Shown here: one piece after another, positions 1 through 64,000 of the stretch
Layout: the number at the start of each line of letters is the position of its first letter
How positions within the stretch are numbered: the first letter of the stretch is position 1
DNA from: an uncultured bacterium
Lineage (GTDB): Bacteria; Bacillota_I; Bacilli_A; RFN20; CAG-826
Direction: 5' to 3'
Length of the DNA: 64,000 nucleotides
Assembly: GCA_949299165.1 (NCBI GenBank)
Contig: CASFZJ010000001.1
Span: forward strand, 67,504-131,503
Program-made: the position numbers and the translations under genes
Notes under the pieces: generated by a model
Told to the model about the DNA's origin: nothing
What the model saw: only the letters and a program-made list of their open reading frames with translations
Database searches by the model: none

Positions 1-116
1 GCTTCTTCTAAAGAATTTGTAATCTCAAAATAAGGTTTCTTAAAAAGCGCTAAAATAGCTTCACTATCAACTTGGTTTTTGGCGCATCCAAGCGAAATCA
101 ATGCAATTTTTTTCAT

Positions 117-1565
117 CTATCGGTTATATTTCTTATTTAAATTCTTAATATATGGAATAACTTCAACAAATTCGCTAAAATCTGTCATTCTATATGCCCA
201 GTTTGAACCTCCTAAAGTTCCTGGCACATTCATTCTTGATTCGTTGTCTTTCCATAAATAATCTTGAGTAGGAATAATAGCAATTTCACAAACTGAAGAG
301 AAAATTAAATTGAATAATTTGTCTTTTACACTTCTGCCTTTAACACCTTCTCTTCTTAAGATGATTTTTAAAAGTTCGATTTCATTTTCTTTTAAATTTT
401 TATACCATCCACGGAGTGTGTCATTATCGTGAGTTCCCGAATAAATAATTTGATTTTCACCAACTTTAAATTCTGGATTGAATATTGTAAATTCAAGAAC
501 ATTCATCCCCTTTAAGTGATATTTATCACGTAATTCTAGGACGCTTGGGAATAAATCACCTAAATCTTCAGCGATAATTTTAATATCTGGATGTTTTTCG
601 AATAACATATGGAATAATTCATCGCCATATGCGTTTTTCCATTCACCAACAATAGCAGTATCGCAATCTCTATCAACGGCCCAATATGTATCAAAAGCTC
701 TAAAATGATCAATTCTAATAATATCAAATAAAGATGCAGCAAATTCAATTCTTTCCGTCCAGAAAGTGAACGCATCTTCTTTCATATATTCCCAATCATA
801 AATTGGGTTACCCCATCTTTGACCAGTAGCTGAGAAATAATCTGGTGGTACGCCAGCAACTTCTTCAGGAATGTCGTTTTCATCGAGTTTAAATTCATCT
901 TGATTTGCCCAACAATCACTACTGTTTCCACCAACATAAAATGGAATATCGCCCATTAATTGAATATCTTGCTTATTGATATACTCTTTTAACTTTTTGA
1001 ATTGTTTAAAAGCAATAAATTGACACCAAATAATGTAGTCAATCTCGTCTTTATATGGAGTAAAGTCAAATTCATGGCGATAATGTGCGTATCTTTCCTT
1101 TTTGTCCCAATACCACCAATCTAAATAATTATTTTTTAAACTTAAAATAGTAAATTGAGCATAATCTACTACCCAAGGATTATCCTTAACAAATTTTTTG
1201 AAAACTGGTTTTTCTAGTAAATCTTTATTATTAGCAAACGCTTCTCTTAAAAATTTTTCTTTATATTCTCTTACAGGTTGATAATCAACAAATTTCTTAT
1301 TTTTGTTGAAAGGTTTAACGTTTTCAATCAATTCTTCTTTCTCTAATTCATATAAATCTATATAAATAGAGTCAATTGCGTGACCACAAATTGATTGATA
1401 TGGACTATTGCCATAACCAGTAGGATTTAATGGGAGGATTTGCCAAATTTTGATGCCTGCTTTTTTTAAATAATCAGCAAATTGATAAGCACACTCCCCG
1501 AAATCTCCAATCCCAAAATCACCAGGAAGAGAACTTATTGCCATCAATATACCATTGCTTTTCAT
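117..1565 (-). CDS. malQ: 4-alpha-glucanotransferase (amylomaltase, GH77)
   Basis: 482 aa; motifs ISSLPG, WQILPL, SPYQS, GDIPFYV, GVPPDYFSATGQRWGNP, RIDHFRAF, AEDLG, YSGTHDNDT, MNVPG. Confidence 0.96.
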   Translation of the reverse strand: MKSNGILMAISSLPGDFGIGDFGECAYQFADYLKKAGIKIWQILPLNPTGYGNSPYQSICGHAIDSIYIDLYELEKEELIENVKPFNKNKKFVDYQPVREYKEKFLREAFANNKDLLEKPVFKKFVKDNPWVVDYAQFTILSLKNNYLDWWYWDKKERYAHYRHEFDFTPYKDEIDYIIWCQFIAFKQFKKLKEYINKQDIQLMGDIPFYVGGNSSDCWANQDEFKLDENDIPEEVAGVPPDYFSATGQRWGNPIYDWEYMKEDAFTFWTERIEFAASLFDIIRIDHFRAFDTYWAVDRDCDTAIVGEWKNAYGDELFHMLFEKHPDIKIIAEDLGDLFPSVLELRDKYHLKGMNVLEFTIFNPEFKVGENQIIYSGTHDNDTLRGWYKNLKENEIELLKIILRREGVKGRSVKDKLFNLIFSSVCEIAIIPTQDYLWKDNESRMNVPGTLGGSNWAYRMTDFSEFVEVIPYIKNLNKKYNR

Positions 1566-1732
1566 ACAAAAAAATTATATGTAAAAATTGATTTAATGTA
1601 AATATAGGAAAAATACAAAAAACTCTATAAAAATTATATTTTTTCTAGGAAAAACGTATAAAAAGTGCTACTTTTTTAAATTTTTCTTAGGGTTTTGAAA
1701 AAAAGTAGTGTTTTAAACCTTAATTTTAATTG

Positions 1733-1762
1733 TTGACAGTTGAACAATTGTTCAACTATAAT
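1733..1762 (+). promoter_or_regulatory. sigma-A promoter with ArsR/SmtB-type palindromic operator filling the spacer
   Basis: TTGACA at 1733-1738 and TATAAT at 1757-1762; the 18-bp spacer is the perfect palindrome GTTGAACAATTGTTCAAC (TGAA-N6-TTCA core); directly upstream of an ArsR-family gene. Confidence 0.88.
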
Positions 1763-1780
1763 ATTTATGGAGGTAAGGTT

Positions 1781-2125
1781 ATGGTAGTTGATACACCAAT
1801 TGTAGATGAAGAAAAAGTTAAAGAAACAAAAGCTAGAATGATTTCTGATACAGAAATATATTCAGTAAGCGATTTTTTCAAAATTTTTGGAGATTCTACT
1901 CGTTTAAAAATTCTTTGTGCTTTAGAAAACAACCCACTATGTGTTGGTGATTTATGTAATGTTGTAGATATTACTAAAAGTGCCGCTAGTCATCAATTAA
2001 ATATTTTAAAAGCTAATAAGTTAGTTAAATTCAAAAGACAAGGTAAAAATATTATTTACATGTTAGATGATGAACACGTTTTGATGATTATTGAAACAGC
2101 ACGTAAACATTTGGAGGAAAAGTAG
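1781..2125 (+). CDS. ArsR/SmtB family metal-sensing repressor (CadC/CzrA-like)
   Basis: FKIFGDSTRLKIL, LCVGDL, SAASHQL helix-turn-helix and an alpha5-type metal site DEHV..H.E. Start moved from 1730 to the ATG at 1781, after RBS GGAGG at 1769-1773. Confidence 0.9.
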   Translation: MVVDTPIVDEEKVKETKARMISDTEIYSVSDFFKIFGDSTRLKILCALENNPLCVGDLCNVVDITKSAASHQLNILKANKLVKFKRQGKNIIYMLDDEHVLMIIETARKHLEEK

Positions 2126-2126
2126 A

Positions 2127-2342
2127 ATGAATATGGTATGTAAATTTAGCGGGATTGATTGTGCCGTTTGTGCTTTAAAGCTTGAAGAAAAAATTAAAAA
2201 ATTAGATGGAGTTATTTCTTGCAATATAAACTTTTTAGCTGAAAGAGTTGATTTAGAAGTTGAAAACAAAGATGTTTTTGAAAAAATAGTTGAGATTTGC
2301 AGAGATTTTGAAGAAGGTGTCACTCTTAAGAGGATAAAATAA
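2127..2342 (+). CDS. heavy-metal-associated (HMA) domain protein, CopZ-like or split N-domain of the ATPase
   Basis: GIDCAVCALKLE CxxC motif; start moved to the ATG at 2127 after GGAGG; stop overlaps the ATPase start. Confidence 0.85.
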   Translation: MNMVCKFSGIDCAVCALKLEEKIKKLDGVISCNINFLAERVDLEVENKDVFEKIVEICRDFEEGVTLKRIK

Positions 2343-4249
2343 TGAAAAAGAAATTTGATTTGTCGATACTAATTATATCTACCATCGTCACTATTACTCT
2401 ATTAATAATACACATCTTATGCGGATCAAATTCTCTTGGCATTAGTGATGTAAACACCTTAGTAATTTTACCTATCTCGCTCTTTTTCTATTTACTTGTT
2501 GCATATGATTTGTTTCTAGAAGCTTTTCATAAAATTAAAAAGAAAAATTTCTTTGATGAAGTTACTTTATCATTAATCGCAACTATTGCTGCTTTCGCGA
2601 TTGGCGAATATGTCGAAGCTTTAGCAGTTGTTGTATTCTTCCAAATAGGTGAAAACTTTGAAAAATATGCAGTTAATAAAAGTAGAAATTCAATTAAATC
2701 AATCCTCAATTTAAGACCAGATCAAGTTGTTTTATATAAAGATGGCGTCGAAACAATTGTCGAACCATTTGATGTTAATATTGGAGATTTATTTATTGTA
2801 AAATCAGGCGAAAGAGTACCAATCGATGGAATTGTTGTTAAAGGCACTTCTTCGCTTGATACTTCTTCAATGACGGGAGAAAGCATACCTCGTAAAATTA
2901 AAGAAGGCGAAGAAATTATTAGTGGAGTCATTAATCTTGGTTCGCCAATCATAATTAAAGCTGCAAAAGAATTCTATAATTCAACCGTCTCTAAGATGCT
3001 TGATCTTGTAGAAAATGCTACTTCTCAAAAAGCAAATTCAGAAAGATTTATAACAAAATTTGCTAAATACTATACACCAATCGTAATTGCTTTAGCTGTA
3101 ATTGTTGCGATATTTCCACCACTTTTCATTAATTATGCTTCGCAAGAGGTATGGCTAAACTATATTAGAACAGCTGCTAGTTTTTTAGTTATTAGTTGTC
3201 CATGTGCACTCGTTTTAAGCGTACCAATGAGCTATTTTGTAAGCCTTGGCGAAGCAAGTAAAATTAAAACGCTTATTAAGGGTTCGGTATATCTTGATAA
3301 ATTAGCAAATGTTGAAAATATTGTTCTCGATAAAACTGGCACAATAACAAAAGGAAACTTCGCTGTTTCTTCTATTAATCCGATAGATGAATCAGAAAAA
3401 GAAAAGTTAATTAAGTTAGCTAGATATGGCGAATATTATTCAAATCACCCTATCGCAAAAGCAATTTTATCTAATAAAAAATCTGAATTAGATGAAAAAT
3501 TAATATCTGATTATCAAGAAATTGATGGCCGAGGCACAAAAAGCAAATATAATAACAAAACTTTACTTGTTGGAAATGCTAAATTGCTTAAAGAAAATAA
3601 TATTCTATTTGATGAAATCAAATCCCCTTTCACTTTAATTTATGTTTCCTTCGATGGTAAATACATAGGATATATAGAAATTAAAGATCAAATTAAAGAA
3701 TCATCTATTGAAGCTATTAAAAACTACCACAAAAATGGTGTTAAAAACGTTGTAATGCTTACTGGAGATAACGAATCAATCGCTAAAGCTGTTGCAAAAG
3801 AGAGCGGAATTGATCAATTTTATGCCAACTTATTACCACTAGACAAAACCGATAAACTAAAAACTATAATGAACGATTGTTTAAAAGGTTCAACAATCTT
3901 TATCGGAGATGGAGTTAACGATGCACCAAGCTTAACTACTGCTGATATTGGTATTTCGATGGGTGGCGTCGGAAGCGATATTACCATTGATTCTAGCGAT
4001 GTTGTCATTATGGATGACGATATCAATAAGGTAAATAAAATTTTCAAAATAGCAAAAAGAAACAGAGTTGTTGTATATGAAAATATTATATTCGCGCTAT
4101 TTATAAAAACTCTTGTAATGATTCTTTCTTTAATTCCTAATTTGCCAATTGCCGAATATATTATGTGGTTTGCAATATTTGCCGATGTTGGTGTTACTGT
4201 AATTTGTGTATTAAATTCATTAAGATTAACCTTACATAAATATAACTAA
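2342..4249 (+). CDS. cadA: Zn/Cd/Pb-translocating P1B-type ATPase
   Basis: TGES, SCPCAL, DKTGT, HP, TGD and GDGVND motifs; C-terminal FADVGV typical of the P1B-2 group. Confidence 0.93.
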   Translation: MKKKFDLSILIISTIVTITLLIIHILCGSNSLGISDVNTLVILPISLFFYLLVAYDLFLEAFHKIKKKNFFDEVTLSLIATIAAFAIGEYVEALAVVVFFQIGENFEKYAVNKSRNSIKSILNLRPDQVVLYKDGVETIVEPFDVNIGDLFIVKSGERVPIDGIVVKGTSSLDTSSMTGESIPRKIKEGEEIISGVINLGSPIIIKAAKEFYNSTVSKMLDLVENATSQKANSERFITKFAKYYTPIVIALAVIVAIFPPLFINYASQEVWLNYIRTAASFLVISCPCALVLSVPMSYFVSLGEASKIKTLIKGSVYLDKLANVENIVLDKTGTITKGNFAVSSINPIDESEKEKLIKLARYGEYYSNHPIAKAILSNKKSELDEKLISDYQEIDGRGTKSKYNNKTLLVGNAKLLKENNILFDEIKSPFTLIYVSFDGKYIGYIEIKDQIKESSIEAIKNYHKNGVKNVVMLTGDNESIAKAVAKESGIDQFYANLLPLDKTDKLKTIMNDCLKGSTIFIGDGVNDAPSLTTADIGISMGGVGSDITIDSSDVVIMDDDINKVNKIFKIAKRNRVVVYENIIFALFIKTLVMILSLIPNLPIAEYIMWFAIFADVGVTVICVLNSLRLTLHKYN

Positions 4250-4426
4250 TTTCCAAAAAACTTGCAAAACCTCTATAAAAATGAAAAAAACTCTGGAAAT
4301 AATTTAAAATTTCTGGAGTTTTTTTAATATTTTCCATGTTTTTTCAATATTTCCGGAATTTTTTTAAAAAAAACATTAGAAAAATGCAAAAAAATAGTAT
4401 TTTTTAAACATTGAAAATTAAAAAAT

Positions 4427-5638
4427 TTATTTTTTAAGTACTTTTGCTAAGCCACCAATTGAAGTTTCTTTATAATCTTTAGATAAGCTCTCACCGGTTA
4501 TTTTCATTGTTTTTACTATTTCATCAAATGACACTTTATTTTTTCGAATTGGTGCTAAATCTTTTGCATAAATATAACTTATCAAACTTCTTAAAGCGCC
4601 AACCCCATTCCTTTCAATGCAAGGAATTTGAACATAGCCATTTACCGGATCGCAAGTTAATCCAAGAAAATGTTCTAAAGCAAGTTCACTCGCGTATTCT
4701 ATTTGATATAAAGACATCTTTTTTAAATAACATAAAGCGGCAGCTGTAATACTAGAAGCACTTCCGATTTCCGCTTGGCATCCTAGAGCGGCACCGCTTA
4801 TTGAAGCATTCTTTTTGATAAAATTAGTCATCAATCCTGCAACTTTAAGCGCATTAATGATGTCTGTCCTTTTTTCTCCTTCAAATTTATATTCATAATA
4901 TAAAATTGCTGGTAAAACGCCACAACTTCCACAAGTAGGTGAGGTGACAACTATGTCTCCATCAGCATTTCCTTCACTAGCGGCATAAGCAAAACTTGTA
5001 ATCATCAAAACTTTCTTCTCGAATAAATCAGTTTCTTTTAAAGCTTTTTGATAGATATCTTTAGCGACTCTTTTTACGCCTAATGTGCCAGGTAAATAAC
5101 CTTCAATATTTAAATTAGATTCAATTTCATGAATCATCGCTTCGAAAACATTCTCTAAAAATTTATTAATATCATTATCTTCAAATTCATTAACTACTTT
5201 TGCAATATCTTTATCTTCTTTCTTATTTAGGTAATTTTTCATTCCATTAAATGTTTCAAAAGGGTAAATCAGTTTTTTGAGAATTCTTTTTTCACCTTTC
5301 CTTTCAATTTCTCCTCCACCAACTGAATAATATCTTTCTTTTGCAACTAGTTCATTATCTTTAAATGCATTAATATCTAATGTGTTAGGGTGCTCAATGT
5401 TATCAAAGGTATAATGGAAATTAATTTTTGTTGGAAATTTTTTAAAACTTTCTAAAAGGATTTTATCAGTGCCATGACCTTTCCCAGTTAATGCTAAACT
5501 GCCATATAAGTCAATCACAACCAAATCAAAATCTTGATATCTATTTAAGAAATCTCTGGCAATGTTATATGGACCAATTGTATGTGAACTACTTGGTCCT
5601 GGTCCAATTTTAAAAACGCTTTTAATGGATTCCATCAT
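4427..5638 (-). CDS. sdaA: L-serine dehydratase, Fe-S dependent, single chain
   Basis: IGPGPSSSHTIGP, YGSLALTGKGHGTD, SPTCGSCG, GCQAEIG, GLTCDPV, PCIERN. Confidence 0.95.
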   Translation of the reverse strand: MMESIKSVFKIGPGPSSSHTIGPYNIARDFLNRYQDFDLVVIDLYGSLALTGKGHGTDKILLESFKKFPTKINFHYTFDNIEHPNTLDINAFKDNELVAKERYYSVGGGEIERKGEKRILKKLIYPFETFNGMKNYLNKKEDKDIAKVVNEFEDNDINKFLENVFEAMIHEIESNLNIEGYLPGTLGVKRVAKDIYQKALKETDLFEKKVLMITSFAYAASEGNADGDIVVTSPTCGSCGVLPAILYYEYKFEGEKRTDIINALKVAGLMTNFIKKNASISGAALGCQAEIGSASSITAAALCYLKKMSLYQIEYASELALEHFLGLTCDPVNGYVQIPCIERNGVGALRSLISYIYAKDLAPIRKNKVSFDEIVKTMKITGESLSKDYKETSIGGLAKVLKK

Positions 5639-5883
5639 AAGTCAATTCCTCTAAAAAGTTCACTTAAACTAATTCCAAGTCCAGTTGCAATTTTTATCAG
5701 GACTTTAATTGTTGGGTTTCTTGTTCCTCTTTCTAAATCACTCAAATAATTTTTATTAATATTGCATTCTAAAGCAAGGTCTTCTTGAGACCATTTTTTT
5801 AGTTGACGAAGATATTGAATTCTTTTACCTAGTTGATAACAAGAATCAGTTATGTTTGTGTTCGTTTTCTTCATATGTTTCAA
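5635..5883 (-). CDS. XRE-family helix-turn-helix regulator
   Basis: LGKRIQYLRQLKKWSQEDLA...YLSDLERGTRNPTI; overlaps the whiA 3' end and the sdaA start. Confidence 0.9.
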   Translation of the reverse strand: MKHMKKTNTNITDSCYQLGKRIQYLRQLKKWSQEDLALECNINKNYLSDLERGTRNPTIKVLIKIATGLGISLSELFRGIDL

Positions 5884-6832
5884 CCATTTTCCTTAATTTA
5901 ATAAAAAGGTGATTAATATTGCTTTTTGATACTGTTTGATCAAGTTCATTCGACACAAGTTCAGCAAGTTCGCTGTAATTTGCTTCAGGATTGTTAAGAC
6001 GCATCTTACAAAGCGTTTTTAATTTAACGTTTTGAATGTTATCGATTCCAAGTTTATGATCGATATATTTAATTTCTTCAATTTGTTTTTTAGAATTTTC
6101 AATTGTTTTCTTAAAATTATATGAATCGCAATTCATAAGTCGATTTGTTGAATTAGAAAAATCTCTATCCATACGAACGTTTTCAAATTCTAGGCAGGAA
6201 TTGTTTGCGTTTATAAAAGCTAAAAAGCTTGCAATTTGATCACTTTTTTTAAGATAAATTACATAACGTGAACGTCTTTTTATAACTTTAAAATCAAATT
6301 TAACACTTTTGATTTTGTTTATCATTTTTATAAGTGAAAAAGCATAGTCTTCATCATTTACTACAAGTTCAAGATGATAGTTGGACGAAACTGGATCAGT
6401 ACAACTTCCACTAGCTAAAAATGTACCAATTAAATAACCTTTAATTTTGTCTTCTTTATCCTGAAGTTCATAAGGAATCTTATTTTCTAAAAGTTTCATT
6501 TTTAAATCTTTAAATAAAACTTCAACATCAGAATTAATATTAATTAAATATTCAGTTGCTTTATAAAGTTTCATGCTTTTTAAATATGAAAAATTCATTA
6601 ATAAAAATGGGTAGTTTTCTTTAAGAATTTTATATAAAAATTTTGCGGTTGAAGGAGTTTCGGTTTTTAAAATTAATCTGTCGTGATTATTTGAAAAAAC
6701 AATGTTTCCATTGAGCTTAATAAAAGCGGCAATAATCGATTTTGCAGCTGATTTTTTTGTCTCAAGCGTTGCTATTTCATCTTTAATTGAATGCGTAAAT
6801 GATATTTTTTCGTTCATGTCTAAATAATACAC
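5846..6832 (-). CDS. whiA: DNA-binding protein WhiA
   Basis: SFTHSIKDEI N-terminus, GTFLASGSCTDP..YHLE, YLKKSDQI..FL, NRLMNCD, R.NNPEANYSEL, SKSNINH; true start may be the ATG at 6817. Confidence 0.9.
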   Translation of the reverse strand: MYYLDMNEKISFTHSIKDEIATLETKKSAAKSIIAAFIKLNGNIVFSNNHDRLILKTETPSTAKFLYKILKENYPFLLMNFSYLKSMKLYKATEYLININSDVEVLFKDLKMKLLENKIPYELQDKEDKIKGYLIGTFLASGSCTDPVSSNYHLELVVNDEDYAFSLIKMINKIKSVKFDFKVIKRRSRYVIYLKKSDQIASFLAFINANNSCLEFENVRMDRDFSNSTNRLMNCDSYNFKKTIENSKKQIEEIKYIDHKLGIDNIQNVKLKTLCKMRLNNPEANYSELAELVSNELDQTVSKSNINHLFIKLRKMVETYEENEHKHN

Positions 6833-6910
6833 TTAAAAGTGTAAAAATAAAAAGAGAAAATTGTTCAAATTTTTATTAATCTTTCGTTTAATAATCATTA
6901 AAATATTTAT

Positions 6911-7930
6911 ATGCGCACAGTTTTAACAAAAAGGAAAGTTTTCAGAATTATTGCCTATTCATTTACCATAATTTTACTTATTCTTTCTTCGACTCTTCCT
7001 TTTGTTAGAGCTGATGGAGTTGAATTATTTTTAGTTCACTTTTTTAATCCTACATCAGGTGAAATTAGTCAAAATATCGTAAGTTTATATGGGATTATTT
7101 TACCGATAGTTTCACTACTTTCCCTTATCATTGATTTGGTTAATTTTAAAAGTCACGAATACTATAAAGATGTATTTAATACGTGTTTAAAGGCAACACT
7201 TTTAGCAGCTTATATCTTTACTTTAATGAACTATTTTAGAGTAATTTATCCTGATGGATTTTTAGTAAGTGGAGATGTTTCATTTTTATACACTGGATTT
7301 TACCTTTTTATCTTTTTTTTAATTGCATATTTTATAAACATTGTTCATAAATGCGACAAGCTATATCATATACGTCGAGATGAATTTAAAAACGCACCAA
7401 TTACTTACGATAAAACTAGAAGAAAATATTACGCTGTTGTTCAAATTTTCTCTTTAATAACTCTATTTTGCTTTGTTTCTTTACTCTTCGTTCCATTTGT
7501 AAGAAATTATCAAAATTACATGATTGAAGAGGGTTTTACAGAGATTTTAGATAAAAGAACCAGTATTGATTATTATATTTTCGCAATGTTCGATAAAGAT
7601 TTTAACCTTAATATTTTAGGTTTAACTTTGATGTTTATTTGCATTTATACTCCAACCACATTACTTCTTGTACCTAAAAAATACACTTATATTCAAATTT
7701 TAATTTCTTCTATTTTTAATTTAATTTTATTCACAATTGCAATTGTAGTTTCTTGCGAAAACATCAATTTAATTACACCTAAAATATATTTAGACATTGA
7801 TCCTGTTTCTTTAGTTTTCATAACTTTAGATTTACTTTCTCAAATCGTTTTAATTGTAATCTGTTCAATGTTAATTAACTATCGTAGAAAGGAAATGAAA
7901 CATGTTGATAAAGACGTTAACAAGTTATAA
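6911..7930 (+). CDS. polytopic membrane protein, unknown function
   Basis: 339-aa ORF with about 8 hydrophobic segments; both halves begin with a TM followed by PFVR. Confidence 0.7.
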   Translation: MRTVLTKRKVFRIIAYSFTIILLILSSTLPFVRADGVELFLVHFFNPTSGEISQNIVSLYGIILPIVSLLSLIIDLVNFKSHEYYKDVFNTCLKATLLAAYIFTLMNYFRVIYPDGFLVSGDVSFLYTGFYLFIFFLIAYFINIVHKCDKLYHIRRDEFKNAPITYDKTRRKYYAVVQIFSLITLFCFVSLLFVPFVRNYQNYMIEEGFTEILDKRTSIDYYIFAMFDKDFNLNILGLTLMFICIYTPTTLLLVPKKYTYIQILISSIFNLILFTIAIVVSCENINLITPKIYLDIDPVSLVFITLDLLSQIVLIVICSMLINYRRKEMKHVDKDVNKL

Positions 7931-8804
7931 TCCATTCCCTTTTCCAGTAACTGAACAATTAAAACCATGGTGCCGGCAAATCACTTTAATCTTTTTAGCG
8001 TTTTTATTTGTTTGCTATCCTTTTATGTATTTTATGGGCAAAAAAGCTCGAACAAATAATAAAATTCGTGATTATTTTACGATGACTATCGGATTAATTT
8101 TAATTTCAACCGAAATATATAAACAAATTTTATTCGCTTTTCACTATAATTTTGACACTTATAGATGGTTCCTTTTCCCATTCCAACTTTGTTCAATTCC
8201 AATGTATACTTCAGTAGTTATGCCTTTAATTAAAAATGAAAAAATAAGAAAGGCACTATTTGCTTTTATGGCATTTTATGGAATGCTTGGTGGTTTATCA
8301 GTTGCTATATATCAACAAAGTGTCTTAACACGGGAAGATTATAGTTTAGATTATCAATCAATTATTTGGCACTTTGCCTTAATTGCACTAGGAATTTATT
8401 CAGCAACCTACCTAAATATCGGTTCAAATGAATTTAAAAAAGAAGCTAAAATATATGAATATGGCACATTCACATTTGTAATTTTCTTAATTGCGGCTGA
8501 AATTATCAATTTACTCATTGTCTTAAATCATGGATATAACGAATATACATGGGGCGGAAACATGTTCTACATTTCAATGTTTATGTTTAACCTTGATATT
8601 CCTATTTTAAGCACGGTCACATCTACTTGTGGATGGTATGTTGGATTTATTGGATATTCGTTTGTACTAATGCTTGGTGGATTTGCTATTTTTAGTGCAT
8701 ATTATGGGATAAATCGATTATCGAAAAAGATAATAAAAACTAAAAAATATCAAAAATTTCAACAAAAAATAACAAATTTTAAAGAGAATTTAAGAAACCG
8801 TTAA
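7902..8804 (+). CDS. YwaF/TP0381-like integral membrane protein
   Basis: Hydrophobic; FPFQLCSIPMY, WHF and NMFYIS resemble YwaF-family motifs; two CGG codons (7974, 8331) probably read as Trp. Confidence 0.65.
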   Translation: MLIKTLTSYNPFPFPVTEQLKPWCRQITLIFLAFLFVCYPFMYFMGKKARTNNKIRDYFTMTIGLILISTEIYKQILFAFHYNFDTYRWFLFPFQLCSIPMYTSVVMPLIKNEKIRKALFAFMAFYGMLGGLSVAIYQQSVLTREDYSLDYQSIIWHFALIALGIYSATYLNIGSNEFKKEAKIYEYGTFTFVIFLIAAEIINLLIVLNHGYNEYTWGGNMFYISMFMFNLDIPILSTVTSTCGWYVGFIGYSFVLMLGGFAIFSAYYGINRLSKKIIKTKKYQKFQQKITNFKENLRNR

Positions 8805-9264
8805 TTTCATTTTCTCCAAGGTATAAATTTTCAAATCTTCCATCTTTAATTTCGTACAAAGATGGTGTTCCAAAATAATATGTTTCGTTTAATGAACTAG
8901 GTTTAGTTTGTTCCATTTCTCTAATCAATACATTGCGGTCATAATTTGCACTTTTAACTTTAAATTTATTTCTATTAGGCACACCACCATCACCAGAATT
9001 TAAATCGAAAAGATATATTTTTAATGTTTTTTCCCCGCTGTTTAATTTATCAAGATAATTAAATAAGTTTGTTTTAACATTTTCACAATGCGAACACTCA
9101 ACTTGATATAAATCAATAAAATAATGTTCTTCTTCTATTTGATAGAAATTATCGATGTAATCAAGAAAAAAATTACTGTATTCACTGTAGCTTCTAGTCT
9201 CATTTTGACCACAAGAAACAAGAGTTAAAAACAAAAAAGATATGAGAATTGCAGGCTTTTTCAT
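8779..9264 (-). CDS. lipoprotein with thioredoxin-like CxxC
   Basis: Signal peptide and lipobox LVSC; CSHC motif; GTPSLY cis-Pro-like motif. Confidence 0.65.
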   Translation of the reverse strand: MKKPAILISFLFLTLVSCGQNETRSYSEYSNFFLDYIDNFYQIEEEHYFIDLYQVECSHCENVKTNLFNYLDKLNSGEKTLKIYLFDLNSGDGGVPNRNKFKVKSANYDRNVLIREMEQTKPSSLNETYYFGTPSLYEIKDGRFENLYLGENEINGFLNSL

Positions 9265-10358
9265 TATTTTATAGGTTTTCTATAGAAACTTCCGTAAACT
9301 TGTTCCATTGGCATAACGTTAATAAAAACATGTGGATCGGCTTTTCTACAAATTTTAACAACTTTCTTAGCTTCACTTTTTCTAACTGACATATAAATAA
9401 CAAACATTGATTTTCCAGTATATCCACCCTTGGCATCAAGAATTGTACATCCATGTGGAATATTAGCTAAAACTACGTTAGATAAATTATAGTTTGACGT
9501 CATGATTTGAAGTTCAACTTTCTTATTTTGAATGTTAATTGTATCAACAACAACAGTCACAAGAACCATGTAGAATAAAGTAAATAAGAAAATAACTAAA
9601 GCTGTTGGCACAGCAACTTGTCCCATTTCATGTTGAGCGAAAACAGAATTAATTGGAATAGTACTTAAAATGCTAAATGTACTTACAATAATTAAATTAA
9701 ATAAAGCGGACCATTTGCCAATTTGAACACTCTTTCTTTCGCTTATGTAATAAGCAATTATGTCAGTTCCGCCTGCTGTTGATTCAATATGGTATGCAAG
9801 GGCACTAGCCATTCCAGTGCAAAGACCACCAAAAAGAACACGACTAACAATATCTTGTCCTAAAGAATATGTAACAAGGTTAATAAAATCGTTTGGATCA
9901 GAATTCGGCAAAACGATACCAAAAACAGAGGCAAGAGCGACATTAATTAATGAATAAAGTGCGAATCTTTTACCAACTTTAAAGAATGCAAAGATAAATA
10001 AAGGCACATTAATACCAAGATAAAGGCACCAATATGTGACATCAAGCAATGTATTATTTGTTAAATAAGTTCCACCACAAATTTTGATAATCGATAAGAC
10101 AACTTGACTAAGTCCACTAGCGCCACAGCTTGCTAAAGTTTTAATATTTAAACCTTCTACAACATTAAAAGCCTCTTCACTAATATTTGCGATTGCACCA
10201 TAATTAGGTTGAATAAAGGCTTTAAAACCGAAAGCAAAAATAAAACTTGATAAACAAGTAATCAACAAACAATAAATATTATCCAACACATCTCTTTGCG
10301 TTGGATGGTCAAACATATAATCGATAATTTTTTTCTTAAATTTCTTCAAATAATACAT
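9264..10358 (-). CDS. YitT family membrane protein (DUF161 + DUF2179)
   Basis: GASGLSQ, INVPLFIFAFFKVGKRF, STAGGTDIIA; C-terminal HGCTIL.AKGGYTG...DPHVFI. Confidence 0.88.
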   Translation of the reverse strand: MYYLKKFKKKIIDYMFDHPTQRDVLDNIYCLLITCLSSFIFAFGFKAFIQPNYGAIANISEEAFNVVEGLNIKTLASCGASGLSQVVLSIIKICGGTYLTNNTLLDVTYWCLYLGINVPLFIFAFFKVGKRFALYSLINVALASVFGIVLPNSDPNDFINLVTYSLGQDIVSRVLFGGLCTGMASALAYHIESTAGGTDIIAYYISERKSVQIGKWSALFNLIIVSTFSILSTIPINSVFAQHEMGQVAVPTALVIFLFTLFYMVLVTVVVDTINIQNKKVELQIMTSNYNLSNVVLANIPHGCTILDAKGGYTGKSMFVIYMSVRKSEAKKVVKICRKADPHVFINVMPMEQVYGSFYRKPIK

Positions 10359-10728
10359 ATGAATTATCTTAATAATTCATACTTTAAAAAACAAGAAAAT
10401 ATTTAGCTTTTTTATCTAAATTCAAAAATATCAAAAAGGTACTTTTTTACAAAAAAAACCTGCAAAAATTAAATATTTTCTGGAAATTTTAAAAATTTCC
10501 CCAACTTTTTTAAAATTCCCTATATTTTTTTTAAAAACCAGTACTTTTTTAAAATCATATTTTCCAAAAATTGTAACCTCAACAGAAAAAGTAATTAGTA
10601 AAAGAAATTAGTAAGGATTTCCGCGTTAATGAACAATAAACATTTTTTCTTAACAATAATTTTATTATTGTTTAGAATTTATTTTAGTGATATGCTTTTA
10701 GTTGCTTATTTTAGATGAGGTATTTTAA

Positions 10729-11583
10729 ATGGCAAAGTTTTTCAAGATTATCGGAACACCTTTTATAAAAATCTGGACATGGATTAAAGAAACTGCTTGG
10801 GTACAACCACTTCTTATTGTTGGTATTATTTTTGCAATTATTTTCTCAATTCCATCAATTACATCATGGGTTCAAAGTTGGAACTTCGGTAGTGATACTT
10901 ATACTTTCTTAAAAAATAGACAATTATCTCTTGAAGGTATTACTGGTGAAGACAACAATGGTCAAGCTTATGATTTCTTTGTTAAATTTAACGATGCTCA
11001 AGACTTATGGGCAACAAATAAAGATGAAGCCAGAAATACAATGCGCCAATACACTGGTGATTCAAATAAATTAATCGTTTATTTTGTAAACGAAGATGAA
11101 ACTGGTGAGCAAGCTAATGAAGCAACTAACTATTTAGTTAACGAAAATTGGTCCTCAGTTGGCGAAAATGTAAGTGCATTCCAATATCAATCAATATTTG
11201 CTGATCAAACAATTGAAACCGATGATGACACTTATAGAGACGAGACACCATTTGAAAAATTATTTATCTTACCTGAATATCAAACATTTGTAGAACAAGC
11301 CGCAACTGTTGCTATTACTTCTCCTTATTTCAGAAATAAAGTTAGTAAAGGTGAAGATATTGCATCACTTGAAACAAATGCCGGTAATTTGCCAGATCCA
11401 AATAACTTCTCAACTCAAGTTCCATATTATGTTGTTATTGATTTAACAGATACAAATACAACAGAAAATATTATCACTAATGTATTCTTTGAAATTACTG
11501 GTGCTAATAAATTCGAAAGAGCAAACTTTATTGCTCATGCATGGACAAACACTGAAGAATTCGAAATTACTGCTTCAAACTAA
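10729..11583 (+). CDS. membrane-anchored hypothetical protein
   Basis: 284-aa ORF with RBS GAGG; N-terminal amphipathic segment and TM (WVQPLLIVGIIFAIIFSIP), then an acidic domain. Confidence 0.7.
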   Translation: MAKFFKIIGTPFIKIWTWIKETAWVQPLLIVGIIFAIIFSIPSITSWVQSWNFGSDTYTFLKNRQLSLEGITGEDNNGQAYDFFVKFNDAQDLWATNKDEARNTMRQYTGDSNKLIVYFVNEDETGEQANEATNYLVNENWSSVGENVSAFQYQSIFADQTIETDDDTYRDETPFEKLFILPEYQTFVEQAATVAITSPYFRNKVSKGEDIASLETNAGNLPDPNNFSTQVPYYVVIDLTDTNTTENIITNVFFEITGANKFERANFIAHAWTNTEEFEITASN

Positions 11584-11600
11584 TAAAAAGTCTAACTATT

Positions 11601-11630
11601 AAAAATTCGCTCGATACTGAGCGAATTTTT
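11601..11630. terminator. bidirectional rho-independent terminator
   Basis: AAAAATTCGCTC-GATACT-GAGCGAATTTTT perfect inverted repeat between convergent genes. Confidence 0.85.
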
Positions 11631-12109
11631 TATTGTTTTCTATTCTTTGTATAAGTTTCCAAAACTATTTTAGGCACAAGGGAGGATATATCTACTCCGC
11701 TATTATAAAGTTCATCAATTTGAGAGGAAGAAATAAAAGTTAATTCTTTTCTTGCCATCAAAAACACCATTTCAATTTCTCTATCAATGTATTCATTTGC
11801 AGCAGCATATGCCCATTCATATTCAAAATCGCTAACAACTCTTAAACCACGAATTAAAACTGATGCACCATGTTTTCTTGCATATTCAATAACAAGCCCA
11901 TTAAAAGAATCTACTTCAACATTTTTATAAGGTTTTACTACTTCAACTAACATGTTTAGTCTTTCTTCTTTTGAAAAACGGCATTTCTTTTCAGGGTTAA
12001 TCGCAAGTAAAACAATTACCTTGTCAAAAATTTTACTAGCTCTACGGATTATATCTAAGTGTCCATTGGTTATAGGATCAAAACTCCCTGGATAAACTGC
12101 TATTTTCAT
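11630..12109 (-). CDS. coaD: phosphopantetheine adenylyltransferase
   Basis: YPGSFDPITNGHLDII, RGLR..SDFEYE, ISSS. Confidence 0.97.
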   Translation of the reverse strand: MKIAVYPGSFDPITNGHLDIIRRASKIFDKVIVLLAINPEKKCRFSKEERLNMLVEVVKPYKNVEVDSFNGLVIEYARKHGASVLIRGLRVVSDFEYEWAYAAANEYIDREIEMVFLMARKELTFISSSQIDELYNSGVDISSLVPKIVLETYTKNRKQ

Positions 12110-12651
12110 ACTTTCTCCCTAATAATATTAATTTTGCTTCTACCATATTTTAATATTTTTACCTTATAATTTTCAAGGATTTGAGATGATAGTTCGTAGT
12201 CGGTTTCTGCGATAATAATCGCATTTTCATTAAGTATGTCATATGATTTTATCTCTTCGATAAACGCTTCATTAATTTCTAATTTATAAGGTGGATCAAG
12301 GAAAATAATGTCTATTTTTACATTTTCATTTTTTAATTTATTTAAACATTCTTTATAGTCTAAATTAGTTAATTTTATTTCACTAATTTTTAAATTAATT
12401 AAGTTTTCTTTAATAATCGAAAATGCTTCTTTATTAAAATCATTAATATATACAGGGTTTGCACCACGCGAATAAGCTTCAATTCCAATACTTCCGCTTC
12501 CGCCAAATAAATCTAAAAAAGCATAATTAAAAATATTCCCTAAAGAATTAAACATACCTTCTTTACATACATCTTTAGTTGGACGAGTAATTTCTAAAGG
12601 TGGCTGCTTAAGCACGCGATGTAAATATTTTCCTCCGCGTATTTTAATCAT
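12106..12651 (-). CDS. rsmD: 16S rRNA m2G966 methyltransferase
   Basis: TRPT, DLFGGSGSIGIEAYSRGA, FLDPPY; conserved rsmD-coaD pair; start moved to the ATG at 12651. Confidence 0.93.
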   Translation of the reverse strand: MIKIRGGKYLHRVLKQPPLEITRPTKDVCKEGMFNSLGNIFNYAFLDLFGGSGSIGIEAYSRGANPVYINDFNKEAFSIIKENLINLKISEIKLTNLDYKECLNKLKNENVKIDIIFLDPPYKLEINEAFIEEIKSYDILNENAIIIAETDYELSSQILENYKVKILKYGRSKINIIREKV

Positions 12652-12985
12652 AAATTTCTCCAAAAAGTTCTTTATCGATTTCTTTTAAAAACTCATTTAA
12701 TTTATTTAATTTTTCGTTATATTTTTTAACAAGTTCATGATTTTTTAATTTAAAAATCGCTTCACCCATTTTTCGAGAAGCTAAAAGTGTATTTTCATCA
12801 TTTTTTCCATAATGATTCAAATTATCTTCATATTCTAAAATTGCCATATCTTTTTTATATGACAAAATTTTCACTTCATCTGAATTTTCGAGTTCATCAT
12901 TTACTTTTTTAAACTCCAAATAGATTTCATTATTTTTAATATCAAGCGAAAGTTTATTAATTAACTCAATGGTTTCTAAATTCAT
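12644..12985 (-). CDS. YlbF/YmcA-family protein
   Basis: Helical 113-aa ORF with a YlbF-like N-terminus; position upstream of rsmD-coaD matches Bacillus ylbF-ylbH-coaD. Confidence 0.6.
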   Translation of the reverse strand: MNLETIELINKLSLDIKNNEIYLEFKKVNDELENSDEVKILSYKKDMAILEYEDNLNHYGKNDENTLLASRKMGEAIFKLKNHELVKKYNEKLNKLNEFLKEIDKELFGEIYD

Positions 12986-13046
12986 ATTATTAGTTTATAG
13001 CAAATTCCTTAAATTATTAACAAATTTGTGCTAATATTTCGCATGT

Positions 13047-13598
13047 ATGGAAATATTTAAAATAGTTAAAGACACAAAACCTAGTTTAAGAAAAAGATCA
13101 GAAAATATCGAGTTTCCTCTTGACCCAAAAATTGAAGAAACTCTTATGAACATGCTTGAATATTTAAGACTCAGTCAAGATGAAGAATTCCTAAAAAAGC
13201 ATCATAATGTTCGTAGTGGCGTTGGACTTGCTGCTCCTCAAATCGGCATTAATAAGAATATGCTTGCCATTTCTTTTATTAATGAAAAAGGAAAAAGAGA
13301 AGAATATGCTTTCATTAATCCTCGAATCGTTAGTGAATCAATTAAAGAATGCTATCTTGAAAGCGGAGAAGGTTGTTTAAGTGTTGATAAACCACATGAA
13401 GGTTACGTTTATCGTCACTATAAAGTAACTGTTAAAACTTATGATTTACTCAAGAAAAGTTTAATGACTTATACCTTTAGTGGCTACCCTGCAATCATCG
13501 TTCAACACGAAATTGATCACTTAAAAGGCGTACTTTTCTATAATCATATAAATCATGAAAACCCTTTCATAAAAAAATCAGGCGCAATTGCTATTTAA
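13047..13598 (+). CDS. def: peptide deformylase
   Basis: GVGLAAPQIG, EGCLS, HEIDH. Confidence 0.97.
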   Translation: MEIFKIVKDTKPSLRKRSENIEFPLDPKIEETLMNMLEYLRLSQDEEFLKKHHNVRSGVGLAAPQIGINKNMLAISFINEKGKREEYAFINPRIVSESIKECYLESGEGCLSVDKPHEGYVYRHYKVTVKTYDLLKKSLMTYTFSGYPAIIVQHEIDHLKGVLFYNHINHENPFIKKSGAIAI

Positions 13599-13601
13599 GT
13601 G

Positions 13602-13631
13602 TTTACTTTTAAACTTTCTTTTTATTATAAT
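13602..13631 (+). promoter_or_regulatory. putative sigma-A promoter of rnj
   Basis: TTTACT (13602-13607), 18-bp spacer, TATAAT (13626-13631). Confidence 0.5.
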
Positions 13632-13687
13632 AAAACCGATTTTAAGAGATAGTTTAATTTGTAATTAAAGGAGACACAAAATTTAAG

Positions 13688-15370
13688 ATGGCAAATATTT
13701 TCAATAATCCTGTTAAAATTTATGCACTCGGCGGACTTGGTGAAGTTGGAAAAAACACCTATTGTATTGAAAGCGTAAATGACTTAATTATTCTTGATGC
13801 TGGCGTTAAATTCCCAGAAGATGATCTTGTTGGCGTTGATTATGTTATTCCTAATTATCAACACTTAAAAGACAACCAAACAAAGGTTAGAGCATTATTT
13901 ATTACTCATGGGCACGAAGACCACATTGGTGGCATTCCATTTTTAGTAAAAATGGTTAAAATTCCGGTAATTTATGCTCCAAAACTTGCTTGCGCATTAA
14001 TTAAACAAAAATTAGAAGATCAAAAGATTAAAGAAAAAGTAAAACTTGTTGAATACGACCAAGATTCAGTAATTACTGCTGGTTGTTTTAAAGTTTCCTT
14101 TATTAGAGTTACTCATTCAATTCCAGATAGTTTTGGAATTTGTGTTGATACTCCTGAAGGTAGAATTGTTAATACTGGCGACTTTAAACTTGACCTCACA
14201 CCTGTTGGACCTGATTTTGAATTGCACAAAATGTCAAAAATCGGACAAGAAGGTGTTGATTTATTACTTGCCGATTCAACAAACGCTGAAAAAGAAGGTT
14301 GGACTCCATCCGAAAAAAATGTTTTAGATTCTATCAATGAAATTTTTGATAAAGCTCCTGGCAGATTAATTATCTCTACTTTCTCTAGTAATATTTCTAG
14401 AATTCAACAAATTGTTGATTGTACGATAAAACACAACCGTAAAATCGTTATTGTTGGTCGAAGTATGATTAACACAGTCGATATTGCTTTACGTTTTGGC
14501 TACATCAAAATTCCTAGCGGAATGATAAGAGATGTCGATACAATGCGCGATTTAAAAGAAAGCGAAACAGTTATTCTTTGCACAGGTAGCCAAGGCGAAC
14601 CAATGGCTGCTTTAAGTAGAATTGCAAATGGCACATTTAAAGGTTTAAGAATCACTCCTGGGGATACTGTTGTCTTTTCATCTAGCCCAATTCCAGGAAA
14701 TGGCGCTTCGATTTCAAAAATTGTTAACCAACTTACAAGAGAAGGTGCAAACGTTATAACTAATTCAGTTTTCGTGGATCTACACTCTTCAGGTCACCCA
14801 TCGTGTCAAGAATTAAGAATGAATCTTAAGCTTTATAATCCTAAATATTTTATGCCAGCGCACGGTGAATATCACATGCTTAAACTCCATGGAGATATCG
14901 CTAAATCAATCGGAATCCCTGCAGATCATATATTTATTTTAGGAAATGGTGATACATTACTTTTAAAAGATCACCAAATTATTGATGGAGATAGAGTTAC
15001 GGCTGAAGACGTATTTATCGACGGATACGATATTAATGGCGTCTCTACCGCTGTTATTAGAGATAGAAAAATCTTACAAGATGATGGCATGGTTAGCGTT
15101 ATGCTTGTAATTGATTCAAAGCAAACTTGCTTAATGTGCGATCCAAAAATTATCACAGTTGGTTTTGTTAGTTATGGAAAATATGAGGACCATTTAACCC
15201 GCCACGCTTCCATATATTTAAAAGAGGCTTTAAACGAATTGTTTGGTTCTAAAAAAGTTACTTTTAACGACATCAAAAACACAGTTAGAAGCGTTGTTTC
15301 AAAATATTTCTTTAGAAAAACCCAAAGAAATCCAATGATTATTCCATTAGTCATGAACAAAATTTCTTAA
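13688..15370 (+). CDS. rnj: ribonuclease J
   Basis: ALGGLGEVGKN, THGHEDHIGG, VTHSIPD, TGDFK, TGSQGEP, HSSGH, PAHGE. Confidence 0.97.
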   Translation: MANIFNNPVKIYALGGLGEVGKNTYCIESVNDLIILDAGVKFPEDDLVGVDYVIPNYQHLKDNQTKVRALFITHGHEDHIGGIPFLVKMVKIPVIYAPKLACALIKQKLEDQKIKEKVKLVEYDQDSVITAGCFKVSFIRVTHSIPDSFGICVDTPEGRIVNTGDFKLDLTPVGPDFELHKMSKIGQEGVDLLLADSTNAEKEGWTPSEKNVLDSINEIFDKAPGRLIISTFSSNISRIQQIVDCTIKHNRKIVIVGRSMINTVDIALRFGYIKIPSGMIRDVDTMRDLKESETVILCTGSQGEPMAALSRIANGTFKGLRITPGDTVVFSSSPIPGNGASISKIVNQLTREGANVITNSVFVDLHSSGHPSCQELRMNLKLYNPKYFMPAHGEYHMLKLHGDIAKSIGIPADHIFILGNGDTLLLKDHQIIDGDRVTAEDVFIDGYDINGVSTAVIRDRKILQDDGMVSVMLVIDSKQTCLMCDPKIITVGFVSYGKYEDHLTRHASIYLKEALNELFGSKKVTFNDIKNTVRSVVSKYFFRKTQRNPMIIPLVMNKIS

Positions 15371-15371
15371 T

Positions 15372-15938
15372 ATGATTATACTTGGATCTTCATCTCCTAG
15401 AAGAATAGAACTTCTAAAAACTTTAACTGACGGCTTTAAAATTTTAAAGCCTGACTTTGATGAATCAACAATCACTGCTCCTAGCGAAATTTATTCACTT
15501 GAAGAAGCAAAATGTAAGTACAATTCTCTCAAAAACCTTGCAAATCCCAAGGATTTTGTAATAACTTGCGATACTTCAGTTATTTTAGGCAATAATATTT
15601 TTGGTAAGCCTAAAGATGAAAAAGATGCTTTTAATATACTTAAAAAATTAAGTAATAAAACTCATAAAGTCATAACAGGATATGTAATTGCATCAAGCGC
15701 TAACAATGTTTATATTGCAAAAAATGTAGTTAGTGAAGTCACTTTTAATGATTTAACTGATGAACAAATTCTAAACTACATTAAAAACGAAAATGTTTAT
15801 GATAAAGCCGGCAGCTACGCTATCCAAGATGATGAAAATTATCAATTAATTAAAAAAATAAAAGGAAGCTACTATAACATTATGGGCTTCCCTTTAGAAG
15901 AAATAAAATCCGATTTAATTGCTCTTAAACTTATCTAA
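15372..15938 (+). CDS. maf: Maf nucleotide pyrophosphatase
   Basis: ILGSSSPRRIELL, CDT, GKP, DKAGSYAIQ, NIMGFP. Confidence 0.93.
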   Translation: MIILGSSSPRRIELLKTLTDGFKILKPDFDESTITAPSEIYSLEEAKCKYNSLKNLANPKDFVITCDTSVILGNNIFGKPKDEKDAFNILKKLSNKTHKVITGYVIASSANNVYIAKNVVSEVTFNDLTDEQILNYIKNENVYDKAGSYAIQDDENYQLIKKIKGSYYNIMGFPLEEIKSDLIALKLI

Positions 15939-16316
15939 TATTTTTGCAAGTGGCTCTAAATTTTCGCCAACTAATATAATTTTATCGCTCATTTCTAAAA
16001 AACGATCAACATAGAACTTTTTAAGTTCTTCTTTATTTATTTTTTCTTTGTCTTTCAATACGACAGATAAACGAGCTTGGCCTCTTAAATCATAACTTAT
16101 GATATTATCAGTCCCACCTAAAGCTTCAATAAATTTATCATCACTATGCTCAAAAACAAGTTCCTTTTCTTTTGTGATGGTTGTTTTTTTGTTTTTTGAT
16201 TTTAAGACAAAATAGTAAATTCCGATAAAAATAGCCAAAAGAATCGCTACTCCAAAAACAGATAAAACAATAATTCCAGTTGTATCTAATGCTAAAACTT
16301 TATTAACTTCTATCAT
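15915..16316 (-). CDS. membrane-anchored PTS EIIB-like domain protein lacking the catalytic Cys
   Basis: N-terminal TM; FIEALGGTDNI..YDLRGQARL.VVLKD matches the EIIB (Glc class) pattern ALGG.eNI...CxTRL without the Cys; start moved to the ATG at 16316. Confidence 0.6.
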   Translation of the reverse strand: MIEVNKVLALDTTGIIVLSVFGVAILLAIFIGIYYFVLKSKNKKTTITKEKELVFEHSDDKFIEALGGTDNIISYDLRGQARLSVVLKDKEKINKEELKKFYVDRFLEMSDKIILVGENLEPLAKILDKFKSN

Positions 16317-17085
16317 AAATAAATGCCTCATGTGTCTTTTTAATATAATTATTTCTTGTATTTTTTAATAGTCTAACTTGTTTGTCACTTAATTTTATAA
16401 CGATATCATCATGATAATCCTTGATTAAATCGCTTTTAGAATCATAAAAAATATAGAATTCTTTATTTTTAATGTTTTCGAGTTTAATAACTTTTTCTTT
16501 TTGAAGAACAAACGGCGATCGAATTGATTCGTAAGTTCTATTTTGAATTGGAGCTTTTTCAACAAATTGAATCATTTCTATTTCGTTATCTACAAGAGCG
16601 CCACCAATTGAACGAGCCATTGCACTACTTCCAATCGAAGTCGAAACTAAACAGCCATCTGCTTTTAATGTTTCAAGATAAGTATCATTAATAAATACAT
16701 CGAAAACTAAAGTATCTCCCTTACTTGCTTCAACCCTAAATTCATTTAAAGCATAACGCGTTTTATCCTCATATTTTGCTTCAAGCAAAGTTATTTTCTT
16801 TTCTTGATGTTTTGCATGAAGTAAATCATGTACAAACTCATTAAGTTCTTCATTTGTATATTCGCATAAATATCCTAAATTTCCGAAGTTGATATTTGCA
16901 AAAAGTGGATCAAGAAGGAAATACTTTTGAATTGCTCTCAAAAATGTTCCGTCTCCTCCAACTGAAACCACAATTTCAGGGTTTATTTCATCGTAAACCA
17001 AGCCTTCTTTTGTTAAAGATTTCTTGATAAACTCGCAAACTTTATCAACATCCTTACCTTCTCTATATGAAATACAAAAACGCAT
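16303..17085 (-). CDS. nadK: NAD kinase
   Basis: VGGDGTFL, GNLGYL, ALNE, ADG..VST.IGSSAM.RSIGG; start moved to the ATG at 17085. Confidence 0.92.
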   Translation of the reverse strand: MRFCISYREGKDVDKVCEFIKKSLTKEGLVYDEINPEIVVSVGGDGTFLRAIQKYFLLDPLFANINFGNLGYLCEYTNEELNEFVHDLLHAKHQEKKITLLEAKYEDKTRYALNEFRVEASKGDTLVFDVFINDTYLETLKADGCLVSTSIGSSAMARSIGGALVDNEIEMIQFVEKAPIQNRTYESIRSPFVLQKEKVIKLENIKNKEFYIFYDSKSDLIKDYHDDIVIKLSDKQVRLLKNTRNNYIKKTHEAFIYDRS

Positions 17086-17146
17086 TTTAATTCCTTTCAA
17101 AACTCGCAGTTTTATTGTATCATAATTGAAAAGGAAGTAGGAAAAA

Positions 17147-17731
17147 ATGGCAACTAATATTGAAATTGAAGCTAAGGTTTTAATTAATAAAGACGAATAC
17201 CTTCGTATCGTTAGAAAATTACAAAAGAATATTTTAAAAGATAAAGTTCAAACAAACTATTATATCGATACAAAGGACTTTTTACTTAAAAAAGCAGGAA
17301 TTGGTCTTAGAGTTAGAGCATTAAATAATGAATATGTTATGACTCTTAAAGTTCCAATGAGCGAAGGATTGCTTGAAAAAAATACAACTTTAAAGGACGA
17401 AGAATTTATCGCTTTAAAAATTAAGGGCGTTATTCCAGAAAACGATACAACAGAATTTGTTAGAATGTTAGGTTTTGAGCCAAATGATATGTCTGTTGTT
17501 GCTAAATTACAAACTCACAGACTTGAAACAAACTATGGTGAAGAAGGCTACGAATTCTCAATCGACGAAAATGAATATAATGGCATTACAGATTATGAAC
17601 TCGAAATGGCTGGTAACTCATTACAAAAAGCAAGAACCCAACTTCAAAAAATCTGTAACGAAAATGGCATTGAGTATGAAGATAATCCAAGAAGCAAACA
17701 AACTCGTGCTATGGAAAGTTTAGCAAAATAA
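17147..17731 (+). CDS. CYTH-domain protein (YjbK-like)
   Basis: EIEAK, QTNYYIDT, LRVR, TLKVP, DYELE. Confidence 0.88.
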   Translation: MATNIEIEAKVLINKDEYLRIVRKLQKNILKDKVQTNYYIDTKDFLLKKAGIGLRVRALNNEYVMTLKVPMSEGLLEKNTTLKDEEFIALKIKGVIPENDTTEFVRMLGFEPNDMSVVAKLQTHRLETNYGEEGYEFSIDENEYNGITDYELEMAGNSLQKARTQLQKICNENGIEYEDNPRSKQTRAMESLAK

Positions 17732-17754
17732 AAAGCGGAACAACCGCTTTTTTT
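17730..17754 (+). terminator. rho-independent terminator
   Basis: AAAAGCGG-AACAA-CCGCTTTT followed by a T run, directly after the stop. Confidence 0.85.
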
Positions 17755-17799
17755 ATTTTCACGAAATTCGCCAAAGTTTTCACGCAAACGAATTTTTAT

Positions 17800-17840
17800 A
17801 AAAATATCCTAGAAATTTTGAATTTTTCTAGGATATTTTT
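17800..17840. terminator. inverted repeat, likely spx terminator
   Basis: 16-bp perfect inverted repeat AAAAATATCCTAGAAA / TTTCTAGGATATTTTT, 9-nt loop, downstream of spx. Confidence 0.75.
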
Positions 17841-17849
17841 ACTCAAGAA

Positions 17850-18308
17850 TTAAGATTTATGGCGCTTTTGACTTTCAATATATTCTAAGAAATCTTTTGC
17901 ATCGCGACAATTTTCGCAATCATCTGGATGTGGGCAAGACCTTGCTGCAATTCTTCTAGCAGCAGGTATAAATGACCTAATTTCTTCTTCATTGTAACCA
18001 ACTTGAATTTTACTTGAATCCACAACAATTGGCCTTTTCAAAATACTAGGATTAAGTTTTATAAACTCAATGAGTTCATTAACTGACATATCATCAATAT
18101 TGACATTGCCGCTTTTAATGATGTTGCTCCTTGTAGAGATTATGTCTTCGGTTCCATTCTCTGTTTTAGAAAGAATATCTTTTAATTCTTCAGGATTTAA
18201 AACACTAGCGAAGATATTCTTCTCTTTATAAGGAATATGTTGCTCATCAAACCACTTTTTAACCTTTTTGCAACTTGAACAACTTGGAGATGTATAAATC
18301 GTAATCAT
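17850..18308 (-). CDS. spx: Spx/MgsR family transcriptional regulator
   Basis: MITIYTSPSCSSCKK, TENGTEDIISTRS, KRPI, VGYNEEEIR; extra Cys-containing C-terminal tail. Confidence 0.92.
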   Translation of the reverse strand: MITIYTSPSCSSCKKVKKWFDEQHIPYKEKNIFASVLNPEELKDILSKTENGTEDIISTRSNIIKSGNVNIDDMSVNELIEFIKLNPSILKRPIVVDSSKIQVGYNEEEIRSFIPAARRIAARSCPHPDDCENCRDAKDFLEYIESQKRHKS

Positions 18309-18413
18309 GCACATATTTTAGCAATTTAATAGCTGTTTTGATAGATTAAAAATGTCAAAAATTATAAGAAAATAGGTATTTATCGCTATAAAACAATTAT
18401 CTATAATAAAGCA

Positions 18414-18692
18414 ATGAAAGAAAAAATTAATATTTTAAACGCAACTAAATTATTAAAGTCTGGATATGTTTTATGTTCATATCATAACAGTACTAGATTT
18501 ATCTTTATTTATGAAAACAACGAAGTAAAAATTCATACAAGTTCTTATAAAGTTTCATTGAATATTAGTGATTTTATTGAACAATTTAAATCCTTCTCTT
18601 TTTATCTAATTGAAGAAAATTCTTCAGATAAAGAAAAAGTCGATGAGAAGAAAGACATCGACTATTACATGAACATTCAAGCTAAACAGTAA
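18414..18692 (+). CDS. hypothetical protein
   Basis: 92-aa ORF filling the gap between spx and the GH3 gene. Confidence 0.6.
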   Translation: MKEKINILNATKLLKSGYVLCSYHNSTRFIFIYENNEVKIHTSSYKVSLNISDFIEQFKSFSFYLIEENSSDKEKVDEKKDIDYYMNIQAKQ

Positions 18693-21095
18693 TTAAAATT
18701 TAACTTTTTTAGCAGCTTTCGCAAATTTAATCAAGAATATTGCTAAATTTATGGCTGGTACTTCACCATTTGCAGCTTTAATAATATATTTAAAGATGCT
18801 TGCTTTTAAAGCGCCCCCGCCAAAAGTACATAATGATCTAAAAGGCATTTCCATTACCGCAGCATATACACCTTTATTATTAATAATTGATTCTTGGTTT
18901 GAAAGCATGTTATAAACTATTCTTCCAGCCCAGGTTGACTTTAATTCTGTAAAGTTTGAATTCATTGAAAATTTTTCACTATGTTTACAATTTTTTAACA
19001 ATTCATCATTATTGTATAAGGCACGATAATCATCAGAACTTAAAAAGCGAATATCACATGAAAAATATTTTTTAAGTTTTTGTTTATCATATCCCTCTAT
19101 TTCATTTTCTTCCTTAATGATAACTTCTTTAGTGAATAAATGTTCATGAGAATTTTTTGAAATATGAACTAAATAAGAACCATTTTGAATATTCCATGCA
19201 TTGAGTTTTGCATCAAAATATTTAAATGCTTCTTTATCTAATTCAAAACTAACTTTTACAGTTTCGTGAGCTTTAATAAACACTTTTTTGAAATCGACTA
19301 ATTCATATTTTGCATTAAAAATCTTGTCATTTGGTTTACTAATATAAACTTGAACAACTTCTTTTCCATCAATATCACTATCATTTGTAACATCGCAAGA
19401 AACTGTTAATTTATAATCGTTCTCTTTCAAAAACTTTGCAGAATCTACATTAAAATTATTATATTTAAAATTTGAATAACTTAAGCCATAGCCGAATGGG
19501 AATAAAACTGGCAAGTTTTTAGTTTCATAATATCTATAGCCAACATAGATTGATTCTTTATAAGCAGCAACTTTATTGCTAGTATTGAAATAAGCAAAAC
19601 AAGGAACAGAATTAAGTTTAATAGGGAAACTTTCAGCTAGTCTACCACTAGGATTTGTTTCACCATATAAAATTGAAGTAATGGCTTCACCAACTCCTTC
19701 TCCACCAAGATAAGCTTCAAGAATTGCTTTTGCTTCATTAACGAATGGAAGTTCAATAGGTGCTCCATTTTGTAGAACAACTACAACATTTTTGTTAACG
19801 GCATAAACTTTATTAAAAAGGTCAATTTGATTAACGAATAAATCTAAATTCTTACGGTCATAATTTTCACTTTCAACATCATTATTAGTTCCTAAGAACA
19901 TAACAACTTTGTCTGATTTTTTTGCAAGTTCAATGGCTTCATTTTGAAGTTCTAAATCAATATCATCATCAATAATGCCAAATCCTTTAGCAAATTTAAC
20001 ATTATATCCATCTTCAACGCATTCTAAAGGTGTAACAAGTTTATAAGGCGTAACATTACTGCTTCCGCCGCCTTTATAGTGAGGGTTTGAAGCATATTCG
20101 CCAATATATGCAACTTTTTCAGTTTTCTTCAAAGGAAGAATGTTATTATCGTTTTTAAGAAGCACCATCGATTCTTTTGCGATTTTCACTGCTTCTTCAT
20201 GACCTTTTTCAATATCAAAATCACAAGGTTTTAAATCTTGATATTTTTTAATGAAATTAAATGTATAATTCAAACTTTCATCAACTTTGGCTCTAAAAGT
20301 TTCATCTTTATCATAAGCATCAGTCAATTCTTTATAATTTTCCTTAGTTGCAACAGGCATAATCTCGTTTAAACCAGCTTTAATAGCATTAACTGGATTA
20401 TTTACAGCGCCCCAATCAGAGATAACTATTCCTTTATAACCCCATTCATCTCTTAAAACTTCCGTTAAAAGATAATTGCTTTCACAAGCATAAGCTCCAT
20501 TAACTTTATTGTAACTTGCCATTACAGTTCCTGGATTGGACTTTTTAATAGCGATTTCAAAAGCTTTCAAATAAATTTCTCTTAATGTACGGGTATCACA
20601 CATCGAATTAATATTCATTCTAAAACTTTCTTGGTTATTTAAAGCATAATGTTTAATTGAAGTTGCAATTCCTTCGTCTTCAACGCCTTTAATATATGCA
20701 GCCGCTAATTCACCTGTTAAATATGGGTCTTCGCTCATATATTCGAAGTTTCTTCCACAGAGTGGAGTTCTTTTAATGTTGATTGCAGGGCCTAAAATAC
20801 AATGAATATTTCTGCTTCTTGCTTCTTTTCCTAAAACAGAACCAAGATGATATAGCAAATCGCGGTCAAAACTTGCTGCGGTTAGACTTGATGTTGGAAA
20901 ACAAATTGAATCGGTTCCTTTACCAAATAATGTTCCGCTTGATAAATCTTCTCTAATTCCATAAGGACCATCAGAAAAATGTACTCTTTTTAAGCCTAAC
21001 TCTTCGTGTGGAAATAAAAACCATGAACTATCTCCTCCAAGTTCTTTGATCTTTTCTTCTTTTGATAATTTTGAAATAATCTCACTATTTTCCAT
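18693..21095 (-). CDS. GH3 beta-glucosidase/xylosidase
   Basis: [34 protein letters not shown], nucleophile SDWG, VESENYDR, Fn3-like C-domain. Confidence 0.94.
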   Translation of the reverse strand: MENSEIISKLSKEEKIKELGGDSSWFLFPHEELGLKRVHFSDGPYGIREDLSSGTLFGKGTDSICFPTSSLTAASFDRDLLYHLGSVLGKEARSRNIHCILGPAINIKRTPLCGRNFEYMSEDPYLTGELAAAYIKGVEDEGIATSIKHYALNNQESFRMNINSMCDTRTLREIYLKAFEIAIKKSNPGTVMASYNKVNGAYACESNYLLTEVLRDEWGYKGIVISDWGAVNNPVNAIKAGLNEIMPVATKENYKELTDAYDKDETFRAKVDESLNYTFNFIKKYQDLKPCDFDIEKGHEEAVKIAKESMVLLKNDNNILPLKKTEKVAYIGEYASNPHYKGGGSSNVTPYKLVTPLECVEDGYNVKFAKGFGIIDDDIDLELQNEAIELAKKSDKVVMFLGTNNDVESENYDRKNLDLFVNQIDLFNKVYAVNKNVVVVLQNGAPIELPFVNEAKAILEAYLGGEGVGEAITSILYGETNPSGRLAESFPIKLNSVPCFAYFNTSNKVAAYKESIYVGYRYYETKNLPVLFPFGYGLSYSNFKYNNFNVDSAKFLKENDYKLTVSCDVTNDSDIDGKEVVQVYISKPNDKIFNAKYELVDFKKVFIKAHETVKVSFELDKEAFKYFDAKLNAWNIQNGSYLVHISKNSHEHLFTKEVIIKEENEIEGYDKQKLKKYFSCDIRFLSSDDYRALYNNDELLKNCKHSEKFSMNSNFTELKSTWAGRIVYNMLSNQESIINNKGVYAAVMEMPFRSLCTFGGGALKASIFKYIIKAANGEVPAINLAIFLIKFAKAAKKVKF

Positions 21096-21099
21096 ATAT

Positions 21100-21435
21100 C
21101 TACTTCCTCAATTTCCCATATAATTCCATTTGCAACACAGGTAATTCTTTAACAACTATTTCATACATTTCCATGTAATTGATACTATCATGAATAAAAA
21201 CTCTAGTATAAAAATTACTAATTTTCTCAAAATTTATGCTAGGATTATTAGTAATTATATACTTATTTTTTTGAATTTCTTCCGAGATATATTTAATCAT
21301 ATTAAAAGCAAAACATGTTGCATCAAATGCCATTTCATCGTGAATGAATTCATCCACACTTTTATTTCCTACATATCTACTTGCTTTATTAATGTAGCGA
21401 TATAAGCCAAAAATTAATTCTTCTTCTAAACTCAT
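21100..21435 (-). CDS. degenerate HepT/DUF86 (HEPN)-like protein
   Basis: Size and pattern (EFIHDEMAFDATCF...NPSINFEKI...IVVKELPVL) resemble DUF86, but the RNxxxH motif is absent. Confidence 0.5.
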   Translation of the reverse strand: MSLEEELIFGLYRYINKASRYVGNKSVDEFIHDEMAFDATCFAFNMIKYISEEIQKNKYIITNNPSINFEKISNFYTRVFIHDSINYMEMYEIVVKELPVLQMELYGKLRK

Positions 21436-22064
21436 AAAATATTTAATAAATCTTTGAAATCATCAAAACAATAATCAGGTTTTTCTTGATTTATATCTTT
21501 TTTATCGCCATAGCCAAATGACATAATGGCACATTTCATATTGATATTTTTGGCAGTTAAAATATCTACCACGCTATCACCAACATAAAGACCATTTTCT
21601 GCTAATAAATCGTTTTCAGCAAGAATCTTTTTTAACAAGGTTACATCTGGTTTAGGTGGATATTTATTATCTTGACCTTGGACTTTAATAAAATTAATTT
21701 CGCCAAGTTTATCTTTAATGAGTTTTTGTAAAATTTCATCTGGTTTATTGGAAAAAATTAAAAGTGAATAAGCTCTATTTTCAAGTTCTTTAAGCGTATC
21801 AACAACTCCATTAAAAGGTTCACTTACATATTGATATTTTTCATAATTTTTCAAAAATAAATTGAAATCTGCAGGCTTTTCATTATTTTTGCAAGCTAAA
21901 TTAAATAATCTTTTGGCACCTCTACCGATAAAAGTTTTAACAGTATTTTTATCGTATTGATATGGTAAACCAATTTCTTTTAAAGTGACATTGACAGCTT
22001 TTGTAATTCCTGTAAGCGTATCGATCAATGTTCCATCTAAATCAAAACAAACAAATTTTTTCAT
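21432..22064 (-). CDS. HAD phosphatase (phosphoglycolate phosphatase-like)
   Basis: FDLDGTLIDT, SNK, KPD, VGDSVVD. Confidence 0.9.
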   Translation of the reverse strand: MKKFVCFDLDGTLIDTLTGITKAVNVTLKEIGLPYQYDKNTVKTFIGRGAKRLFNLACKNNEKPADFNLFLKNYEKYQYVSEPFNGVVDTLKELENRAYSLLIFSNKPDEILQKLIKDKLGEINFIKVQGQDNKYPPKPDVTLLKKILAENDLLAENGLYVGDSVVDILTAKNINMKCAIMSFGYGDKKDINQEKPDYCFDDFKDLLNIL

Positions 22065-22294
22065 AAAATTTATCGTTAATATGTTATCAAAGCACTATTT
22101 AGAATTAAATAGGTAAAATAATATTTTTGAAAAATAATCTTATTTATAAAAAGGTGAAAAATGGTGTTTTTTAAAAATTCACGGAGTTTTTTTAATTTTT
22201 TCCGAGAATTAATATGAATCTTCTGGAAATTTGGTCAAAAAATACTAGTTTTTTCAAAAAATATATACTTTTTTCACCATCAAAAAATTAATAA

Positions 22295-23089
22295 TTAATC
22301 AATTATTCCTTTTTTATAATTGATGTGAAAAGCTTTTCCTAATTCTTTCAAGTTATCATTAGTGATAGATTGAACTATTTTCTTATCGCAAATTTTCATA
22401 TAAATTTCTGCGGCTTTCTCAATTGTTTCAATAAGACCAAAGACTTCATCTAGAGTTTTGCCTGTGCAAAATAAACCATGTTGTGCCCAAACAACACTTC
22501 TATATTCTTTCATTTTTAAAGCTGTTGCTTCACCGATTTCATCTCCACCACAAATAATCCATGGTAAAACTCCAATTCCTTCAGGAAAAACCACCATTGA
22601 TTCTGTTTGCATTTTCCATAGAATTTCGGTCCATTTATTTTCATCTAATTCCAAAATATGTGACATACAAATAATATTGGTTGGATGACAATGGATGACT
22701 AATCTATGGTCTTTATCAATTTGCAATCTTTCAATATGACATTTTAAATGAGTAGGAGCTTCACTTGTTGGTTTACCTCCATCTTTATAACCCCATAAAA
22801 GACCAAGAGTATTCTTATCAAGAACTTTTAAAAGGCCTAAATTTGTTTCAGGATCTTTTAGACAATTTTTAAAATATTTTTGAGTCCCTGTAATTAAGAA
22901 ATATTTGCCAATAATTGGAGCCATATCAAAATCATAAGTGAATTTTCTTGTTACATTTTCTTTTTTAACTATGGTCTTTACTTCTTCATCGGTTAGAATG
23001 TAAGAAAAATTTCCGCCATTTCTTTCGTCCCAACCATGTTTATACAATAAATCAATTATTTCAGTAGCTTCTTGTATCACTTTTTCCAT
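22295..23089 (-). CDS. rhaD: rhamnulose-1-phosphate aldolase
   Basis: GWDERNGGN, PTSE, HCHPTN, LWKMQTE..VFPEGIGVLPW, WAQHG. Confidence 0.95.
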   Translation of the reverse strand: MEKVIQEATEIIDLLYKHGWDERNGGNFSYILTDEEVKTIVKKENVTRKFTYDFDMAPIIGKYFLITGTQKYFKNCLKDPETNLGLLKVLDKNTLGLLWGYKDGGKPTSEAPTHLKCHIERLQIDKDHRLVIHCHPTNIICMSHILELDENKWTEILWKMQTESMVVFPEGIGVLPWIICGGDEIGEATALKMKEYRSVVWAQHGLFCTGKTLDEVFGLIETIEKAAEIYMKICDKKIVQSITNDNLKELGKAFHINYKKGIID

Positions 23090-23091
23090 TT

Positions 23092-24321
23092 TTAATTACC
23101 TCTTTTTGACATTACATCTTTTTCGTATTTTTTAACATCTTCGTAGAAATCATTTTTAATATTTTCTTCTTTTAAATATTCTTCATAAACTTCTTCCCAA
23201 GGAAGTTCTCTTATTTTTTCTTGAAGATAAAGAATTTTTGTATGATCTCCTTCTTTTTGTGCTTCGCTTAAGAGTTTCCAAGGTGTCAAGCTTGCTTTAA
23301 TAAGTGCTTTAATTAAATTTCTTGCACCAATTATTAAAGCATCAACTCTATTAATTGAACCATCAAAGAAATCCATAGCAAGATAAGTTCTATCAAAAGC
23401 ATCATTTTTAATTAATTCATCACAAACTTCTTGAAGTTCATCATTTAATTTCAATACATGATCGCTATCCCATCTAACTCCACGAGATGTATGTAAGGCG
23501 ATTTTAGGGAAGAATAGTAAAAGTGAAGAAATTTTATCACTAACATTTTCGGTTGGATGGAAATGCCCCATATCAAGCAAAGGAACAAGATTATTTTCCT
23601 TTGCATAACTTAAATAAAATTCAAAAGAACCAACTGTAAACGATTCGACACCAATCCCAAATACTTTAGACTCAACACTAACATCAACTAAATTTCGATC
23701 GAATTTATAGTCTAAAATTTTATCTAAAGAATTTTTAAGATTTTTTCTTAGTTCGATACGATTTGATGGACTTTCTTTAAGACCATCAGGTACCCATATA
23801 TTAACTAAAACTTTTTGATTTAACTCTCTTGCAATGTCTTCACTAGCTTTAATCGAATTCACGCAATGCTTAATCCAATAATTTCTAACGTTTTCATCAT
23901 ACGAGGATAAAGTTAAATTATCTTTTAACATTTCTGAAGCAAAACAAGTTGGATTAAAGTCGATTCCAATGTTATTTTCTTTAGCAAATTCAATCCACCT
24001 TCTAAAATTTTTCGCACTAATTTCGCTTCTATCAACTAAATCATCGCTTTCATAAATTGCGTGTAAATTCACTTTCTTTTTGCCCGGAATAAATTTTAAA
24101 GCTTCTTTTAAATCACTTGTTAATTCTTCAAAATTTCTTGCTTTAAATGGATAATTGCCAGTTGATTGAATTCCGCCAGTTAAAGATTCTGCTTTTAAAA
24201 ATCCATCAATATCATCAAGTTGCCAACATTGAATAGAAATTGGCATATTTCTAACTTTTTCTATCGCTTCATTTGGATTGATTCCAAATTCTTTAAATTT
24301 TTTAACAACTTCTTCTCTCAT
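23092..24321 (-). CDS. rhaA: L-rhamnose isomerase
   Basis: CWQ.DD, NLHAIY, DFNPTCF, NIWVPDG, ESKVFGIGVES, DMGHFHPTE, VRWDSDH, DFFD.SINR. Confidence 0.95.
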   Translation of the reverse strand: MREEVVKKFKEFGINPNEAIEKVRNMPISIQCWQLDDIDGFLKAESLTGGIQSTGNYPFKARNFEELTSDLKEALKFIPGKKKVNLHAIYESDDLVDRSEISAKNFRRWIEFAKENNIGIDFNPTCFASEMLKDNLTLSSYDENVRNYWIKHCVNSIKASEDIARELNQKVLVNIWVPDGLKESPSNRIELRKNLKNSLDKILDYKFDRNLVDVSVESKVFGIGVESFTVGSFEFYLSYAKENNLVPLLDMGHFHPTENVSDKISSLLLFFPKIALHTSRGVRWDSDHVLKLNDELQEVCDELIKNDAFDRTYLAMDFFDGSINRVDALIIGARNLIKALIKASLTPWKLLSEAQKEGDHTKILYLQEKIRELPWEEVYEEYLKEENIKNDFYEDVKKYEKDVMSKRGN

Positions 24322-24336
24322 TTTTTATTCCTCCAC

Positions 24337-25656
24337 TTACTCTATTTGAGAATAAATATTTCCTAAGGCACTAGCTTCAATTGGTAAAGCTATTACTTTT
24401 TTATTTGTTATTTTGCTTGTTAATTCATTTAAATAATCATTTTTCGCTCCGCCGCCAATAATATAAATATTTTTATATTTATTGTTAGTGAGTTCTTCAA
24501 TTTCTTTAATAGCATTTCTATATGCAAATGCTAACGAATGAAATGCCGAATTAAAAATATCGCATTCGTTTTCAATATGCATACTCTTTTCTTTAAAATA
24601 GTTAAAAATTTCATCTTTCATACTTTTTGGCGCTAAAAAACGCGCATCATTTACATCAAATGTTTCCTTAAAAGATGAATTTTTGGCTTTATTAATGATT
24701 TCTACGAAATCTAATGAATATTCTTTACTTAAACATTGAATAATCCAGAGACCCATAATATTTTTTTGAAAACGAACATAATCTGGCCCTAACTCATTAG
24801 AAAAATTATATTCTTTAGCTCTTTTTGAAGTTATAGGATTTTGAATTTTAGCTCCTAATAGCGACCAAGTTCCACTCGAAATATAAAGTGACTCTTTATC
24901 AAGATCTTTTAATGCTTCAACCGCACTCGCTGTATCATGAGTAGGTGCTAGTTTAACCATTATATTTGCACCGATTTCTTCTGCAACTTCTTTCTTCAAA
25001 TAACCGATAGAATACCCTGGTTTTTCAAGCTTTTTACTCAATAACCATGCAAAACCTAACTCTTTTCCTAAAAGCTCAGAAAATTTACGATTTTTAATAT
25101 CTAATAAATTTGTTGTTGAAGCGTTAGTAAGTTCATAAACTTTTTTACCTGTTAACAAAAAATTTAAATACTCAGGAATCATTAAAAATGTTTTAGCTTT
25201 TCTTAATCTCCCATCAACTTTGTCTTTGTAAAGTTGATAAATTGTATTAAATTTTTGGAACTGAGAACCGGTAATTTCATAAAGTTTATCTTCACTAATT
25301 ATTTCTCTAACTTCATCTATAATTTCACAAGTTCTATTATCTCGATAGGAATAAACAGGTCCAATAATTTCATCATTTTCATCGAGCAAAACATAATCGC
25401 AACCCCATGTATCAATAGCAACAGACTCAATTTTTGGAAATTTTTTAAAAGCTTCTTTGATTCCATTCTTAACTTCTTTAAATAAATGCTCTATGTCCCA
25501 ACATTTATGAGAATCGTTTACAATAAACCCATTTTTAAAACGATAAACTTCAATAAGTTTTTTAACTTTAGTGTTATAAGCTTCAACCTTCCCACCACTT
25601 GCACCAATATCGATCGCCAAATGAATTTTTTCTGGTATTTTTTCAATATTTTCCAT
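24337..25656 (-). CDS. rhaB: rhamnulokinase
   Basis: AIDIGASGG, IDTWGCDYVLLD, YRD.RT, FNTIYQL, HDTASA, SSGTWSL, KNIMGLW. Confidence 0.94.
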   Translation of the reverse strand: MENIEKIPEKIHLAIDIGASGGKVEAYNTKVKKLIEVYRFKNGFIVNDSHKCWDIEHLFKEVKNGIKEAFKKFPKIESVAIDTWGCDYVLLDENDEIIGPVYSYRDNRTCEIIDEVREIISEDKLYEITGSQFQKFNTIYQLYKDKVDGRLRKAKTFLMIPEYLNFLLTGKKVYELTNASTTNLLDIKNRKFSELLGKELGFAWLLSKKLEKPGYSIGYLKKEVAEEIGANIMVKLAPTHDTASAVEALKDLDKESLYISSGTWSLLGAKIQNPITSKRAKEYNFSNELGPDYVRFQKNIMGLWIIQCLSKEYSLDFVEIINKAKNSSFKETFDVNDARFLAPKSMKDEIFNYFKEKSMHIENECDIFNSAFHSLAFAYRNAIKEIEELTNNKYKNIYIIGGGAKNDYLNELTSKITNKKVIALPIEASALGNIYSQIE

Positions 25657-25719
25657 AAAAATTAAAAATTTTAAATCCTAGTTTTAAGTTTTCACGTTTT
25701 TTATTAAAGTTTTCACGGG

Positions 25720-28290
25720 TTACAAATCATATTCAAAATGATATTTACCACCTTTAATATTATCAATTTTTTTATCATTAATAATAAGTGTTGATAATGT
25801 ATTTGCTGGTAAAATAATATCAATTAAACACTTTTCATTTTCCTTTTTCCAACTAACAGAAACTTTACCATAAACACTATCATAACTGCCTTTGGCAAAA
25901 GTTATATTTCCACCAATTATTGGTTTAATTAAGAAACTATTTTCTTTAACGACATTAATACCAAGCATTCCATTAAAAAGCCATTCAACCATTGCGCCTT
26001 TAGAATAATGATTTAGCGAGGCGACGCCAGTTTTAGCAAGTGGTCCTTCCCAGGATTCCCAGACGGATGTTGTATCGTTTTTAGCCATAAATAACCAGCC
26101 AGGATTTTCCTCATTTTCTAAAAGTTTATAAGCGTATTCTTTATCGATTTTTGTTAAGACTTCAAGAATAAATGGTGTCGAAAGAAAACCAGTTCCGATT
26201 CTCCAAGAAAAATTATCAAGTGCTTTGATAAGTCTATCTTCCACTTTTTTAGTTGTCTCTTCATCAAGTAAATCCATATATAAAGGTCTAACTAATTTAG
26301 CTTGTCTATCTGTATCCAATTTAAAACGATCGAGTTTAACTAACTCTTGATAAGCGCGCTTTGTTCCTAAAATATATTCTTCTAACCATTTAGCATCTTT
26401 TTCTTTGCCTAAAATTGAAGCGATTTCTCTAACTTTAGATAAAGTATAATTTGTATAGGCTGTAGATTCTTCTGGATGAGGAACAGCTACATCTTTCCAA
26501 GATTGATCATAAATTTCTTTTGGTTCAAGCCGTTCACCATAAGATTGTCCTTTATTTACTAAATACTTTTTGATTTTATGTGTCATTTTAATTTTTGGAG
26601 CTAACACACCAGTTTTTCCACATCTTGAAATCATAAATTTTGCGTAGCGCATAATGTTATCATATGAATCTTGAAGAATTCTCTTGTCGCCATATTTTAA
26701 ATAATGCCTATAAGGTATTAAAACTCCAGCACATGCCCAGCCAACAGATCCATTTAAAAAATTCATATAAAAATCTTCCCCAACAGTTGGTACTATTTGG
26801 TAGAATTTTCCATTTTTAGTTTGGGTATCTTTTAAATCATTGATGTATTTTCTTGCAAAAGAAGCATAATTAACTAAATATGATGCTGAATTGAAGAAAA
26901 TTTGCGCATCTCCTGTCCATCCTGCTCTCTCACGTGTTGGACAATCAGTAGGCACATCAACCGAATTGTCTTTTAAAGACCAAAGAGTGTTGTGATAAAA
27001 CTTATTAATCAATTCATTTGAACATTCAAAAGTTGAAGAGTCTTCAAAAGCGTTATAGACACTAATTGCTTCAATTTCAAGTTTGTCAGAAATATTTTCA
27101 ATATCGCTTTCAATTTCAACAAACTTAAATCCGCCATAATAAAATTTAGGTTTATAGTCGTTTAATCCTTCTTTACATTCATAAACTATCATTTGAAGAG
27201 GTGTAACTTGCCATTTTGCATAGAGTTGAAAATTCTTTTGCGAAATTTCATTATTTTCACCAATCATCTCAGCGAACTTTAATTTAATAAAATTCCCTTG
27301 TTTTGCATTGATTTTAAACGAAACATACCCTGTTATCATTTGTGGAAATTCGATGATTAACTTGCCACTTGGTGAAATAAATTTTCTTTTAGGCACAAAT
27401 TTTTCCATTTCTTTAACTTGAAAATTATTTGAACATTTTAAATTTTTAAGAGATTCATTTGTTAATATGGCTTTATCTTTATAAGTAGGTACAAGATTTG
27501 CCTTTACTCTTTCGCCATCTCTTAAATCATTAATTCCTATAGGTCCATCATTTGACCAAGAAAATGAATCATCAGTTAAAATTTTTGTCACTTTTCCATT
27601 TTCATCATAGATTTCAAGTTGAGCAAAAACTTTAGTTTCTTTTCCATAGACATTTCGGTGTCCCCAAGCACCATTACTTCCTCTATACCATCCATCCCCA
27701 AGCACTAATTCAAGTGAATTTTTACCTTCTTTAATTAAACTAGTGACATCATATGTTTGATATTGAATTCTATGATGATAATTAGTTGATCCTGGATTTA
27801 ATACTGAATCGCCAGCTTTTTTGCCATTAATTGATGCTTCATAAACTCCAAGTGCGGTTGCATAAAGTCTAGCTCTTTTGACTTTAAAATTTATTTCAAA
27901 ATCTTTTTTAAAATAGTCGGCTGGATATCTTCTTTTTTTACTTGCCTTATAATTTCCTTTTATAAAATGAGCTTCAAATTCTTTATTATCTAATAAGCCA
28001 AACTCAAAATAAGCATGTTCGCTTTCTTCGCCTTTTTCTCCATTTTCATCAATTAAAGTAACAAAATATTCAACCCTATCTCTACTTTTAAAAGGATAAT
28101 CAAATATGTAATTCATTGATGAAGATCTCATCTCATCAGTTTCAATAAGATCTCCATCGTTTACTTTAAAAGATACGATATAGGCGCTTTGATTTTTATC
28201 GCCTTCATCGTTCCACGTTATACGAGGATTTTTGATATCTATTCCAAGTGGATTAGTTAAAAATTCACATTTTAAATTAACTGCTTTCAT
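25720..28290 (-). CDS. alpha-L-rhamnosidase (GH78)
   Basis: NPLGID..PRITW, LGDGWYRG, TDCPTRERAGWTGD, TGFLST, WESW, SLNHYS; CGG at 26530-26532 lies at a Trp position. Confidence 0.94.
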   Translation of the reverse strand: MKAVNLKCEFLTNPLGIDIKNPRITWNDEGDKNQSAYIVSFKVNDGDLIETDEMRSSSMNYIFDYPFKSRDRVEYFVTLIDENGEKGEESEHAYFEFGLLDNKEFEAHFIKGNYKASKKRRYPADYFKKDFEINFKVKRARLYATALGVYEASINGKKAGDSVLNPGSTNYHHRIQYQTYDVTSLIKEGKNSLELVLGDGWYRGSNGAWGHRNVYGKETKVFAQLEIYDENGKVTKILTDDSFSWSNDGPIGINDLRDGERVKANLVPTYKDKAILTNESLKNLKCSNNFQVKEMEKFVPKRKFISPSGKLIIEFPQMITGYVSFKINAKQGNFIKLKFAEMIGENNEISQKNFQLYAKWQVTPLQMIVYECKEGLNDYKPKFYYGGFKFVEIESDIENISDKLEIEAISVYNAFEDSSTFECSNELINKFYHNTLWSLKDNSVDVPTDCPTRERAGWTGDAQIFFNSASYLVNYASFARKYINDLKDTQTKNGKFYQIVPTVGEDFYMNFLNGSVGWACAGVLIPYRHYLKYGDKRILQDSYDNIMRYAKFMISRCGKTGVLAPKIKMTHKIKKYLVNKGQSYGERLEPKEIYDQSWKDVAVPHPEESTAYTNYTLSKVREIASILGKEKDAKWLEEYILGTKRAYQELVKLDRFKLDTDRQAKLVRPLYMDLLDEETTKKVEDRLIKALDNFSWRIGTGFLSTPFILEVLTKIDKEYAYKLLENEENPGWLFMAKNDTTSVWESWEGPLAKTGVASLNHYSKGAMVEWLFNGMLGINVVKENSFLIKPIIGGNITFAKGSYDSVYGKVSVSWKKENEKCLIDIILPANTLSTLIINDKKIDNIKGGKYHFEYDL

Positions 28291-28292
28291 GA

Positions 28293-30218
28293 TTATTTAC
28301 CTTCTTTAGAAAGAGCAAGTCTCTTTTGATAATCCTCAAAAATTGCATGACCTCTTTTTTCTTCTTCGTTCCAATACTCGTTAAGTTTTTCTTCTTTTTC
28401 TTTAACTTTTGCAAGGAATTTTTCTTTTTGAGCATCATTTAAAGCATTAAATTTAGCATCAGCTTTTTCTTTTCTTGCTTTCTCTTTAAGCTCTGCTTTT
28501 TCTTTTTGAAGTCTTTCTTTTTCCTTTTCTTTATTTTCTTTTACTTCTTTATTATGAAGATAGATTGCATATTCTCTTTCATAATCCAAACCTTTAGTTT
28601 CACATCTAACTTTAAGTTCTTCTTTAAAGTGTTCTTCTGCTTCTCTATTTTGAATTTCAACCATTTCCGCATTTCTAATTTCAGCAGGTTTCCATTCTTT
28701 TCCTTCTTTTTTGTAAGTTTCTTTTTCTCTTTCAACAATCTCTTTTTGTTTAAAATGAATTGTTTTTTCAGGATTTACAAAAAGAATAATTATTGCACAA
28801 ATTAAACCAGTAATAATTTCAATTCCTAAGAATGCCCAAATAATGAAAGTATTTACCGAATCATTTTGGATAAAAACAGTTGAACTTGTTCCATCAATGT
28901 TTTTAATAACTTTTTGAACTTCATTTGTGATCTCACCAGGAACATTTCCTGTAACTGGTTCAACATAACCCAGTCCTGTAATCATTAAATTAAAGAAACC
29001 AGTTCCAATTCCAATTGCGCTTGTTGAAATGATGTTATATAAAGCCATTGCACTACCATCACTTCTAAATCCCGTCTTCCATTCAAGTGAATCTAAGCAA
29101 TCAGCAAATAAAGCCATAAAAACATAGGCACATGGAAGTCCGCCAATATTTTTAATAAATTGACCTATCAAAACAATGACCATGTTATAAGGATTAATCA
29201 TACAAATTATGCCACCAAGTGCATATAGCAAAAACCCTACAACTGTAATGTTTCTTTTGCCGAACTTTTTAGCAAGTGGCCACACTGCAAAGATACCAAT
29301 TCCCATTGGCACGCCACCAATAACCGAAATCATTGTTTGAGTTGTGCCATCACTATACTTACCTAAAATATAGTTTGAATAATAAATGAGTCCTAAATTT
29401 TTAACTTGTGAACCAAAGCTATAGAAAACGAAATAAATCATTAAAAGAATAATATATTTATCTGTAAAAATAGCTTTTAATTGTAATTTATATGGGATTT
29501 TATTTTCTTCAACACCAACATTTTCTTCAGTAATTCTTTCTTTAGTATAGAAATATTCCATAAGAGTTAAAGGAAGAACTAAACAAGAAAAGATTGACAT
29601 TGCAACTATCCAAGCAGTTGAAGAAACGCCTATCATTGGTAAAACAACAAATGGAAAAACTAAAGCAACGATTATTCCTGAGGTACAAATTGTTGCAATT
29701 TGAGTAAAGACAGAAAGTTTACCTCTTTGAGTAACATTTCTTGTTGAAAGAGGCACCATCATGTTGTGCGCCATGCTATAAATTGAATAAGCAAACGAAT
29801 AAAAAAGATTATAAGTAAGCATTACCCAAATTGATTGAACTATTTCATTAGTTTGAGGAATTATAAAAAGCAAAATTCCAAAAATAGTCATGAGTGGAGC
29901 ACTAAGAAGTAACCAAGGACGGGCTTTTCCTTGTTTTGATTTAGTGTGATCAATTAAATAACCATACCCAACATCAACTACCGCATCGATAATTTTAGAA
30001 AGAATTGGGAATAAACCTAAAAAGAGCCCTCCCCACATGTAGCCAAGTCCTGCAACATCAAGATAGAATTGGTTAAGGTAACTTCCTAAAATTGCGTTGA
30101 GTAACAAGGCTCCGGCCGGTCCGACAAGATAACCAAGCCACGCTTCTTTCCCTTTAACGTTATAAGATTTTACCTTTGAATTGAAAAATCTTTTTCCAAG
30201 AGTCATTTTTACTTCCAT
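28293..30218 (-). CDS. GPH-family (MFS_2) glycoside:cation symporter with long charged C-tail
   Basis: About 12 TM; [21 protein letters not shown]; about 150-aa Lys/Glu-rich C-terminus. Confidence 0.88.
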
Positions 30219-30220
30219 AA

Positions 30221-32665
30221 TTATTTGTCCTTTCTAAGTAAAACTTTTAAACCTCTTAAATAATGACCATTTATAAATTCAACTAAAGCTAAAGCGACTT
30301 TGAAAGTAAGTTGACCACTTGAAGAAAAACAAAGTGAGCGTAAATTGTTATTTGGCATCATTTTTGCAACAAAATATCCGCTTTTCATCTCTCTTTCTCT
30401 TAGTGCTTTATCTTCTATTTTTTGAGCTTTTTTATATTTTGATAAACCAACATTAATCGTTGATTTTTTAAAGATTTTTCCAACAAATGAATCAAATTCG
30501 CCAATTGGAGTTTCAAGAGTATATGGCTTTTTATTGAAAACATATTTTGGAATTTTAAATTTTAATAATTCTTCAAAAACTTCATCAGGCACAATCGACT
30601 CATCAAGTTTTCCGTTCTTTTTATAAGAATAGGCATAATTAACTTTTTCTGAGTTTATATTTTCAATTACATTTCCTTTTATAAATACAACTTCTTTATA
30701 AATTTCTTCACGTGAATTTTTACTGATAATTATCGTATAATTTCCGTTTTCTAAGACAAAATCTTTTGTGTTTATATCGTAGACTTTAAGTGTATCGTAA
30801 GGAATTTCTAATACGAATTCTTTTGCTTCACCAATCTTTATTTCTTGTTTCTTAAAAGCTTTTAATTCTTTGATTGGTCGAATAATATTTGAATCAGGTT
30901 TAGAAACAAAAACTTCAATTACATCTTTTGCATCAAAATTACCAACATTTTTTACATTTAATTTAATAATGACTTTTCTATTTTCTAAGTCATTTTTAAT
31001 TTCAAAATTATCATAAGAAAATTTTGAATAAGATAATCCATATCCAAAAGGATAATTAACATCAATATTAAATGAATCATAATAGCGATAGCCTACAAAA
31101 AGTGATTCTTTATAAACTTCAATTGGTGTTTTTGTGAAATTTTCACCAAAAGGCACATCTTTATAATCTTTTATATATGTTTCATTCAATCTTCCTGATG
31201 GAGAAACTTCACCATATAAAATTTTATAATAGATTTCGCCAAGTGCTTCGCCACACATCGCAAAATTTACAATAGCACTAACCTCATTTTTAAAAGGTAA
31301 AGTTACAACTGACCCATTGAAATTAGTAACAATTATTTTTTTATTTAATTTAATTAATTCATTTAATAAATGAATTTGATTTTTAGGTAAATTTATCGAG
31401 TCGCGATCAAAGCCTTCTGATTCAATAAAATCATTTTGAGCCACTAAAAATACAATTTTTTCGTAGTTTTTAGCTTTTTCTAATGCTTCATTTTCTAATT
31501 TTTCATTAGTTTTATTTTCTAAAATTTCATAACCTTGTGCATAATCAAATTCGAGTTCATTTACTTTTTCAAAATATTCATCAATATGAACTAATCTATA
31601 TGGATTTAATAACGATGATCCGCTTCCTTGATATTTATTTTCTTTAAAAAGTTCACCTACAAAAAGAACTTTCTCATTCTTTTTGAGTGGTAAAACATTA
31701 TCTTCGTTTTTAAGTAAAGTTACACCTTCAAGCCCTGCTTCAAGTGCAATTTTATAATTTTCTTCAAAAATAGATTTATCGTATTTATTTTTGTTTTCAG
31801 TTTTATTTAAAAGTTCTAAAACTCTTCTTACTGAATTATTTAAGGTTTCTTCTTTTATTTTTCCACTTTTTACCCCATCAATAACAAGCTTAACATTTTC
31901 TTCGACTTGGCCTGGCATTTCAAGGTCATTTCCATTATTTAAAGCTTCATCTCTATGTACAATTCCACCCCAATCTGTGACATTAACCCCGCAAAACCCC
32001 AATTTTTTTCTTAAAAGTTCATTTTGAGTATAATTATTTTCGCTTGAATGAATTCCATTGATTTGATTATAAGAAGACATAATTGCATCTGTTTCGCCAT
32101 CTTTTACTATCATTTCAAAAGGTTTTAAATAAACCTCATTTAATGTTCTATCATCAATTATTGAATTACCAACAAAACGATATTTTTCATTATTATTACA
32201 AGCAAAATGTTTTGGAGTAGCCGCTATGTTTTCAGTTTGTAAACCTCTAACAAAGCTTGTTCCTAACTTACCTGCCAAAAAAGGATCTTCACTATAATAT
32301 TCAAAATTTCTTCCACATAAAGGATTACGTTTAATATTAACAGAAGGACCTAGAAGCATATCTATTTCGTAATATGCAGCTTCTTTCCCAATAGATTCAC
32401 CAACTTTAAATAAAATTTCTTCATTAAAAGTTGATGCTAAAACAGTTCCTGTTGGGAAAACAGTTGCAGGCAAAGAATTGCTTATCCCCGTTAAATTATC
32501 GCTTTTTGGGTCGGTTATTCTAATTCCGTTTGGCCCATCAGACATTTTTAAAGCTCTTATTCTATAACTTGGATAAGAAATTAATGACATATTTTTATTA
32601 CCACTTAATAGTTTAGCTTTCTCTTCTAGACTCATCTTTTTGATTACTTCATCAATATTAATCAT
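30221..32665 (-). CDS. GH3 glycoside hydrolase
   Basis: [34 protein letters not shown], nucleophile TDWG, ESEGFDR. Confidence 0.94.
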
Positions 32666-32677
32666 AATTCACCCCAC

Positions 32678-32691
32678 TGAAAGCGCTTACA
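32678..32691. promoter_or_regulatory. catabolite-responsive element (cre, CcpA-type)
   Basis: TGAAAGCGCTTACA matches consensus TGWAANCGNTNWCA; it abuts a -10-like TATTAT (minus strand, 32692-32697) upstream of the GH3-rha operon. Confidence 0.72.
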
Positions 32692-32759
32692 ATAATATTA
32701 AAAAGGAAATAAATCAATATTTCTTGTCATTTTGTTCAAATATTTATACTATTGTTCTA

Positions 32760-33947
32760 ATGAAAGACATTGATTTAGATTTTTTTATCAAAAATATTGC
32801 TGATTTATGTGCTGTGCCAATCAGATATTTTGTTGATGGTTCATTCAAAAACATCTACTCAACAGTTGAAATTAAAATTGATCCTTTTGAATTCGTAAAA
32901 GATGAAATTTTTAAATTAGAAAAACATATCGATTATTTTACAAGTAAGAACAATTTTTATTATGTCATCGTTCAAAATGAAAACACAAAAATAATAATCG
33001 GACCTTCATTTTTTAACATCCCTGAAGATTACACATTAAATCGAATATGTTTTGAATTTAATTTAAATAGAGAAGACTCAATTTCATTTAAAAATACGAT
33101 AAAAACTATAAATCGCTTTCCACTTGAAACACTTCTACAAATTGCTTGTTCTTTAAATTACATTTTAAATGACGAAAAAATTAAATTAGGTGATCTTTTA
33201 ATGAAAGATTTAAAAGTTCCTACTCAACAAATAGAGCAAAAAGAACAAAATGAGAATGAAAAAATAGTATTGCCTCACAACACAATGAAAATTGAAAATG
33301 AACTTTTAAGCATTGTTAAATCTGGTGATTTAAATAAACTTAAATTTTATATTGAAAATATTCCTTCATTTAGAACAAATTCAATTGTTGAAAATCAAAT
33401 AAGACAATCAAAAGACTTATTTATTACAACTATTGCTTTAATTACACGTGCTGCAATAAGTGAGGGCGTTAATATCGAAGAAGCTTTAACTTTAAGCGAC
33501 AATTTTATTCAAAAAATAGAAAACTCTCGTACCATGAAAGAATTAAACGAAATCATCCTTAGCGCTTTAACAGAGTTTACAACAAAAGTTTCTTACCTAA
33601 AAAACGTACAAACTCAAACTGAATTTACCCTAAAATTATCCAATTTCATAATTCATAATATCTCGCGAAAATTGACGATTGATGACTTAGTTAATAATTT
33701 TTATATCTCAAAAACTTCATTATGTGAAAAAGTTAAAAACAACAGTGGCTTAACAGTTAACGAATTTATTAACACCACTAAAATTGGTGTGGCTAAAGAT
33801 TTATTATCAAATACAACAAACTCAATACTTTCGATTTCTGATTACTTAGGCTTTAGTTCTCAAAACCATTTTGTGAAAGTGTTCAAGAAATATGTTGGCA
33901 CAACTCCTTCTGAATACAGAAAAAATCAAAATTTAAAAAATAGTTGA
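32760..33947 (+). CDS. AraC-family transcriptional regulator
   Basis: C-terminal double HTH (ISDYLGFSSQNHFVKVFKKYVGTTPSEYR); divergent from the GH3-rha operon; start moved from 32640 to 32760 by comparison with the paralog and to remove the overlap. Confidence 0.92.
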   Translation: MKDIDLDFFIKNIADLCAVPIRYFVDGSFKNIYSTVEIKIDPFEFVKDEIFKLEKHIDYFTSKNNFYYVIVQNENTKIIIGPSFFNIPEDYTLNRICFEFNLNREDSISFKNTIKTINRFPLETLLQIACSLNYILNDEKIKLGDLLMKDLKVPTQQIEQKEQNENEKIVLPHNTMKIENELLSIVKSGDLNKLKFYIENIPSFRTNSIVENQIRQSKDLFITTIALITRAAISEGVNIEEALTLSDNFIQKIENSRTMKELNEIILSALTEFTTKVSYLKNVQTQTEFTLKLSNFIIHNISRKLTIDDLVNNFYISKTSLCEKVKNNSGLTVNEFINTTKIGVAKDLLSNTTNSILSISDYLGFSSQNHFVKVFKKYVGTTPSEYRKNQNLKNS

Positions 33948-33981
33948 GCTAACCATGGTTTTTGAGAAAAATCGAATTTAA

Positions 33982-35337
33982 TTAATTTATTTTAAAAGAT
34001 AAATAATAAGGGATAGTTAATATATTTTGTGTCTCTCCTAAATTTGAAGAGGTTAGTTTAACTAATCTATCGACATTGTACTTTGGATTTGAAAGCACTT
34101 CCTTTGCTGATTTAGCATTTCCGTTTTTTGCTTTTACCTCTAATAAGGTAATAAACGAGTTAACTTTAGAAACAAAATCAATTTTTAATCCACTTCTTTT
34201 CGAAAAATAATAAAAATCCTTTTTGCTTTTTATTAAAGCATCAGCAACGAGACTTTCATAAATCATTCCTTTGCCAAAAGATAAATCATTTGTGAGTATT
34301 TTAAACTTAATATCACTATCAAGCATTCCAATCGTCAAACCAATATCTGTTAAATAAACTTTAAAATCATTTTCGATCTTAAATGCACTTAGTGGTTCCT
34401 CAAAAGTCGTTATATTGTGGCACAATTTAATTAAGCCATATTGTTCAAGCCAAGTTAGTGCGCTCTTATATGTATAATTTTTATTTTTGTTTCCAACCAT
34501 GCTGTAAGTAAACTTCTTATTTTCTTTAGAAAGTTGATTAGGAAGGGAAATAAATACATCTAAAATTCTTGCTTTTTCTAATTCATTACGGACAATTTTT
34601 CCATCTTTACTTAAATGTGTTTCAAAGTCATCTTTATAGTTTTGAATAATATTTTTCTGATAGTGATCAACTTCTGAAAATCTTTTGTTCTAACATAAGC
34701 TTCTACCACTTCTGGTAAGCCACCTACACATATATAAATTCTAATCCAGTTTAAAAATAGTTCATGTAAATAAGAAGGAATTTCTTTTTTTCATTAAAAC
34801 ATTCCTTTATAATTTCTATCAAATTTAAAGAAACATTATTGGCCCGTAAAAATTCTTCAAAATCCATCGGCATCATTGTTATTACTTCTTCAGAGCCAAC
34901 GCAATCCCTCTACTATTTTCGCTTGTATCATTATAACCACTTATTCCCAAAAAAGATCCAGTACAAATAACATCAAATCTTTCATCTCCATTAAAATATT
35001 TAAGTGAAGATCTTGCATTTAAACAATCTTGAATTTCGTCAAAAATTAAAATTGTTTTGTGAGGCACCATCTTCGAATTTTTAATTATCTTGTTTTCATC
35101 AGGAAGAGCTGTTATCATTGCTGAAATATAATCGATGTTAAAATTACCAGCAAATATTTTTGCTAAATCTTTATCTTTACGAAAATCCAAAAAGAATGCA
35201 TTTTCATATTTTTCTTTAGCAAATTCTTTTGCGGAAACTGTCTTACCGATTTGCCTTAGACCCTTAATAATCAATGGTTTTTTGTTTTCTCTTGCGTACC
35301 ATTTATTTAGATATTCGCTAATTTTTCTTTTAAACAT
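33982..35337 (-). pseudogene. AAA_14 ATPase + DUF4143 protein with three -1 frameshifts
   Basis: Walker A GLRQIGKT and Walker B FDEIQ; PMDFEEFL(W)A, VGGLPEVV, DIG, LEVK. A continuous ~450-codon frame needs +1 nt at about 34901, in the T run 34785-34791 and in the A run 34677-34680. Confidence 0.85.
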
Positions 35338-35399
35338 ATTAATTTATCTAAATTATATCGATAATAATCGTATTTTTAGATACATTTAAAAGATTAAAC

Positions 35400-35580
35400 C
35401 AGAATTTTTCAAGCGAGTTTTTCCGAAAAGTCAGAATTTTTCAAGCGAGTTATTAAGAAATGTCAGAATTTTTCAAGCGAGTTCTTCCAAAAAATCAGAA
35501 TTTTCGGGTGAGTTTTTCAGAAAAATCAGAGTTTTTCAAGCAACTTTTATCAAATATGAAAATTCACAAGGTCAGAATTT
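35400..35580. repeat. tandem array of ~32-bp units (core CAGAATTTTTCAAGCGAGTT)
   Basis: Unit starts at 35400, 35432, 35464, 35496, 35527, plus a partial at 35573. Confidence 0.9.
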
Positions 35581-35589
35581 TTAGTTACT

Positions 35590-35671
35590 TTGCATATTTT
35601 TACAAGAAAAAAATAAGTTAAGTTGCATATAATTACAACTTAAAAAAGGAGAAAGTTGCATATAATTACAA
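35590..35671. repeat. three copies of TTGCATATWWTTACAA at 33-bp period
   Basis: Starts at 35590, 35623, 35656; imperfect palindrome. Confidence 0.85.
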
Positions 35672-35803
35672 GATTGCGAAGGATTTAACTGCCGATAAGA
35701 CAACCCACATTTTCTTCTTGAGCCCGTCTATCAAAGACCGCAATCATTGCAATCTTTTTTAATCTGGTTAAAAATTATTCTGCTTCTAGAAAGACTTTCC
35801 AAT

Positions 35804-35998
35804 TTAAAAAGAATATTAATTAATAAATCTGCTTCATTAGTTAAAATTCTAGATATGTATAACAATTCAAACTATTTAACCGTGGGTGAGTTAAGTCCAA
35901 ACTTTTTGAATAAAATTCAAAATTATCAAAAATAAATATTGGCGCTTCTAAGCGTTCATAATTTTAATGAGATTTTTTTAAAATATAACGAATTTAAA
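35804..35998 (+). pseudogene. 3' remnant of an HD/alarmone-hydrolase-like gene (paralog of 54384..55043)
   Basis: KSASLVKILDMYNNSNYLT identical to the 54384 protein; TAA at 35933-35935 where the paralog has TAC; similarity continues past the stop (FLKYNEF); 5' part absent. Confidence 0.85.
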
Positions 35999-36043
35999 TA
36001 TAGTAAATTTAATGTGAGATTTGCAGGGTTTTTGAAAAAACAC

Positions 36044-38617
36044 CTATTCATTAAATGAAAGTTCATTAATTCCCGGCACAAGTTCACAATGAAAATCTTT
36101 AAACATAAACTCAGCTTTTGTGTTTGGAGGTATTGATATTTTAAAATTGATTTTTTTATTTTCTCTTTCCCAAGACGCACTCACTCTTCCATATAAAGAA
36201 TCATAATATCCTTTTGCAAATTTAAAAGTTCCACCAATTACTGGTTCAATTTTAAAAGAGTTTTCAGCATTAACATTTATACCAAGTACAGCTTTAAAAA
36301 GGAACTCTACCATTGCGCCTTTTGAATAGTGATTTAAGGAAGATAAACCATAATTTTGTTGTACGCCTTCCCAACTTTCCCAAATTGATCCAGTCGAATT
36401 TTTTGCCATATAAAGCCAACCTGGTTTTTCTTCATTCTCAAGCAATTTATAAGCGTATTCTGGATCGATATCTTTTAAAACAAAAAGTATAAATGGGGTT
36501 GATAAAAATCCTGTTCCAATTCTCCAAGAAAAATCATTTAAGTCTACGATTAATTTATTTTGAGCAAATTTCTTTTGCTCTTCATCAAGTAAATTCATAT
36601 ATAAAGGGCGAACAAGTAAGGCTTGTCTTTTGGTATCAAGAGAAAATTCCTTTAAAGTTATTAGTTCTTGATATGCTTCTCTTGTTCCCTTTATATATTT
36701 ATCTATTTTTTGCGCTTCTTCTTCATGTCCTAAAACTCGTTCAATTTCCTGAAAACAAGTTAAAACGTAATTTGTATAAGCAGTTGAAACTTCTGGATGA
36801 GGAAAAATTACATCTTTCCAATCTTGAGGATAAATATCATTTGGCTCAGCCCATTCTCCATACGATTGATCTCTTCTAACTAAATATTTTTTATTTTTAT
36901 GAGATATTTTGATGTGTTTTGATATTGGTCCACCCCGTTTTCCAATTCTTTTAATCATAAAATTGATATATTTTTTCATTGGCCCATATATTGATTCAAG
37001 ATATTTTTTATCGCCATACAATTTATAAAATCTATATGGTATTAAGATTCCAGCATCAGCCCACCCAACTGAACCATTTAATGTATGCATGAAAAATGGC
37101 TCATTAACTGTTGGAACAATGTGAGAAAAACGACCATCTTTGAATTGTCGATCAATTAAGTCATTAATATGTTTTCTAATAAATGGTGCATAATCCATTA
37201 AATAAGCTGCACTATTAAAGAAAATTTGTGAATCCCCAGTCCAACCAGCTCTTTCGCGAGTAGGACAATCAGTTGGCACATCAACCGAATTTGATTTTAA
37301 GGAATTTATCGTATTTTTAAAGAAAATATTAACTAAATTATTTGAACATTCAAAATTAGAAATTAGCGATAAATCACTATAAATTACGATTTGTTTAAAA
37401 TCAGTCAATTCATAAGGCACATCACTTTCTATAAGAGCATATTTAAATCCACCATAATAAAATTTTGACTTATATTCATTAATTCCATCTTTAAAAATAT
37501 AGTTAATTTCTTGTTTTGGTGTATCACCATATTTTGTATGATCTTGAATATTTAGTAATGAAAATTCCCCATCATTATCGATATATTCACCCATCACAAT
37601 ACGGATTTTATCGCCTTTTTTACCTTTTAATTTAAAAGCAATATATCCACTTAAATTGTTTTCAAAAAGTAAAACATGTTTCTTTTTAGGTGTGATGATT
37701 TCTTTTATTGGATAATGTTCTTCTTTTTCTTTCACAAAATAGTTATTTGAAGCTTTCAAATTATATTTTTTGTGGATTTCTTTGGCTCTTCCTTTATAGG
37801 TAGGAACAAGATTAGCGTCAAAAAATTCACCATCTTTAATATCATTAAAAATAATAGGACCATCGTTCGACCACGAGAACTTATCATCACTTAAAACTTC
37901 AAAAAGAAGCTTATCACCGCTAAAAAATTCACATTGCAGGAAAGCTTTACTTACTTTTCCAAAAGTATTTGGTTTTCCACTCCCACCATTATTTCCACGA
38001 TACCACCCATCACCAAGTATAATTTTTATCTCGTTTCTACCTTCTTTTAATAGAGGTAAAATGTCGTATGTTTGATATTGAACCCTTTTACGATAATCAG
38101 TCGAACCTGGTGCCAAAACAAAATCACCGACTCTCTTATCGTTAATAGAAAGTTCATATAACCCACACGCACTTGCATAAGCTCTTGCTTTTGTAATTTT
38201 ATTTAAGTCTTCAATAGAAAATTCTTTTTTAAAATAATCGGCTGGGTATCTTGTTTTTCTTTTAACTTTATAATTGCCGCTTATCCATTTTGCATGAAAA
38301 TCAGTCTCGTTCAAAAGACCAATTTCAAACGAATTTTCTTCGCTAAAAACATGAGTGTCATCATTTATTATTGCTTCAATTTTATATTTAATTATGTCCC
38401 TACTTTTAAAGGGGTTCGTAAAAATATAATTCATCGAACTAGATTCAACAAGCTCACTAACATAATTATTTTTATTAATTGAATAATGAATTTTGAAAGC
38501 TTTTTGTAAAAGCTTTTCATCTCCTTCAGATTTATAATTCCAAGTAATTCTAGGACTTAAAATATCGATGCCGATTGGATTAGTTAAATACTCACATTTT
38601 ACATTTTCAATTTTCAT
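36044..38617 (-). CDS. alpha-L-rhamnosidase (GH78), second paralog
   Basis: Collinear with 25720..28290; TDCPTRERAGWTGD, GEWAEP, SLNHYSKG; start moved to the ATG at 38617 (MKIENVKCEYL). Confidence 0.94.
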   Translation of the reverse strand: MKIENVKCEYLTNPIGIDILSPRITWNYKSEGDEKLLQKAFKIHYSINKNNYVSELVESSSMNYIFTNPFKSRDIIKYKIEAIINDDTHVFSEENSFEIGLLNETDFHAKWISGNYKVKRKTRYPADYFKKEFSIEDLNKITKARAYASACGLYELSINDKRVGDFVLAPGSTDYRKRVQYQTYDILPLLKEGRNEIKIILGDGWYRGNNGGSGKPNTFGKVSKAFLQCEFFSGDKLLFEVLSDDKFSWSNDGPIIFNDIKDGEFFDANLVPTYKGRAKEIHKKYNLKASNNYFVKEKEEHYPIKEIITPKKKHVLLFENNLSGYIAFKLKGKKGDKIRIVMGEYIDNDGEFSLLNIQDHTKYGDTPKQEINYIFKDGINEYKSKFYYGGFKYALIESDVPYELTDFKQIVIYSDLSLISNFECSNNLVNIFFKNTINSLKSNSVDVPTDCPTRERAGWTGDSQIFFNSAAYLMDYAPFIRKHINDLIDRQFKDGRFSHIVPTVNEPFFMHTLNGSVGWADAGILIPYRFYKLYGDKKYLESIYGPMKKYINFMIKRIGKRGGPISKHIKISHKNKKYLVRRDQSYGEWAEPNDIYPQDWKDVIFPHPEVSTAYTNYVLTCFQEIERVLGHEEEAQKIDKYIKGTREAYQELITLKEFSLDTKRQALLVRPLYMNLLDEEQKKFAQNKLIVDLNDFSWRIGTGFLSTPFILFVLKDIDPEYAYKLLENEEKPGWLYMAKNSTGSIWESWEGVQQNYGLSSLNHYSKGAMVEFLFKAVLGINVNAENSFKIEPVIGGTFKFAKGYYDSLYGRVSASWERENKKINFKISIPPNTKAEFMFKDFHCELVPGINELSFNE

Positions 38618-38759
38618 AATTTTCACCTTTAAAATGTCAAATTGTTTACAAAAAGCCTGCAAAAACCATATATTTTTGAAAATTTTTCCAGGAATTTTGA
38701 AAAAACCAGTACTTTTTTAAATTTTCTTCGGAAATTTTTAATATTTCCGTATTTTTAAA

Positions 38760-40214
38760 TTAGAGAAGCGTTTTTGTCGCCAAATATAGTCTCTTATATT
38801 TTAAATATTTTGATAAATATTTTTCGTGTAAACTTAAATTAGGTTTAAAAACTTCTTTTGTGTGAACTAAATTTTCTGATATTTCCTCTAGTGATAAATT
38901 AGGTTTGTCTCCCTTTATCGCTAGGATAATTGCGCCTAAAGTTCCACCATCACTTGTTGTAATGGTTTCAACTTCTTTACCTAAAACATCCGATAATATT
39001 TGAACAATTTTTCTCGTTTTAGAACCGCCTCCAATAACTCGAATCTTATTTGCATTAATACCTAATTCTTCAATAACTTTTAAGTTATCTAAAAGAGAAA
39101 AACAAACACCTTCTACAACACTTTTAGTCAAATCTTTTGTTGTATAAAAATCGTTTAGACCGAAAAACATTCCACAAGCACTTGGATCATTTATTGGACT
39201 TCTTTCACCAGACAAATATGGCAAAAATATAATTTCATTAAAATTATTTAGGTCAATTTCGTTAAAAATATAATCATAATTGTTTTTTCGTAATACCTTT
39301 TCAACCCACCATGTAAATGAATTTGCGGCTGAAAGTGTACATGCTAAATAATGGAATTTACCATTAGTATGTCTAAAACTATGAACTCTTGCCTCTTTAT
39401 CGATATTTAAAGCATCACAAGATGCAAAAACTGTTCCTGAAGTGCCTAAAGAAATAAATACATCACCATTTTTTAATGTATTAGTTCCAGTTCCTCCGAC
39501 TGCTTGGTCGCCTCCACCTATAACAACCTTACAATCTTTACTTAAACCAGTTATTTTTGTTAACTCAGACCTAACTTTCCCTATTACATCAAAACTATTG
39601 AAAATTTTAGGTAATTTAGATTCATTGATTTCAGCAATCCCTAACATTTTCTTAGAATATGTTTTATTTTTTACATCAAAGAATAATGTTCCGCTTAAAT
39701 CTGAAACATCACTAGCGAATACCCCGCTTAATTTATATGCTAAATAATCTTTAGGAAGCATTATTTTTTCAATGTGATCAAAATTGTTCTTTTCATGCTT
39801 TTTAACCCATAGAAGTTTTGGCAAAGTGAATCCACATAAAGCAATATTTGCTGTTTCTTGAAGTAAAGTCTCTTTCCCAATTACATCATTCAAATAAGCA
39901 ACTTCTTTTGTGGTTCTTGAATCATTCCATAAAATCGCGTTACGTATAATTTCATCATTTTTATTTAACAAAACTAATCCATGCATTTGACCACAAAAAG
40001 CAATCGAACGCACCTTTGATAAATCATGTTTTATTCCAAGATTAGCTAAACAATAAATTAATACTTCATACCATTCTTGTGGATTTTCTTCATAATAATT
40101 TGGCAAAGGATTAAAAAGTGTAATTTCTTTGCTTGAAGAATCGATTATTTCTCCACTATCATTAGCTAAAGAAACCTTTAAAGCACTTGTTCCTAAATCA
40201 ACTCCTAAATACAT
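38760..40214 (-). CDS. xylB: xylulokinase
   Basis: GVDLGTSALK, GQMHG, LWNDSRT, GGGDQA, SLGTSG, PYLSGERSP, GGGSK. Confidence 0.95.
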   Translation of the reverse strand: MYLGVDLGTSALKVSLANDSGEIIDSSSKEITLFNPLPNYYEENPQEWYEVLIYCLANLGIKHDLSKVRSIAFCGQMHGLVLLNKNDEIIRNAILWNDSRTTKEVAYLNDVIGKETLLQETANIALCGFTLPKLLWVKKHEKNNFDHIEKIMLPKDYLAYKLSGVFASDVSDLSGTLFFDVKNKTYSKKMLGIAEINESKLPKIFNSFDVIGKVRSELTKITGLSKDCKVVIGGGDQAVGGTGTNTLKNGDVFISLGTSGTVFASCDALNIDKEARVHSFRHTNGKFHYLACTLSAANSFTWWVEKVLRKNNYDYIFNEIDLNNFNEIIFLPYLSGERSPINDPSACGMFFGLNDFYTTKDLTKSVVEGVCFSLLDNLKVIEELGINANKIRVIGGGSKTRKIVQILSDVLGKEVETITTSDGGTLGAIILAIKGDKPNLSLEEISENLVHTKEVFKPNLSLHEKYLSKYLKYKRLYLATKTLL

Positions 40215-40217
40215 AAT

Positions 40218-41531
40218 TTATTTCTCGAATAAAATGCTATTTAATACAGACTCAAGATATTCCTGTCTTCCGCTTTGAACATTTATATCGTCATGTTTTA
40301 AAGCATATTCACTTAATTCTTCAAAATTAGTGGATTTTTGCGAGATTTTTTCTCCAATTCCGGTTTGATAACTTCTATATCTTTCTTCTTTAAATTCATC
40401 AATCCTGCCATCTTCAATCATTTTAACGGCTTTTCTTAAACCTAAAGCAAAAGCATCCATTCCTGCAATATAGGCAAGAAGAATATCTTCTAAAGTGTTA
40501 GATTGGCGCCTTGTTTTAGCATCAAAATTTAATCCGCCATTTGTAAATCCGCCTTCTTTTAAAACTTCATACATGCATAAAGTTGTATCGTAAACATTTG
40601 TTGGGAATTGATCGGTATCCCGTCCAAGAAGCATATCACCTTGGTTAGCATCAATACTGCCAAACACTCCATTGACTCTTGCTGTTCTTAATTCATGTTC
40701 AAATGTATGACCTGCAAGTGTTGCGTGATTTGCTTCGATATTTAATCTAAAATCATCCATTAAATTATAAGTTCTAAGGAAATTACAAGCGGTAGCAGCA
40801 TCAAAGTCATATTGATGTTTTGTTGGTTCTTTTGGTTTTGGTTCAATATAAAAATCGCCTTTATAACCTTTACTTCTTGCATAATCTCTTGCCATTTGCA
40901 TAAAATAACCAAGATTATCAAGTTCAACCTTCATATTTGTATTTAATAAGGTGTCATAACCTTCTCTTCCACCCCAAAATACATAGCCGGTTCCACCAAG
41001 TTTAATATTTGCATCTAAACAAGCTTTGACCTTAGCGGCACTTAAAGCAAAAACATCAGCGTTAGGTGAAGTTGCGGCACCAGCCATAAAAACTTTATCG
41101 CCAAAATTATTAGCTGTACACCAGAGAAGTTTCTTATTATGTTTCTTTTGTAAAACTGCTAAATAATCAACAATTTCTTTAAAATTGTCAAAGAATTCTT
41201 TTAAATTTTTGCCTTTTGGAGCAACATCAACATCATGGAAACAATAATAATCTATTGATAATTTATCCATTAATTCAAATGCGACATCCGCTCTTTTTTT
41301 ATAAAGTTTCATTGGTTCAGTTTCGCCCCAACTTTTATCTTCAGTTGGTCCACCAAACATATCAACTCCACAATAATCTAAAGTGTGCCAATAAGACATA
41401 GCAAACTTTAGATGTTCTCTCATCTTTTTACCTAAAATAACTTCATCAGGATTGTAATATTTAAAGGAAAATGGATCTTTTGAGTCTGGTCCTTTATAAA
41501 CGACTTTTTCAATTTCATTATACTTTTTCAT
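40218..41531 (-). CDS. xylA: xylose isomerase, class II
   Basis: [49 protein letters not shown](W)[13 protein letters not shown]. Confidence 0.97.
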
Positions 41532-41543
41532 ATTTGAAACTCC

Positions 41544-43097
41544 TTATTTTATAAATTCATAAAGATAAATTGAGTTGCTTTTTGCAACAAAATTTATAAT
41601 TGTTTTACCAAAATCCCTGCAAAAGTCCACTTTTTCTTTTTTTAATGTAGAGTTTTCACGGATTTTCACGATTTCTTCATCACTTAATAATTTCTTTTCA
41701 CGAAGTTTCTTCCGTTCTTTCACAGGATTAACATGGTCATCATCAATACGATATAAATTAACTTCTTTATATTCTCCTTCGAGAGTTAATTTAATCTTTT
41801 CCTCGTTATTTTTATCAATATCAAAATCTTGATTAAAGACTAAAACTTGGTAACCATTATTCGTTTTATAAATATGGTATTCGAACTCTTTTTCTTCGTT
41901 TTTATCTAAAGTAATTTCATCATGTGATAAGTTATTTAAAATCTTGAACGCATAGAAAACTGGTTTAGGAATACCAACATTATTCACAATTCCAAATCCG
42001 CCAAAGAATGGTTTATTAATAATAAACGATTCTTCAAAGATATCACTTCCACACCAATAGGAAGCGCCTGCAATTGAATCATCCATTTCAAGAGCATATT
42101 TTAAAGCAAAAGTTGCTGCAACTTTATCGTCGTGATATGGTGAACAATAAACCGCCATTGTCGACCATTCAGTTATATATAAAGGATAATTTGGAATTTG
42201 AGCATGTGCTTCTTTATCCATTTTCTTAAATAAAGACTTAGGCCAATTTACATAATTTGATTTTTTATAGAAGAATTTTTGGTAAGTTTTACCAATATCC
42301 CATTTTTCTTTTTTAGCTTGATGTGCAATTTTCATGATATTTAATGAATCTTTAAATTCAAAAACATTTCCAAAAGCATCACCAACATAATGGTGAGTAG
42401 TAACAAAATCAGGTTTACAACCATTATTTTCACCAAAAGTTGTAAAATCTTTTAACCATTTACATTTACTAGTTGAAGGTCCACCAATTTCAAGTTTTGG
42501 ATCGACATCTTTTAAGGCACAATATGCTGTTTTATAAAGTTTAAAATAATCTTTTTGTTTTCCATTAAAGAAAATTCCTAAATCTGGCTCATTCCAAACT
42601 TCAAATTTCCGTGTTTCGATTTCTTCTTTACCATAAGTTTCAACTAAAAATTCACCAAAATCATGAATGAATTTATAGTATTTGTCCCAACTTTTTGGTA
42701 AAGAAATATTGTTTTTATATCTCAAACCATATTTTTTCTTTTTAGCTAATGCTTCTGGCATAAAAGAAAGTTCTACAAATGGTTTAAAACCACAAAATAA
42801 AACATTATCCAAAACTTTCTTTACTTGTAAGAAATTGTATTCATAAATTGATCTAGAAAATGGCATCATCTTAAAATATGAATAATCTGATAATCTTTGA
42901 ATGATGAGCATATCATCATCAAATAATCCATGGAATCTTAAATATCTAATCCCGGTTTCTTCATGAATGAGCTTAAGTTGCTCTACCATATCTTTTCTTA
43001 GCATGAACACAGCATGACAATTTCCAATACAAAATTGCCATTTGTCATTTCTCTTTTTAATAGGTTTACTTTCTAAATTATTTAATACTATTTCCAT
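41544..43097 (-). CDS. beta-xylosidase (GH39)
   Basis: YLRFHGLFDDD, KPFVELSFMP, acid/base WNEP, GGPST, nucleophile YITEWS. Confidence 0.93.
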   Translation of the reverse strand: MEIVLNNLESKPIKKRNDKWQFCIGNCHAVFMLRKDMVEQLKLIHEETGIRYLRFHGLFDDDMLIIQRLSDYSYFKMMPFSRSIYEYNFLQVKKVLDNVLFCGFKPFVELSFMPEALAKKKKYGLRYKNNISLPKSWDKYYKFIHDFGEFLVETYGKEEIETRKFEVWNEPDLGIFFNGKQKDYFKLYKTAYCALKDVDPKLEIGGPSTSKCKWLKDFTTFGENNGCKPDFVTTHHYVGDAFGNVFEFKDSLNIMKIAHQAKKEKWDIGKTYQKFFYKKSNYVNWPKSLFKKMDKEAHAQIPNYPLYITEWSTMAVYCSPYHDDKVAATFALKYALEMDDSIAGASYWCGSDIFEESFIINKPFFGGFGIVNNVGIPKPVFYAFKILNNLSHDEITLDKNEEKEFEYHIYKTNNGYQVLVFNQDFDIDKNNEEKIKLTLEGEYKEVNLYRIDDDHVNPVKERKKLREKKLLSDEEIVKIRENSTLKKEKVDFCRDFGKTIINFVAKSNSIYLYEFIK

Positions 43098-43107
43098 AAA
43101 AACCTCA

Positions 43108-44571
43108 CTAAATCAATGTAAAATTTAAAAAATCAAAATTAGAATTATCGGCACATTCAAAAATAAATTCAATTTTTAACTTAGAATAAGATAACGAATT
43201 TAATCTTATTTCATATTTTTTCCAATTTATTGAAGAAGAAATTTTAATTTCTGAAACAATATCTTCGTTAAGTTTAATTTTAAGATTAGCTTCGCCATAT
43301 CCTCTAACTTCAAGTTTAATTTTATTTAATTTTTCAACATGAAAATACATAAAACGAACAACACTATTTAAAGTTAAATTCGTTATAAAGTATTCATCTT
43401 TTTTAAATCTAATATATGGTGAATTAGATTTTCGGCCTCGTTTAACACAACCACTATTTTCATTAAATAAGGCACATTCTCTAACTGCTTCATATTTTCC
43501 TTTTCCAAGATAATTTGTGATGCCGCTTGTTGTCATCTCAGCTTGATTAAAAGAGCCATCCTTATTCATCGTGATTTTTTCAGCGTAGCACCATCTTTCA
43601 AAATTCGATTGATTAGTTAAACGATGATAAAAAACATAATATTCATCTTTTATTTTTTCAACTGAGCCATGAATTGTGCCAACATTATCTTCATAAACTT
43701 TGTTGCCTTTATATCCAATATTTCCAGAAGAGATAACTACACCTCGATAAACAAAATCTCTATCCGGATATTTACTAGTAGCATAAGCAAGTTCACCATT
43801 TTCATTAGATGAGTAAATTAAATAATATGTATCGTTAAATTTTCTGATTGATGGTGCTTCATAAAACGCGTGATTGTATAATTCTGTTCCTTTTTTGGCA
43901 CTTGTTTTAGAATTTAAAACCGATTTTGGTTCACATAAAACAGTTAACATATCACTAGGATCAATTTCAACAAAGGCACAATCTAAAATTGATGGATGAG
44001 TATTTTTAATTTCTTTTACACTTCTTCCTGAAATTTTAGAAAGTACAAAATTATAAAGTGGTCTTAAAACCTTGCTTGAAAAATCTCTTCCTAGTCCCCA
44101 TCCATAATAAAGATAAATTCTTCCATTATCATTAAGAACGGCTGGATCATTATTTAAAAATTTTAATACTGGTGCACCATCTTTATATCTTAAATCACCT
44201 AGATATTTAAATGGTCCATCAGGTGTTTTACTAACTGCAACAGAGATAGGACCAAAGTTTTTAGTATTTGGCCCCATCGCTGAATAATATAAATAATATT
44301 TCCCATCATTTCCCTTCACACAATCTGGAGCGTAATAATCAACAAGTTTTGTTTTGTCGATAGCATGTGGATCTTCTTTTTTAGAATAACTAATTTTATC
44401 CGCAACAAACTCATTAAGATTATTAACTTTAGCATGATAGAAAACATAATCTTCCATGCAGAATCTATCTCCACCTTTTTTATCGTGCGAGCCATAGAGA
44501 TAAACTTCATCATCAAAGACATGTGCTTCTACATCAGGAATATATGTGTCAAATTTTAATAATGGATTCAT
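43108..44571 (-). CDS. GH43 xylosidase/arabinosidase with C-terminal CBM6-like domain
   Basis: IPDVEAHVF, YLYGSHD, YAPD, DPAVL.D, FYEAPSIRK, HGS. Confidence 0.9.
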   Translation of the reverse strand: MNPLLKFDTYIPDVEAHVFDDEVYLYGSHDKKGGDRFCMEDYVFYHAKVNNLNEFVADKISYSKKEDPHAIDKTKLVDYYAPDCVKGNDGKYYLYYSAMGPNTKNFGPISVAVSKTPDGPFKYLGDLRYKDGAPVLKFLNNDPAVLNDNGRIYLYYGWGLGRDFSSKVLRPLYNFVLSKISGRSVKEIKNTHPSILDCAFVEIDPSDMLTVLCEPKSVLNSKTSAKKGTELYNHAFYEAPSIRKFNDTYYLIYSSNENGELAYATSKYPDRDFVYRGVVISSGNIGYKGNKVYEDNVGTIHGSVEKIKDEYYVFYHRLTNQSNFERWCYAEKITMNKDGSFNQAEMTTSGITNYLGKGKYEAVRECALFNENSGCVKRGRKSNSPYIRFKKDEYFITNLTLNSVVRFMYFHVEKLNKIKLEVRGYGEANLKIKLNEDIVSEIKISSSINWKKYEIRLNSLSYSKLKIEFIFECADNSNFDFLNFTLI

Positions 44572-44577
44572 ATTAAT

Positions 44578-46308
44578 TTACTTTCTTTTACTTTCTTCTT
44601 TTGCTTTAGCTTTTAAAACTTTTTTGTCAATTTTAGCTTGTTTTTTGGCTTCTTTAATTCTAACTTTTTCAAGATATTTATTGTTTTCAATTTCAAAATC
44701 TAAGCCTTTTCTTTCACAATATGCTTTAAGATCTTTTACTCTATTTTCTTCGTAAATTCTCTTAGCCTCAATATCTTCAAGTCGAGCTCTTTCTTCTGGT
44801 TCAATCCAAACTTTTCCAGCATCAAGCGTTTCTTGTTTTTGACGTCTAGTAAGTTCCATGTTCATAAAATCAATATTCTTTTCAACTGTAACAAATGGAA
44901 GAAGAACAATAAAGGCTGCCGAAACAATAATATCAACTCCATAAAAACATAAACCCATAAAGTTAGTAATCTCTTCAGTAGGCACAAATTCTGCAGTATC
45001 TTGAAATCCCATTTGAAGTAATGAAGATTCATAACCTCCAGCAAATGGGGCTGAAATTGCAACAGTTACGCCTGAAAAAATCAATGCTGCAAGTAAGCCT
45101 TCAGCTCTAAATCCATTTCTAAATTCAACGTGATCAAAAGCAAAACAGGTAAGAGTAGCAAAAATATAAGCATTTGGAAGTTGACCAATTTGTCTAATAA
45201 AACCACCAACAAGAGCAAGAGGCATATTAGATGGGGCAATAATGCCCATTACACTTCCAATAAAGAATAAGATATAACCAATTAAAGTAACGTTTTTAAC
45301 ACCATATTTTTTAGCAAGTGGATAGATTGCAAAAGCGCCAATTCCAAGTGGGACACCAGTTATGATTTGATAAAGCGAAAACATTGCCCCATTCTCTTGT
45401 CCACCAAGAAGATATTTAATGTAATAATATTGAACATTTCCACCCTTAAAATTATCACTAATTGTAATAATTGTTGTAAGGATAAATAAAATAATGAAAT
45501 ATTTGTCTTTAAGTAAAGCTTTAAATTGCGTTTTCAAAGGAATCTTATTGACATCTTTATTTGTTTCCTCAGTTTCTTGATCGATGATTCTTTCTTTAGT
45601 GAAATAATATTCCATAAAGAATAAAGGCACAGCGATAACTGATAAAATAATCATTAAGATTGGGTAACCATTAATATCGTGGTCAAGCCAAAAAGGTAAA
45701 ACAACTGAATTAACAAGTAAACCAATTAAGATACCACTAATTAAGGTCCAACATAATTTTCTAAAGAATGTTAATTGAGTTTTTTCGATTTTATTATGCG
45801 TTGATAAGGAAACAATATTATCTCTAAAAAGATTGAAATATTGTTGGCAGATAACGCTATAAACAATAAACATTGTAAAGAAATAACCCCAATAGGAATC
45901 TCCAAGTACATTTCCTGGGAAAAGGAACATTAAGCAACAAACGATTAATGTTAAAATTCCTGCAAAGAAATAAATTGGTCTAAATCTACCAAATTTAGAT
46001 GGGATTTTTTCAATAACATAACCAACAGCAATACTAAATACAACGGCACAAATCTTAGTTATCGTCATAATGATTTCATAAGTTGTACCAATTGAAGATA
46101 ATCCTGCTTCATTACCTGCAAAAATAATTGCTGATTGTTGTAAAAAGAATTTTTCAACAAGAGCCGCGACAGTGTTTACAACAAGAATTAAACCTAAAGG
46201 ACCAACTAAATGTCCTAAATATTTTTCTTTTTTAGAAACACCAGTAGTATTAACTTTACTGCCTAAAAGTCGCGATAAAAAACCAGTTTTTTTCGTAGCT
46301 TGTTCCAT
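44578..46308 (-). CDS. GPH-family (MFS_2) symporter with charged C-tail
   Basis: About 12 TM; SKFGRFRP, FDHVEFRNGFRAEG; about 100-aa charged tail. Confidence 0.87.
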   Translation of the reverse strand: MEQATKKTGFLSRLLGSKVNTTGVSKKEKYLGHLVGPLGLILVVNTVAALVEKFFLQQSAIIFAGNEAGLSSIGTTYEIIMTITKICAVVFSIAVGYVIEKIPSKFGRFRPIYFFAGILTLIVCCLMFLFPGNVLGDSYWGYFFTMFIVYSVICQQYFNLFRDNIVSLSTHNKIEKTQLTFFRKLCWTLISGILIGLLVNSVVLPFWLDHDINGYPILMIILSVIAVPLFFMEYYFTKERIIDQETEETNKDVNKIPLKTQFKALLKDKYFIILFILTTIITISDNFKGGNVQYYYIKYLLGGQENGAMFSLYQIITGVPLGIGAFAIYPLAKKYGVKNVTLIGYILFFIGSVMGIIAPSNMPLALVGGFIRQIGQLPNAYIFATLTCFAFDHVEFRNGFRAEGLLAALIFSGVTVAISAPFAGGYESSLLQMGFQDTAEFVPTEEITNFMGLCFYGVDIIVSAAFIVLLPFVTVEKNIDFMNMELTRRQKQETLDAGKVWIEPEERARLEDIEAKRIYEENRVKDLKAYCERKGLDFEIENNKYLEKVRIKEAKKQAKIDKKVLKAKAKEESKRK

Positions 46309-46311
46309 AAA

Positions 46312-47613
46312 TTATTCCTCTAACTTCTTGCCACTTGTGGCAATAATATCTTTATAATAATAGGCACTATCTTTAAAATATCTTTCTTCATTTTTATAAT
46401 CAACATAGACTAATCCAAAGCGAGGTTCATATCCTTCAGCCCGTTCAAAATTATCCATAAATGACCAATATGAATAGCCCAATACTGGCACACCTTCATT
46501 AATTGCTCTTTCTAAATTAACTAGATATTCTTTAATATATCTAATTCTTTCTTCATCATGGACTTTACCTTCTTTTAACTCTTCTTTTAAAGGTAATCCA
46601 TTTTCAGTAATCATAAGCGGCATATGATATCTCTCGTAAACAAAACGAGTTAACCAATATAATCCTTTACCATTATTTTCCCATCCAAGCATATTAGTCC
46701 ATTCATAGGTTGGTTTTTCTTTAGAAGTATAATCAACAAAAGGGGCGTAGTTATTTAAACCAATAAAATCTAAAGGTTCATAACATTCTTCACAAGTTTT
46801 CTTTGAAACTCGATAAATTCCATAAACTTTTGCAGGCTTTTTAGCCAAAATTGGGTCTAAAAACCAAGTATTTGCCAGTATTCCACTTGGTGTTTCAAAA
46901 GTAATTTGTCTTGCTTTTTCAATGTCTTCTTTCGATTCGGTTTCAGGAACTTTTGGACTTGTTGCAAAACTTAAACCAACAAGAGGCTTTTCTTTTGCAT
47001 ATTTTCTAATTGCTCTTGTAACAGCGGCATTAGCATGGAAAAAGTTACGACTAATTTTAGAAATTAATAATGGGTTTTTAATAAATGGGGCATGAACTCC
47101 TTGAACATATCCATTAAATAAGAAACAAGATGGTTCGTTAAAAGTAATCCAATATTTAACTCTATCACTGAGTTTTTCTACTACAGCTTTAGCATAAATC
47201 TCAAAATATTTAACAACTTTTCTTGTTCTCCATCCGCCCATTTCATATAGCCAAAAAGGCATGTCCCAATGGTATAAAGTAACAATTGGCTCAATTCCAT
47301 TAGCGAGTAATTCATCGACTAATTTTGAATAAAACTCAAGTCCTCTTTCATTTATTTCATCATATAGAGGCATAATTCGCGACATATTGATTGAAAAACG
47401 GTACGACTTAACTCCTAACTCCTTTAAAAGAGCAACATCTTTTTTATAAAGATGGTAGTGATCACAAGCGATTTTTGCATTCTCATTATTTTTAATTTTA
47501 CCTTCAGGCAAACAATCCCGGATGCTTAAACATTTTCCATCTTCATCATATGCTCCTTCAATTTGGGTTGCCGAAGTTGAAACACCCCACAAAAAATCTT
47601 TTGGAAATGACAT
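46312..47613 (-). CDS. beta-glucosidase (GH1)
   Basis: FLWGVSTSATQIEG, DHYH, YRFS, TLYHWD, TFNEP, ITENG, DNFE(W)AEGY..RFG. Confidence 0.95.
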   Translation of the reverse strand: MSFPKDFLWGVSTSATQIEGAYDEDGKCLSIRDCLPEGKIKNNENAKIACDHYHLYKKDVALLKELGVKSYRFSINMSRIMPLYDEINERGLEFYSKLVDELLANGIEPIVTLYHWDMPFWLYEMGGWRTRKVVKYFEIYAKAVVEKLSDRVKYWITFNEPSCFLFNGYVQGVHAPFIKNPLLISKISRNFFHANAAVTRAIRKYAKEKPLVGLSFATSPKVPETESKEDIEKARQITFETPSGILANTWFLDPILAKKPAKVYGIYRVSKKTCEECYEPLDFIGLNNYAPFVDYTSKEKPTYEWTNMLGWENNGKGLYWLTRFVYERYHMPLMITENGLPLKEELKEGKVHDEERIRYIKEYLVNLERAINEGVPVLGYSYWSFMDNFERAEGYEPRFGLVYVDYKNEERYFKDSAYYYKDIIATSGKKLEE

Positions 47614-47615
47614 AT

Positions 47616-50060
47616 TTAAAACTCCTTATTTATTTCACTATTAAGCACTGCATCAAGTACATATTTTGCATTGTTTAATAGATCTTGACGTGTTAATTTA
47701 CCAGTCTTTAAATCTTTTAAAAGTTCTTTTTTAACTTTCTTGTCCCCTGGCATAATTAAATTATTTCCAGCTTTTAAAGCAAGATAATGTGAACAGCTAT
47801 AAGTTGCGTTCCAATCTGAGATAATAAGCCCATTATAATTAAGTTCGTTACGTAAATATTCAGTTAATAATGTTTTAGAATTAACGACATATTCCCCATT
47901 TACCCTATTATATGAACTCATTAAAGCGAGTGGATGCGACTTTTTAATGATTAATTCAAATGTTTTAAGATAAATTTCTCTTAAAGCTCTTTCACTGACA
48001 TTAGCACTAACTGTCGTTCGATAATTTTCTTCGTTATTGCAGCAAAAATGTTTGATTGTTACACCAACTCCTCCGCTTTCTTGAACACCTCTAACAAGAG
48101 AAGAAGCAATTTCACTTGTTAAAACTGGATCTTCTGAATAATATTCAAAATTTCTTCCACAAAGTGGGTTGCGGTGAACATTTACGCCTGGAGCAAGCCA
48201 AAAACTTACACCAAATTTAAGCATTTCTTTTCCGACAGCATTTCCAACTTTATAAACTAAATCTTTATTAAATGTTTGAGCAAGTAAAGTTTCACAAGGA
48301 AAAGCGGTTGCGTAGTTATAAACTTTGGTTACTTTTTTGCTTTTTGTAATGAAGAATTTCCCATATTTTTTAAGCCAACCCCATTGCCAATCTTTAGGTA
48401 ATTCATCAATATATCTCATTCCACCATTTTTTGTGTAAGCAACTTTTTGAATAACATTAATTCCGGCAGGTCCATCACTTAAACAAATATTAGGAATTCC
48501 TTTTTTAAGAAGATCACTAGTCGTTCTTCCTGCAGCGCCCATAGCACGGTTATAATATTTCCCACCATATCCACCACCAATAACGAGTTTAATTAATTCT
48601 TTATCACTTAATTTATTAAAGATTTTCAAAACTTTTGAAAAATCTTTCTTTTCGTTTTCAATATCTTTACTTAATTCTTTTATAGTAATTGTTTTAACAT
48701 TTTCAAAATTTTCTCTATCTGTTTTAACACTTAAATCTTCAAACTTTTTATTAGCCTTTCCAACGTTTTTTACAGTCTTTAAAACAAAGTCTTTTTCAAG
48801 TTTTAAGTTTAAAATTGCTTTTAAATTTTCGCTCGAATTTGAGAAAAACACTGCAAAAGTGCCTTTTTCTAATAAATATTCTGATCTTTCTTCATCAAAA
48901 ACACCAAAATCTTTTAAGTCAAATGAGGTCTCTAAAACACATTCTTCCCCTGGATTTAAAAGTGGAGTTTTTTCAAAAGTAGCAAGTGCATATTTTTCAA
49001 CAGTTAGCTTATTTTCAGGCTTAGAAAGATAAAGCTCAACAACTTCTTTTCCACTATATTTTGTACCTATATTTTTAACTTTAAATTTCAAATTAATTTT
49101 TGAATTTTCAATCTTTTCACTTAAATATTCAATATCAAAATTTGTATAAGATAAACCATATCCAAAAGGATATAAAGGTTTAATATTCATTTTATTAAAA
49201 TAACGATATCCAACAAAAATTCCTTCTTTATAGTTATCTTCACTTGAATCTTTTCTTAAATAAGAAAATGTTTCATGTGTTGGATAATCTTCGTATTTTT
49301 TGCCCCATGTGTCAGCAAGTTTTCCACTTGGGCTTACTTTCCCTGAAAGAATTTCACCAAGTGCGTTGCCTGTTTCTTCTCCTGCAAGAGACAAATAAAC
49401 AATTGCATCAATATCTTTTTCTTCTTCTATAAAAGAAAGATCAATAATACTACCTGCATTAATGATTAAGACAAAATTTTTATAATGTGATGCACATTCA
49501 TGAATATTATATCTTTCAATATCAGTTAAATAATAATCGCCTTTTTTGAGCTCGCGGTCTTTACCTTCGCCTGCTTGACGTGACAAAACATAAACACAAG
49601 TATCACAATCAACTAAATCTTCTTTTTCAATTTTTGTTGCTGTTGGATATTCTAAATGTTGTTCACCAATATAGATAAACATTTGCATTGTTTGGAAAAC
49701 ATTAAACTTTTTAATGTTCTCTTCAATGTTTTCTGTAAATTTTCTCTTTTTTTCATTGTAGTCGTCATCAAAAGAATTAATCCATTTTGTTGAGAGAATT
49801 TCGAAATCGTTATTTTTGAGTCCATCAAAAATATTCACACTATATCTTTCTCTAACATCTCCACTTCCGCTTCCGCCTTTAATGGTCATTTTTGCTCCAT
49901 TTCCATAAAGGGCAATTTTTTTATCTTTTAATGGCAAAACATCGTTATCATTTTTAAGTAAAACAATGCCCTCTAGAGCGGCTTCTTTAGCAATAGCTCG
50001 ATTTACTTTTTCAAGCTCGCTTTCTTCTGGTGTCCTATACCCATAGCATTTAAATTTCAT
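47616..50060 (-). CDS. GH3 beta-glucosidase with inverted domain order
   Basis: Begins with the C-domain signature (AALEGIVLLKN, GGSGSG, SRQAGEG); the barrel motifs [29 protein letters not shown] lie in the C-terminal third. Confidence 0.92.
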   Translation of the reverse strand: MKFKCYGYRTPEESELEKVNRAIAKEAALEGIVLLKNDNDVLPLKDKKIALYGNGAKMTIKGGSGSGDVRERYSVNIFDGLKNNDFEILSTKWINSFDDDYNEKKRKFTENIEENIKKFNVFQTMQMFIYIGEQHLEYPTATKIEKEDLVDCDTCVYVLSRQAGEGKDRELKKGDYYLTDIERYNIHECASHYKNFVLIINAGSIIDLSFIEEEKDIDAIVYLSLAGEETGNALGEILSGKVSPSGKLADTWGKKYEDYPTHETFSYLRKDSSEDNYKEGIFVGYRYFNKMNIKPLYPFGYGLSYTNFDIEYLSEKIENSKINLKFKVKNIGTKYSGKEVVELYLSKPENKLTVEKYALATFEKTPLLNPGEECVLETSFDLKDFGVFDEERSEYLLEKGTFAVFFSNSSENLKAILNLKLEKDFVLKTVKNVGKANKKFEDLSVKTDRENFENVKTITIKELSKDIENEKKDFSKVLKIFNKLSDKELIKLVIGGGYGGKYYNRAMGAAGRTTSDLLKKGIPNICLSDGPAGINVIQKVAYTKNGGMRYIDELPKDWQWGWLKKYGKFFITKSKKVTKVYNYATAFPCETLLAQTFNKDLVYKVGNAVGKEMLKFGVSFWLAPGVNVHRNPLCGRNFEYYSEDPVLTSEIASSLVRGVQESGGVGVTIKHFCCNNEENYRTTVSANVSERALREIYLKTFELIIKKSHPLALMSSYNRVNGEYVVNSKTLLTEYLRNELNYNGLIISDWNATYSCSHYLALKAGNNLIMPGDKKVKKELLKDLKTGKLTRQDLLNNAKYVLDAVLNSEINKEF

Positions 50061-52384
50061 GGTCTTACCTCAACTTTCAATGTTTTTATTTCAGTGATTT
50101 TATTTTCGATTTTAATTGTTCCTACTTTTTCTTTAGAATCTGTTGCTTTAATAAAGGCAACTAATCTCCCTTGATAGGTTTTGAATGTATCACTTAAATA
50201 CGATTCATTAGTTACTGTAATTGCACTACCTAGCGCCATAAGTTTTAAGTTTTCACTTGTTTTGATCTTGATTGGAGTCTCAATTGTTGGATAAATTAAT
50301 CCATTTTCATCAACAAATTCCATTTCAACAATTAAGATATCTTTGCTTTTAACACTAAGTGCATCTTTAGAAAGTTTCACATCAAGAAATTTCTTTTTAC
50401 CTGTTACCATTTCTGAACGAGATATTTCTTTATTATTTTTATCTAAAGCAATAGCTTTTATTTTTCCTTTTTTGTATTTAGTTTTAAATTTAACTTTAGA
50501 ATCTTTTAATTTCTTTGTTCCTATTTCTTTATCATTTATTAAGAGTTTAATTTTATAAGCAGATGAATATATTTCAACTTCGCATTTCTTATTTTCGTAA
50601 CCTTCGAAGTTATAAGAAGCAACACTATTTGTAAATCGCCAAGCGCTCTTAAAGGGTACTTCCTTAAAATGATTCACTTGCGATAAATAGATTTTTGGCT
50701 TGACTATTTTATTCCAAATTGTGTCAATATATCCCATTTCTGCATTGTTTTTGTATGAAAAGTCTATACAACCTGCACCTGCAAGTAATGGCAAACCAGT
50801 ATAAGAATAATAGCGATAATCATTACTTGTTGCTTCACCTAAATAATCAATTCCGCTCCATATAAAATCACCAATAACATTTGGATATTTATATGAACTT
50901 TCATAATTTAAATTAATGTGTTTGATCATGGTTTCACTACCATACATAAGTCGATTAGGATATTTTTTAGAATCTAGTGCGTAGCGAGTTGTCCCATAAT
51001 TTAAGCCAATTATATCAATGATATTAGCAACATCATTCGCTATTTTTTCAGCCATTTTTGATTTAGCTAGCAAGAACATTAACCAACCTAATTTTTGCAT
51101 AAGTGAATTAAAGAAAGCTGAACCATTTTTCTTTTCCTTATTTCCTTTTTTTAGATCGGCTAACGGCTTTTCTTCGTATTCCCCTTTATCTTTATAAACA
51201 CCTATCCCAAATTTGTAATACATCGCAATTAAAAGATTAACGCCACAAGTTGTATATCTTGTATCATCTAACTTTTTAACTATATCATGCATATTTTTTA
51301 GGATTTTTAAGCCTTTTTTAGTCGCAATTTCGCTTAATTCGTTACCAAATGAATACATAATAACTGAAGGGTGATTTAAATCTTTTTCAACCATTCTAGT
51401 TATTGTTTCTTCGTAAGTTTCATCAAAAATTCTTGCATTATCATGGTAATTTTTAGGGATGAACCATCCATCAAAAGCTTCATCAATCACAAGCATTCCA
51501 ACTTCATCACAAACATCCAAGAATAATTTTGAAGCAGGGTTATGAGCAGCTCTAATTGCATTAAATCCATTATTTTTTAAAGTCATTACTTTTTTATATT
51601 CAATATCTTTAAATGAAGCTGCGCCTAAAAATTCATTATCCGAATGGAGACATGCCCCTTTTAAAATGATTCTTTCACCATTTATAAATATACCTTTTTG
51701 AGAGACGCCTTCAATTTGTCTAACCCCAAATCTCGTTTCAATTTCATCAAATTTAGTTTTAACAACAATTTTATAAAGTTTTGGATTGTTTAAATTCCAT
51801 AAACTAATATTTGGAAGTTTAATTCTTTTTTCGTTTCCTTTATAAATGAGATTATTTTCATCAAAAATTTCGTAATTGTAGTTTTCTTTTGTATCAACTA
51901 AAACTTCAATCTCTTTTTCTTTATAGTTAATTGTTTTAACAAAGATGTTTTTAATTTCATTTTTCTTTTTGTTAATTAATTCAACATCACGATATATTCC
52001 ACTTCCTGTATACCAACGACAATTAGGAATGAGAGAATTATCAGCGATAACATCAATCACATTATGTTTTTGAGGTTTAAATTCAACATAAAAATCACTA
52101 AATCCATTTTTATGAACGATTTTAGTTTCGCCATTTATAATGACGGTTGCTTTTTTATATACACCGTTAAAATGAAGAGCGAAATAATCATCGAAAGCGC
52201 TTTCATCAAGGTCAAAAAATTTTTGATAATGGTAAATTCCACCAGAAAAATAGCTTCCTTCATCACTATTTGGAGAAGTTTTGTATCTTTTTTCGCCAAG
52301 CATTAAATCAAATGGTACTTCAACCGCTCTCTTTTCGCCATTTTTTTTGATTAAAAACCAATTATCATTAAATTTTTCAACCAT
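50057..52384 (-). CDS. GH2 glycoside hydrolase (beta-galactosidase/glucuronidase-like)
   Basis: RWYTGSGIYR, FGVR, KGACLH, NAIRAAHNP, CDEVGMLV.DE, NHPSVIMYSFGNE, GSET, GDFIWSGIDYLGE. Confidence 0.92.
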   Translation of the reverse strand: MVEKFNDNWFLIKKNGEKRAVEVPFDLMLGEKRYKTSPNSDEGSYFSGGIYHYQKFFDLDESAFDDYFALHFNGVYKKATVIINGETKIVHKNGFSDFYVEFKPQKHNVIDVIADNSLIPNCRWYTGSGIYRDVELINKKKNEIKNIFVKTINYKEKEIEVLVDTKENYNYEIFDENNLIYKGNEKRIKLPNISLWNLNNPKLYKIVVKTKFDEIETRFGVRQIEGVSQKGIFINGERIILKGACLHSDNEFLGAASFKDIEYKKVMTLKNNGFNAIRAAHNPASKLFLDVCDEVGMLVIDEAFDGWFIPKNYHDNARIFDETYEETITRMVEKDLNHPSVIMYSFGNELSEIATKKGLKILKNMHDIVKKLDDTRYTTCGVNLLIAMYYKFGIGVYKDKGEYEEKPLADLKKGNKEKKNGSAFFNSLMQKLGWLMFLLAKSKMAEKIANDVANIIDIIGLNYGTTRYALDSKKYPNRLMYGSETMIKHINLNYESSYKYPNVIGDFIWSGIDYLGEATSNDYRYYSYTGLPLLAGAGCIDFSYKNNAEMGYIDTIWNKIVKPKIYLSQVNHFKEVPFKSAWRFTNSVASYNFEGYENKKCEVEIYSSAYKIKLLINDKEIGTKKLKDSKVKFKTKYKKGKIKAIALDKNNKEISRSEMVTGKKKFLDVKLSKDALSVKSKDILIVEMEFVDENGLIYPTIETPIKIKTSENLKLMALGSAITVTNESYLSDTFKTYQGRLVAFIKATDSKEKVGTIKIENKITEIKTLKVEVRP

Positions 52385-52466
52385 AAACTATTTCTCCGAT
52401 AATAGATTAAACGATAAATTATCAAGAATATTGTAATTTTATTCAATTTATTGTAAATTAATACAA

Positions 52467-53669
52467 ATGAATGATGAATTATTAACTTTATTAGATAAAT
52501 TTTACGCTATTAACCATTATAATATGGCTCTTTATAGTGAAGAAAATAAGTTAATCAAACTCTATAGTTCATCTAGTTTTTATACTAAAATTTATCCTCG
52601 TTTTCTTAATTATAAAGACAATGAATATTTAACTAAAAAAGAAGGCTACATAGGCATTTATAGTTTAATTGTTGATAAAATCACCAAAAATAAATTAATA
52701 ATTGGTCCTTTTATCAATAAAGATATAAGTTTATCAACTTTAAACTATATTAAATATGAATATAATCTTAGTGATGTTGAGATTAATGATCTTCAAAAAG
52801 AAATAACTTCCTCTTCTTTTAACAATTATTTAATTTTTTTAAACTTAACTTCCTTCTTTAATTATTTAATCAATAAAGACGAATTAAATATTGTCGATAT
52901 TTTTATTAATGAAAGTAAAAATATCGAACCAGAAATTAAAAAAGAAGAGGCTCAAAATTTCATAAAAGGAAGTTATGAAAATAAATATCATGGAACCTAT
53001 GAAGTTGAACAATTAATTGGAAAATATATTGAAAATGGCGATATTGAAGGCTTAGATAATTATTTTAATTATATTTCTCAAAACGTATCTTTTAACGAGG
53101 GTAAACTTGCTGAAACCGAACTTCGCCAACAAAAAAATCTCTTTATTGGTTTAATTGCTGTCCTTGGAAAAGGACCTTTAATTAGAGGTGGATTAAGCAT
53201 TGAAGAAGCATATAATTTAATCGATTTTTATACTCAAGAATGTGAAAAACTAACTACTGTTGAAGCTATTAATAACTTGCGATACATTGCTGTTACAAAT
53301 TTTGCTAAAAAGATTCGTAGCATTAAAAAAGAAAGTAATTATTCAAAAGACGTTATATCAGCAATCGATTATATTAAAGCTAATATTACTTCTAGTTTTG
53401 GCGTTGATGAAGTTATTGAAAGTTTAGGAAAGAAAAGAACTTCATTCTTAAATCAATTTAAAAAAGAAACCTCGATGACATTAGGAAAATACATTCAAAA
53501 AGCAAAACTAGAAGAAACAAAAAATCTTTTAGAATTTTCTGATACATCAATTTTAGATATAAGTATTATCTTTAATTTTTCTTCTCAAGCTTATTTTCAA
53601 AACTTATTTAAAAAGGAATTTGGAATTACACCACTAGAATTTCGAAAGCAAAAAAGAGGTACTAATTAA
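52467..53669 (+). CDS. AraC-family transcriptional regulator
   Basis: C-terminal ISIIFNFSSQAYFQNLFKKEFGITPLEFR; paralogous to 32760..33947; divergent from the GH2-xyl operon. Confidence 0.92.
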   Translation: MNDELLTLLDKFYAINHYNMALYSEENKLIKLYSSSSFYTKIYPRFLNYKDNEYLTKKEGYIGIYSLIVDKITKNKLIIGPFINKDISLSTLNYIKYEYNLSDVEINDLQKEITSSSFNNYLIFLNLTSFFNYLINKDELNIVDIFINESKNIEPEIKKEEAQNFIKGSYENKYHGTYEVEQLIGKYIENGDIEGLDNYFNYISQNVSFNEGKLAETELRQQKNLFIGLIAVLGKGPLIRGGLSIEEAYNLIDFYTQECEKLTTVEAINNLRYIAVTNFAKKIRSIKKESNYSKDVISAIDYIKANITSSFGVDEVIESLGKKRTSFLNQFKKETSMTLGKYIQKAKLEETKNLLEFSDTSILDISIIFNFSSQAYFQNLFKKEFGITPLEFRKQKRGTN

Positions 53670-53918
53670 CTACTAAAAACCTACTAATTTACAAACAACC
53701 TGCAAAACTTAACTTTTTCATACTAATTTTATCCGCAAAATCTACTAAATACTTACTAATAACTACATCTTTTTTTCACTTTTTCAGTTTAATGAAACAG
53801 GTTGTTGGAAAAATCAAAATTATGTTTTAATAAAAGCTGTCATCATTTTCCACGATAGTTTATTAAAATCTTTAAACACACTTCATTTATATTTGACTTT
53901 TCAACTAAATTTTTTAAT

Positions 53919-54317
53919 ATGAAATTGGTTATGACATTAGAAGAATATTTAGCTTTCCATAAGAAAAGCAAAGAAAAAAGCTGCGATTTAGTTACATATT
54001 TATATTATTTAATGGATAAATATGATTTCGATGCGCCAACTTTATACAATAAAGCAAACATTTCAAAACAACTTTATTCAGCAATCATATCAGGTAAAAC
54101 TAATCCTTCACTTAACACACTTCTAAAAATAGTATTTGCAATGAAATTAACTAATCATGAATGCAAATATCTCCTTAAAAAAGGATCTTTTACTTTAGCT
54201 TCATCTTCAATTTATTCCCTAATAACCCGTTATTGTCTTGAAAATAAAATATACGAACTTCATAAAGTTAACGATTTATTAGCTTCCTATGGTTATAAAA
54301 ATAAAATAATTGAATAA
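53919..54317 (+). CDS. XRE-like HTH protein (family often fused to macro domains)
   Basis: LYNKANISKQLYSAIISGKTNPS..TLLKI...LL...FTL..SS..LI.RYCLENKIY...VNDLL. Confidence 0.7.
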   Translation: MKLVMTLEEYLAFHKKSKEKSCDLVTYLYYLMDKYDFDAPTLYNKANISKQLYSAIISGKTNPSLNTLLKIVFAMKLTNHECKYLLKKGSFTLASSSIYSLITRYCLENKIYELHKVNDLLASYGYKNKIIE

Positions 54318-54383
54318 AAGTCAAATCTCATTTGTCCTTTTACCACTACTTTTTATTTAAAATTTAGCTGGAGGAAGTAAGAA

Positions 54384-55043
54384 ATGGAATTACTTGAAAA
54401 AATTGAAAACAATTTTAAAACAAAATATAACATTAATAATGAAAATGACATGTACGCCTTAACTCATTCTAGCGTTACACTTTCATTGATGATTGCAACT
54501 TATGCACATAAGGGGCAATATCGTAGAAATGGCGAACCATATATTTTACATCCAATTAGGATGATGGAACTTTATAAAGATTTAATTGGAATCAATGAAA
54601 ATCCAGAAAATATTGATATTGATATGATGCATAAACTAAGTTTACCTTATGAAGGAATTATGGAACTTTGTTTATTACATGATGTTATCGAGGATACATC
54701 AATTACTATTTCTGATATTGAGTCGATTTTCCAAGAAAAAAAATTAGGAATTTATTTCAATTTATACATTAAAAACGAACTTATTTTATTAACACACAAA
54801 AAAGGTGAGCCATACGAAGAATATTTAAAAAGAGTTGTAATTAGCAAATCAGCTTCATTAGTGAAGATCTTAGACATGTACAATAATTCTAATTATTTAA
54901 CAAGTGGCGAATTAGAAAATAATTTATTAGATAAAATTCAAAACTACCAAAAGTACATTTTAATACTTGTTCACGTTCACAAATTTAATAAAACATTTTT
55001 GAAATATAATGAGTTTAGAAAAGAACATGGACGGATGGATTGA
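54384..55043 (+). CDS. HD-domain small alarmone hydrolase-like protein (RelA/SpoT HD, Mesh1-like)
   Basis: AHKGQYRRNGEPYILHP, LLHDVIEDT, LLTH, KILDMYNN (cf. K.aDR.hN); RBS GGAGG. Confidence 0.8.
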   Translation: MELLEKIENNFKTKYNINNENDMYALTHSSVTLSLMIATYAHKGQYRRNGEPYILHPIRMMELYKDLIGINENPENIDIDMMHKLSLPYEGIMELCLLHDVIEDTSITISDIESIFQEKKLGIYFNLYIKNELILLTHKKGEPYEEYLKRVVISKSASLVKILDMYNNSNYLTSGELENNLLDKIQNYQKYILILVHVHKFNKTFLKYNEFRKEHGRMD

Positions 55044-55108
55044 TAATTGTAAAAACAAAAGAATTTTTAAATTAAACACAGCATTTTCAATTCTGATATA
55101 ATTTTTAT

Positions 55109-57967
55109 ATGCGTGATAACTTCCCTGAACTAATCCAAAACTATTTTGACGAACAGAATTATGCTGTCAATGATTTTGTTTACAACGATTCAGAAGAACA
55201 AAGGAAAGTTTCTACAGAAATAATAAAGAATCTTGAAACATGTGATGAATTTTATTTTTCTGTTGCTTTTATTACGGAAAGCGGATTAGTTCAACTCAAA
55301 CAAGCGTTGAAAGAAGCCATTAAAAGAGATGTTAAAGGTAAAATTTTAACGACAAACTATTTAACTTTTAGCGAGCCAAAAGCTTTAAGTGATTTACTCA
55401 AATTACCTAATATAGAAACAAGAATGTATTACTTAACAAAAGAGGATCAAATTGGCTTTCACACTAAAGGATATATTTTTAAAAAAGGCGATAAATATAG
55501 TGTAATAATTGGTTCGAGCAACATCACTAGCAAAGCATTAAATATTAACAAAGAATGGAACAGCTTAATTTCAGGAACATCAGAAAATAAAGCGATTATC
55601 AATGTTTTAAAAGAGTTTAATGTCATGTTTGAAAAAGCCACTCCTTTAAAAGATGTTATTGATAATTATAAAACTGAATACGATAGCAAACTTATTGTTA
55701 AAACGGAAAACAATGTAAATAAATATATCAAATTGACTCCAAATGAAATGCAACGTCAATTTATTTTTAATATTAACAAGTTGATTAATCAAAACCAGAA
55801 AAGAGGCTTATTAATCAGTGCTACTGGAACTGGAAAGACATTTGCTAGCGCGTTTGCCGTTAAAGAAATTGAAAATTTTAAAGTTAACCGACTTTTGTTT
55901 ATTGCTCATCGTGAAACGATTTTAAAGCAATCTTTGAATACGTTTAATTTAGTTTTCAATGATTCAAGCATTAAAACTGCTTTATTTACCGGAAACAGTA
56001 AAGATATAGATGGCGCTAACTTCATTTTTGCAAGTTATTCATTAATTCAAAAAAGAGAGTATTTAACTAAATTTAAATCAAACGAATTCGATATGATTAT
56101 TATCGATGAAGTCCATAGAGTCGGCGAAAACCATTATCAAGACATTATTAATTATTTTAAACCTAAATTCTTATTAGGTATGAGCGCCACACCTGATAGA
56201 ACAGACAACTACGATATTTATTCATTATTTGATCACAATATTATCTATGAAATCAGATTAATGGACGCTCTCAATTTGAATCTATTAACTCCCTTCAACT
56301 ATTTTGGAATTAGTGATTTGGAAGTAAATGGTGTTAAGATTGATGATTATTCCGATTTTAACTTATTAACTAGCGACGAAAGAGTAAAACATATAATTGA
56401 AGAAAGCGAATATTATGGCTTTTCAGGTAATCGAATTAAGGGGCTTATTTTTGTTAACAAAATCGATGTTGGTGAAGAAATCGCTACAAAATTGAATAAA
56501 TTTGGCAAAAAAGCTTTATTTTTAAGCGGTGCTGACTCTCCTGAAAAAAGAGAGGACGCAATTAAACGATTAGAAGAAGACAACTATAATGAAAATTCGT
56601 TAGATTACATCATCACAGTTGACATCTTTAACGAGGGTGTAGATATCCCTTCTGTTAACCAAATCATTTTGCTTAGACCCACTAAATCTTCAATCGTTTT
56701 TATTCAACAAATCGGTAGAGGTTTAAGAAAATTTAGAAATAAAGAATTCCTTGTTATATTAGACTTCATTGGAAACTATAAAGAAAACTTCAATATCGTA
56801 AAAGCGTTTAATAAATATAAATGGAATAAAGGAAACGCAACCAAAACCGTGAACGAAGTTTTGCCAGGGCTTTCATCAATTTCATTTGATAAAATTTCCA
56901 AAGAATTAATTTTCAAATCAATTGATAATGCCAAAATTAATACCAAAAAAGAAATTTATTCTAATTATTTAGATGTTAAAAATAGACTCAATCACATTCC
57001 ATCTTTGCTTGAATTAGACAAATTTAGCACTACTCCAGTTAATGTCTTTTTAGATGATCAAGTTTATCGTTCTTATTATGATTTTTTGCTAGAAAAAGAT
57101 GAGATTGATAGCGAAAGAGAGTATTTAAATTTAAAAGAGCGAGCATTGCTTTCGTATTTTTCAAAATATGTTTTTGACGGCAAGAGAAAATGCGACATCG
57201 AGCTTGTTGAAAGTCTTTGTTTTAACGGAACTTATAAACTCAAAAATCAACTTAATAAAAATAATTTCATGTACAAAATCTATGAAGAATTTATAACAAT
57301 GTCAGGGTTTACAAATAAAAATAAATGGACTTTTGCGTGGTTTTCCGATAAAAACAATGAAATTATAGCCAATTCTGAGTTGATTGAAACAATGGAAAAT
57401 CCTGTTTTTGTTAAGTTCTTAGAAGATGGTTTGGAATACGCAAAATACTCTAATAAAGTAAATTACAAAGACTCTAATTACTTTGTTTTAAATGAAAAAT
57501 ATACCAGAGTTGATGTTTCAAGAATTGCAAATTTAAGCAGAAATGATGTTAATACAATTTATGGATACCGCATTAAAAAGGAACAAGGGATCACACCTAT
57601 TTTTATTAACTATTCCAAACAAGAAAACGATATAAAATATCAAGACCATTTTATTTCACCAAGTGTTATTAATTGGAGCTCACGTTCCAATTTAACTCTT
57701 GATTCAAAAGAAATTAAAGAGCTCATTGAATTTTCAAAAAAAGGAATATCGAAACTACAGCTCTTCATCCAAAAATCTAACTTAAAAATGTTAAAAGATG
57801 ATGGTTTTTATTATCTAGGAGAAGCCACAATTTCAGACGCACAAAATTTTATTGATCCTGAAACAAATAAAAAATTAGTGCATTTTAAGCTACTACTGAA
57901 AAATCCTGTTCGTTACGATATTTATGAATATTTAACGACTTGTTCTGACGATACAATTAAATATTGA
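55109..57967 (+). CDS. SauUSI-like type IV (modification-dependent) restriction enzyme: PLD nuclease + SF2 helicase + DUF3427
   Basis: FHTKGY and GSSN (PLD), SATGTGKT, DEVH, SATPDR, VDIFNEGVDIP, QQIGRGLR; C-terminal YQDHFISPSVINWSSR; 952 aa; adjacent Nudix gene. Confidence 0.85.
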   Translation: MRDNFPELIQNYFDEQNYAVNDFVYNDSEEQRKVSTEIIKNLETCDEFYFSVAFITESGLVQLKQALKEAIKRDVKGKILTTNYLTFSEPKALSDLLKLPNIETRMYYLTKEDQIGFHTKGYIFKKGDKYSVIIGSSNITSKALNINKEWNSLISGTSENKAIINVLKEFNVMFEKATPLKDVIDNYKTEYDSKLIVKTENNVNKYIKLTPNEMQRQFIFNINKLINQNQKRGLLISATGTGKTFASAFAVKEIENFKVNRLLFIAHRETILKQSLNTFNLVFNDSSIKTALFTGNSKDIDGANFIFASYSLIQKREYLTKFKSNEFDMIIIDEVHRVGENHYQDIINYFKPKFLLGMSATPDRTDNYDIYSLFDHNIIYEIRLMDALNLNLLTPFNYFGISDLEVNGVKIDDYSDFNLLTSDERVKHIIEESEYYGFSGNRIKGLIFVNKIDVGEEIATKLNKFGKKALFLSGADSPEKREDAIKRLEEDNYNENSLDYIITVDIFNEGVDIPSVNQIILLRPTKSSIVFIQQIGRGLRKFRNKEFLVILDFIGNYKENFNIVKAFNKYKWNKGNATKTVNEVLPGLSSISFDKISKELIFKSIDNAKINTKKEIYSNYLDVKNRLNHIPSLLELDKFSTTPVNVFLDDQVYRSYYDFLLEKDEIDSEREYLNLKERALLSYFSKYVFDGKRKCDIELVESLCFNGTYKLKNQLNKNNFMYKIYEEFITMSGFTNKNKWTFAWFSDKNNEIIANSELIETMENPVFVKFLEDGLEYAKYSNKVNYKDSNYFVLNEKYTRVDVSRIANLSRNDVNTIYGYRIKKEQGITPIFINYSKQENDIKYQDHFISPSVINWSSRSNLTLDSKEIKELIEFSKKGISKLQLFIQKSNLKMLKDDGFYYLGEATISDAQNFIDPETNKKLVHFKLLLKNPVRYDIYEYLTTCSDDTIKY

Positions 57968-58358
57968 AATGTTCTTTTAAATAAGGAATTACTAATTTAT
58001 CAGCAGGTAAAAGATCGATAGAATCTACATCTTTTAAGTGGTTTAACTCAATCCATTTTAAAGCTTCGTGTTCTAATAAATTCACATGACCTTCCAAAAT
58101 AGAGCAGACATAAACATTCATTGTTAAATGGAAAGTTCTATAATCATAATCTACAACACAAAGAAATTTTTCAGGATTGATCAACATATTTAGTTCTTCT
58201 TTAATCTCTCTTTTGATTGCATCTTCCTGAGTTTCATTTTGCTCGATTTTTCCGCCAGGAAATTCCCATTTATCTTTAAATTCGCCATAACCTCTTTGGG
58301 TTAAAAGTAATTTCCTATCTTTAATAATTGCCGCAGCAACAACATCAATTTTTCTCAT
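57957..58358 (-). CDS. MutT-like Nudix hydrolase
   Basis: WEFPGGKIEQNETQEDAIKREIKEEL Nudix box; LLEHEALKW, LPAD. Confidence 0.93.
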   Translation of the reverse strand: MRKIDVVAAAIIKDRKLLLTQRGYGEFKDKWEFPGGKIEQNETQEDAIKREIKEELNMLINPEKFLCVVDYDYRTFHLTMNVYVCSILEGHVNLLEHEALKWIELNHLKDVDSIDLLPADKLVIPYLKEHFNI

Positions 58359-58429
58359 AAAAAAAGTTTACTCACAATAAACTCATCTCGCAACAACATG
58401 TTTATATGAAATTTGAATAAAATTTAAGT

Positions 58430-58845
58430 TTTTTAAAACTTTTTCCGATCCAATTACAAATTTGTATATTTCAACAATAATTACCATTAATTAGTAACTA
58501 AAAAATTAGTTAATCGTTCACCTTCTTTTGCACAACCTACATTTTCTTACATAGACGACCCCCATATTAAATTTGTAAATAACTTTTTTTCTTAACAATA
58601 AAAAGGCAATAATGATTTAAAACATTTTTAAATTAATTAAATCAAACCTCTCTTCTTTAAGTTAGTAATTTAGATTAAGCAAAAGAAGATTTAATAATAA
58701 CACTTAAGGCACATATCTAATCGATTGATAGCCTATCGTTCATCGATTTTCTTCTTGAATATTGAATATCTGAAATATAAACATCAAGTTCTTTGTCATA
58801 TTTTTCATTAACTAAAACTTTTTTCTCTTTTTTTGATTTAGCAAT
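58430..58845 (-). pseudogene. decayed duplicate of about 59690-60110 (remnants of two small genes)
   Basis: Collinear similarity at ~1.26-kb offset, e.g. ATCGTTCATCGATTTTCTTCTTGAATATTGAATAT in both copies; reading frames broken. Confidence 0.85.
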
Positions 58846-58943
58846 AGCAAAAGGACTACAAAAAGCAAGCATTTATCATTTTTGAATTAATGCTATATTA
58901 GTCCTTTTCTGATACAACTAATCTTTCTAACCTAGCATAGAAA

Positions 58944-59159
58944 TCATAAATCATACTCTACAAGTGGGTTTTCTTTAAACATCGGAAGAATTTTATCTAA
59001 AACCGAATCCATACATTCACAGCAAAGTATGACATCGATTTTTTCTAAATCATGCTTAGAGCCAAATCCAAAATAATGTTTAAAATGAAAATTTTCTTGT
59101 TTATCAAAAAATTCAAGATTTTTTCCACACATTGAACATTTATTTACATCTTTTTTCAT
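58944..59159 (-). CDS. small Zn-ribbon-like protein
   Basis: CSMCGK...LCCECMD, two CxxC pairs in 71 aa. Confidence 0.6.
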   Translation of the reverse strand: MKKDVNKCSMCGKNLEFFDKQENFHFKHYFGFGSKHDLEKIDVILCCECMDSVLDKILPMFKENPLVEYDL

Positions 59160-59350
59160 AAACTATCATCGATCTTATATGTTTTTCCGCGCAAGTACGA
59201 TTATCATTAAATTTGCAACGTATCATAAACAAAGCTATAAATATTAGATATTTTTAACTCCACAACCGCAAGTTCAGAATAGGTTGTCTTGGATATCACC
59301 AAACGTAATGCTATTAATAAAGTAGTCACATACGATAAATATTTAGGCAA

Positions 59351-59806
59351 TCAATGGATGTATACATCCATAAAATAATCAAAATTATAATCAAATGACT
59401 CTTTATCTTCTTTTACTTCTTTGTAGTTATTTATTCCTCTAGTAAAACTTTCTCTTATTTCTTTAAGTATTGATTCGACTACTTTTTTATATCTTCTGAT
59501 TTCAATAGTATCTTCGACCGGATCTATCTCAAAATCACTAACTATTTCTTCTTCTAAAAAATTTTCCATCCAAAATATTAAATCAATATATTTAGAGGAG
59601 ATCATTTTATTTTTTTGAAGATAGAAATCATTAAAAATTAATCTCACTCTTCTGATAGCATGCTTAAAAACTTTATCTAAATTCTCATAAGCTATATCCG
59701 GAGTCGTAGAATAATCATATATTTCAGCAATAATTACCATTAATTCATAACTAAAAAACTTTGTTAATCGTTCAACTTCTTTTTCATAAACACAATTTTC
59801 TTCCAT
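59351..59806 (-). CDS. hypothetical acidic protein
   Basis: 151-aa ORF with RBS GAGG; its 5' part has a decayed copy at 58430-58555. Confidence 0.65.
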   Translation of the reverse strand: MEENCVYEKEVERLTKFFSYELMVIIAEIYDYSTTPDIAYENLDKVFKHAIRRVRLIFNDFYLQKNKMISSKYIDLIFWMENFLEEEIVSDFEIDPVEDTIEIRRYKKVVESILKEIRESFTRGINNYKEVKEDKESFDYNFDYFMDVYIH

Positions 59807-59946
59807 AAACTGTACCTCGCGTATTAAATTCCTATAAGTAACTTTGTTATTCTAAACGATTGAAATTTAATGAATTTAAACATCTTTAAAGTAATCAAAT
59901 AAAACTTCTTCTTTAAGCTAGTAATTCGAATTAAACAAGTGAAAAT

Positions 59947-60282
59947 TTAGTAATACCAGTTAAGACACATATCTAATCGCTTGATAGTCTTATCGTTCAT
60001 CGATTTTCTTCTTGAATATTGAATATTTGGAATATAAATATCAAGTTCTTTATCGTATTTTTCATTAACTAGAAGCATTTTTCTTCTTTGCTTTTTGATT
60101 TGATAATGTTTAATTAATCGTTTTTGTTTGGGCGGAAGGGAATTAAACCTTTTTATAAATTTATCGTTCCAACTGATCATATAACCAGATCCGAAACGTG
60201 AACATACATCATATTTTTTCTTCATTTTTCTTCTCCCAAAACACTTTCTAGTATGCCTGTTTCTTTTTTTATATGTTTTCAT
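59947..60282 (-). CDS. small highly basic hypothetical protein
   Basis: 111 aa, K/R-rich; its 3' half has a decayed copy at 58680-58845. Confidence 0.55.
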   Translation of the reverse strand: MKTYKKRNRHTRKCFGRRKMKKKYDVCSRFGSGYMISWNDKFIKRFNSLPPKQKRLIKHYQIKKQRRKMLLVNEKYDKELDIYIPNIQYSRRKSMNDKTIKRLDMCLNWYY

Positions 60283-60305
60283 AAGTATTAAACATCTTTT
60301 AAAAA

Positions 60306-60644
60306 CTAAAGAATATTATATCCATTACATGTGTAATATTTATTTTCTAAAGAATTAGTATCCATGTATCTGCCATTATCGAATATCACACCATTAACCG
60401 GATACTCCATGAAGTTAAGACTGTCTGAAGGCAAATACTTCTCCCTGCTTCTTATTTTTTTACGATCGTTTCTTTTTAAAAAACGTTTCATGTACATGCC
60501 GCCTATAGAATACCTTACAATCCTCTCCTTAAGTTCATCATATCTATAACCACTTAGATAAATCGATCTTGGGTCGCATCTTTTCATTTTTCGATTTATT
60601 ATTCTTTTACCAATCATTTTTCTATAATATCTATCTCGCTTCAT
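60306..60644 (-). CDS. small highly basic hypothetical protein
   Basis: 112 aa, K/R/Y-rich, co-oriented with the neighbouring ORF. Confidence 0.55.
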   Translation of the reverse strand: MKRDRYYRKMIGKRIINRKMKRCDPRSIYLSGYRYDELKERIVRYSIGGMYMKRFLKRNDRKKIRSREKYLPSDSLNFMEYPVNGVIFDNGRYMDTNSLENKYYTCNGYNIL

Positions 60645-60886
60645 AAAAATATAGTATTAAAACCGAACAAGAACTTTACTAGCTAATACTTAAAAATTAA
60701 ATTTTTGTGTTTTAAAAGTTTAAAAGCTTTTTAATAAAGTTAATTTATTTGCAAAAAATATCCAGTTTAACAATATTCTTTGCAATCTTATATGCGTTTT
60801 GGACGCCTTTTCTCTATACAATTTAATAAAAACCAGTTCTATCTAAATATTCTCACTACTTTTGTTTTTATAATTAATTATTTAAT

Positions 60887-60920
60887 TTTAACAAGCCCCG
60901 GCTAAGCGAGGCTTGTTAAA
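60887..60920. terminator. hairpin overlapping the protease stop codon
   Basis: TTTAACAAGCC-N12-GGCTTGTTAAA, with an A/T-rich flank. Confidence 0.6.
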
Positions 60921-62236
60921 TTTTCTATTGTTTTGTTTTCTTGTTTTAAAACGGTCTTATTTTCACTCTTAGCTAAACTTATTTTAGGATCAGAATAATA
61001 ATTCGCAACGAACGCTTTGATTTCTTTAGCGGTCATATATCCTTTTTCATAAATAGCCTCAGCTAATTTATAGATTAAATCTTTTTTACTCTTTAAATAT
61101 TTATAAACTTTTTTATCTAGTCTTTTTAAAATTCTTTCTTCTTTTTTCTCATTTTTATGAAGTTTAATATAGGAAACAGTTCGATAATGAAAGTGATCTT
61201 CAGGAAGAATATACTCTAGACCAAAATACCCCATTCTATTAACGATAGTGTAGACTAGACTTCTTGCGTTTTCTAAATCACTTGCACAACCCCCACTAGC
61301 TTCTTTAAAGAATATCTTTTCAGCTTGTCTGCCTGCTAAATAAATTTCTGCTCTATTTAAATAATCACTGTATTTTCCAGGAAAATTCGTAGTTTTAGAG
61401 ATAATATATCCCTTGCCGCCATTGATTTTGACTCCGCCCAATTTATTTTTATCAGCGTATTTCAGATTCAACACAATATGCCCTGCTTCATGAATCGCAA
61501 TATTAAATAGAGATTTTTCTTTTGCTTTTATCGACCCATTTTCGTATTTATATAAAGTTTCGATAATATCGTCGCTTGTAATATCAAAAGTTCCTTTTGT
61601 TAAAATTGTTTCATTAATCATTGTTTTTATAGTGACAAATGATTCGCCATCAAATGCATTAATTAATTCATCATCATCGATTAACTCTTCATTAAGTCCA
61701 TATTTCTTAATTTGGTCTTGAATAATTTTAGTAATTTCATTAGGCGTTGGACTAGAAAAATTAATTATCGAAGATAATCTTCCTCTTCTTTTAAGTGGGG
61801 AAGGAATATCTGATAAATAATTACAAACAGTAATTACTAAAACATTTTTACTTACTTCTTCAATCCCGTCTAAATTTTCTTGCAAACTTCTAATTACACT
61901 TTTATTGTCATCGATTAACAAATCCAACTCGTCAATTAAAATTACGGCCTTCTTATCTAAACTAGCTTGATGGAAAATATTGTTAAGTTCTCCAATAACA
62001 TAAGTCGATTTGCGATTATAAACATAGCAAGGTATATCTTTTAGATACGTTTTCAAACATCTCATGACAAGCGACTTACCATTTCCAGGAGAGCCGTAAA
62101 GGATAACGCCTCTAGGGATCTCAATCCCTTTTTTCATATGTTCTTCATTATTTTTAAACCAATCAATAATGTTAATAAGCGCTTCGATTTGATTATCACA
62201 ACCGACAACTTCATTAAAAACTTCATTTCTTTCCAT
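60902..62236 (-). CDS. soluble FtsH-like AAA+ ATPase / M41 zinc metalloprotease without TM segments
   Basis: Starts directly at FNEVVGCD; Walker A GSPGNGKS, Walker B IDELD, SRH-like LKRRGRL, HEAGH, LAGRQAE, GCASDL. Confidence 0.85.
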   Translation of the reverse strand: MERNEVFNEVVGCDNQIEALINIIDWFKNNEEHMKKGIEIPRGVILYGSPGNGKSLVMRCLKTYLKDIPCYVYNRKSTYVIGELNNIFHQASLDKKAVILIDELDLLIDDNKSVIRSLQENLDGIEEVSKNVLVITVCNYLSDIPSPLKRRGRLSSIINFSSPTPNEITKIIQDQIKKYGLNEELIDDDELINAFDGESFVTIKTMINETILTKGTFDITSDDIIETLYKYENGSIKAKEKSLFNIAIHEAGHIVLNLKYADKNKLGGVKINGGKGYIISKTTNFPGKYSDYLNRAEIYLAGRQAEKIFFKEASGGCASDLENARSLVYTIVNRMGYFGLEYILPEDHFHYRTVSYIKLHKNEKKEERILKRLDKKVYKYLKSKKDLIYKLAEAIYEKGYMTAKEIKAFVANYYSDPKISLAKSENKTVLKQENKTIENLTSLA

Positions 62237-62266
62237 ATTTCTAATTTTTCCTTTCTATTTTTACAT

Positions 62267-62572
62267 TCACTTAATTTTTCCTTCTATAAAGAGCTTATGA
62301 TAAAAAAATATTTTGCCTGACAGTGGAAAACCAATATTATATCTTTTTTGTATCTTAACAATGCTTAAATTTTCCAATTTCTTTGCTTTAATATCTTCAA
62401 TAATTTTCATCGCAATTTTATTTTTCTCATTTTCATATTTAATAAATTCAATGCTTTTTAATCCTTCACTTATTTTTCTTTTAATAATGCTTTCTATACT
62501 TTCTCCACTAATTAAAAAGTATTTGTTAAGCATCATGTAATCCGTATCATTTATTTCAAATATTAATTTCAT
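62267..62572 (-). CDS. small putative DNA-binding protein
   Basis: N-terminus resembles a ribbon-helix-helix (MKLIFEI..D...L); C-terminus LSIVKIQKRYNIGFPLSGKI resembles an FtsK-gamma winged helix; 30 bp upstream of the protease. Confidence 0.5.
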   Translation of the reverse strand: MKLIFEINDTDYMMLNKYFLISGESIESIIKRKISEGLKSIEFIKYENEKNKIAMKIIEDIKAKKLENLSIVKIQKRYNIGFPLSGKIFFYHKLFIEGKIK

Positions 62573-62978
62573 TTTTATAGTAAAATCGACAAAAACTGTG
62601 CAAAACCCAAATTAAATTTAATTATAATCAATTACCAAAGTAATTTTTGTCTTCAAATTTAAATTCAAGTCAATTTGTTTTTCCTCCTCGCTTAATAGTT
62701 TAATAGCCGAGCCTTACGATTATTAAATTGCTTTTAAATTGTTCACATAAAAGAACAAAATAAAAAAGTTGATACTTTAATCAGTGTTTAAAATGAAATT
62801 TTATAAAGATTTTGAATACATTTTTTTGTTCTTTTCATTCTGCTAAGTGAAAGAAAATTACTATTTTTTACAACTGAAAAAATAAGGAAAATTTTTCCTT
62901 AAACATAATAAAAAATTATTCTAGTAGCAGATTTATTATTAATTATTTTGTTCTTTTTATTGATAAAAATAACTTCAT

Positions 62979-64000
62979 TTATAAGTAATTTTCGTATTTT
63001 GTTGATAGTTCTTTAAAATGATGAGCTAATCTTCTATTAACAAAGTCATCATAAACTGTAATTATTTGTGGAAATATTGGATTTGACAAAACCCGATTTG
63101 AAAAACTGTCTACATTAACTGAAATATTAGCAATGACATTTGCGTCTTCATCAATTATCTTTGATTCAATATATTTTTCAGTCATTTTTTCAGAAAGCTC
63201 AGAATTTAAAGAAACTAACTTTTTCTCATTTTCGCTTTTATCAACTTTAAATTTGTCACAAACTTCAAATGTTAGTTTTTCGGAAAAATAATCTCTAAAT
63301 GATGTTTCGATCATTCTTAAATATAATCCGTTAAAAGAAAAAGAGATTTTTCTTGTGTTTTTATTTAGTGGCATTTTAGCTTCTTTAATATAAGTTTCAA
63401 GCGACTTGCCATTAACATTATTTTCTATAAATAATTTATTTAAATCTCTATTTTTGACTAAATCTTCTGCAAAACGCCACTTTTTTTGTCCAATTATATG
63501 TATCGATCTAACATCTTCTAAAATAATTTCACCATCTGCAATCGCTATTAATAAAGCATATAATTTCCCACTATATTCTTTAATTGTATAAACTCGATAC
63601 CATTTCACTACATCTTTTAAAACGTAGTCTTTTTTCTCTTCATCATATACATAATTTAGTCTTTTCAGTTGAACTATTTTTTCTTTTTTAATTGCGTTCA
63701 TTAATATAGATAAAGTACTTGAAGTATATGTTGAATATTTATCTTTAGGCGACATTACTAGTTCTAAGGTTTTTTCAAACTCAATTTTTTCATTTTTTGA
63801 AGATAAAAGATTTAGGATTCTGTTTTTCAAATCTTTTGATACTTCTTCTTTAATGAATCTGTTGTTTTCAATAGAAAAAATAATGTTAAAAATATCGCCT
63901 TTTGAAAGATTGAATCTATTTTCTATATAATATTTCCCTTTTTCAGTACAAGAAACTTTAAAAGGAAAATTTTCTGAAAATCTATTCGAAAGTTCTTCTA
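62979..64000 (-). CDS. WYL-domain (HTH-WYL-WCX) transcriptional regulator, 5'-truncated by the window
   Basis: Frame is open from the window edge through 63830; ILMNAIKKEKIVQL...YSGKLYAL...IIL WYL-like region; C-terminal FSN(W)VL typical of WCX domains. Confidence 0.7.
   Translation of the reverse strand, partial: EELSNRFSENFPFKVSCTEKGKYYIENRFNLSKGDIFNIIFSIENNRFIKEEVSKDLKNRILNLLSSKNEKIEFEKTLELVMSPKDKYSTYTSSTLSILMNAIKKEKIVQLKRLNYVYDEEKKDYVLKDVVKWYRVYTIKEYSGKLYALLIAIADGEIILEDVRSIHIIGQKKWRFAEDLVKNRDLNKLFIENNVNGKSLETYIKEAKMPLNKNTRKISFSFNGLYLRMIETSFRDYFSEKLTFEVCDKFKVDKSENEKKLVSLNSELSEKMTEKYIESKIIDEDANVIANISVNVDSFSNRVLSNPIFPQIITVYDDFVNRRLAHHFKELSTKYENYL

Follow-up and report, generated by a model that had tools for sequence, protein, structure and literature searches.

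Codon comparisons with related lineages indicate that CGG is read as tryptophan in an uncultivated, low-GC lineage of gut Bacilli

A change of CGG from arginine to tryptophan has been described in uncultivated Bacilli of the order RFN20, family CAG-826, genus UBA4855 (now Onthovivens; Shulgina and Eddy 2021, PMC8629427; also PMC13092985). Genomes of the UBA4855 clade have a GC content of 0.27 to 0.30, use CGG at <6 per 10,000 codons, and carry tRNA(ACG) and tRNA(CCG), with tRNA(UCG) absent (PMC8629427). The Firmicute-type CGG-to-Trp code as a whole is associated with GC contents of 0.26 to 0.38, CGG below ~6 per 10,000 codons and AGA as the dominant Arg codon (PMC8629427). In the route proposed for such changes, low GC makes CGG rare, and reliance on a single dedicated tRNA then lets the codon be captured or lost (PMC8629427). 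Because sense-codon reassignments are rare in bacteria, each solid case helps to test how codes change. Here we analyze a 64-kb stretch of DNA (herein the window) from an uncultivated lineage of gut Bacilli with low GC; comparison with related DNA makes it very probable that CGG has been reassigned from Arg to Trp in this lineage, with TGG as the main Trp codon.

The window has a GC content of 28.5% (0.2855), and its open reading frames are intact under table 11. All 12 in-frame CGG codons listed in the preliminary description, which gave minus-strand codons by their lowest position, are present; 11 belong to intact genes and the other to a pseudogene with frameshifts, and inspection of the plausible small genes of the window yielded no further in-frame CGG. 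In the 52 ORFs that span 100 aa or more, CGG occurs 11 times, TGG 162, AGA 399, CGT 86, CGA 45, AGG 33, and CGC 30; AGA is dominant among the Arg codons, and CGG, at 11 in 19,353 codons, has a frequency of 5.7 per 10,000, a value for which comparison with the published frequencies is approximate, as the latter refer to Pfam-aligned columns. In-frame CGG is strongly avoided (11 occurrences, vs. 46 and 106 when these ORFs are read in their two alternative frames), and the surroundings of the in-frame sites share no common sequence context. TGG remains in use beside CGG, as had been proposed; with CGG counted as Trp, TGG would supply ~94% of the Trp codons and CGG ~6 to 6.5%. Alignment of CGG with Trp, low GC, rare CGG and AGA dominance, all features of the Firmicute-type code, are found together in the window. 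A search of the window for Rfam families gave no match, and public contigs carrying window proteins are short or extend the window by only ~360 bases.

Several CGG codons lie in minus-strand genes for carbohydrate-active enzymes. In the xylose isomerase gene xylA (40218 through 41531), codon 304 (40620 through 40622) is CGG within the motif LLG[W]DTDQFP (square brackets mark the residue encoded by CGG); orthologous DNA of two relatives (L002 and L003) has TGG here, the residue is W in the solved structures (Protein Data Bank [PDB]: 1a0e, 1a0d, and 1a0c), and the CGG itself recurs in an independent assembly (L001). The neighboring GH39 beta-xylosidase gene (41544 through 43097) has CGG at codon 163 (42609 through 42611; T[W]KFEVWNEP), where PDB entries 2bs9, 1w91, and 6yyh have W, and at codon 462 (41712 through 41714), where L001 has CGG as well; both codons are TGG in L002 and L003. 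The same two relatives have TGG at both sites of the GH1 beta-glucosidase gene (46312 through 47613), codon 391 (46441 through 46443; MDNFE[W]AEGY) and codon 32 (47518 through 47520; SI[W]D), and both residues are W in PDB entries 6z1h and 8in1. Taken together, the solved XylA, GH1 and GH39 structures place W at four to five CGG sites.

Two further minus-strand genes encode GH78 enzymes. Codon 576 (36935 through 36937) of the second rhamnosidase (36044 through 38662), in IKRIGK[W]GGPISK, is TGG in its L002 and L003 orthologues. In the other gene, an alpha-L-rhamnosidase (25720 through 28290), CGG is codon 587 (26530 through 26532; GE[W]LEP), and the column holds TGG in the window paralogue (36851 through 36853) and CGG in L002 and L003. 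The in-frame GH78 fragment containing this site had no match among solved structures, so the assignment rests on this alignment of paralogue and orthologues, in which the gene has no direct orthologue. Weaker evidence comes from the minus-strand CGG at 34844 through 34846, in the fragment DFEEFL[W]A of an AAA_14/DUF4143 ATPase pseudogene (33982 through 35337). The pseudogene has at least three frameshifts, its pieces match Pfam AAA_14 and DUF4143, and the CGG is found in a piece of 41 codons; the residue at this position in three distant homologues is W, I or Q and in none of them R.

On the plus strand, a gene for a TMEM164-family membrane protein (7902 through 8804) contains two CGG codons. 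Codon 25 (7974 through 7976) is TGG in L016, the closest relative (93% amino acid identity), and Leu, Ser, Pro or Thr in the DNA of more distant relatives; protein homologues have L or W in this column and never R. Codon 144 (8331 through 8333) is TGG in L016 and L022 and CGG in L017, L019, L020, and L024. Of 120 homologue clusters, 79 have R in the latter column, 18 have W, and 12 have H; the CGG was confirmed in the DNA of L017, L019, L020, and L024, and the R probably arose where CGG had been translated with table 11. A 408-aa orphan protein on the minus strand (62979 to ~64205, its start lying beyond the window end) has CGG at codon 371 (63093 through 63095). This codon is also present in L004 and L005, and 12 of 13 homologues, two of them at only 30 to 31% identity, have W at the position, R appearing only in a near-identical cluster. 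The remaining plus-strand site (55032 through 55034), the third codon from the end of a gene for a 219-aa protein (54384 through 55043), is uninformative because the C-terminal tail lacks conservation across 150 representatives (HMMER); the closest of them has M there.

Ten of the 12 sites are therefore informative, 34844 being weakly so and 55032 not at all, and all 10 point to Trp: eight through TGG in orthologous DNA, one through W in 12 of 13 homologues and one through TGG in a paralogue. The preliminary description had placed about eight CGG codons on conserved Trp; the direction of that claim holds and the count is higher. In six related loci, the partners of window CGG codons are TGG (nine), CGG (three), and Leu, Pro or Thr (three, each of them at 7974, the one variable site), with no Arg or Lys. 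The other five Arg codons of the window have 858 aligned partners, of which 615 are Arg and none is TGG (Fisher p = 2.9e-19 for the difference from CGG). Exchange also runs in reverse, as window TGG codons at 52360, 36853, and 46701 are CGG in a relative, and it is seen between L002 and L003, whose proteins are 96 to 98% identical. A codon alignment across multiple lineages, spanning 11,505 columns, contains 15 columns with CGG; TGG occurs elsewhere in the column in 15 of 15 and an Arg codon in 0 of 15. CGG was never paired with another Arg codon, against 131 to 149 Arg-Arg pairs per comparison, which confirms the earlier claim that CGG is absent from conserved Arg positions. That conserved Arg keeps AGA, CGT, CGC, CGA, and AGG was likewise confirmed: these codons mostly face Arg or Lys in the alignments and never face Trp, R or K standing opposite 45 of 57 aligned CGA codons and 46 of 53 aligned AGG codons. 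TGA ends ORFs where orthologues end too, once opposite TAA.

In these alignments CGG and TGG evolve as interchangeable synonyms, and CGA, CGT, CGC, AGA, and AGG continue to act as Arg codons and TGA as a stop; such comparison reports which codons are equivalent under selection rather than which residue is incorporated at the ribosome. The probability is negligible that the standard code is retained and that the CGG codons reflect either genuine changes to Arg in genes under decay or relaxed selection or TGG codons misread during sequencing or assembly. One of the 12 sites does lie in a true pseudogene, and errors and polymorphisms often take the form of a one-base T-to-C difference, but the genes at the other 11 sites are full length and 71 to 99% identical to their orthologues, the same CGG recurs in assemblies L001, L004, and L005, and multiple distinct lineages have CGG in Trp columns. 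Arg identity predicts mostly Arg or Lys partners, as for the other Arg codons (~86%), whereas CGG has 0 of 12. An identical pattern at the DNA level, one that DNA alone cannot separate from reassignment, would arise under the standard code if C-to-U editing of mRNA at the first base of CGG restored UGG. Every in-frame CGG would then have to be edited in unrelated sequence contexts, and editing becomes unnecessary given a tRNA(CCG) of Trp identity that is devoted to this codon, as in the closely matching published clade. We know of no editing system of this kind in bacteria, and consider the explanation exceedingly improbable.

Ambiguous or inefficient decoding, in which Trp and Arg would both be inserted at CGG, or the codon would be nearly unassigned and tolerated through its rarity, is improbable, if to a less extreme degree. 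XylA, GH1 and GH39 have CGG at positions that are Trp in solved structures, no relative tolerates Arg or Lys at any CGG site, and the repeated CGG/TGG flips at site 8331 across lineages would be costly if much of the product received Arg. On the other hand, CGG is very rare (11 of ~19,000 codons), a 2026 NAR paper reports that the tRNA(CCG) genes of some reassigned genomes have anticodon stems of 4 bp, such that misreading is possible, and Shulgina and Eddy stress that ambiguous translation is excluded by experiments only (PMC8629427). The reading of CGG as Trp, put forward in the preliminary description, is supported by the orthologue codons, in which CGG exchanges with TGG and never with Arg or Lys codons, and by the W residues of the solved structures.

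Decoding of CGG in this lineage can be outlined by analogy with the published description of UBA4855/Onthovivens. AT mutation pressure would have made CGG very rare. Loss of tRNA-Arg(UCG) would have left CGU, CGC, and CGA to tRNA-Arg(ICG) and CGG to a single dedicated tRNA, whose CCG anticodon would be one base from the Trp anticodon CCA. This tRNA(CCG) would carry Trp identity features (G73, no A20) and presumably be charged by TrpRS. First-position T-to-C and C-to-T transitions could then shuttle Trp sites between TGG and CGG, with AT bias holding CGG rare. ARAGORN predicts no tRNA genes in the window and, in the related loci scanned, only tRNA-His and tRNA-Thr and no CCG anticodon; a metagenome scan for a pattern derived from the CAG-826 tRNA-Trp, its anticodon set to CCG, gave no match. 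A looser metagenome pattern retrieved one tRNA(CCG) with A1:U72 and G73, which was rejected as its contig (L032) uses TGA as a sense codon, with 12 to 34 in-frame TGA codons per gene, and is Absconditabacteria-like. A pattern scan of viral contigs was also set aside, having returned only tRNA arrays, taken as phage-borne, that ARAGORN annotates as Arg(CCG).

If CGG is Trp, standard annotation writes Arg where Trp belongs; under table 11 this would concern ~6% of the Trp sites of this organism and its relatives, some of them Trp residues seen in the solved structures of xylose isomerase, GH1 and GH39. Public protein collections already contain such mistranslations, with R at a Trp column in 79 of 120 clusters of the TMEM164-family protein and in 8 of 14 of another protein. 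Expression of the glycoside hydrolases in Escherichia coli without recoding of CGG to TGG would place Arg at the CGG positions, and enzymes with Arg at a Trp common to all solved homologues would probably be impaired.

The Spx, YlbF, WhiA, and RNase J genes of the window are of a kind that we take to be Bacilli-type; one RNase J cluster was present on 147 contigs. Related lineages with orthologous DNA number at least five or six at the species level; at GC contents of 0.27 to 0.29 they use CGG at 0 to 7.5 per 10,000 codons, and CGG makes up 0 to 11% of their Trp codons. Accessions of the relatives (GCA_902496355.1, GCA_964327785.1, GCA_963557285.1, GCA_037338875.1, CASGAD01, and CASERQ01) are absent from the 2021 source table (PMC8629427). 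The known uncultured Bacilli clade had been named as a possible home and is an apt one, as its published GC and codon-use pattern is the same; most likely the window lineage lies inside the UBA4855/Onthovivens clade or adjoins it. A position outside this clade is unlikely, and would imply either an independent origin or a reassigned group that far exceeds the reported one in size and in its spread across gut metagenomes; CGG at ~10% of the Trp codons in some lineages would then mean that the codon is rebounding.

The change seen here is no new kind of code; it is the same Firmicute-type change that was reported in 2021. As in UBA4855/Onthovivens, the reassignment to Trp is confined to CGG, with TGG retained and CGA and AGG still read as Arg; GC contents of 0.27 to 0.30, very rare CGG, uncultured gut genomes, and Bacilli-type gene content are also shared. 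The CGG share of Trp codons is slightly larger here (6.5%; relatives, 0 to 11%) than the ~2 to 4% that we compute for UBA4855/Onthovivens from the published table, a difference based on small counts. Anaerococcus, from the same 2021 screen, likewise reads a rare CGG as Trp in a low-GC Firmicute, but belongs to another class (Clostridia), and because CGG is extremely rare there the authors found no supporting conserved positions, where the present lineage has many. In Absconditabacteria (SR1) CGG is also Trp, through a tRNA(CCG) with G73, but CGA is Trp as well and UGA is Gly, and the lineages are unrelated; a code of this type does not fit here, since CGA is aligned with Arg or Lys and never with Trp, and TGA terminates ORFs. 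Peptacetobacter (CGG to Gln) and Mycoplasma capricolum (CGG unassigned), as cited in PMC8629427, are alike in the proposed route; the new meaning here is Trp rather than the Gln of Peptacetobacter, and the codon, unlike that of M. capricolum, is clearly used.

With a GC content of 28.55%, the window contains 52 nonnested ORFs of at least 100 amino acids (translation table 11), in which we counted 399 AGA, 162 TGG, 86 CGT, 45 CGA, 33 AGG, 30 CGC, and 11 CGG codons. CGG makes up 5.7 of every 10,000 codons; inside the ORFs it occurs 11 times in frame, against counts of 46 and 106 for the two alternative frames. In-frame CGG is therefore strongly avoided, yet present. Nine CGG codons lie in the Trp-rich middle part of the window. 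The preliminary description had placed CGG at exactly the eleven ORF positions recovered here, its minus-strand values referring to the lowest base of the codon (the highest base is used below for codons in minus-strand ORFs). The twelfth CGG (34844 through 34846, minus strand) belongs to a 41-codon fragment of an AAA_14/DUF4143 ATPase pseudogene (33982 through 35337, minus strand), which has at least three frameshifts between its AAA_14 and DUF4143 parts. The plausible small genes of the window yielded no additional in-frame CGG.

Comparison with characterized protein families indicates which residue these codons specify. The CGG of xylose isomerase pairs with the W of LLGWDTDQFP (structures 1a0e, 1a0d, and 1a0c), both CGG codons of the GH1 gene stand opposite W, in SIWD and MDNFEW (structures 6z1h and 8in1), and one GH39 codon is opposite the W just before FEVWNEP (structures 2bs9, 1w91, and 6yyh). 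At site 63095, in a 408-residue orphan protein, 12 of 13 homologs have W, at identities down to 30%. GH78 site 26532 shares its column with a TGG codon of the window's own paralog. Two sites contribute little: 55032 is silent because the C-terminal tail that contains it is unconserved, and the pseudogene site 34844 is weak, with W, I, or Q in three distant homologs. The remaining 10 sites are informative, and all 10 point to Trp; none points to Arg. The earlier proposal that CGG encodes Trp is thus borne out.

A single scan of species-representative genomes provided two syntenic loci from metagenome-assembled genomes, L002 (CASGAD010000011.1) and L003 (CASERQ010000005.1), with 71 to 89% protein identity to the window. 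Both have TGG where the window has CGG at 36937, 40622, 41714, 42611, 46443, and 47520, and the swap also runs in reverse, with the window's TGG codons at 52360, 36853, and 46701 each matched by CGG in a relative. L002 and L003, whose proteins are 96 to 98% identical, likewise show a TGG/CGG swap between themselves. Compared codon by codon with these two loci, CGG was never found opposite another Arg codon, vs. 131 to 134 Arg–Arg pairs.

Further syntenic 20-kb loci were obtained by searching for homologs of the TMEM164-family protein and looking up their contigs; identity to the window is 93 to 99% for L016, ∼77% for L017, L019, and L020, and ∼55% for L022 and L024. The relatives have GC contents of 0.27 to 0.29 and 0 to 7.5 CGG per 10,000. 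L016 carries TGG at both 7974 and 8331, and at 8331 CGG and TGG alternate over five lineages. In a codon alignment of nine loci (11,505 columns), 15 columns have CGG in at least one locus; every one of them shows TGG in some other lineage, and Arg codons are absent from all 15. When six relatives are pooled, the partners of window CGG codons are TGG (9), CGG (3), and Leu/Pro/Thr (3, all at the variable site 7974); the partners of the other five Arg codons include Arg in 615 of 858 cases and TGG in none (Fisher p = 2.9e-19 for TGG pairing, CGG vs. the other Arg codons). These substitution patterns show that selection treats CGG and TGG as synonymous codons.

Of 57 CGA pairs, 45 are with Arg or Lys, as are 46 of 53 AGG pairs, and TGA closes 8 to 9 ORFs at points where the orthologs also end, in one case with TAA; because CGA and AGG pair with Arg or Lys and TGA terminates ORFs, the reassignment is limited to CGG. 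Sequencing error or simple gene decay could in principle place stray CGG codons in ORFs, and one of the twelve does lie in a pseudogene. Both explanations are untenable, because the same CGG codons are present in contigs of other public assemblies (L001, L004, and L005) and because CGG recurs at Trp columns in several distinct lineages. The nonstandard code, with CGG read as Trp, is real.

The left third of the window is housekeeping in character (malQ, a P-type ATPase, serine dehydratase, whiA, coaD, def, RNase J, maf, NAD kinase, and an Spx-like gene). Here two membrane-protein genes (6911 through 7930 and 7902 through 8804, plus strand) overlap by 29 bases, as they do in L016, L017, L019, and L020; the overlap is 23 bases in L022 and L024. 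A SIR2_2-domain gene lies between malQ and an ArsR-type regulator in L017, L019, L020, L022, and L024 (∼2500 through 3900) and is missing from the window and L016. In L016, a TnpB/Cas12f-like gene (1 through 456) occupies the left edge of the shared block. The middle is a large sugar-utilization cluster comprising GH3 (three), GH78 (two), GH2, GH1, GH39, and GH43 genes, two MFS_2 transporters, xylA with an adjoining FGGY sugar kinase, rhamnose catabolism genes, and AraC-type regulators.

Between the pseudogene and a GH78 gene, a 700-bp noncoding stretch holds a tandem repeat with a 32-nt period (35374 through 35554; five copies, 65 to 85% alike) followed by two 33-nt copies (35583 through 35648); 35374 through 35648 matched no Rfam family and lacks a convincing ORF. 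Also adjoining the pseudogene is a remnant of ∼140 bases (35800 through 35940), ∼78% identical, both on the plus strand, to 54880 through 55010 in the 3′ part of the gene for a 219-residue protein (54384 through 55043), which suggests an old duplication or rearrangement. The right end (53900 through 64000) looks like a variable island, possibly defense-related, and encodes a PLD–ResIII helicase–DUF3427 protein (55109 through 57967), a soluble FtsH-like AAA–M41 protein (60902 through 62236), an HTH protein, a NUDIX protein, and the 408-residue orphan. In the related locus L033, two AAA–M41 genes and a Macro-domain gene flank the same orphan.

The value of the finding is mainly practical, namely the correct translation of these genomes and an awareness of the Arg residues that public protein sets hold at Trp sites. 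R occupies Trp column 144 of the TMEM164-family protein in 79 of 120 public clusters of proteins predicted from related genomes (P0001 through P0120) and Trp column 202 of the 408-residue protein in 8 of 14 (P0245 through P0258), and CGG was confirmed behind R in the DNA of L017, L019, L020, and L024. We read most database R at these columns as table 11 mistranslation of CGG.

By analogy with the published clade, CGG would have its own dedicated tRNA(CCG) of Trp identity, CGU, CGC, and CGA would be covered by tRNA-Arg(ICG), and tRNA-Arg(UCG) would have been lost. No tRNA(CCG) was found in the window or related loci, and two metagenome pattern scans returned none of the window lineage. The second scan did match a tRNA(CCG) with A1:U72 and G73 in contig L032 (FLNV01000035.1, 7491 through 7564, minus strand); the pattern is therefore able to find such tRNAs, a result that says nothing on the window lineage. 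L032 has 28% GC and frequent sense TGA (12 to 34 per long ORF), and it fits the known Absconditabacteria code, unrelated to the window.

CGG-to-Trp reassignment has been described in an uncultivated Bacilli clade of RFN20, in Anaerococcus, and in Absconditabacteria (Shulgina and Eddy 2021, PMC8629427). In the source table of that study the Bacilli clade is genus UBA4855, with four species inferred to read CGG as Trp; these have GC contents of 0.27 to 0.30, 0.9 to 2.5 CGG per 10,000 aligned codons, and tRNA(ACG), tRNA(CCG), and tRNA(CCA), tRNA(UCG) being absent. Genomes tabulated there include GCA_900540395.1, GCA_900545015.1, GCA_002399785.1, and GCA_900540365.1, a species marked "?" (GCA_002438785.1), and an Arg outgroup (GCA_002451465.1). 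In a 2026 paper the reassigned genus is called Onthovivens, and a supplementary table of that paper assigns it to family CAG-826. Four assemblies of the relatives (GCA_902496355.1, GCA_964327785.1, GCA_963557285.1, and GCA_037338875.1) are absent from the 2021 source table. The window (GC 0.2855; 5.7 CGG per 10,000 of all codons, the published rate counting aligned codons) and its relatives fit the UBA4855/Onthovivens description, and we place the window with good confidence inside or adjoining this genus. A code of this kind has been published before, very probably from the window's own clade or a neighboring one. Absconditabacteria, which reassign CGA besides CGG (PMC8629427), and another RFN20 group with an AGG-to-Met code both differ from the window lineage, in which the change is confined to CGG.

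Follow-up and report, generated by a model that had tools for sequence, protein, structure and literature searches.

The closest described system is the switch of CGG's meaning from arginine to tryptophan in uncultured Bacilli of the order RFN20, genus UBA4855 (Shulgina and Eddy 2021, eLife 10:e71402; PMC8629427). UBA4855 is now cited as Candidatus Onthovivens, and the Bacilli genus with CGG-to-Trp carries the name Onthovivens (PMC13092985). All cases of the 2021 study are computational only. Its Trp criteria for a tRNA(CCG) are G73, no A20 and an A/G1:U72 pair, and CGG is used in UBA4855 at 0.9–2.5 against 48–61 UGG per 10,000 Pfam-aligned codons. The genome analysed here (1.43 Mb, GC 0.300) most likely belongs to Candidatus Onthovivens (GTDB UBA4855, order RFN20). 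Its recoding is almost certainly real and is the CGG-to-Trp type already known from PMC8629427, and there is no difference in kind from UBA4855. The codon and its new meaning are the same, the published GC of 0.27–0.30 compares with 0.30 here, and the arginine-box tRNA set is identical (ACG 1, GCG 0, UCG 0, CCG 1, CCA 1). In UBA4855 the tRNA(CCG) also combines G73 with the absence of A20, CGA keeps its arginine meaning, and the genomes are likewise uncultured gut MAGs labelled Bacilli or Mollicutes. As here, only some species of the genus are reassigned and the rest are without tRNA(CCG). The share of CGG among Trp codons is about 7% here (all ORFs) and about 2–4% in the published UBA4855 data, two measures that are not strictly comparable. 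At least 21 of about 54 sampled species of the genus bear the tRNA, compared with 4 in 2021. Two more distant systems of the same study, Anaerococcus (CGG-to-Trp) and Absconditabacteria (CGA/CGG-to-Trp), share the meaning, the low GC and a tRNA(CCG) with Trp features, but they belong to other phyla or classes. In Absconditabacteria CGA is also reassigned and UGA is glycine, whereas here CGA aligns to arginine and TGA serves as a stop under table 11. CGG is used much less in Anaerococcus (0.15–0.8 per 10,000).

The window, the whole stretch of 64,000 nucleotides that was analysed, encodes two GH78 paralogs, A and B (Table 1). In paralog A the plus strand at 26522–26548 reads ttggttcaagccgttcaccataagattg, whose reverse complement is CAA TCT TAT GGT GAA CGG CTT GAA CCA. 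In paralog B the reverse complement of plus-strand positions 36843–36869 is CAA TCG TAT GGA GAA TGG GCT GAG CCA. The codons of both motifs are in frame in long minus-strand ORFs, of 856 aa for A and 872 aa for B (36044..38662). The initial annotation had claimed that CGG and TGG interchange at this one column, QSYGE-x-xEP, and both codons were confirmed. Pairwise alignment of the coding sequences placed R587 (CGG) of paralog A opposite W604 (TGG) of paralog B, with 55% identity over 854 residues. The ORF of paralog B extends to a TTG at 38662. Since paralog A aligns only from MKIENVKCEY onwards, at residue 16 when counted from the TTG, the ATG is the likelier start. Paralog B also contains a CGG of its own in a loop column, which the initial annotation had missed, together with the prior publication of the recoding.

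Table 1. Features of the window. Positions are those of the whole stretch.
Feature	Position	Strand	Basis
GH78 alpha-L-rhamnosidase paralog A, 856 aa	25720..28290	-	ORF; five GH78 Pfam domains, Bac_rhamnosid6H E 4e-76; PDB homologs 3w5m, 6i60, 6gsz
CGG codon 587 of paralog A, invariant Trp of QSYGE-W-xEP	26530..26532	-	Alignment; W in 3w5m (YGDWL) and 6gsz (WADWLDP)
GH78 alpha-L-rhamnosidase paralog B	36044..38617	-	ORF, five Pfam domains; likely start ATG at 38617
TGG (Trp) codon of paralog B facing the CGG of paralog A	36851..36853	-	Pairwise alignment
CGG codon 576 of paralog B (GK-x-GG), loop column	36935..36937	-	Trp in 13/22 GH78 homologs; Thr in paralog A
CGG in xylose isomerase	40620..40622	-	Aligned to W of PDB 1a0e
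CGG codon 462 of GH39 beta-xylosidase	41712..41714	-	Aligned to W of PDB 6yyh
CGG codon 163 of GH39 beta-xylosidase, directly ahead of FEVWNEP	42609..42611	-	W of PDB 6yyh (TQWPFEIWNEP)
CGG codon 391 of GH1 beta-glucosidase (DNFE-W-AEGY)	46441..46443	-	W in both halves of PDB 8in1
CGG codon 32 of GH1 beta-glucosidase (SI-W-D)	47518..47520	-	W in both halves of PDB 8in1
Operon for rhamnose utilisation that includes paralog A	23092..32665	-	Pfam; gene order repeated on independent contigs
RhaA isomerase, rhamnose operon	23092–24321	-	Pfam
FGGY kinase, rhamnose operon	24337–25656	-	Pfam
MFS_2 transporter, rhamnose operon	28293–30218	-	Pfam
GH3, rhamnose operon	30221–32665	-	Pfam

Both paralogs contain all five GH78 Pfam families above cut-off (N-terminal Ig, Bac_rhamnosid_N, concanavalin-like, (alpha/alpha)6 catalytic and C-terminal). 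They share this five-domain architecture with GH78 enzymes of solved structure, namely SaRha78A of Streptomyces avermitilis (3w5m), 6gsz and 6i60, with E-values from 1e-87 to 1e-98 and YG(D/E)W conserved in the (alpha/alpha)6 domain; the identity to these structures is only moderate. A rhamnosidase activity is predicted, and the genomic context of paralog A is an operon with RhaA, FGGY kinase, MFS_2 and GH3. The tryptophan of the YG(D/E)W motif is present in paralog B as TGG, and in paralog A only if CGG is tryptophan (...GQSYGEWLEPK). Under table 11 paralog A has arginine at this position, while under the inferred code it is canonical. The remaining CGG sites of the window that were compared with solved structures gave the same result, so that 6/6 are tryptophan (GH78 A, xylose isomerase, two in GH39 and two in GH1). 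With CGG as Trp, the peptide over a CGG site of the GH1 beta-glucosidase reads DNFEWAEGYEPR.

The interchange would say little about the code if the column were variable in GH78 and often arginine. It was found to hold 19 TGG and 3 CGG in a 22-sequence alignment, no other Arg codon, and Trp in all homologs examined, including 3w5m and 6gsz. Eight GH78 loci from a related-locus search of genome contigs were used for this column. CGG at the column is restricted to genomes bearing tRNA(CCG), that is, the source genome (G000), G019 and G075. Throughout the GH78 alignment the CGG codons of genus members are confined to Trp columns and are absent from Arg-majority columns, which carry AGA 168, CGT 36, CGA 19, AGG 15 and CGC 8 times. 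The standard-code outgroups use CGG at Arg/Lys columns.

A true Trp-to-Arg change in a decaying or function-shifted copy would make the TGG match of paralog B uninformative on the code. Duplicated genes often diverge, and a tally of within-genome paralogs (blastp all against all, CGG masked) gave W three times and R, K, N and L once each, thus Trp at just 3/7 CGG sites. Nevertheless, paralog A is intact and lies inside a complete rhamnose operon. An arginine would be expected as AGA, which outnumbers CGG 49-fold in this genome (22.2 against 0.45 per 1000 codons), but the column shows only CGG, three times and in two gene lineages. The decay of one gene cannot yield a genome-wide pattern either, and such a substitution is very improbable. 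The use of the paralog pair as an internal control was supported, although a single column is weak alone. The within-genome tally is suggestive but too small at 7 sites, and the whole genomes of relatives were used in its place.

Another explanation is that the true codon is TGG and CGG arose by faulty sequencing or assembly, given that one T/C difference would be sufficient in a genome assembled from metagenomes. However, two contigs from two other samples (L101 and L102) encode the identical protein with CGG kept at codon 587, the stretch is present in four metagenome runs from two samples, and 185 such codons follow one consistent pattern. Therefore, an error of this kind can practically be set aside.

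The genome contains 185 in-frame CGG and 2455 TGG codons. Its whole set was compared with that of G057, a standard-code relative of the same order with a normal 77-nt tRNA-Arg(CCG). At well-conserved positions (n=24) the CGG codons face W 18, Y 3, L 1, I 1, A 1 and R 0 times. The controls gave 72% for TGG to W, 71% for AGA to R and 61% for CGA to R, and CGA still behaves as an arginine codon. Over every aligned position CGG faces W in 26/53 and R in 1/53. The other five Arg codons face W in 11/6886 (0.16%; contrast with CGG P ~1e-58). In ln units the likelihood ratio favours Trp over Arg by about 157, and over the next best residue by about 67–73. A minority of the CGG sites face residues that are not aromatic (L, I, A, E, G, K and T), and the scatter of TGG is similar. 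The tally of CGG/TGG exchange against a close relative proposed by the initial annotation was performed with the congener G075 (237,632 codons aligned). Own CGG faces TGG 68, CGG 7 and AGA 2 times (n=88); in the reverse direction CGG of G075 faces TGG 34, CGG 7 and Arg codons 0 times (n=47). The two directions hold 102 CGG/TGG sites and 2 of CGG with an Arg codon. The CGG/TGG pairing of paralogs A and B is beyond chance because the other five Arg codons align so rarely to a relative's Trp. The CGG share of Trp codons is 7.0%, and the corresponding shares are 9.2% for CTG/(CTG+TTG) and 10.4% for CTA/(CTA+TTA). No in-frame TGA occurs in the 1084 ORFs, which cover 86% of the genome, by construction of the ORF list (table 11).

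A tRNA(CCG) gene of 74 nt was found outside the window on the minus strand (G000:C30:7845-7918). It has A1:U72, G73, an anticodon stem of 5 bp and a D-loop AAUGGUA in which U20 replaces the Arg element A20, and 6/7 of its acceptor pairs are the same as in the tRNA-Trp(CCA) of G057. These are the Trp features of PMC8629427. The 24 further tRNA(CCG) genes of the genus, from 23 congeners with two copies in G015, all have G73 and no A20; U72 is present in 21/24 and G1:C72 in the other three (G068, G078 and the second G015 copy). The tRNA(CCG) was classed by identity elements and architecture rather than overall similarity. Global similarity was tried and rejected: the tRNA matches its own genome's tRNAs of several isotypes at 47–53 of 74 positions, and tRNA-Trp was not singled out.

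The Arg tRNAs found by ARAGORN in all 39 contigs are ACG, UCU and CCU only, each of normal 77-nt type with A20, and none of tRNA-Arg(ACG/ICG), (UCU) and (CCU) pairs with CGG by standard rules. No tRNA-Arg(CCG) and no tRNA(UCG) was found by ARAGORN in these 39 contigs, an absence that is strong but not absolute in an assembly 98.4% complete. The tRNA(CCG) is thus, as judged from the gene sequences, of Trp type and the sole tRNA able to read CGG. Hence three independent lines back the original proposal that CGG is recoded to Trp: the genome-wide tallies, the Trp-type tRNA(CCG) and the lack of an Arg-type CGG decoder. One TrpRS gene (trpS, G000:C10:15555-16553) is present, and a second TrpRS dedicated to the tRNA(CCG) was looked for in the genome and not found. 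A36 is an identity element of E. coli TrpRS. Since the tRNA(CCG) carries G36 where the Trp anticodon has A36, its efficient charging by TrpRS is assumed.

We propose that CGG is a Trp codon in this organism, read by a dedicated Trp-type tRNA(CCG) charged by TrpRS, with a probability of about 93%. tRNA-Arg(ACG), whose anticodon presumably becomes ICG by modification, would read CGU, CGC and CGA, while AGA and AGG would be read by tRNA-Arg(UCU) and tRNA-Arg(CCU). CGG would be left to the 74-nt tRNA(CCG), with its tRNA-Trp build and no A20. The single TrpRS probably charges it with Trp, which would then be inserted at CGG in vivo. CGG and TGG would be synonymous and swap through one T/C transition, which may explain why paralog A has CGG and paralog B has TGG at one Trp. 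Both rhamnosidases would be normal GH78 enzymes with the same invariant active-domain Trp.

Ambiguous decoding has to be considered, in which CGG is mostly Trp and a fraction is Arg through ArgRS mischarging or the near-cognate tRNA-Arg(ICG). C35 and G36 are recognised by ArgRS, and the anticodon of the tRNA(CCG) retains both of these Arg-like bases. The CGG share of Trp codons is lower in the most conserved genes (4.6%) than elsewhere (7.3%), which would fit a small cost of the codon. On the other hand, the tRNA(CCG) is without A20, the main ArgRS element, and CGG occupies catalytic-domain Trp positions at six sites in the window alone. Its overall share is also near that of ordinary C/T first-position synonyms (9–10%), so that any cost is small. 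Ambiguous translation is said in PMC8629427 to escape computational detection. We regard it as improbable here.

C-to-U editing of mRNA from CGG to UGG under the standard code would likewise place CGG at Trp columns in the DNA. However, the Trp-type tRNA(CCG), which at least 21 congeners conserve, would then have no role, and the loss of every Arg-type CGG decoder would be unexplained. To our knowledge, no bacterium is known to carry out site-specific C-to-U editing at some 185 mRNA sites. A search for RNA runs of the organism found none, and the stretch was present in DNA metagenomes only. Editing is considered hardly credible, and CGG read as Trp by the tRNA(CCG) is the preferred explanation.

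The main importance of the result is correct annotation. Pipelines using table 11 render about 185 Trp residues of the genome as Arg, some of them in the catalytic domains of xylose isomerase, GH1, GH39 and GH78, and the proteins resemble damaged variants. Predictions of structure and function go astray, and E. coli used as a heterologous host would make W-to-R mutants. The genome is one more well-supported case of a rare bacterial sense-to-sense reassignment, and brings no new kind of biology to what Shulgina and Eddy (2021) described. Its modest additions are the free exchange of CGG and TGG as synonyms at the codon level, a near-equilibrium CGG frequency, and a wider but patchy spread of the tRNA. 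Swaps of CGG and TGG between paralogs or close relatives are also a simple diagnostic that needs no database.

Of the family's 48 genera, this one alone showed the Trp-type tRNA(CCG) signature. A match of the tRNA pattern in another genus (G380, 2 mismatches) was rejected as chance, since ARAGORN finds no tRNA there. Within the genus the distribution is patchy, and on a TrpRS tree it needs at least 5 gains or losses. One congener (G032) has CGG facing TGG of the window genome, yet shows no tRNA(CCG) match; tRNA absence in MAGs is unreliable. A fast-turnover state, with CGG back near its neutral expectation, is suggested because the CGG share of Trp codons is near those of the two leucine pairs and only 7 CGG sites are common with G075 against 102 exchanged. 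The tRNA(CCG) locus keeps its synteny only with the closest relatives (G030, G015 and G001) and not with seven other congeners. From this, the patchy spread of the tRNA and its second copy in G015, it is conceivable, though doubtful, that the recoding is not one clean early-stage capture and that the tRNA was repeatedly lost, regained or laterally spread in the genus. If so, the genus would offer the codon-capture model a natural time series.

The two GH78 α-L-rhamnosidases each contain all five Pfam domains of the family, and their pairwise alignment showed 55% identity across 854 residues. Their sequences pair as the initial annotation had described, with CGG in paralog A and TGG in paralog B at one aligned column of the motif QSYGE-x-xEP. 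Each paralog carries one CGG, at two different Trp columns; paralog A has Thr where paralog B has its own CGG. An alignment of 22 GH78 sequences (genus orthologs and outgroups) gave TGG 19 times and CGG three times at the column of codon 587. The three CGG belong to paralog A of G000, the genome holding the window, and to paralog-B-type genes of two relatives, G019 and the congener G075. Seven homologs from other bacteria have TGG, and the aligned residue is W in the solved structures (YGDWL in 3w5m and WADWLDP in 6gsz). No other Arg codon occurred at the column among the 22 sequences, though G000 uses AGA 49 times as often as CGG. Therefore, the column is not a variable position often filled by Arg, a weakness that the initial annotation had considered. 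At Arg-majority columns of this alignment, genus members use AGA (168), CGT (36), CGA (19), AGG (15), and CGC (8) and never CGG, and the standard-code outgroups have CGG at Arg/Lys columns.

That paralog A is decaying and has truly changed W to R is very improbable in the light of the column and of the genome-wide and tRNA data below. The operon of paralog A is intact (GH3, MFS_2 transporter, GH78, FGGY kinase, and L-rhamnose isomerase). Exactly the same protein, with CGG retained, is found on contigs of other samples, and the stretch occurs in metagenomes of two samples (four runs). Therefore, this CGG is not an assembly error, and its being a misread TGG is hardly credible. The window has 11 in-frame CGG codons in long ORFs. 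For six of them a solved structure allowed a check, and each of the six is Trp (table).

Features of the two paralogs, the CGG sites and the tRNA with anticodon CCG
Feature	Position	Strand	Remark
CGG codon 587, paralog A	26530-26532	minus	within CAA TCT TAT GGT GAA CGG CTT GAA CCA; W in 3w5m, 6gsz
TGG codon 604, paralog B	36851-36853	minus	within CAA TCG TAT GGA GAA TGG GCT GAG CCA
CGG codon 576, paralog B, GK-x-GG	36935-36937	minus	W in 13/22 GH78 homologs at column
Paralog A ORF	25720..28290	minus	856 aa
Paralog B ORF	36044..38662	minus	872 aa counted from TTG
Xylose isomerase CGG			W by comparison with 1a0e
GH1 CGG, SI-W-D			W by comparison with 8in1
GH1 CGG, DNFE-W-AEGY			W by comparison with 8in1
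GH39 CGG, two sites, one preceding FEVWNEP			W by comparison with 6yyh
tRNA(CCG)	G000:C30:7845-7918	minus	outside window; 74 nt; only CCG-anticodon tRNA of G000

The genome (1,432,224 bp, 39 contigs, 30.0% GC, 98.4% complete) has 185 CGG and 2455 TGG in frame in 1084 long non-overlapping ORFs. All of its proteins were aligned, with CGG masked, to G057, a complete 1.01 Mb standard-code genome of the same order with an ordinary 77-nt tRNA-Arg(CCG). At the 24 conserved positions (at least five of ten flanking residues identical), CGG faced W 18 times, Y three times, L, I, and A once each, and R never. As controls, TGG faced W in 72% of cases, and R was opposite AGA in 71% and CGA in 61%. Over every aligned position, CGG faced W in 26 of 53 cases and R in one, and the five other Arg codons faced W in 11 of 6886 (binomial P for CGG about 2e-58). 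With empirical per-amino-acid emission profiles, the ln likelihood favoured Trp over Arg by about 157 and over the runner-up (Phe or Tyr) by 67–73.

The congener G075, which has the same tRNA, was compared over 237,632 aligned codons (1.08 Mb used). CGG of G000 faced TGG in 68, CGG in seven, and AGA in two of 88 cases; CGG of G075 faced TGG in 34, CGG in seven, and Arg codons in none of 47. This tally among relatives, suggested in the initial annotation, thus amounts to 102 CGG/TGG exchanges and seven shared sites against two CGG/Arg pairs. The result indicated that the two codons behave as freely exchanging synonyms.

ARAGORN found 43 tRNAs in G000, with no tRNA(UCG) among them in this 98.4% complete assembly. 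The Arg tRNAs ACG, UCU, and CCU are 77 nt long with A20 in the D-loop. The acceptor stem of the tRNA(CCG) is AGGGGCU/AGCCCCU (A1:U72), followed by G73, and the D-loop AAUGGUA has U20 in place of A20, the main ArgRS element. The anticodon stem has 5 bp with U31.G39 as closing pair, and the loop is CUCCGAA. Six of seven acceptor-stem pairs and the whole D-loop are the same as in tRNA-Trp(CCA) of G057. These features agree with the published marks of a Trp acceptor (PMC8629427): G73 and the lack of A20, supported by A/G1:U72. There is a single trpS gene, and one TrpRS would charge both tRNA-Trp(CCA) and tRNA(CCG). Editing of CGG to UGG in the mRNA, an assumption made unnecessary by the column, the genome-wide tallies, and this tRNA, is scarcely worth entertaining. 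A partly ambiguous CGG, with some Arg inserted, is improbable. The codon tallies against G057 and G075 and the Trp-type tRNA(CCG) bear out the recoding put forward in the initial annotation, and CGG means Trp in G000 with a probability of about 0.93.

Three clades of bacteria were predicted by Shulgina and Eddy (eLife 2021) to read CGG as Trp, and uncultured Bacilli of the GTDB order RFN20 are one of them; the source table gives the genus as UBA4855 (PMC8629427). This genus was named Candidatus Onthovivens in later papers. Its genomes have a GC of 0.27–0.30, tRNAs ACG 1, GCG 0, UCG 0, CCG 1, and CCA 1, and 0.9–2.5 CGG and 48–61 UGG per 10,000 codons; sister species without tRNA(CCG) hardly use CGG (PMC8629427). 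G000 agrees with this description feature by feature and is most likely a member of the genus. Therefore, the raw sequence has here led correctly back to an alternative code already in the literature, and the phenomenon is not new. This case and the published ones alike are known from computation alone. The value of the finding is chiefly in annotation, and it is a clean teaching example.

Of the Trp codons in G000, 7.0% are CGG, a share close to that of C at the synonymous Leu pairs (CTG/TTG 9.2%, CTA/TTA 10.4%), which suggests that the captured codon is nearly at mutational equilibrium in this species. The share is lower, 4.6%, in the 137 ORFs with the strongest conservation against G057; the remaining ORFs give 7.3%. 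CGA/CGG reassignment cases were termed not yet rebounded in 2021 (PMC8629427).

A search of the family for the tRNA(CCG) signature (D-arm plus CUCCGAA) gave matches in 21 genomes of the genus of G000, of which about 54 were sampled, and none in the other 47 genera of the family (401 genomes) once a lone match that is not a tRNA was set aside. All 24 further copies sequenced from the genus measure 74 nt, have G73, and lack A20; U72 is present in 21 and G1:C72 in three. One genome, G015, has two genes (G015:C8:8110-8300, L177; G015:C31:382-455, L003), the second being divergent (G1:C72, loop GUCCGAA), although its length of 74 nt, its G73, and its lack of A20 are unchanged. The tRNA-bearing genomes cluster on the TrpRS tree, with seven changes against 10.3 in shuffles, and at least five changes are forced. 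G032, nested among the carriers, has no tRNA match yet has CGG opposite TGG of G000. Incomplete MAGs likely account for some of the apparently missing genes. The flanking genes (loci L001–L011) are conserved among G000, G030, G015, and G001 only. In G022 and G036, tRNA(CCG) is followed at about 410 nt by a tRNA-Leu(CAA); in G000, a tRNA-Leu(CAA) is on the same contig, 7.5 kb away. Near trpS, the related tRNA-bearing congeners G001 (L184), G067 (L182), and G069 (L181) each have one CGG opposite Ala GCG of G000, probably at one same site.

The GH78 A orthologs of G025 (L073) and G075 (L072) are equally near that of the window (78% each). The TrpRS of G025 is only 70% identical to that of G000, against 88% for G075, and no tRNA(CCG) was seen in G025. 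This hints that the rhamnose operon has moved between species of the genus. For paralog B, the ATG at 38617, 15 codons downstream of the TTG (38662), is more likely the true start, because the alignment to the start of paralog A begins there, at MKIENVKCEY. Between the two sugar operons, two short minus-strand ORFs with AAA_14 (34882-35337) and DUF4143 (33982-34500) matches look like a single AAA+ ATPase gene broken in two.
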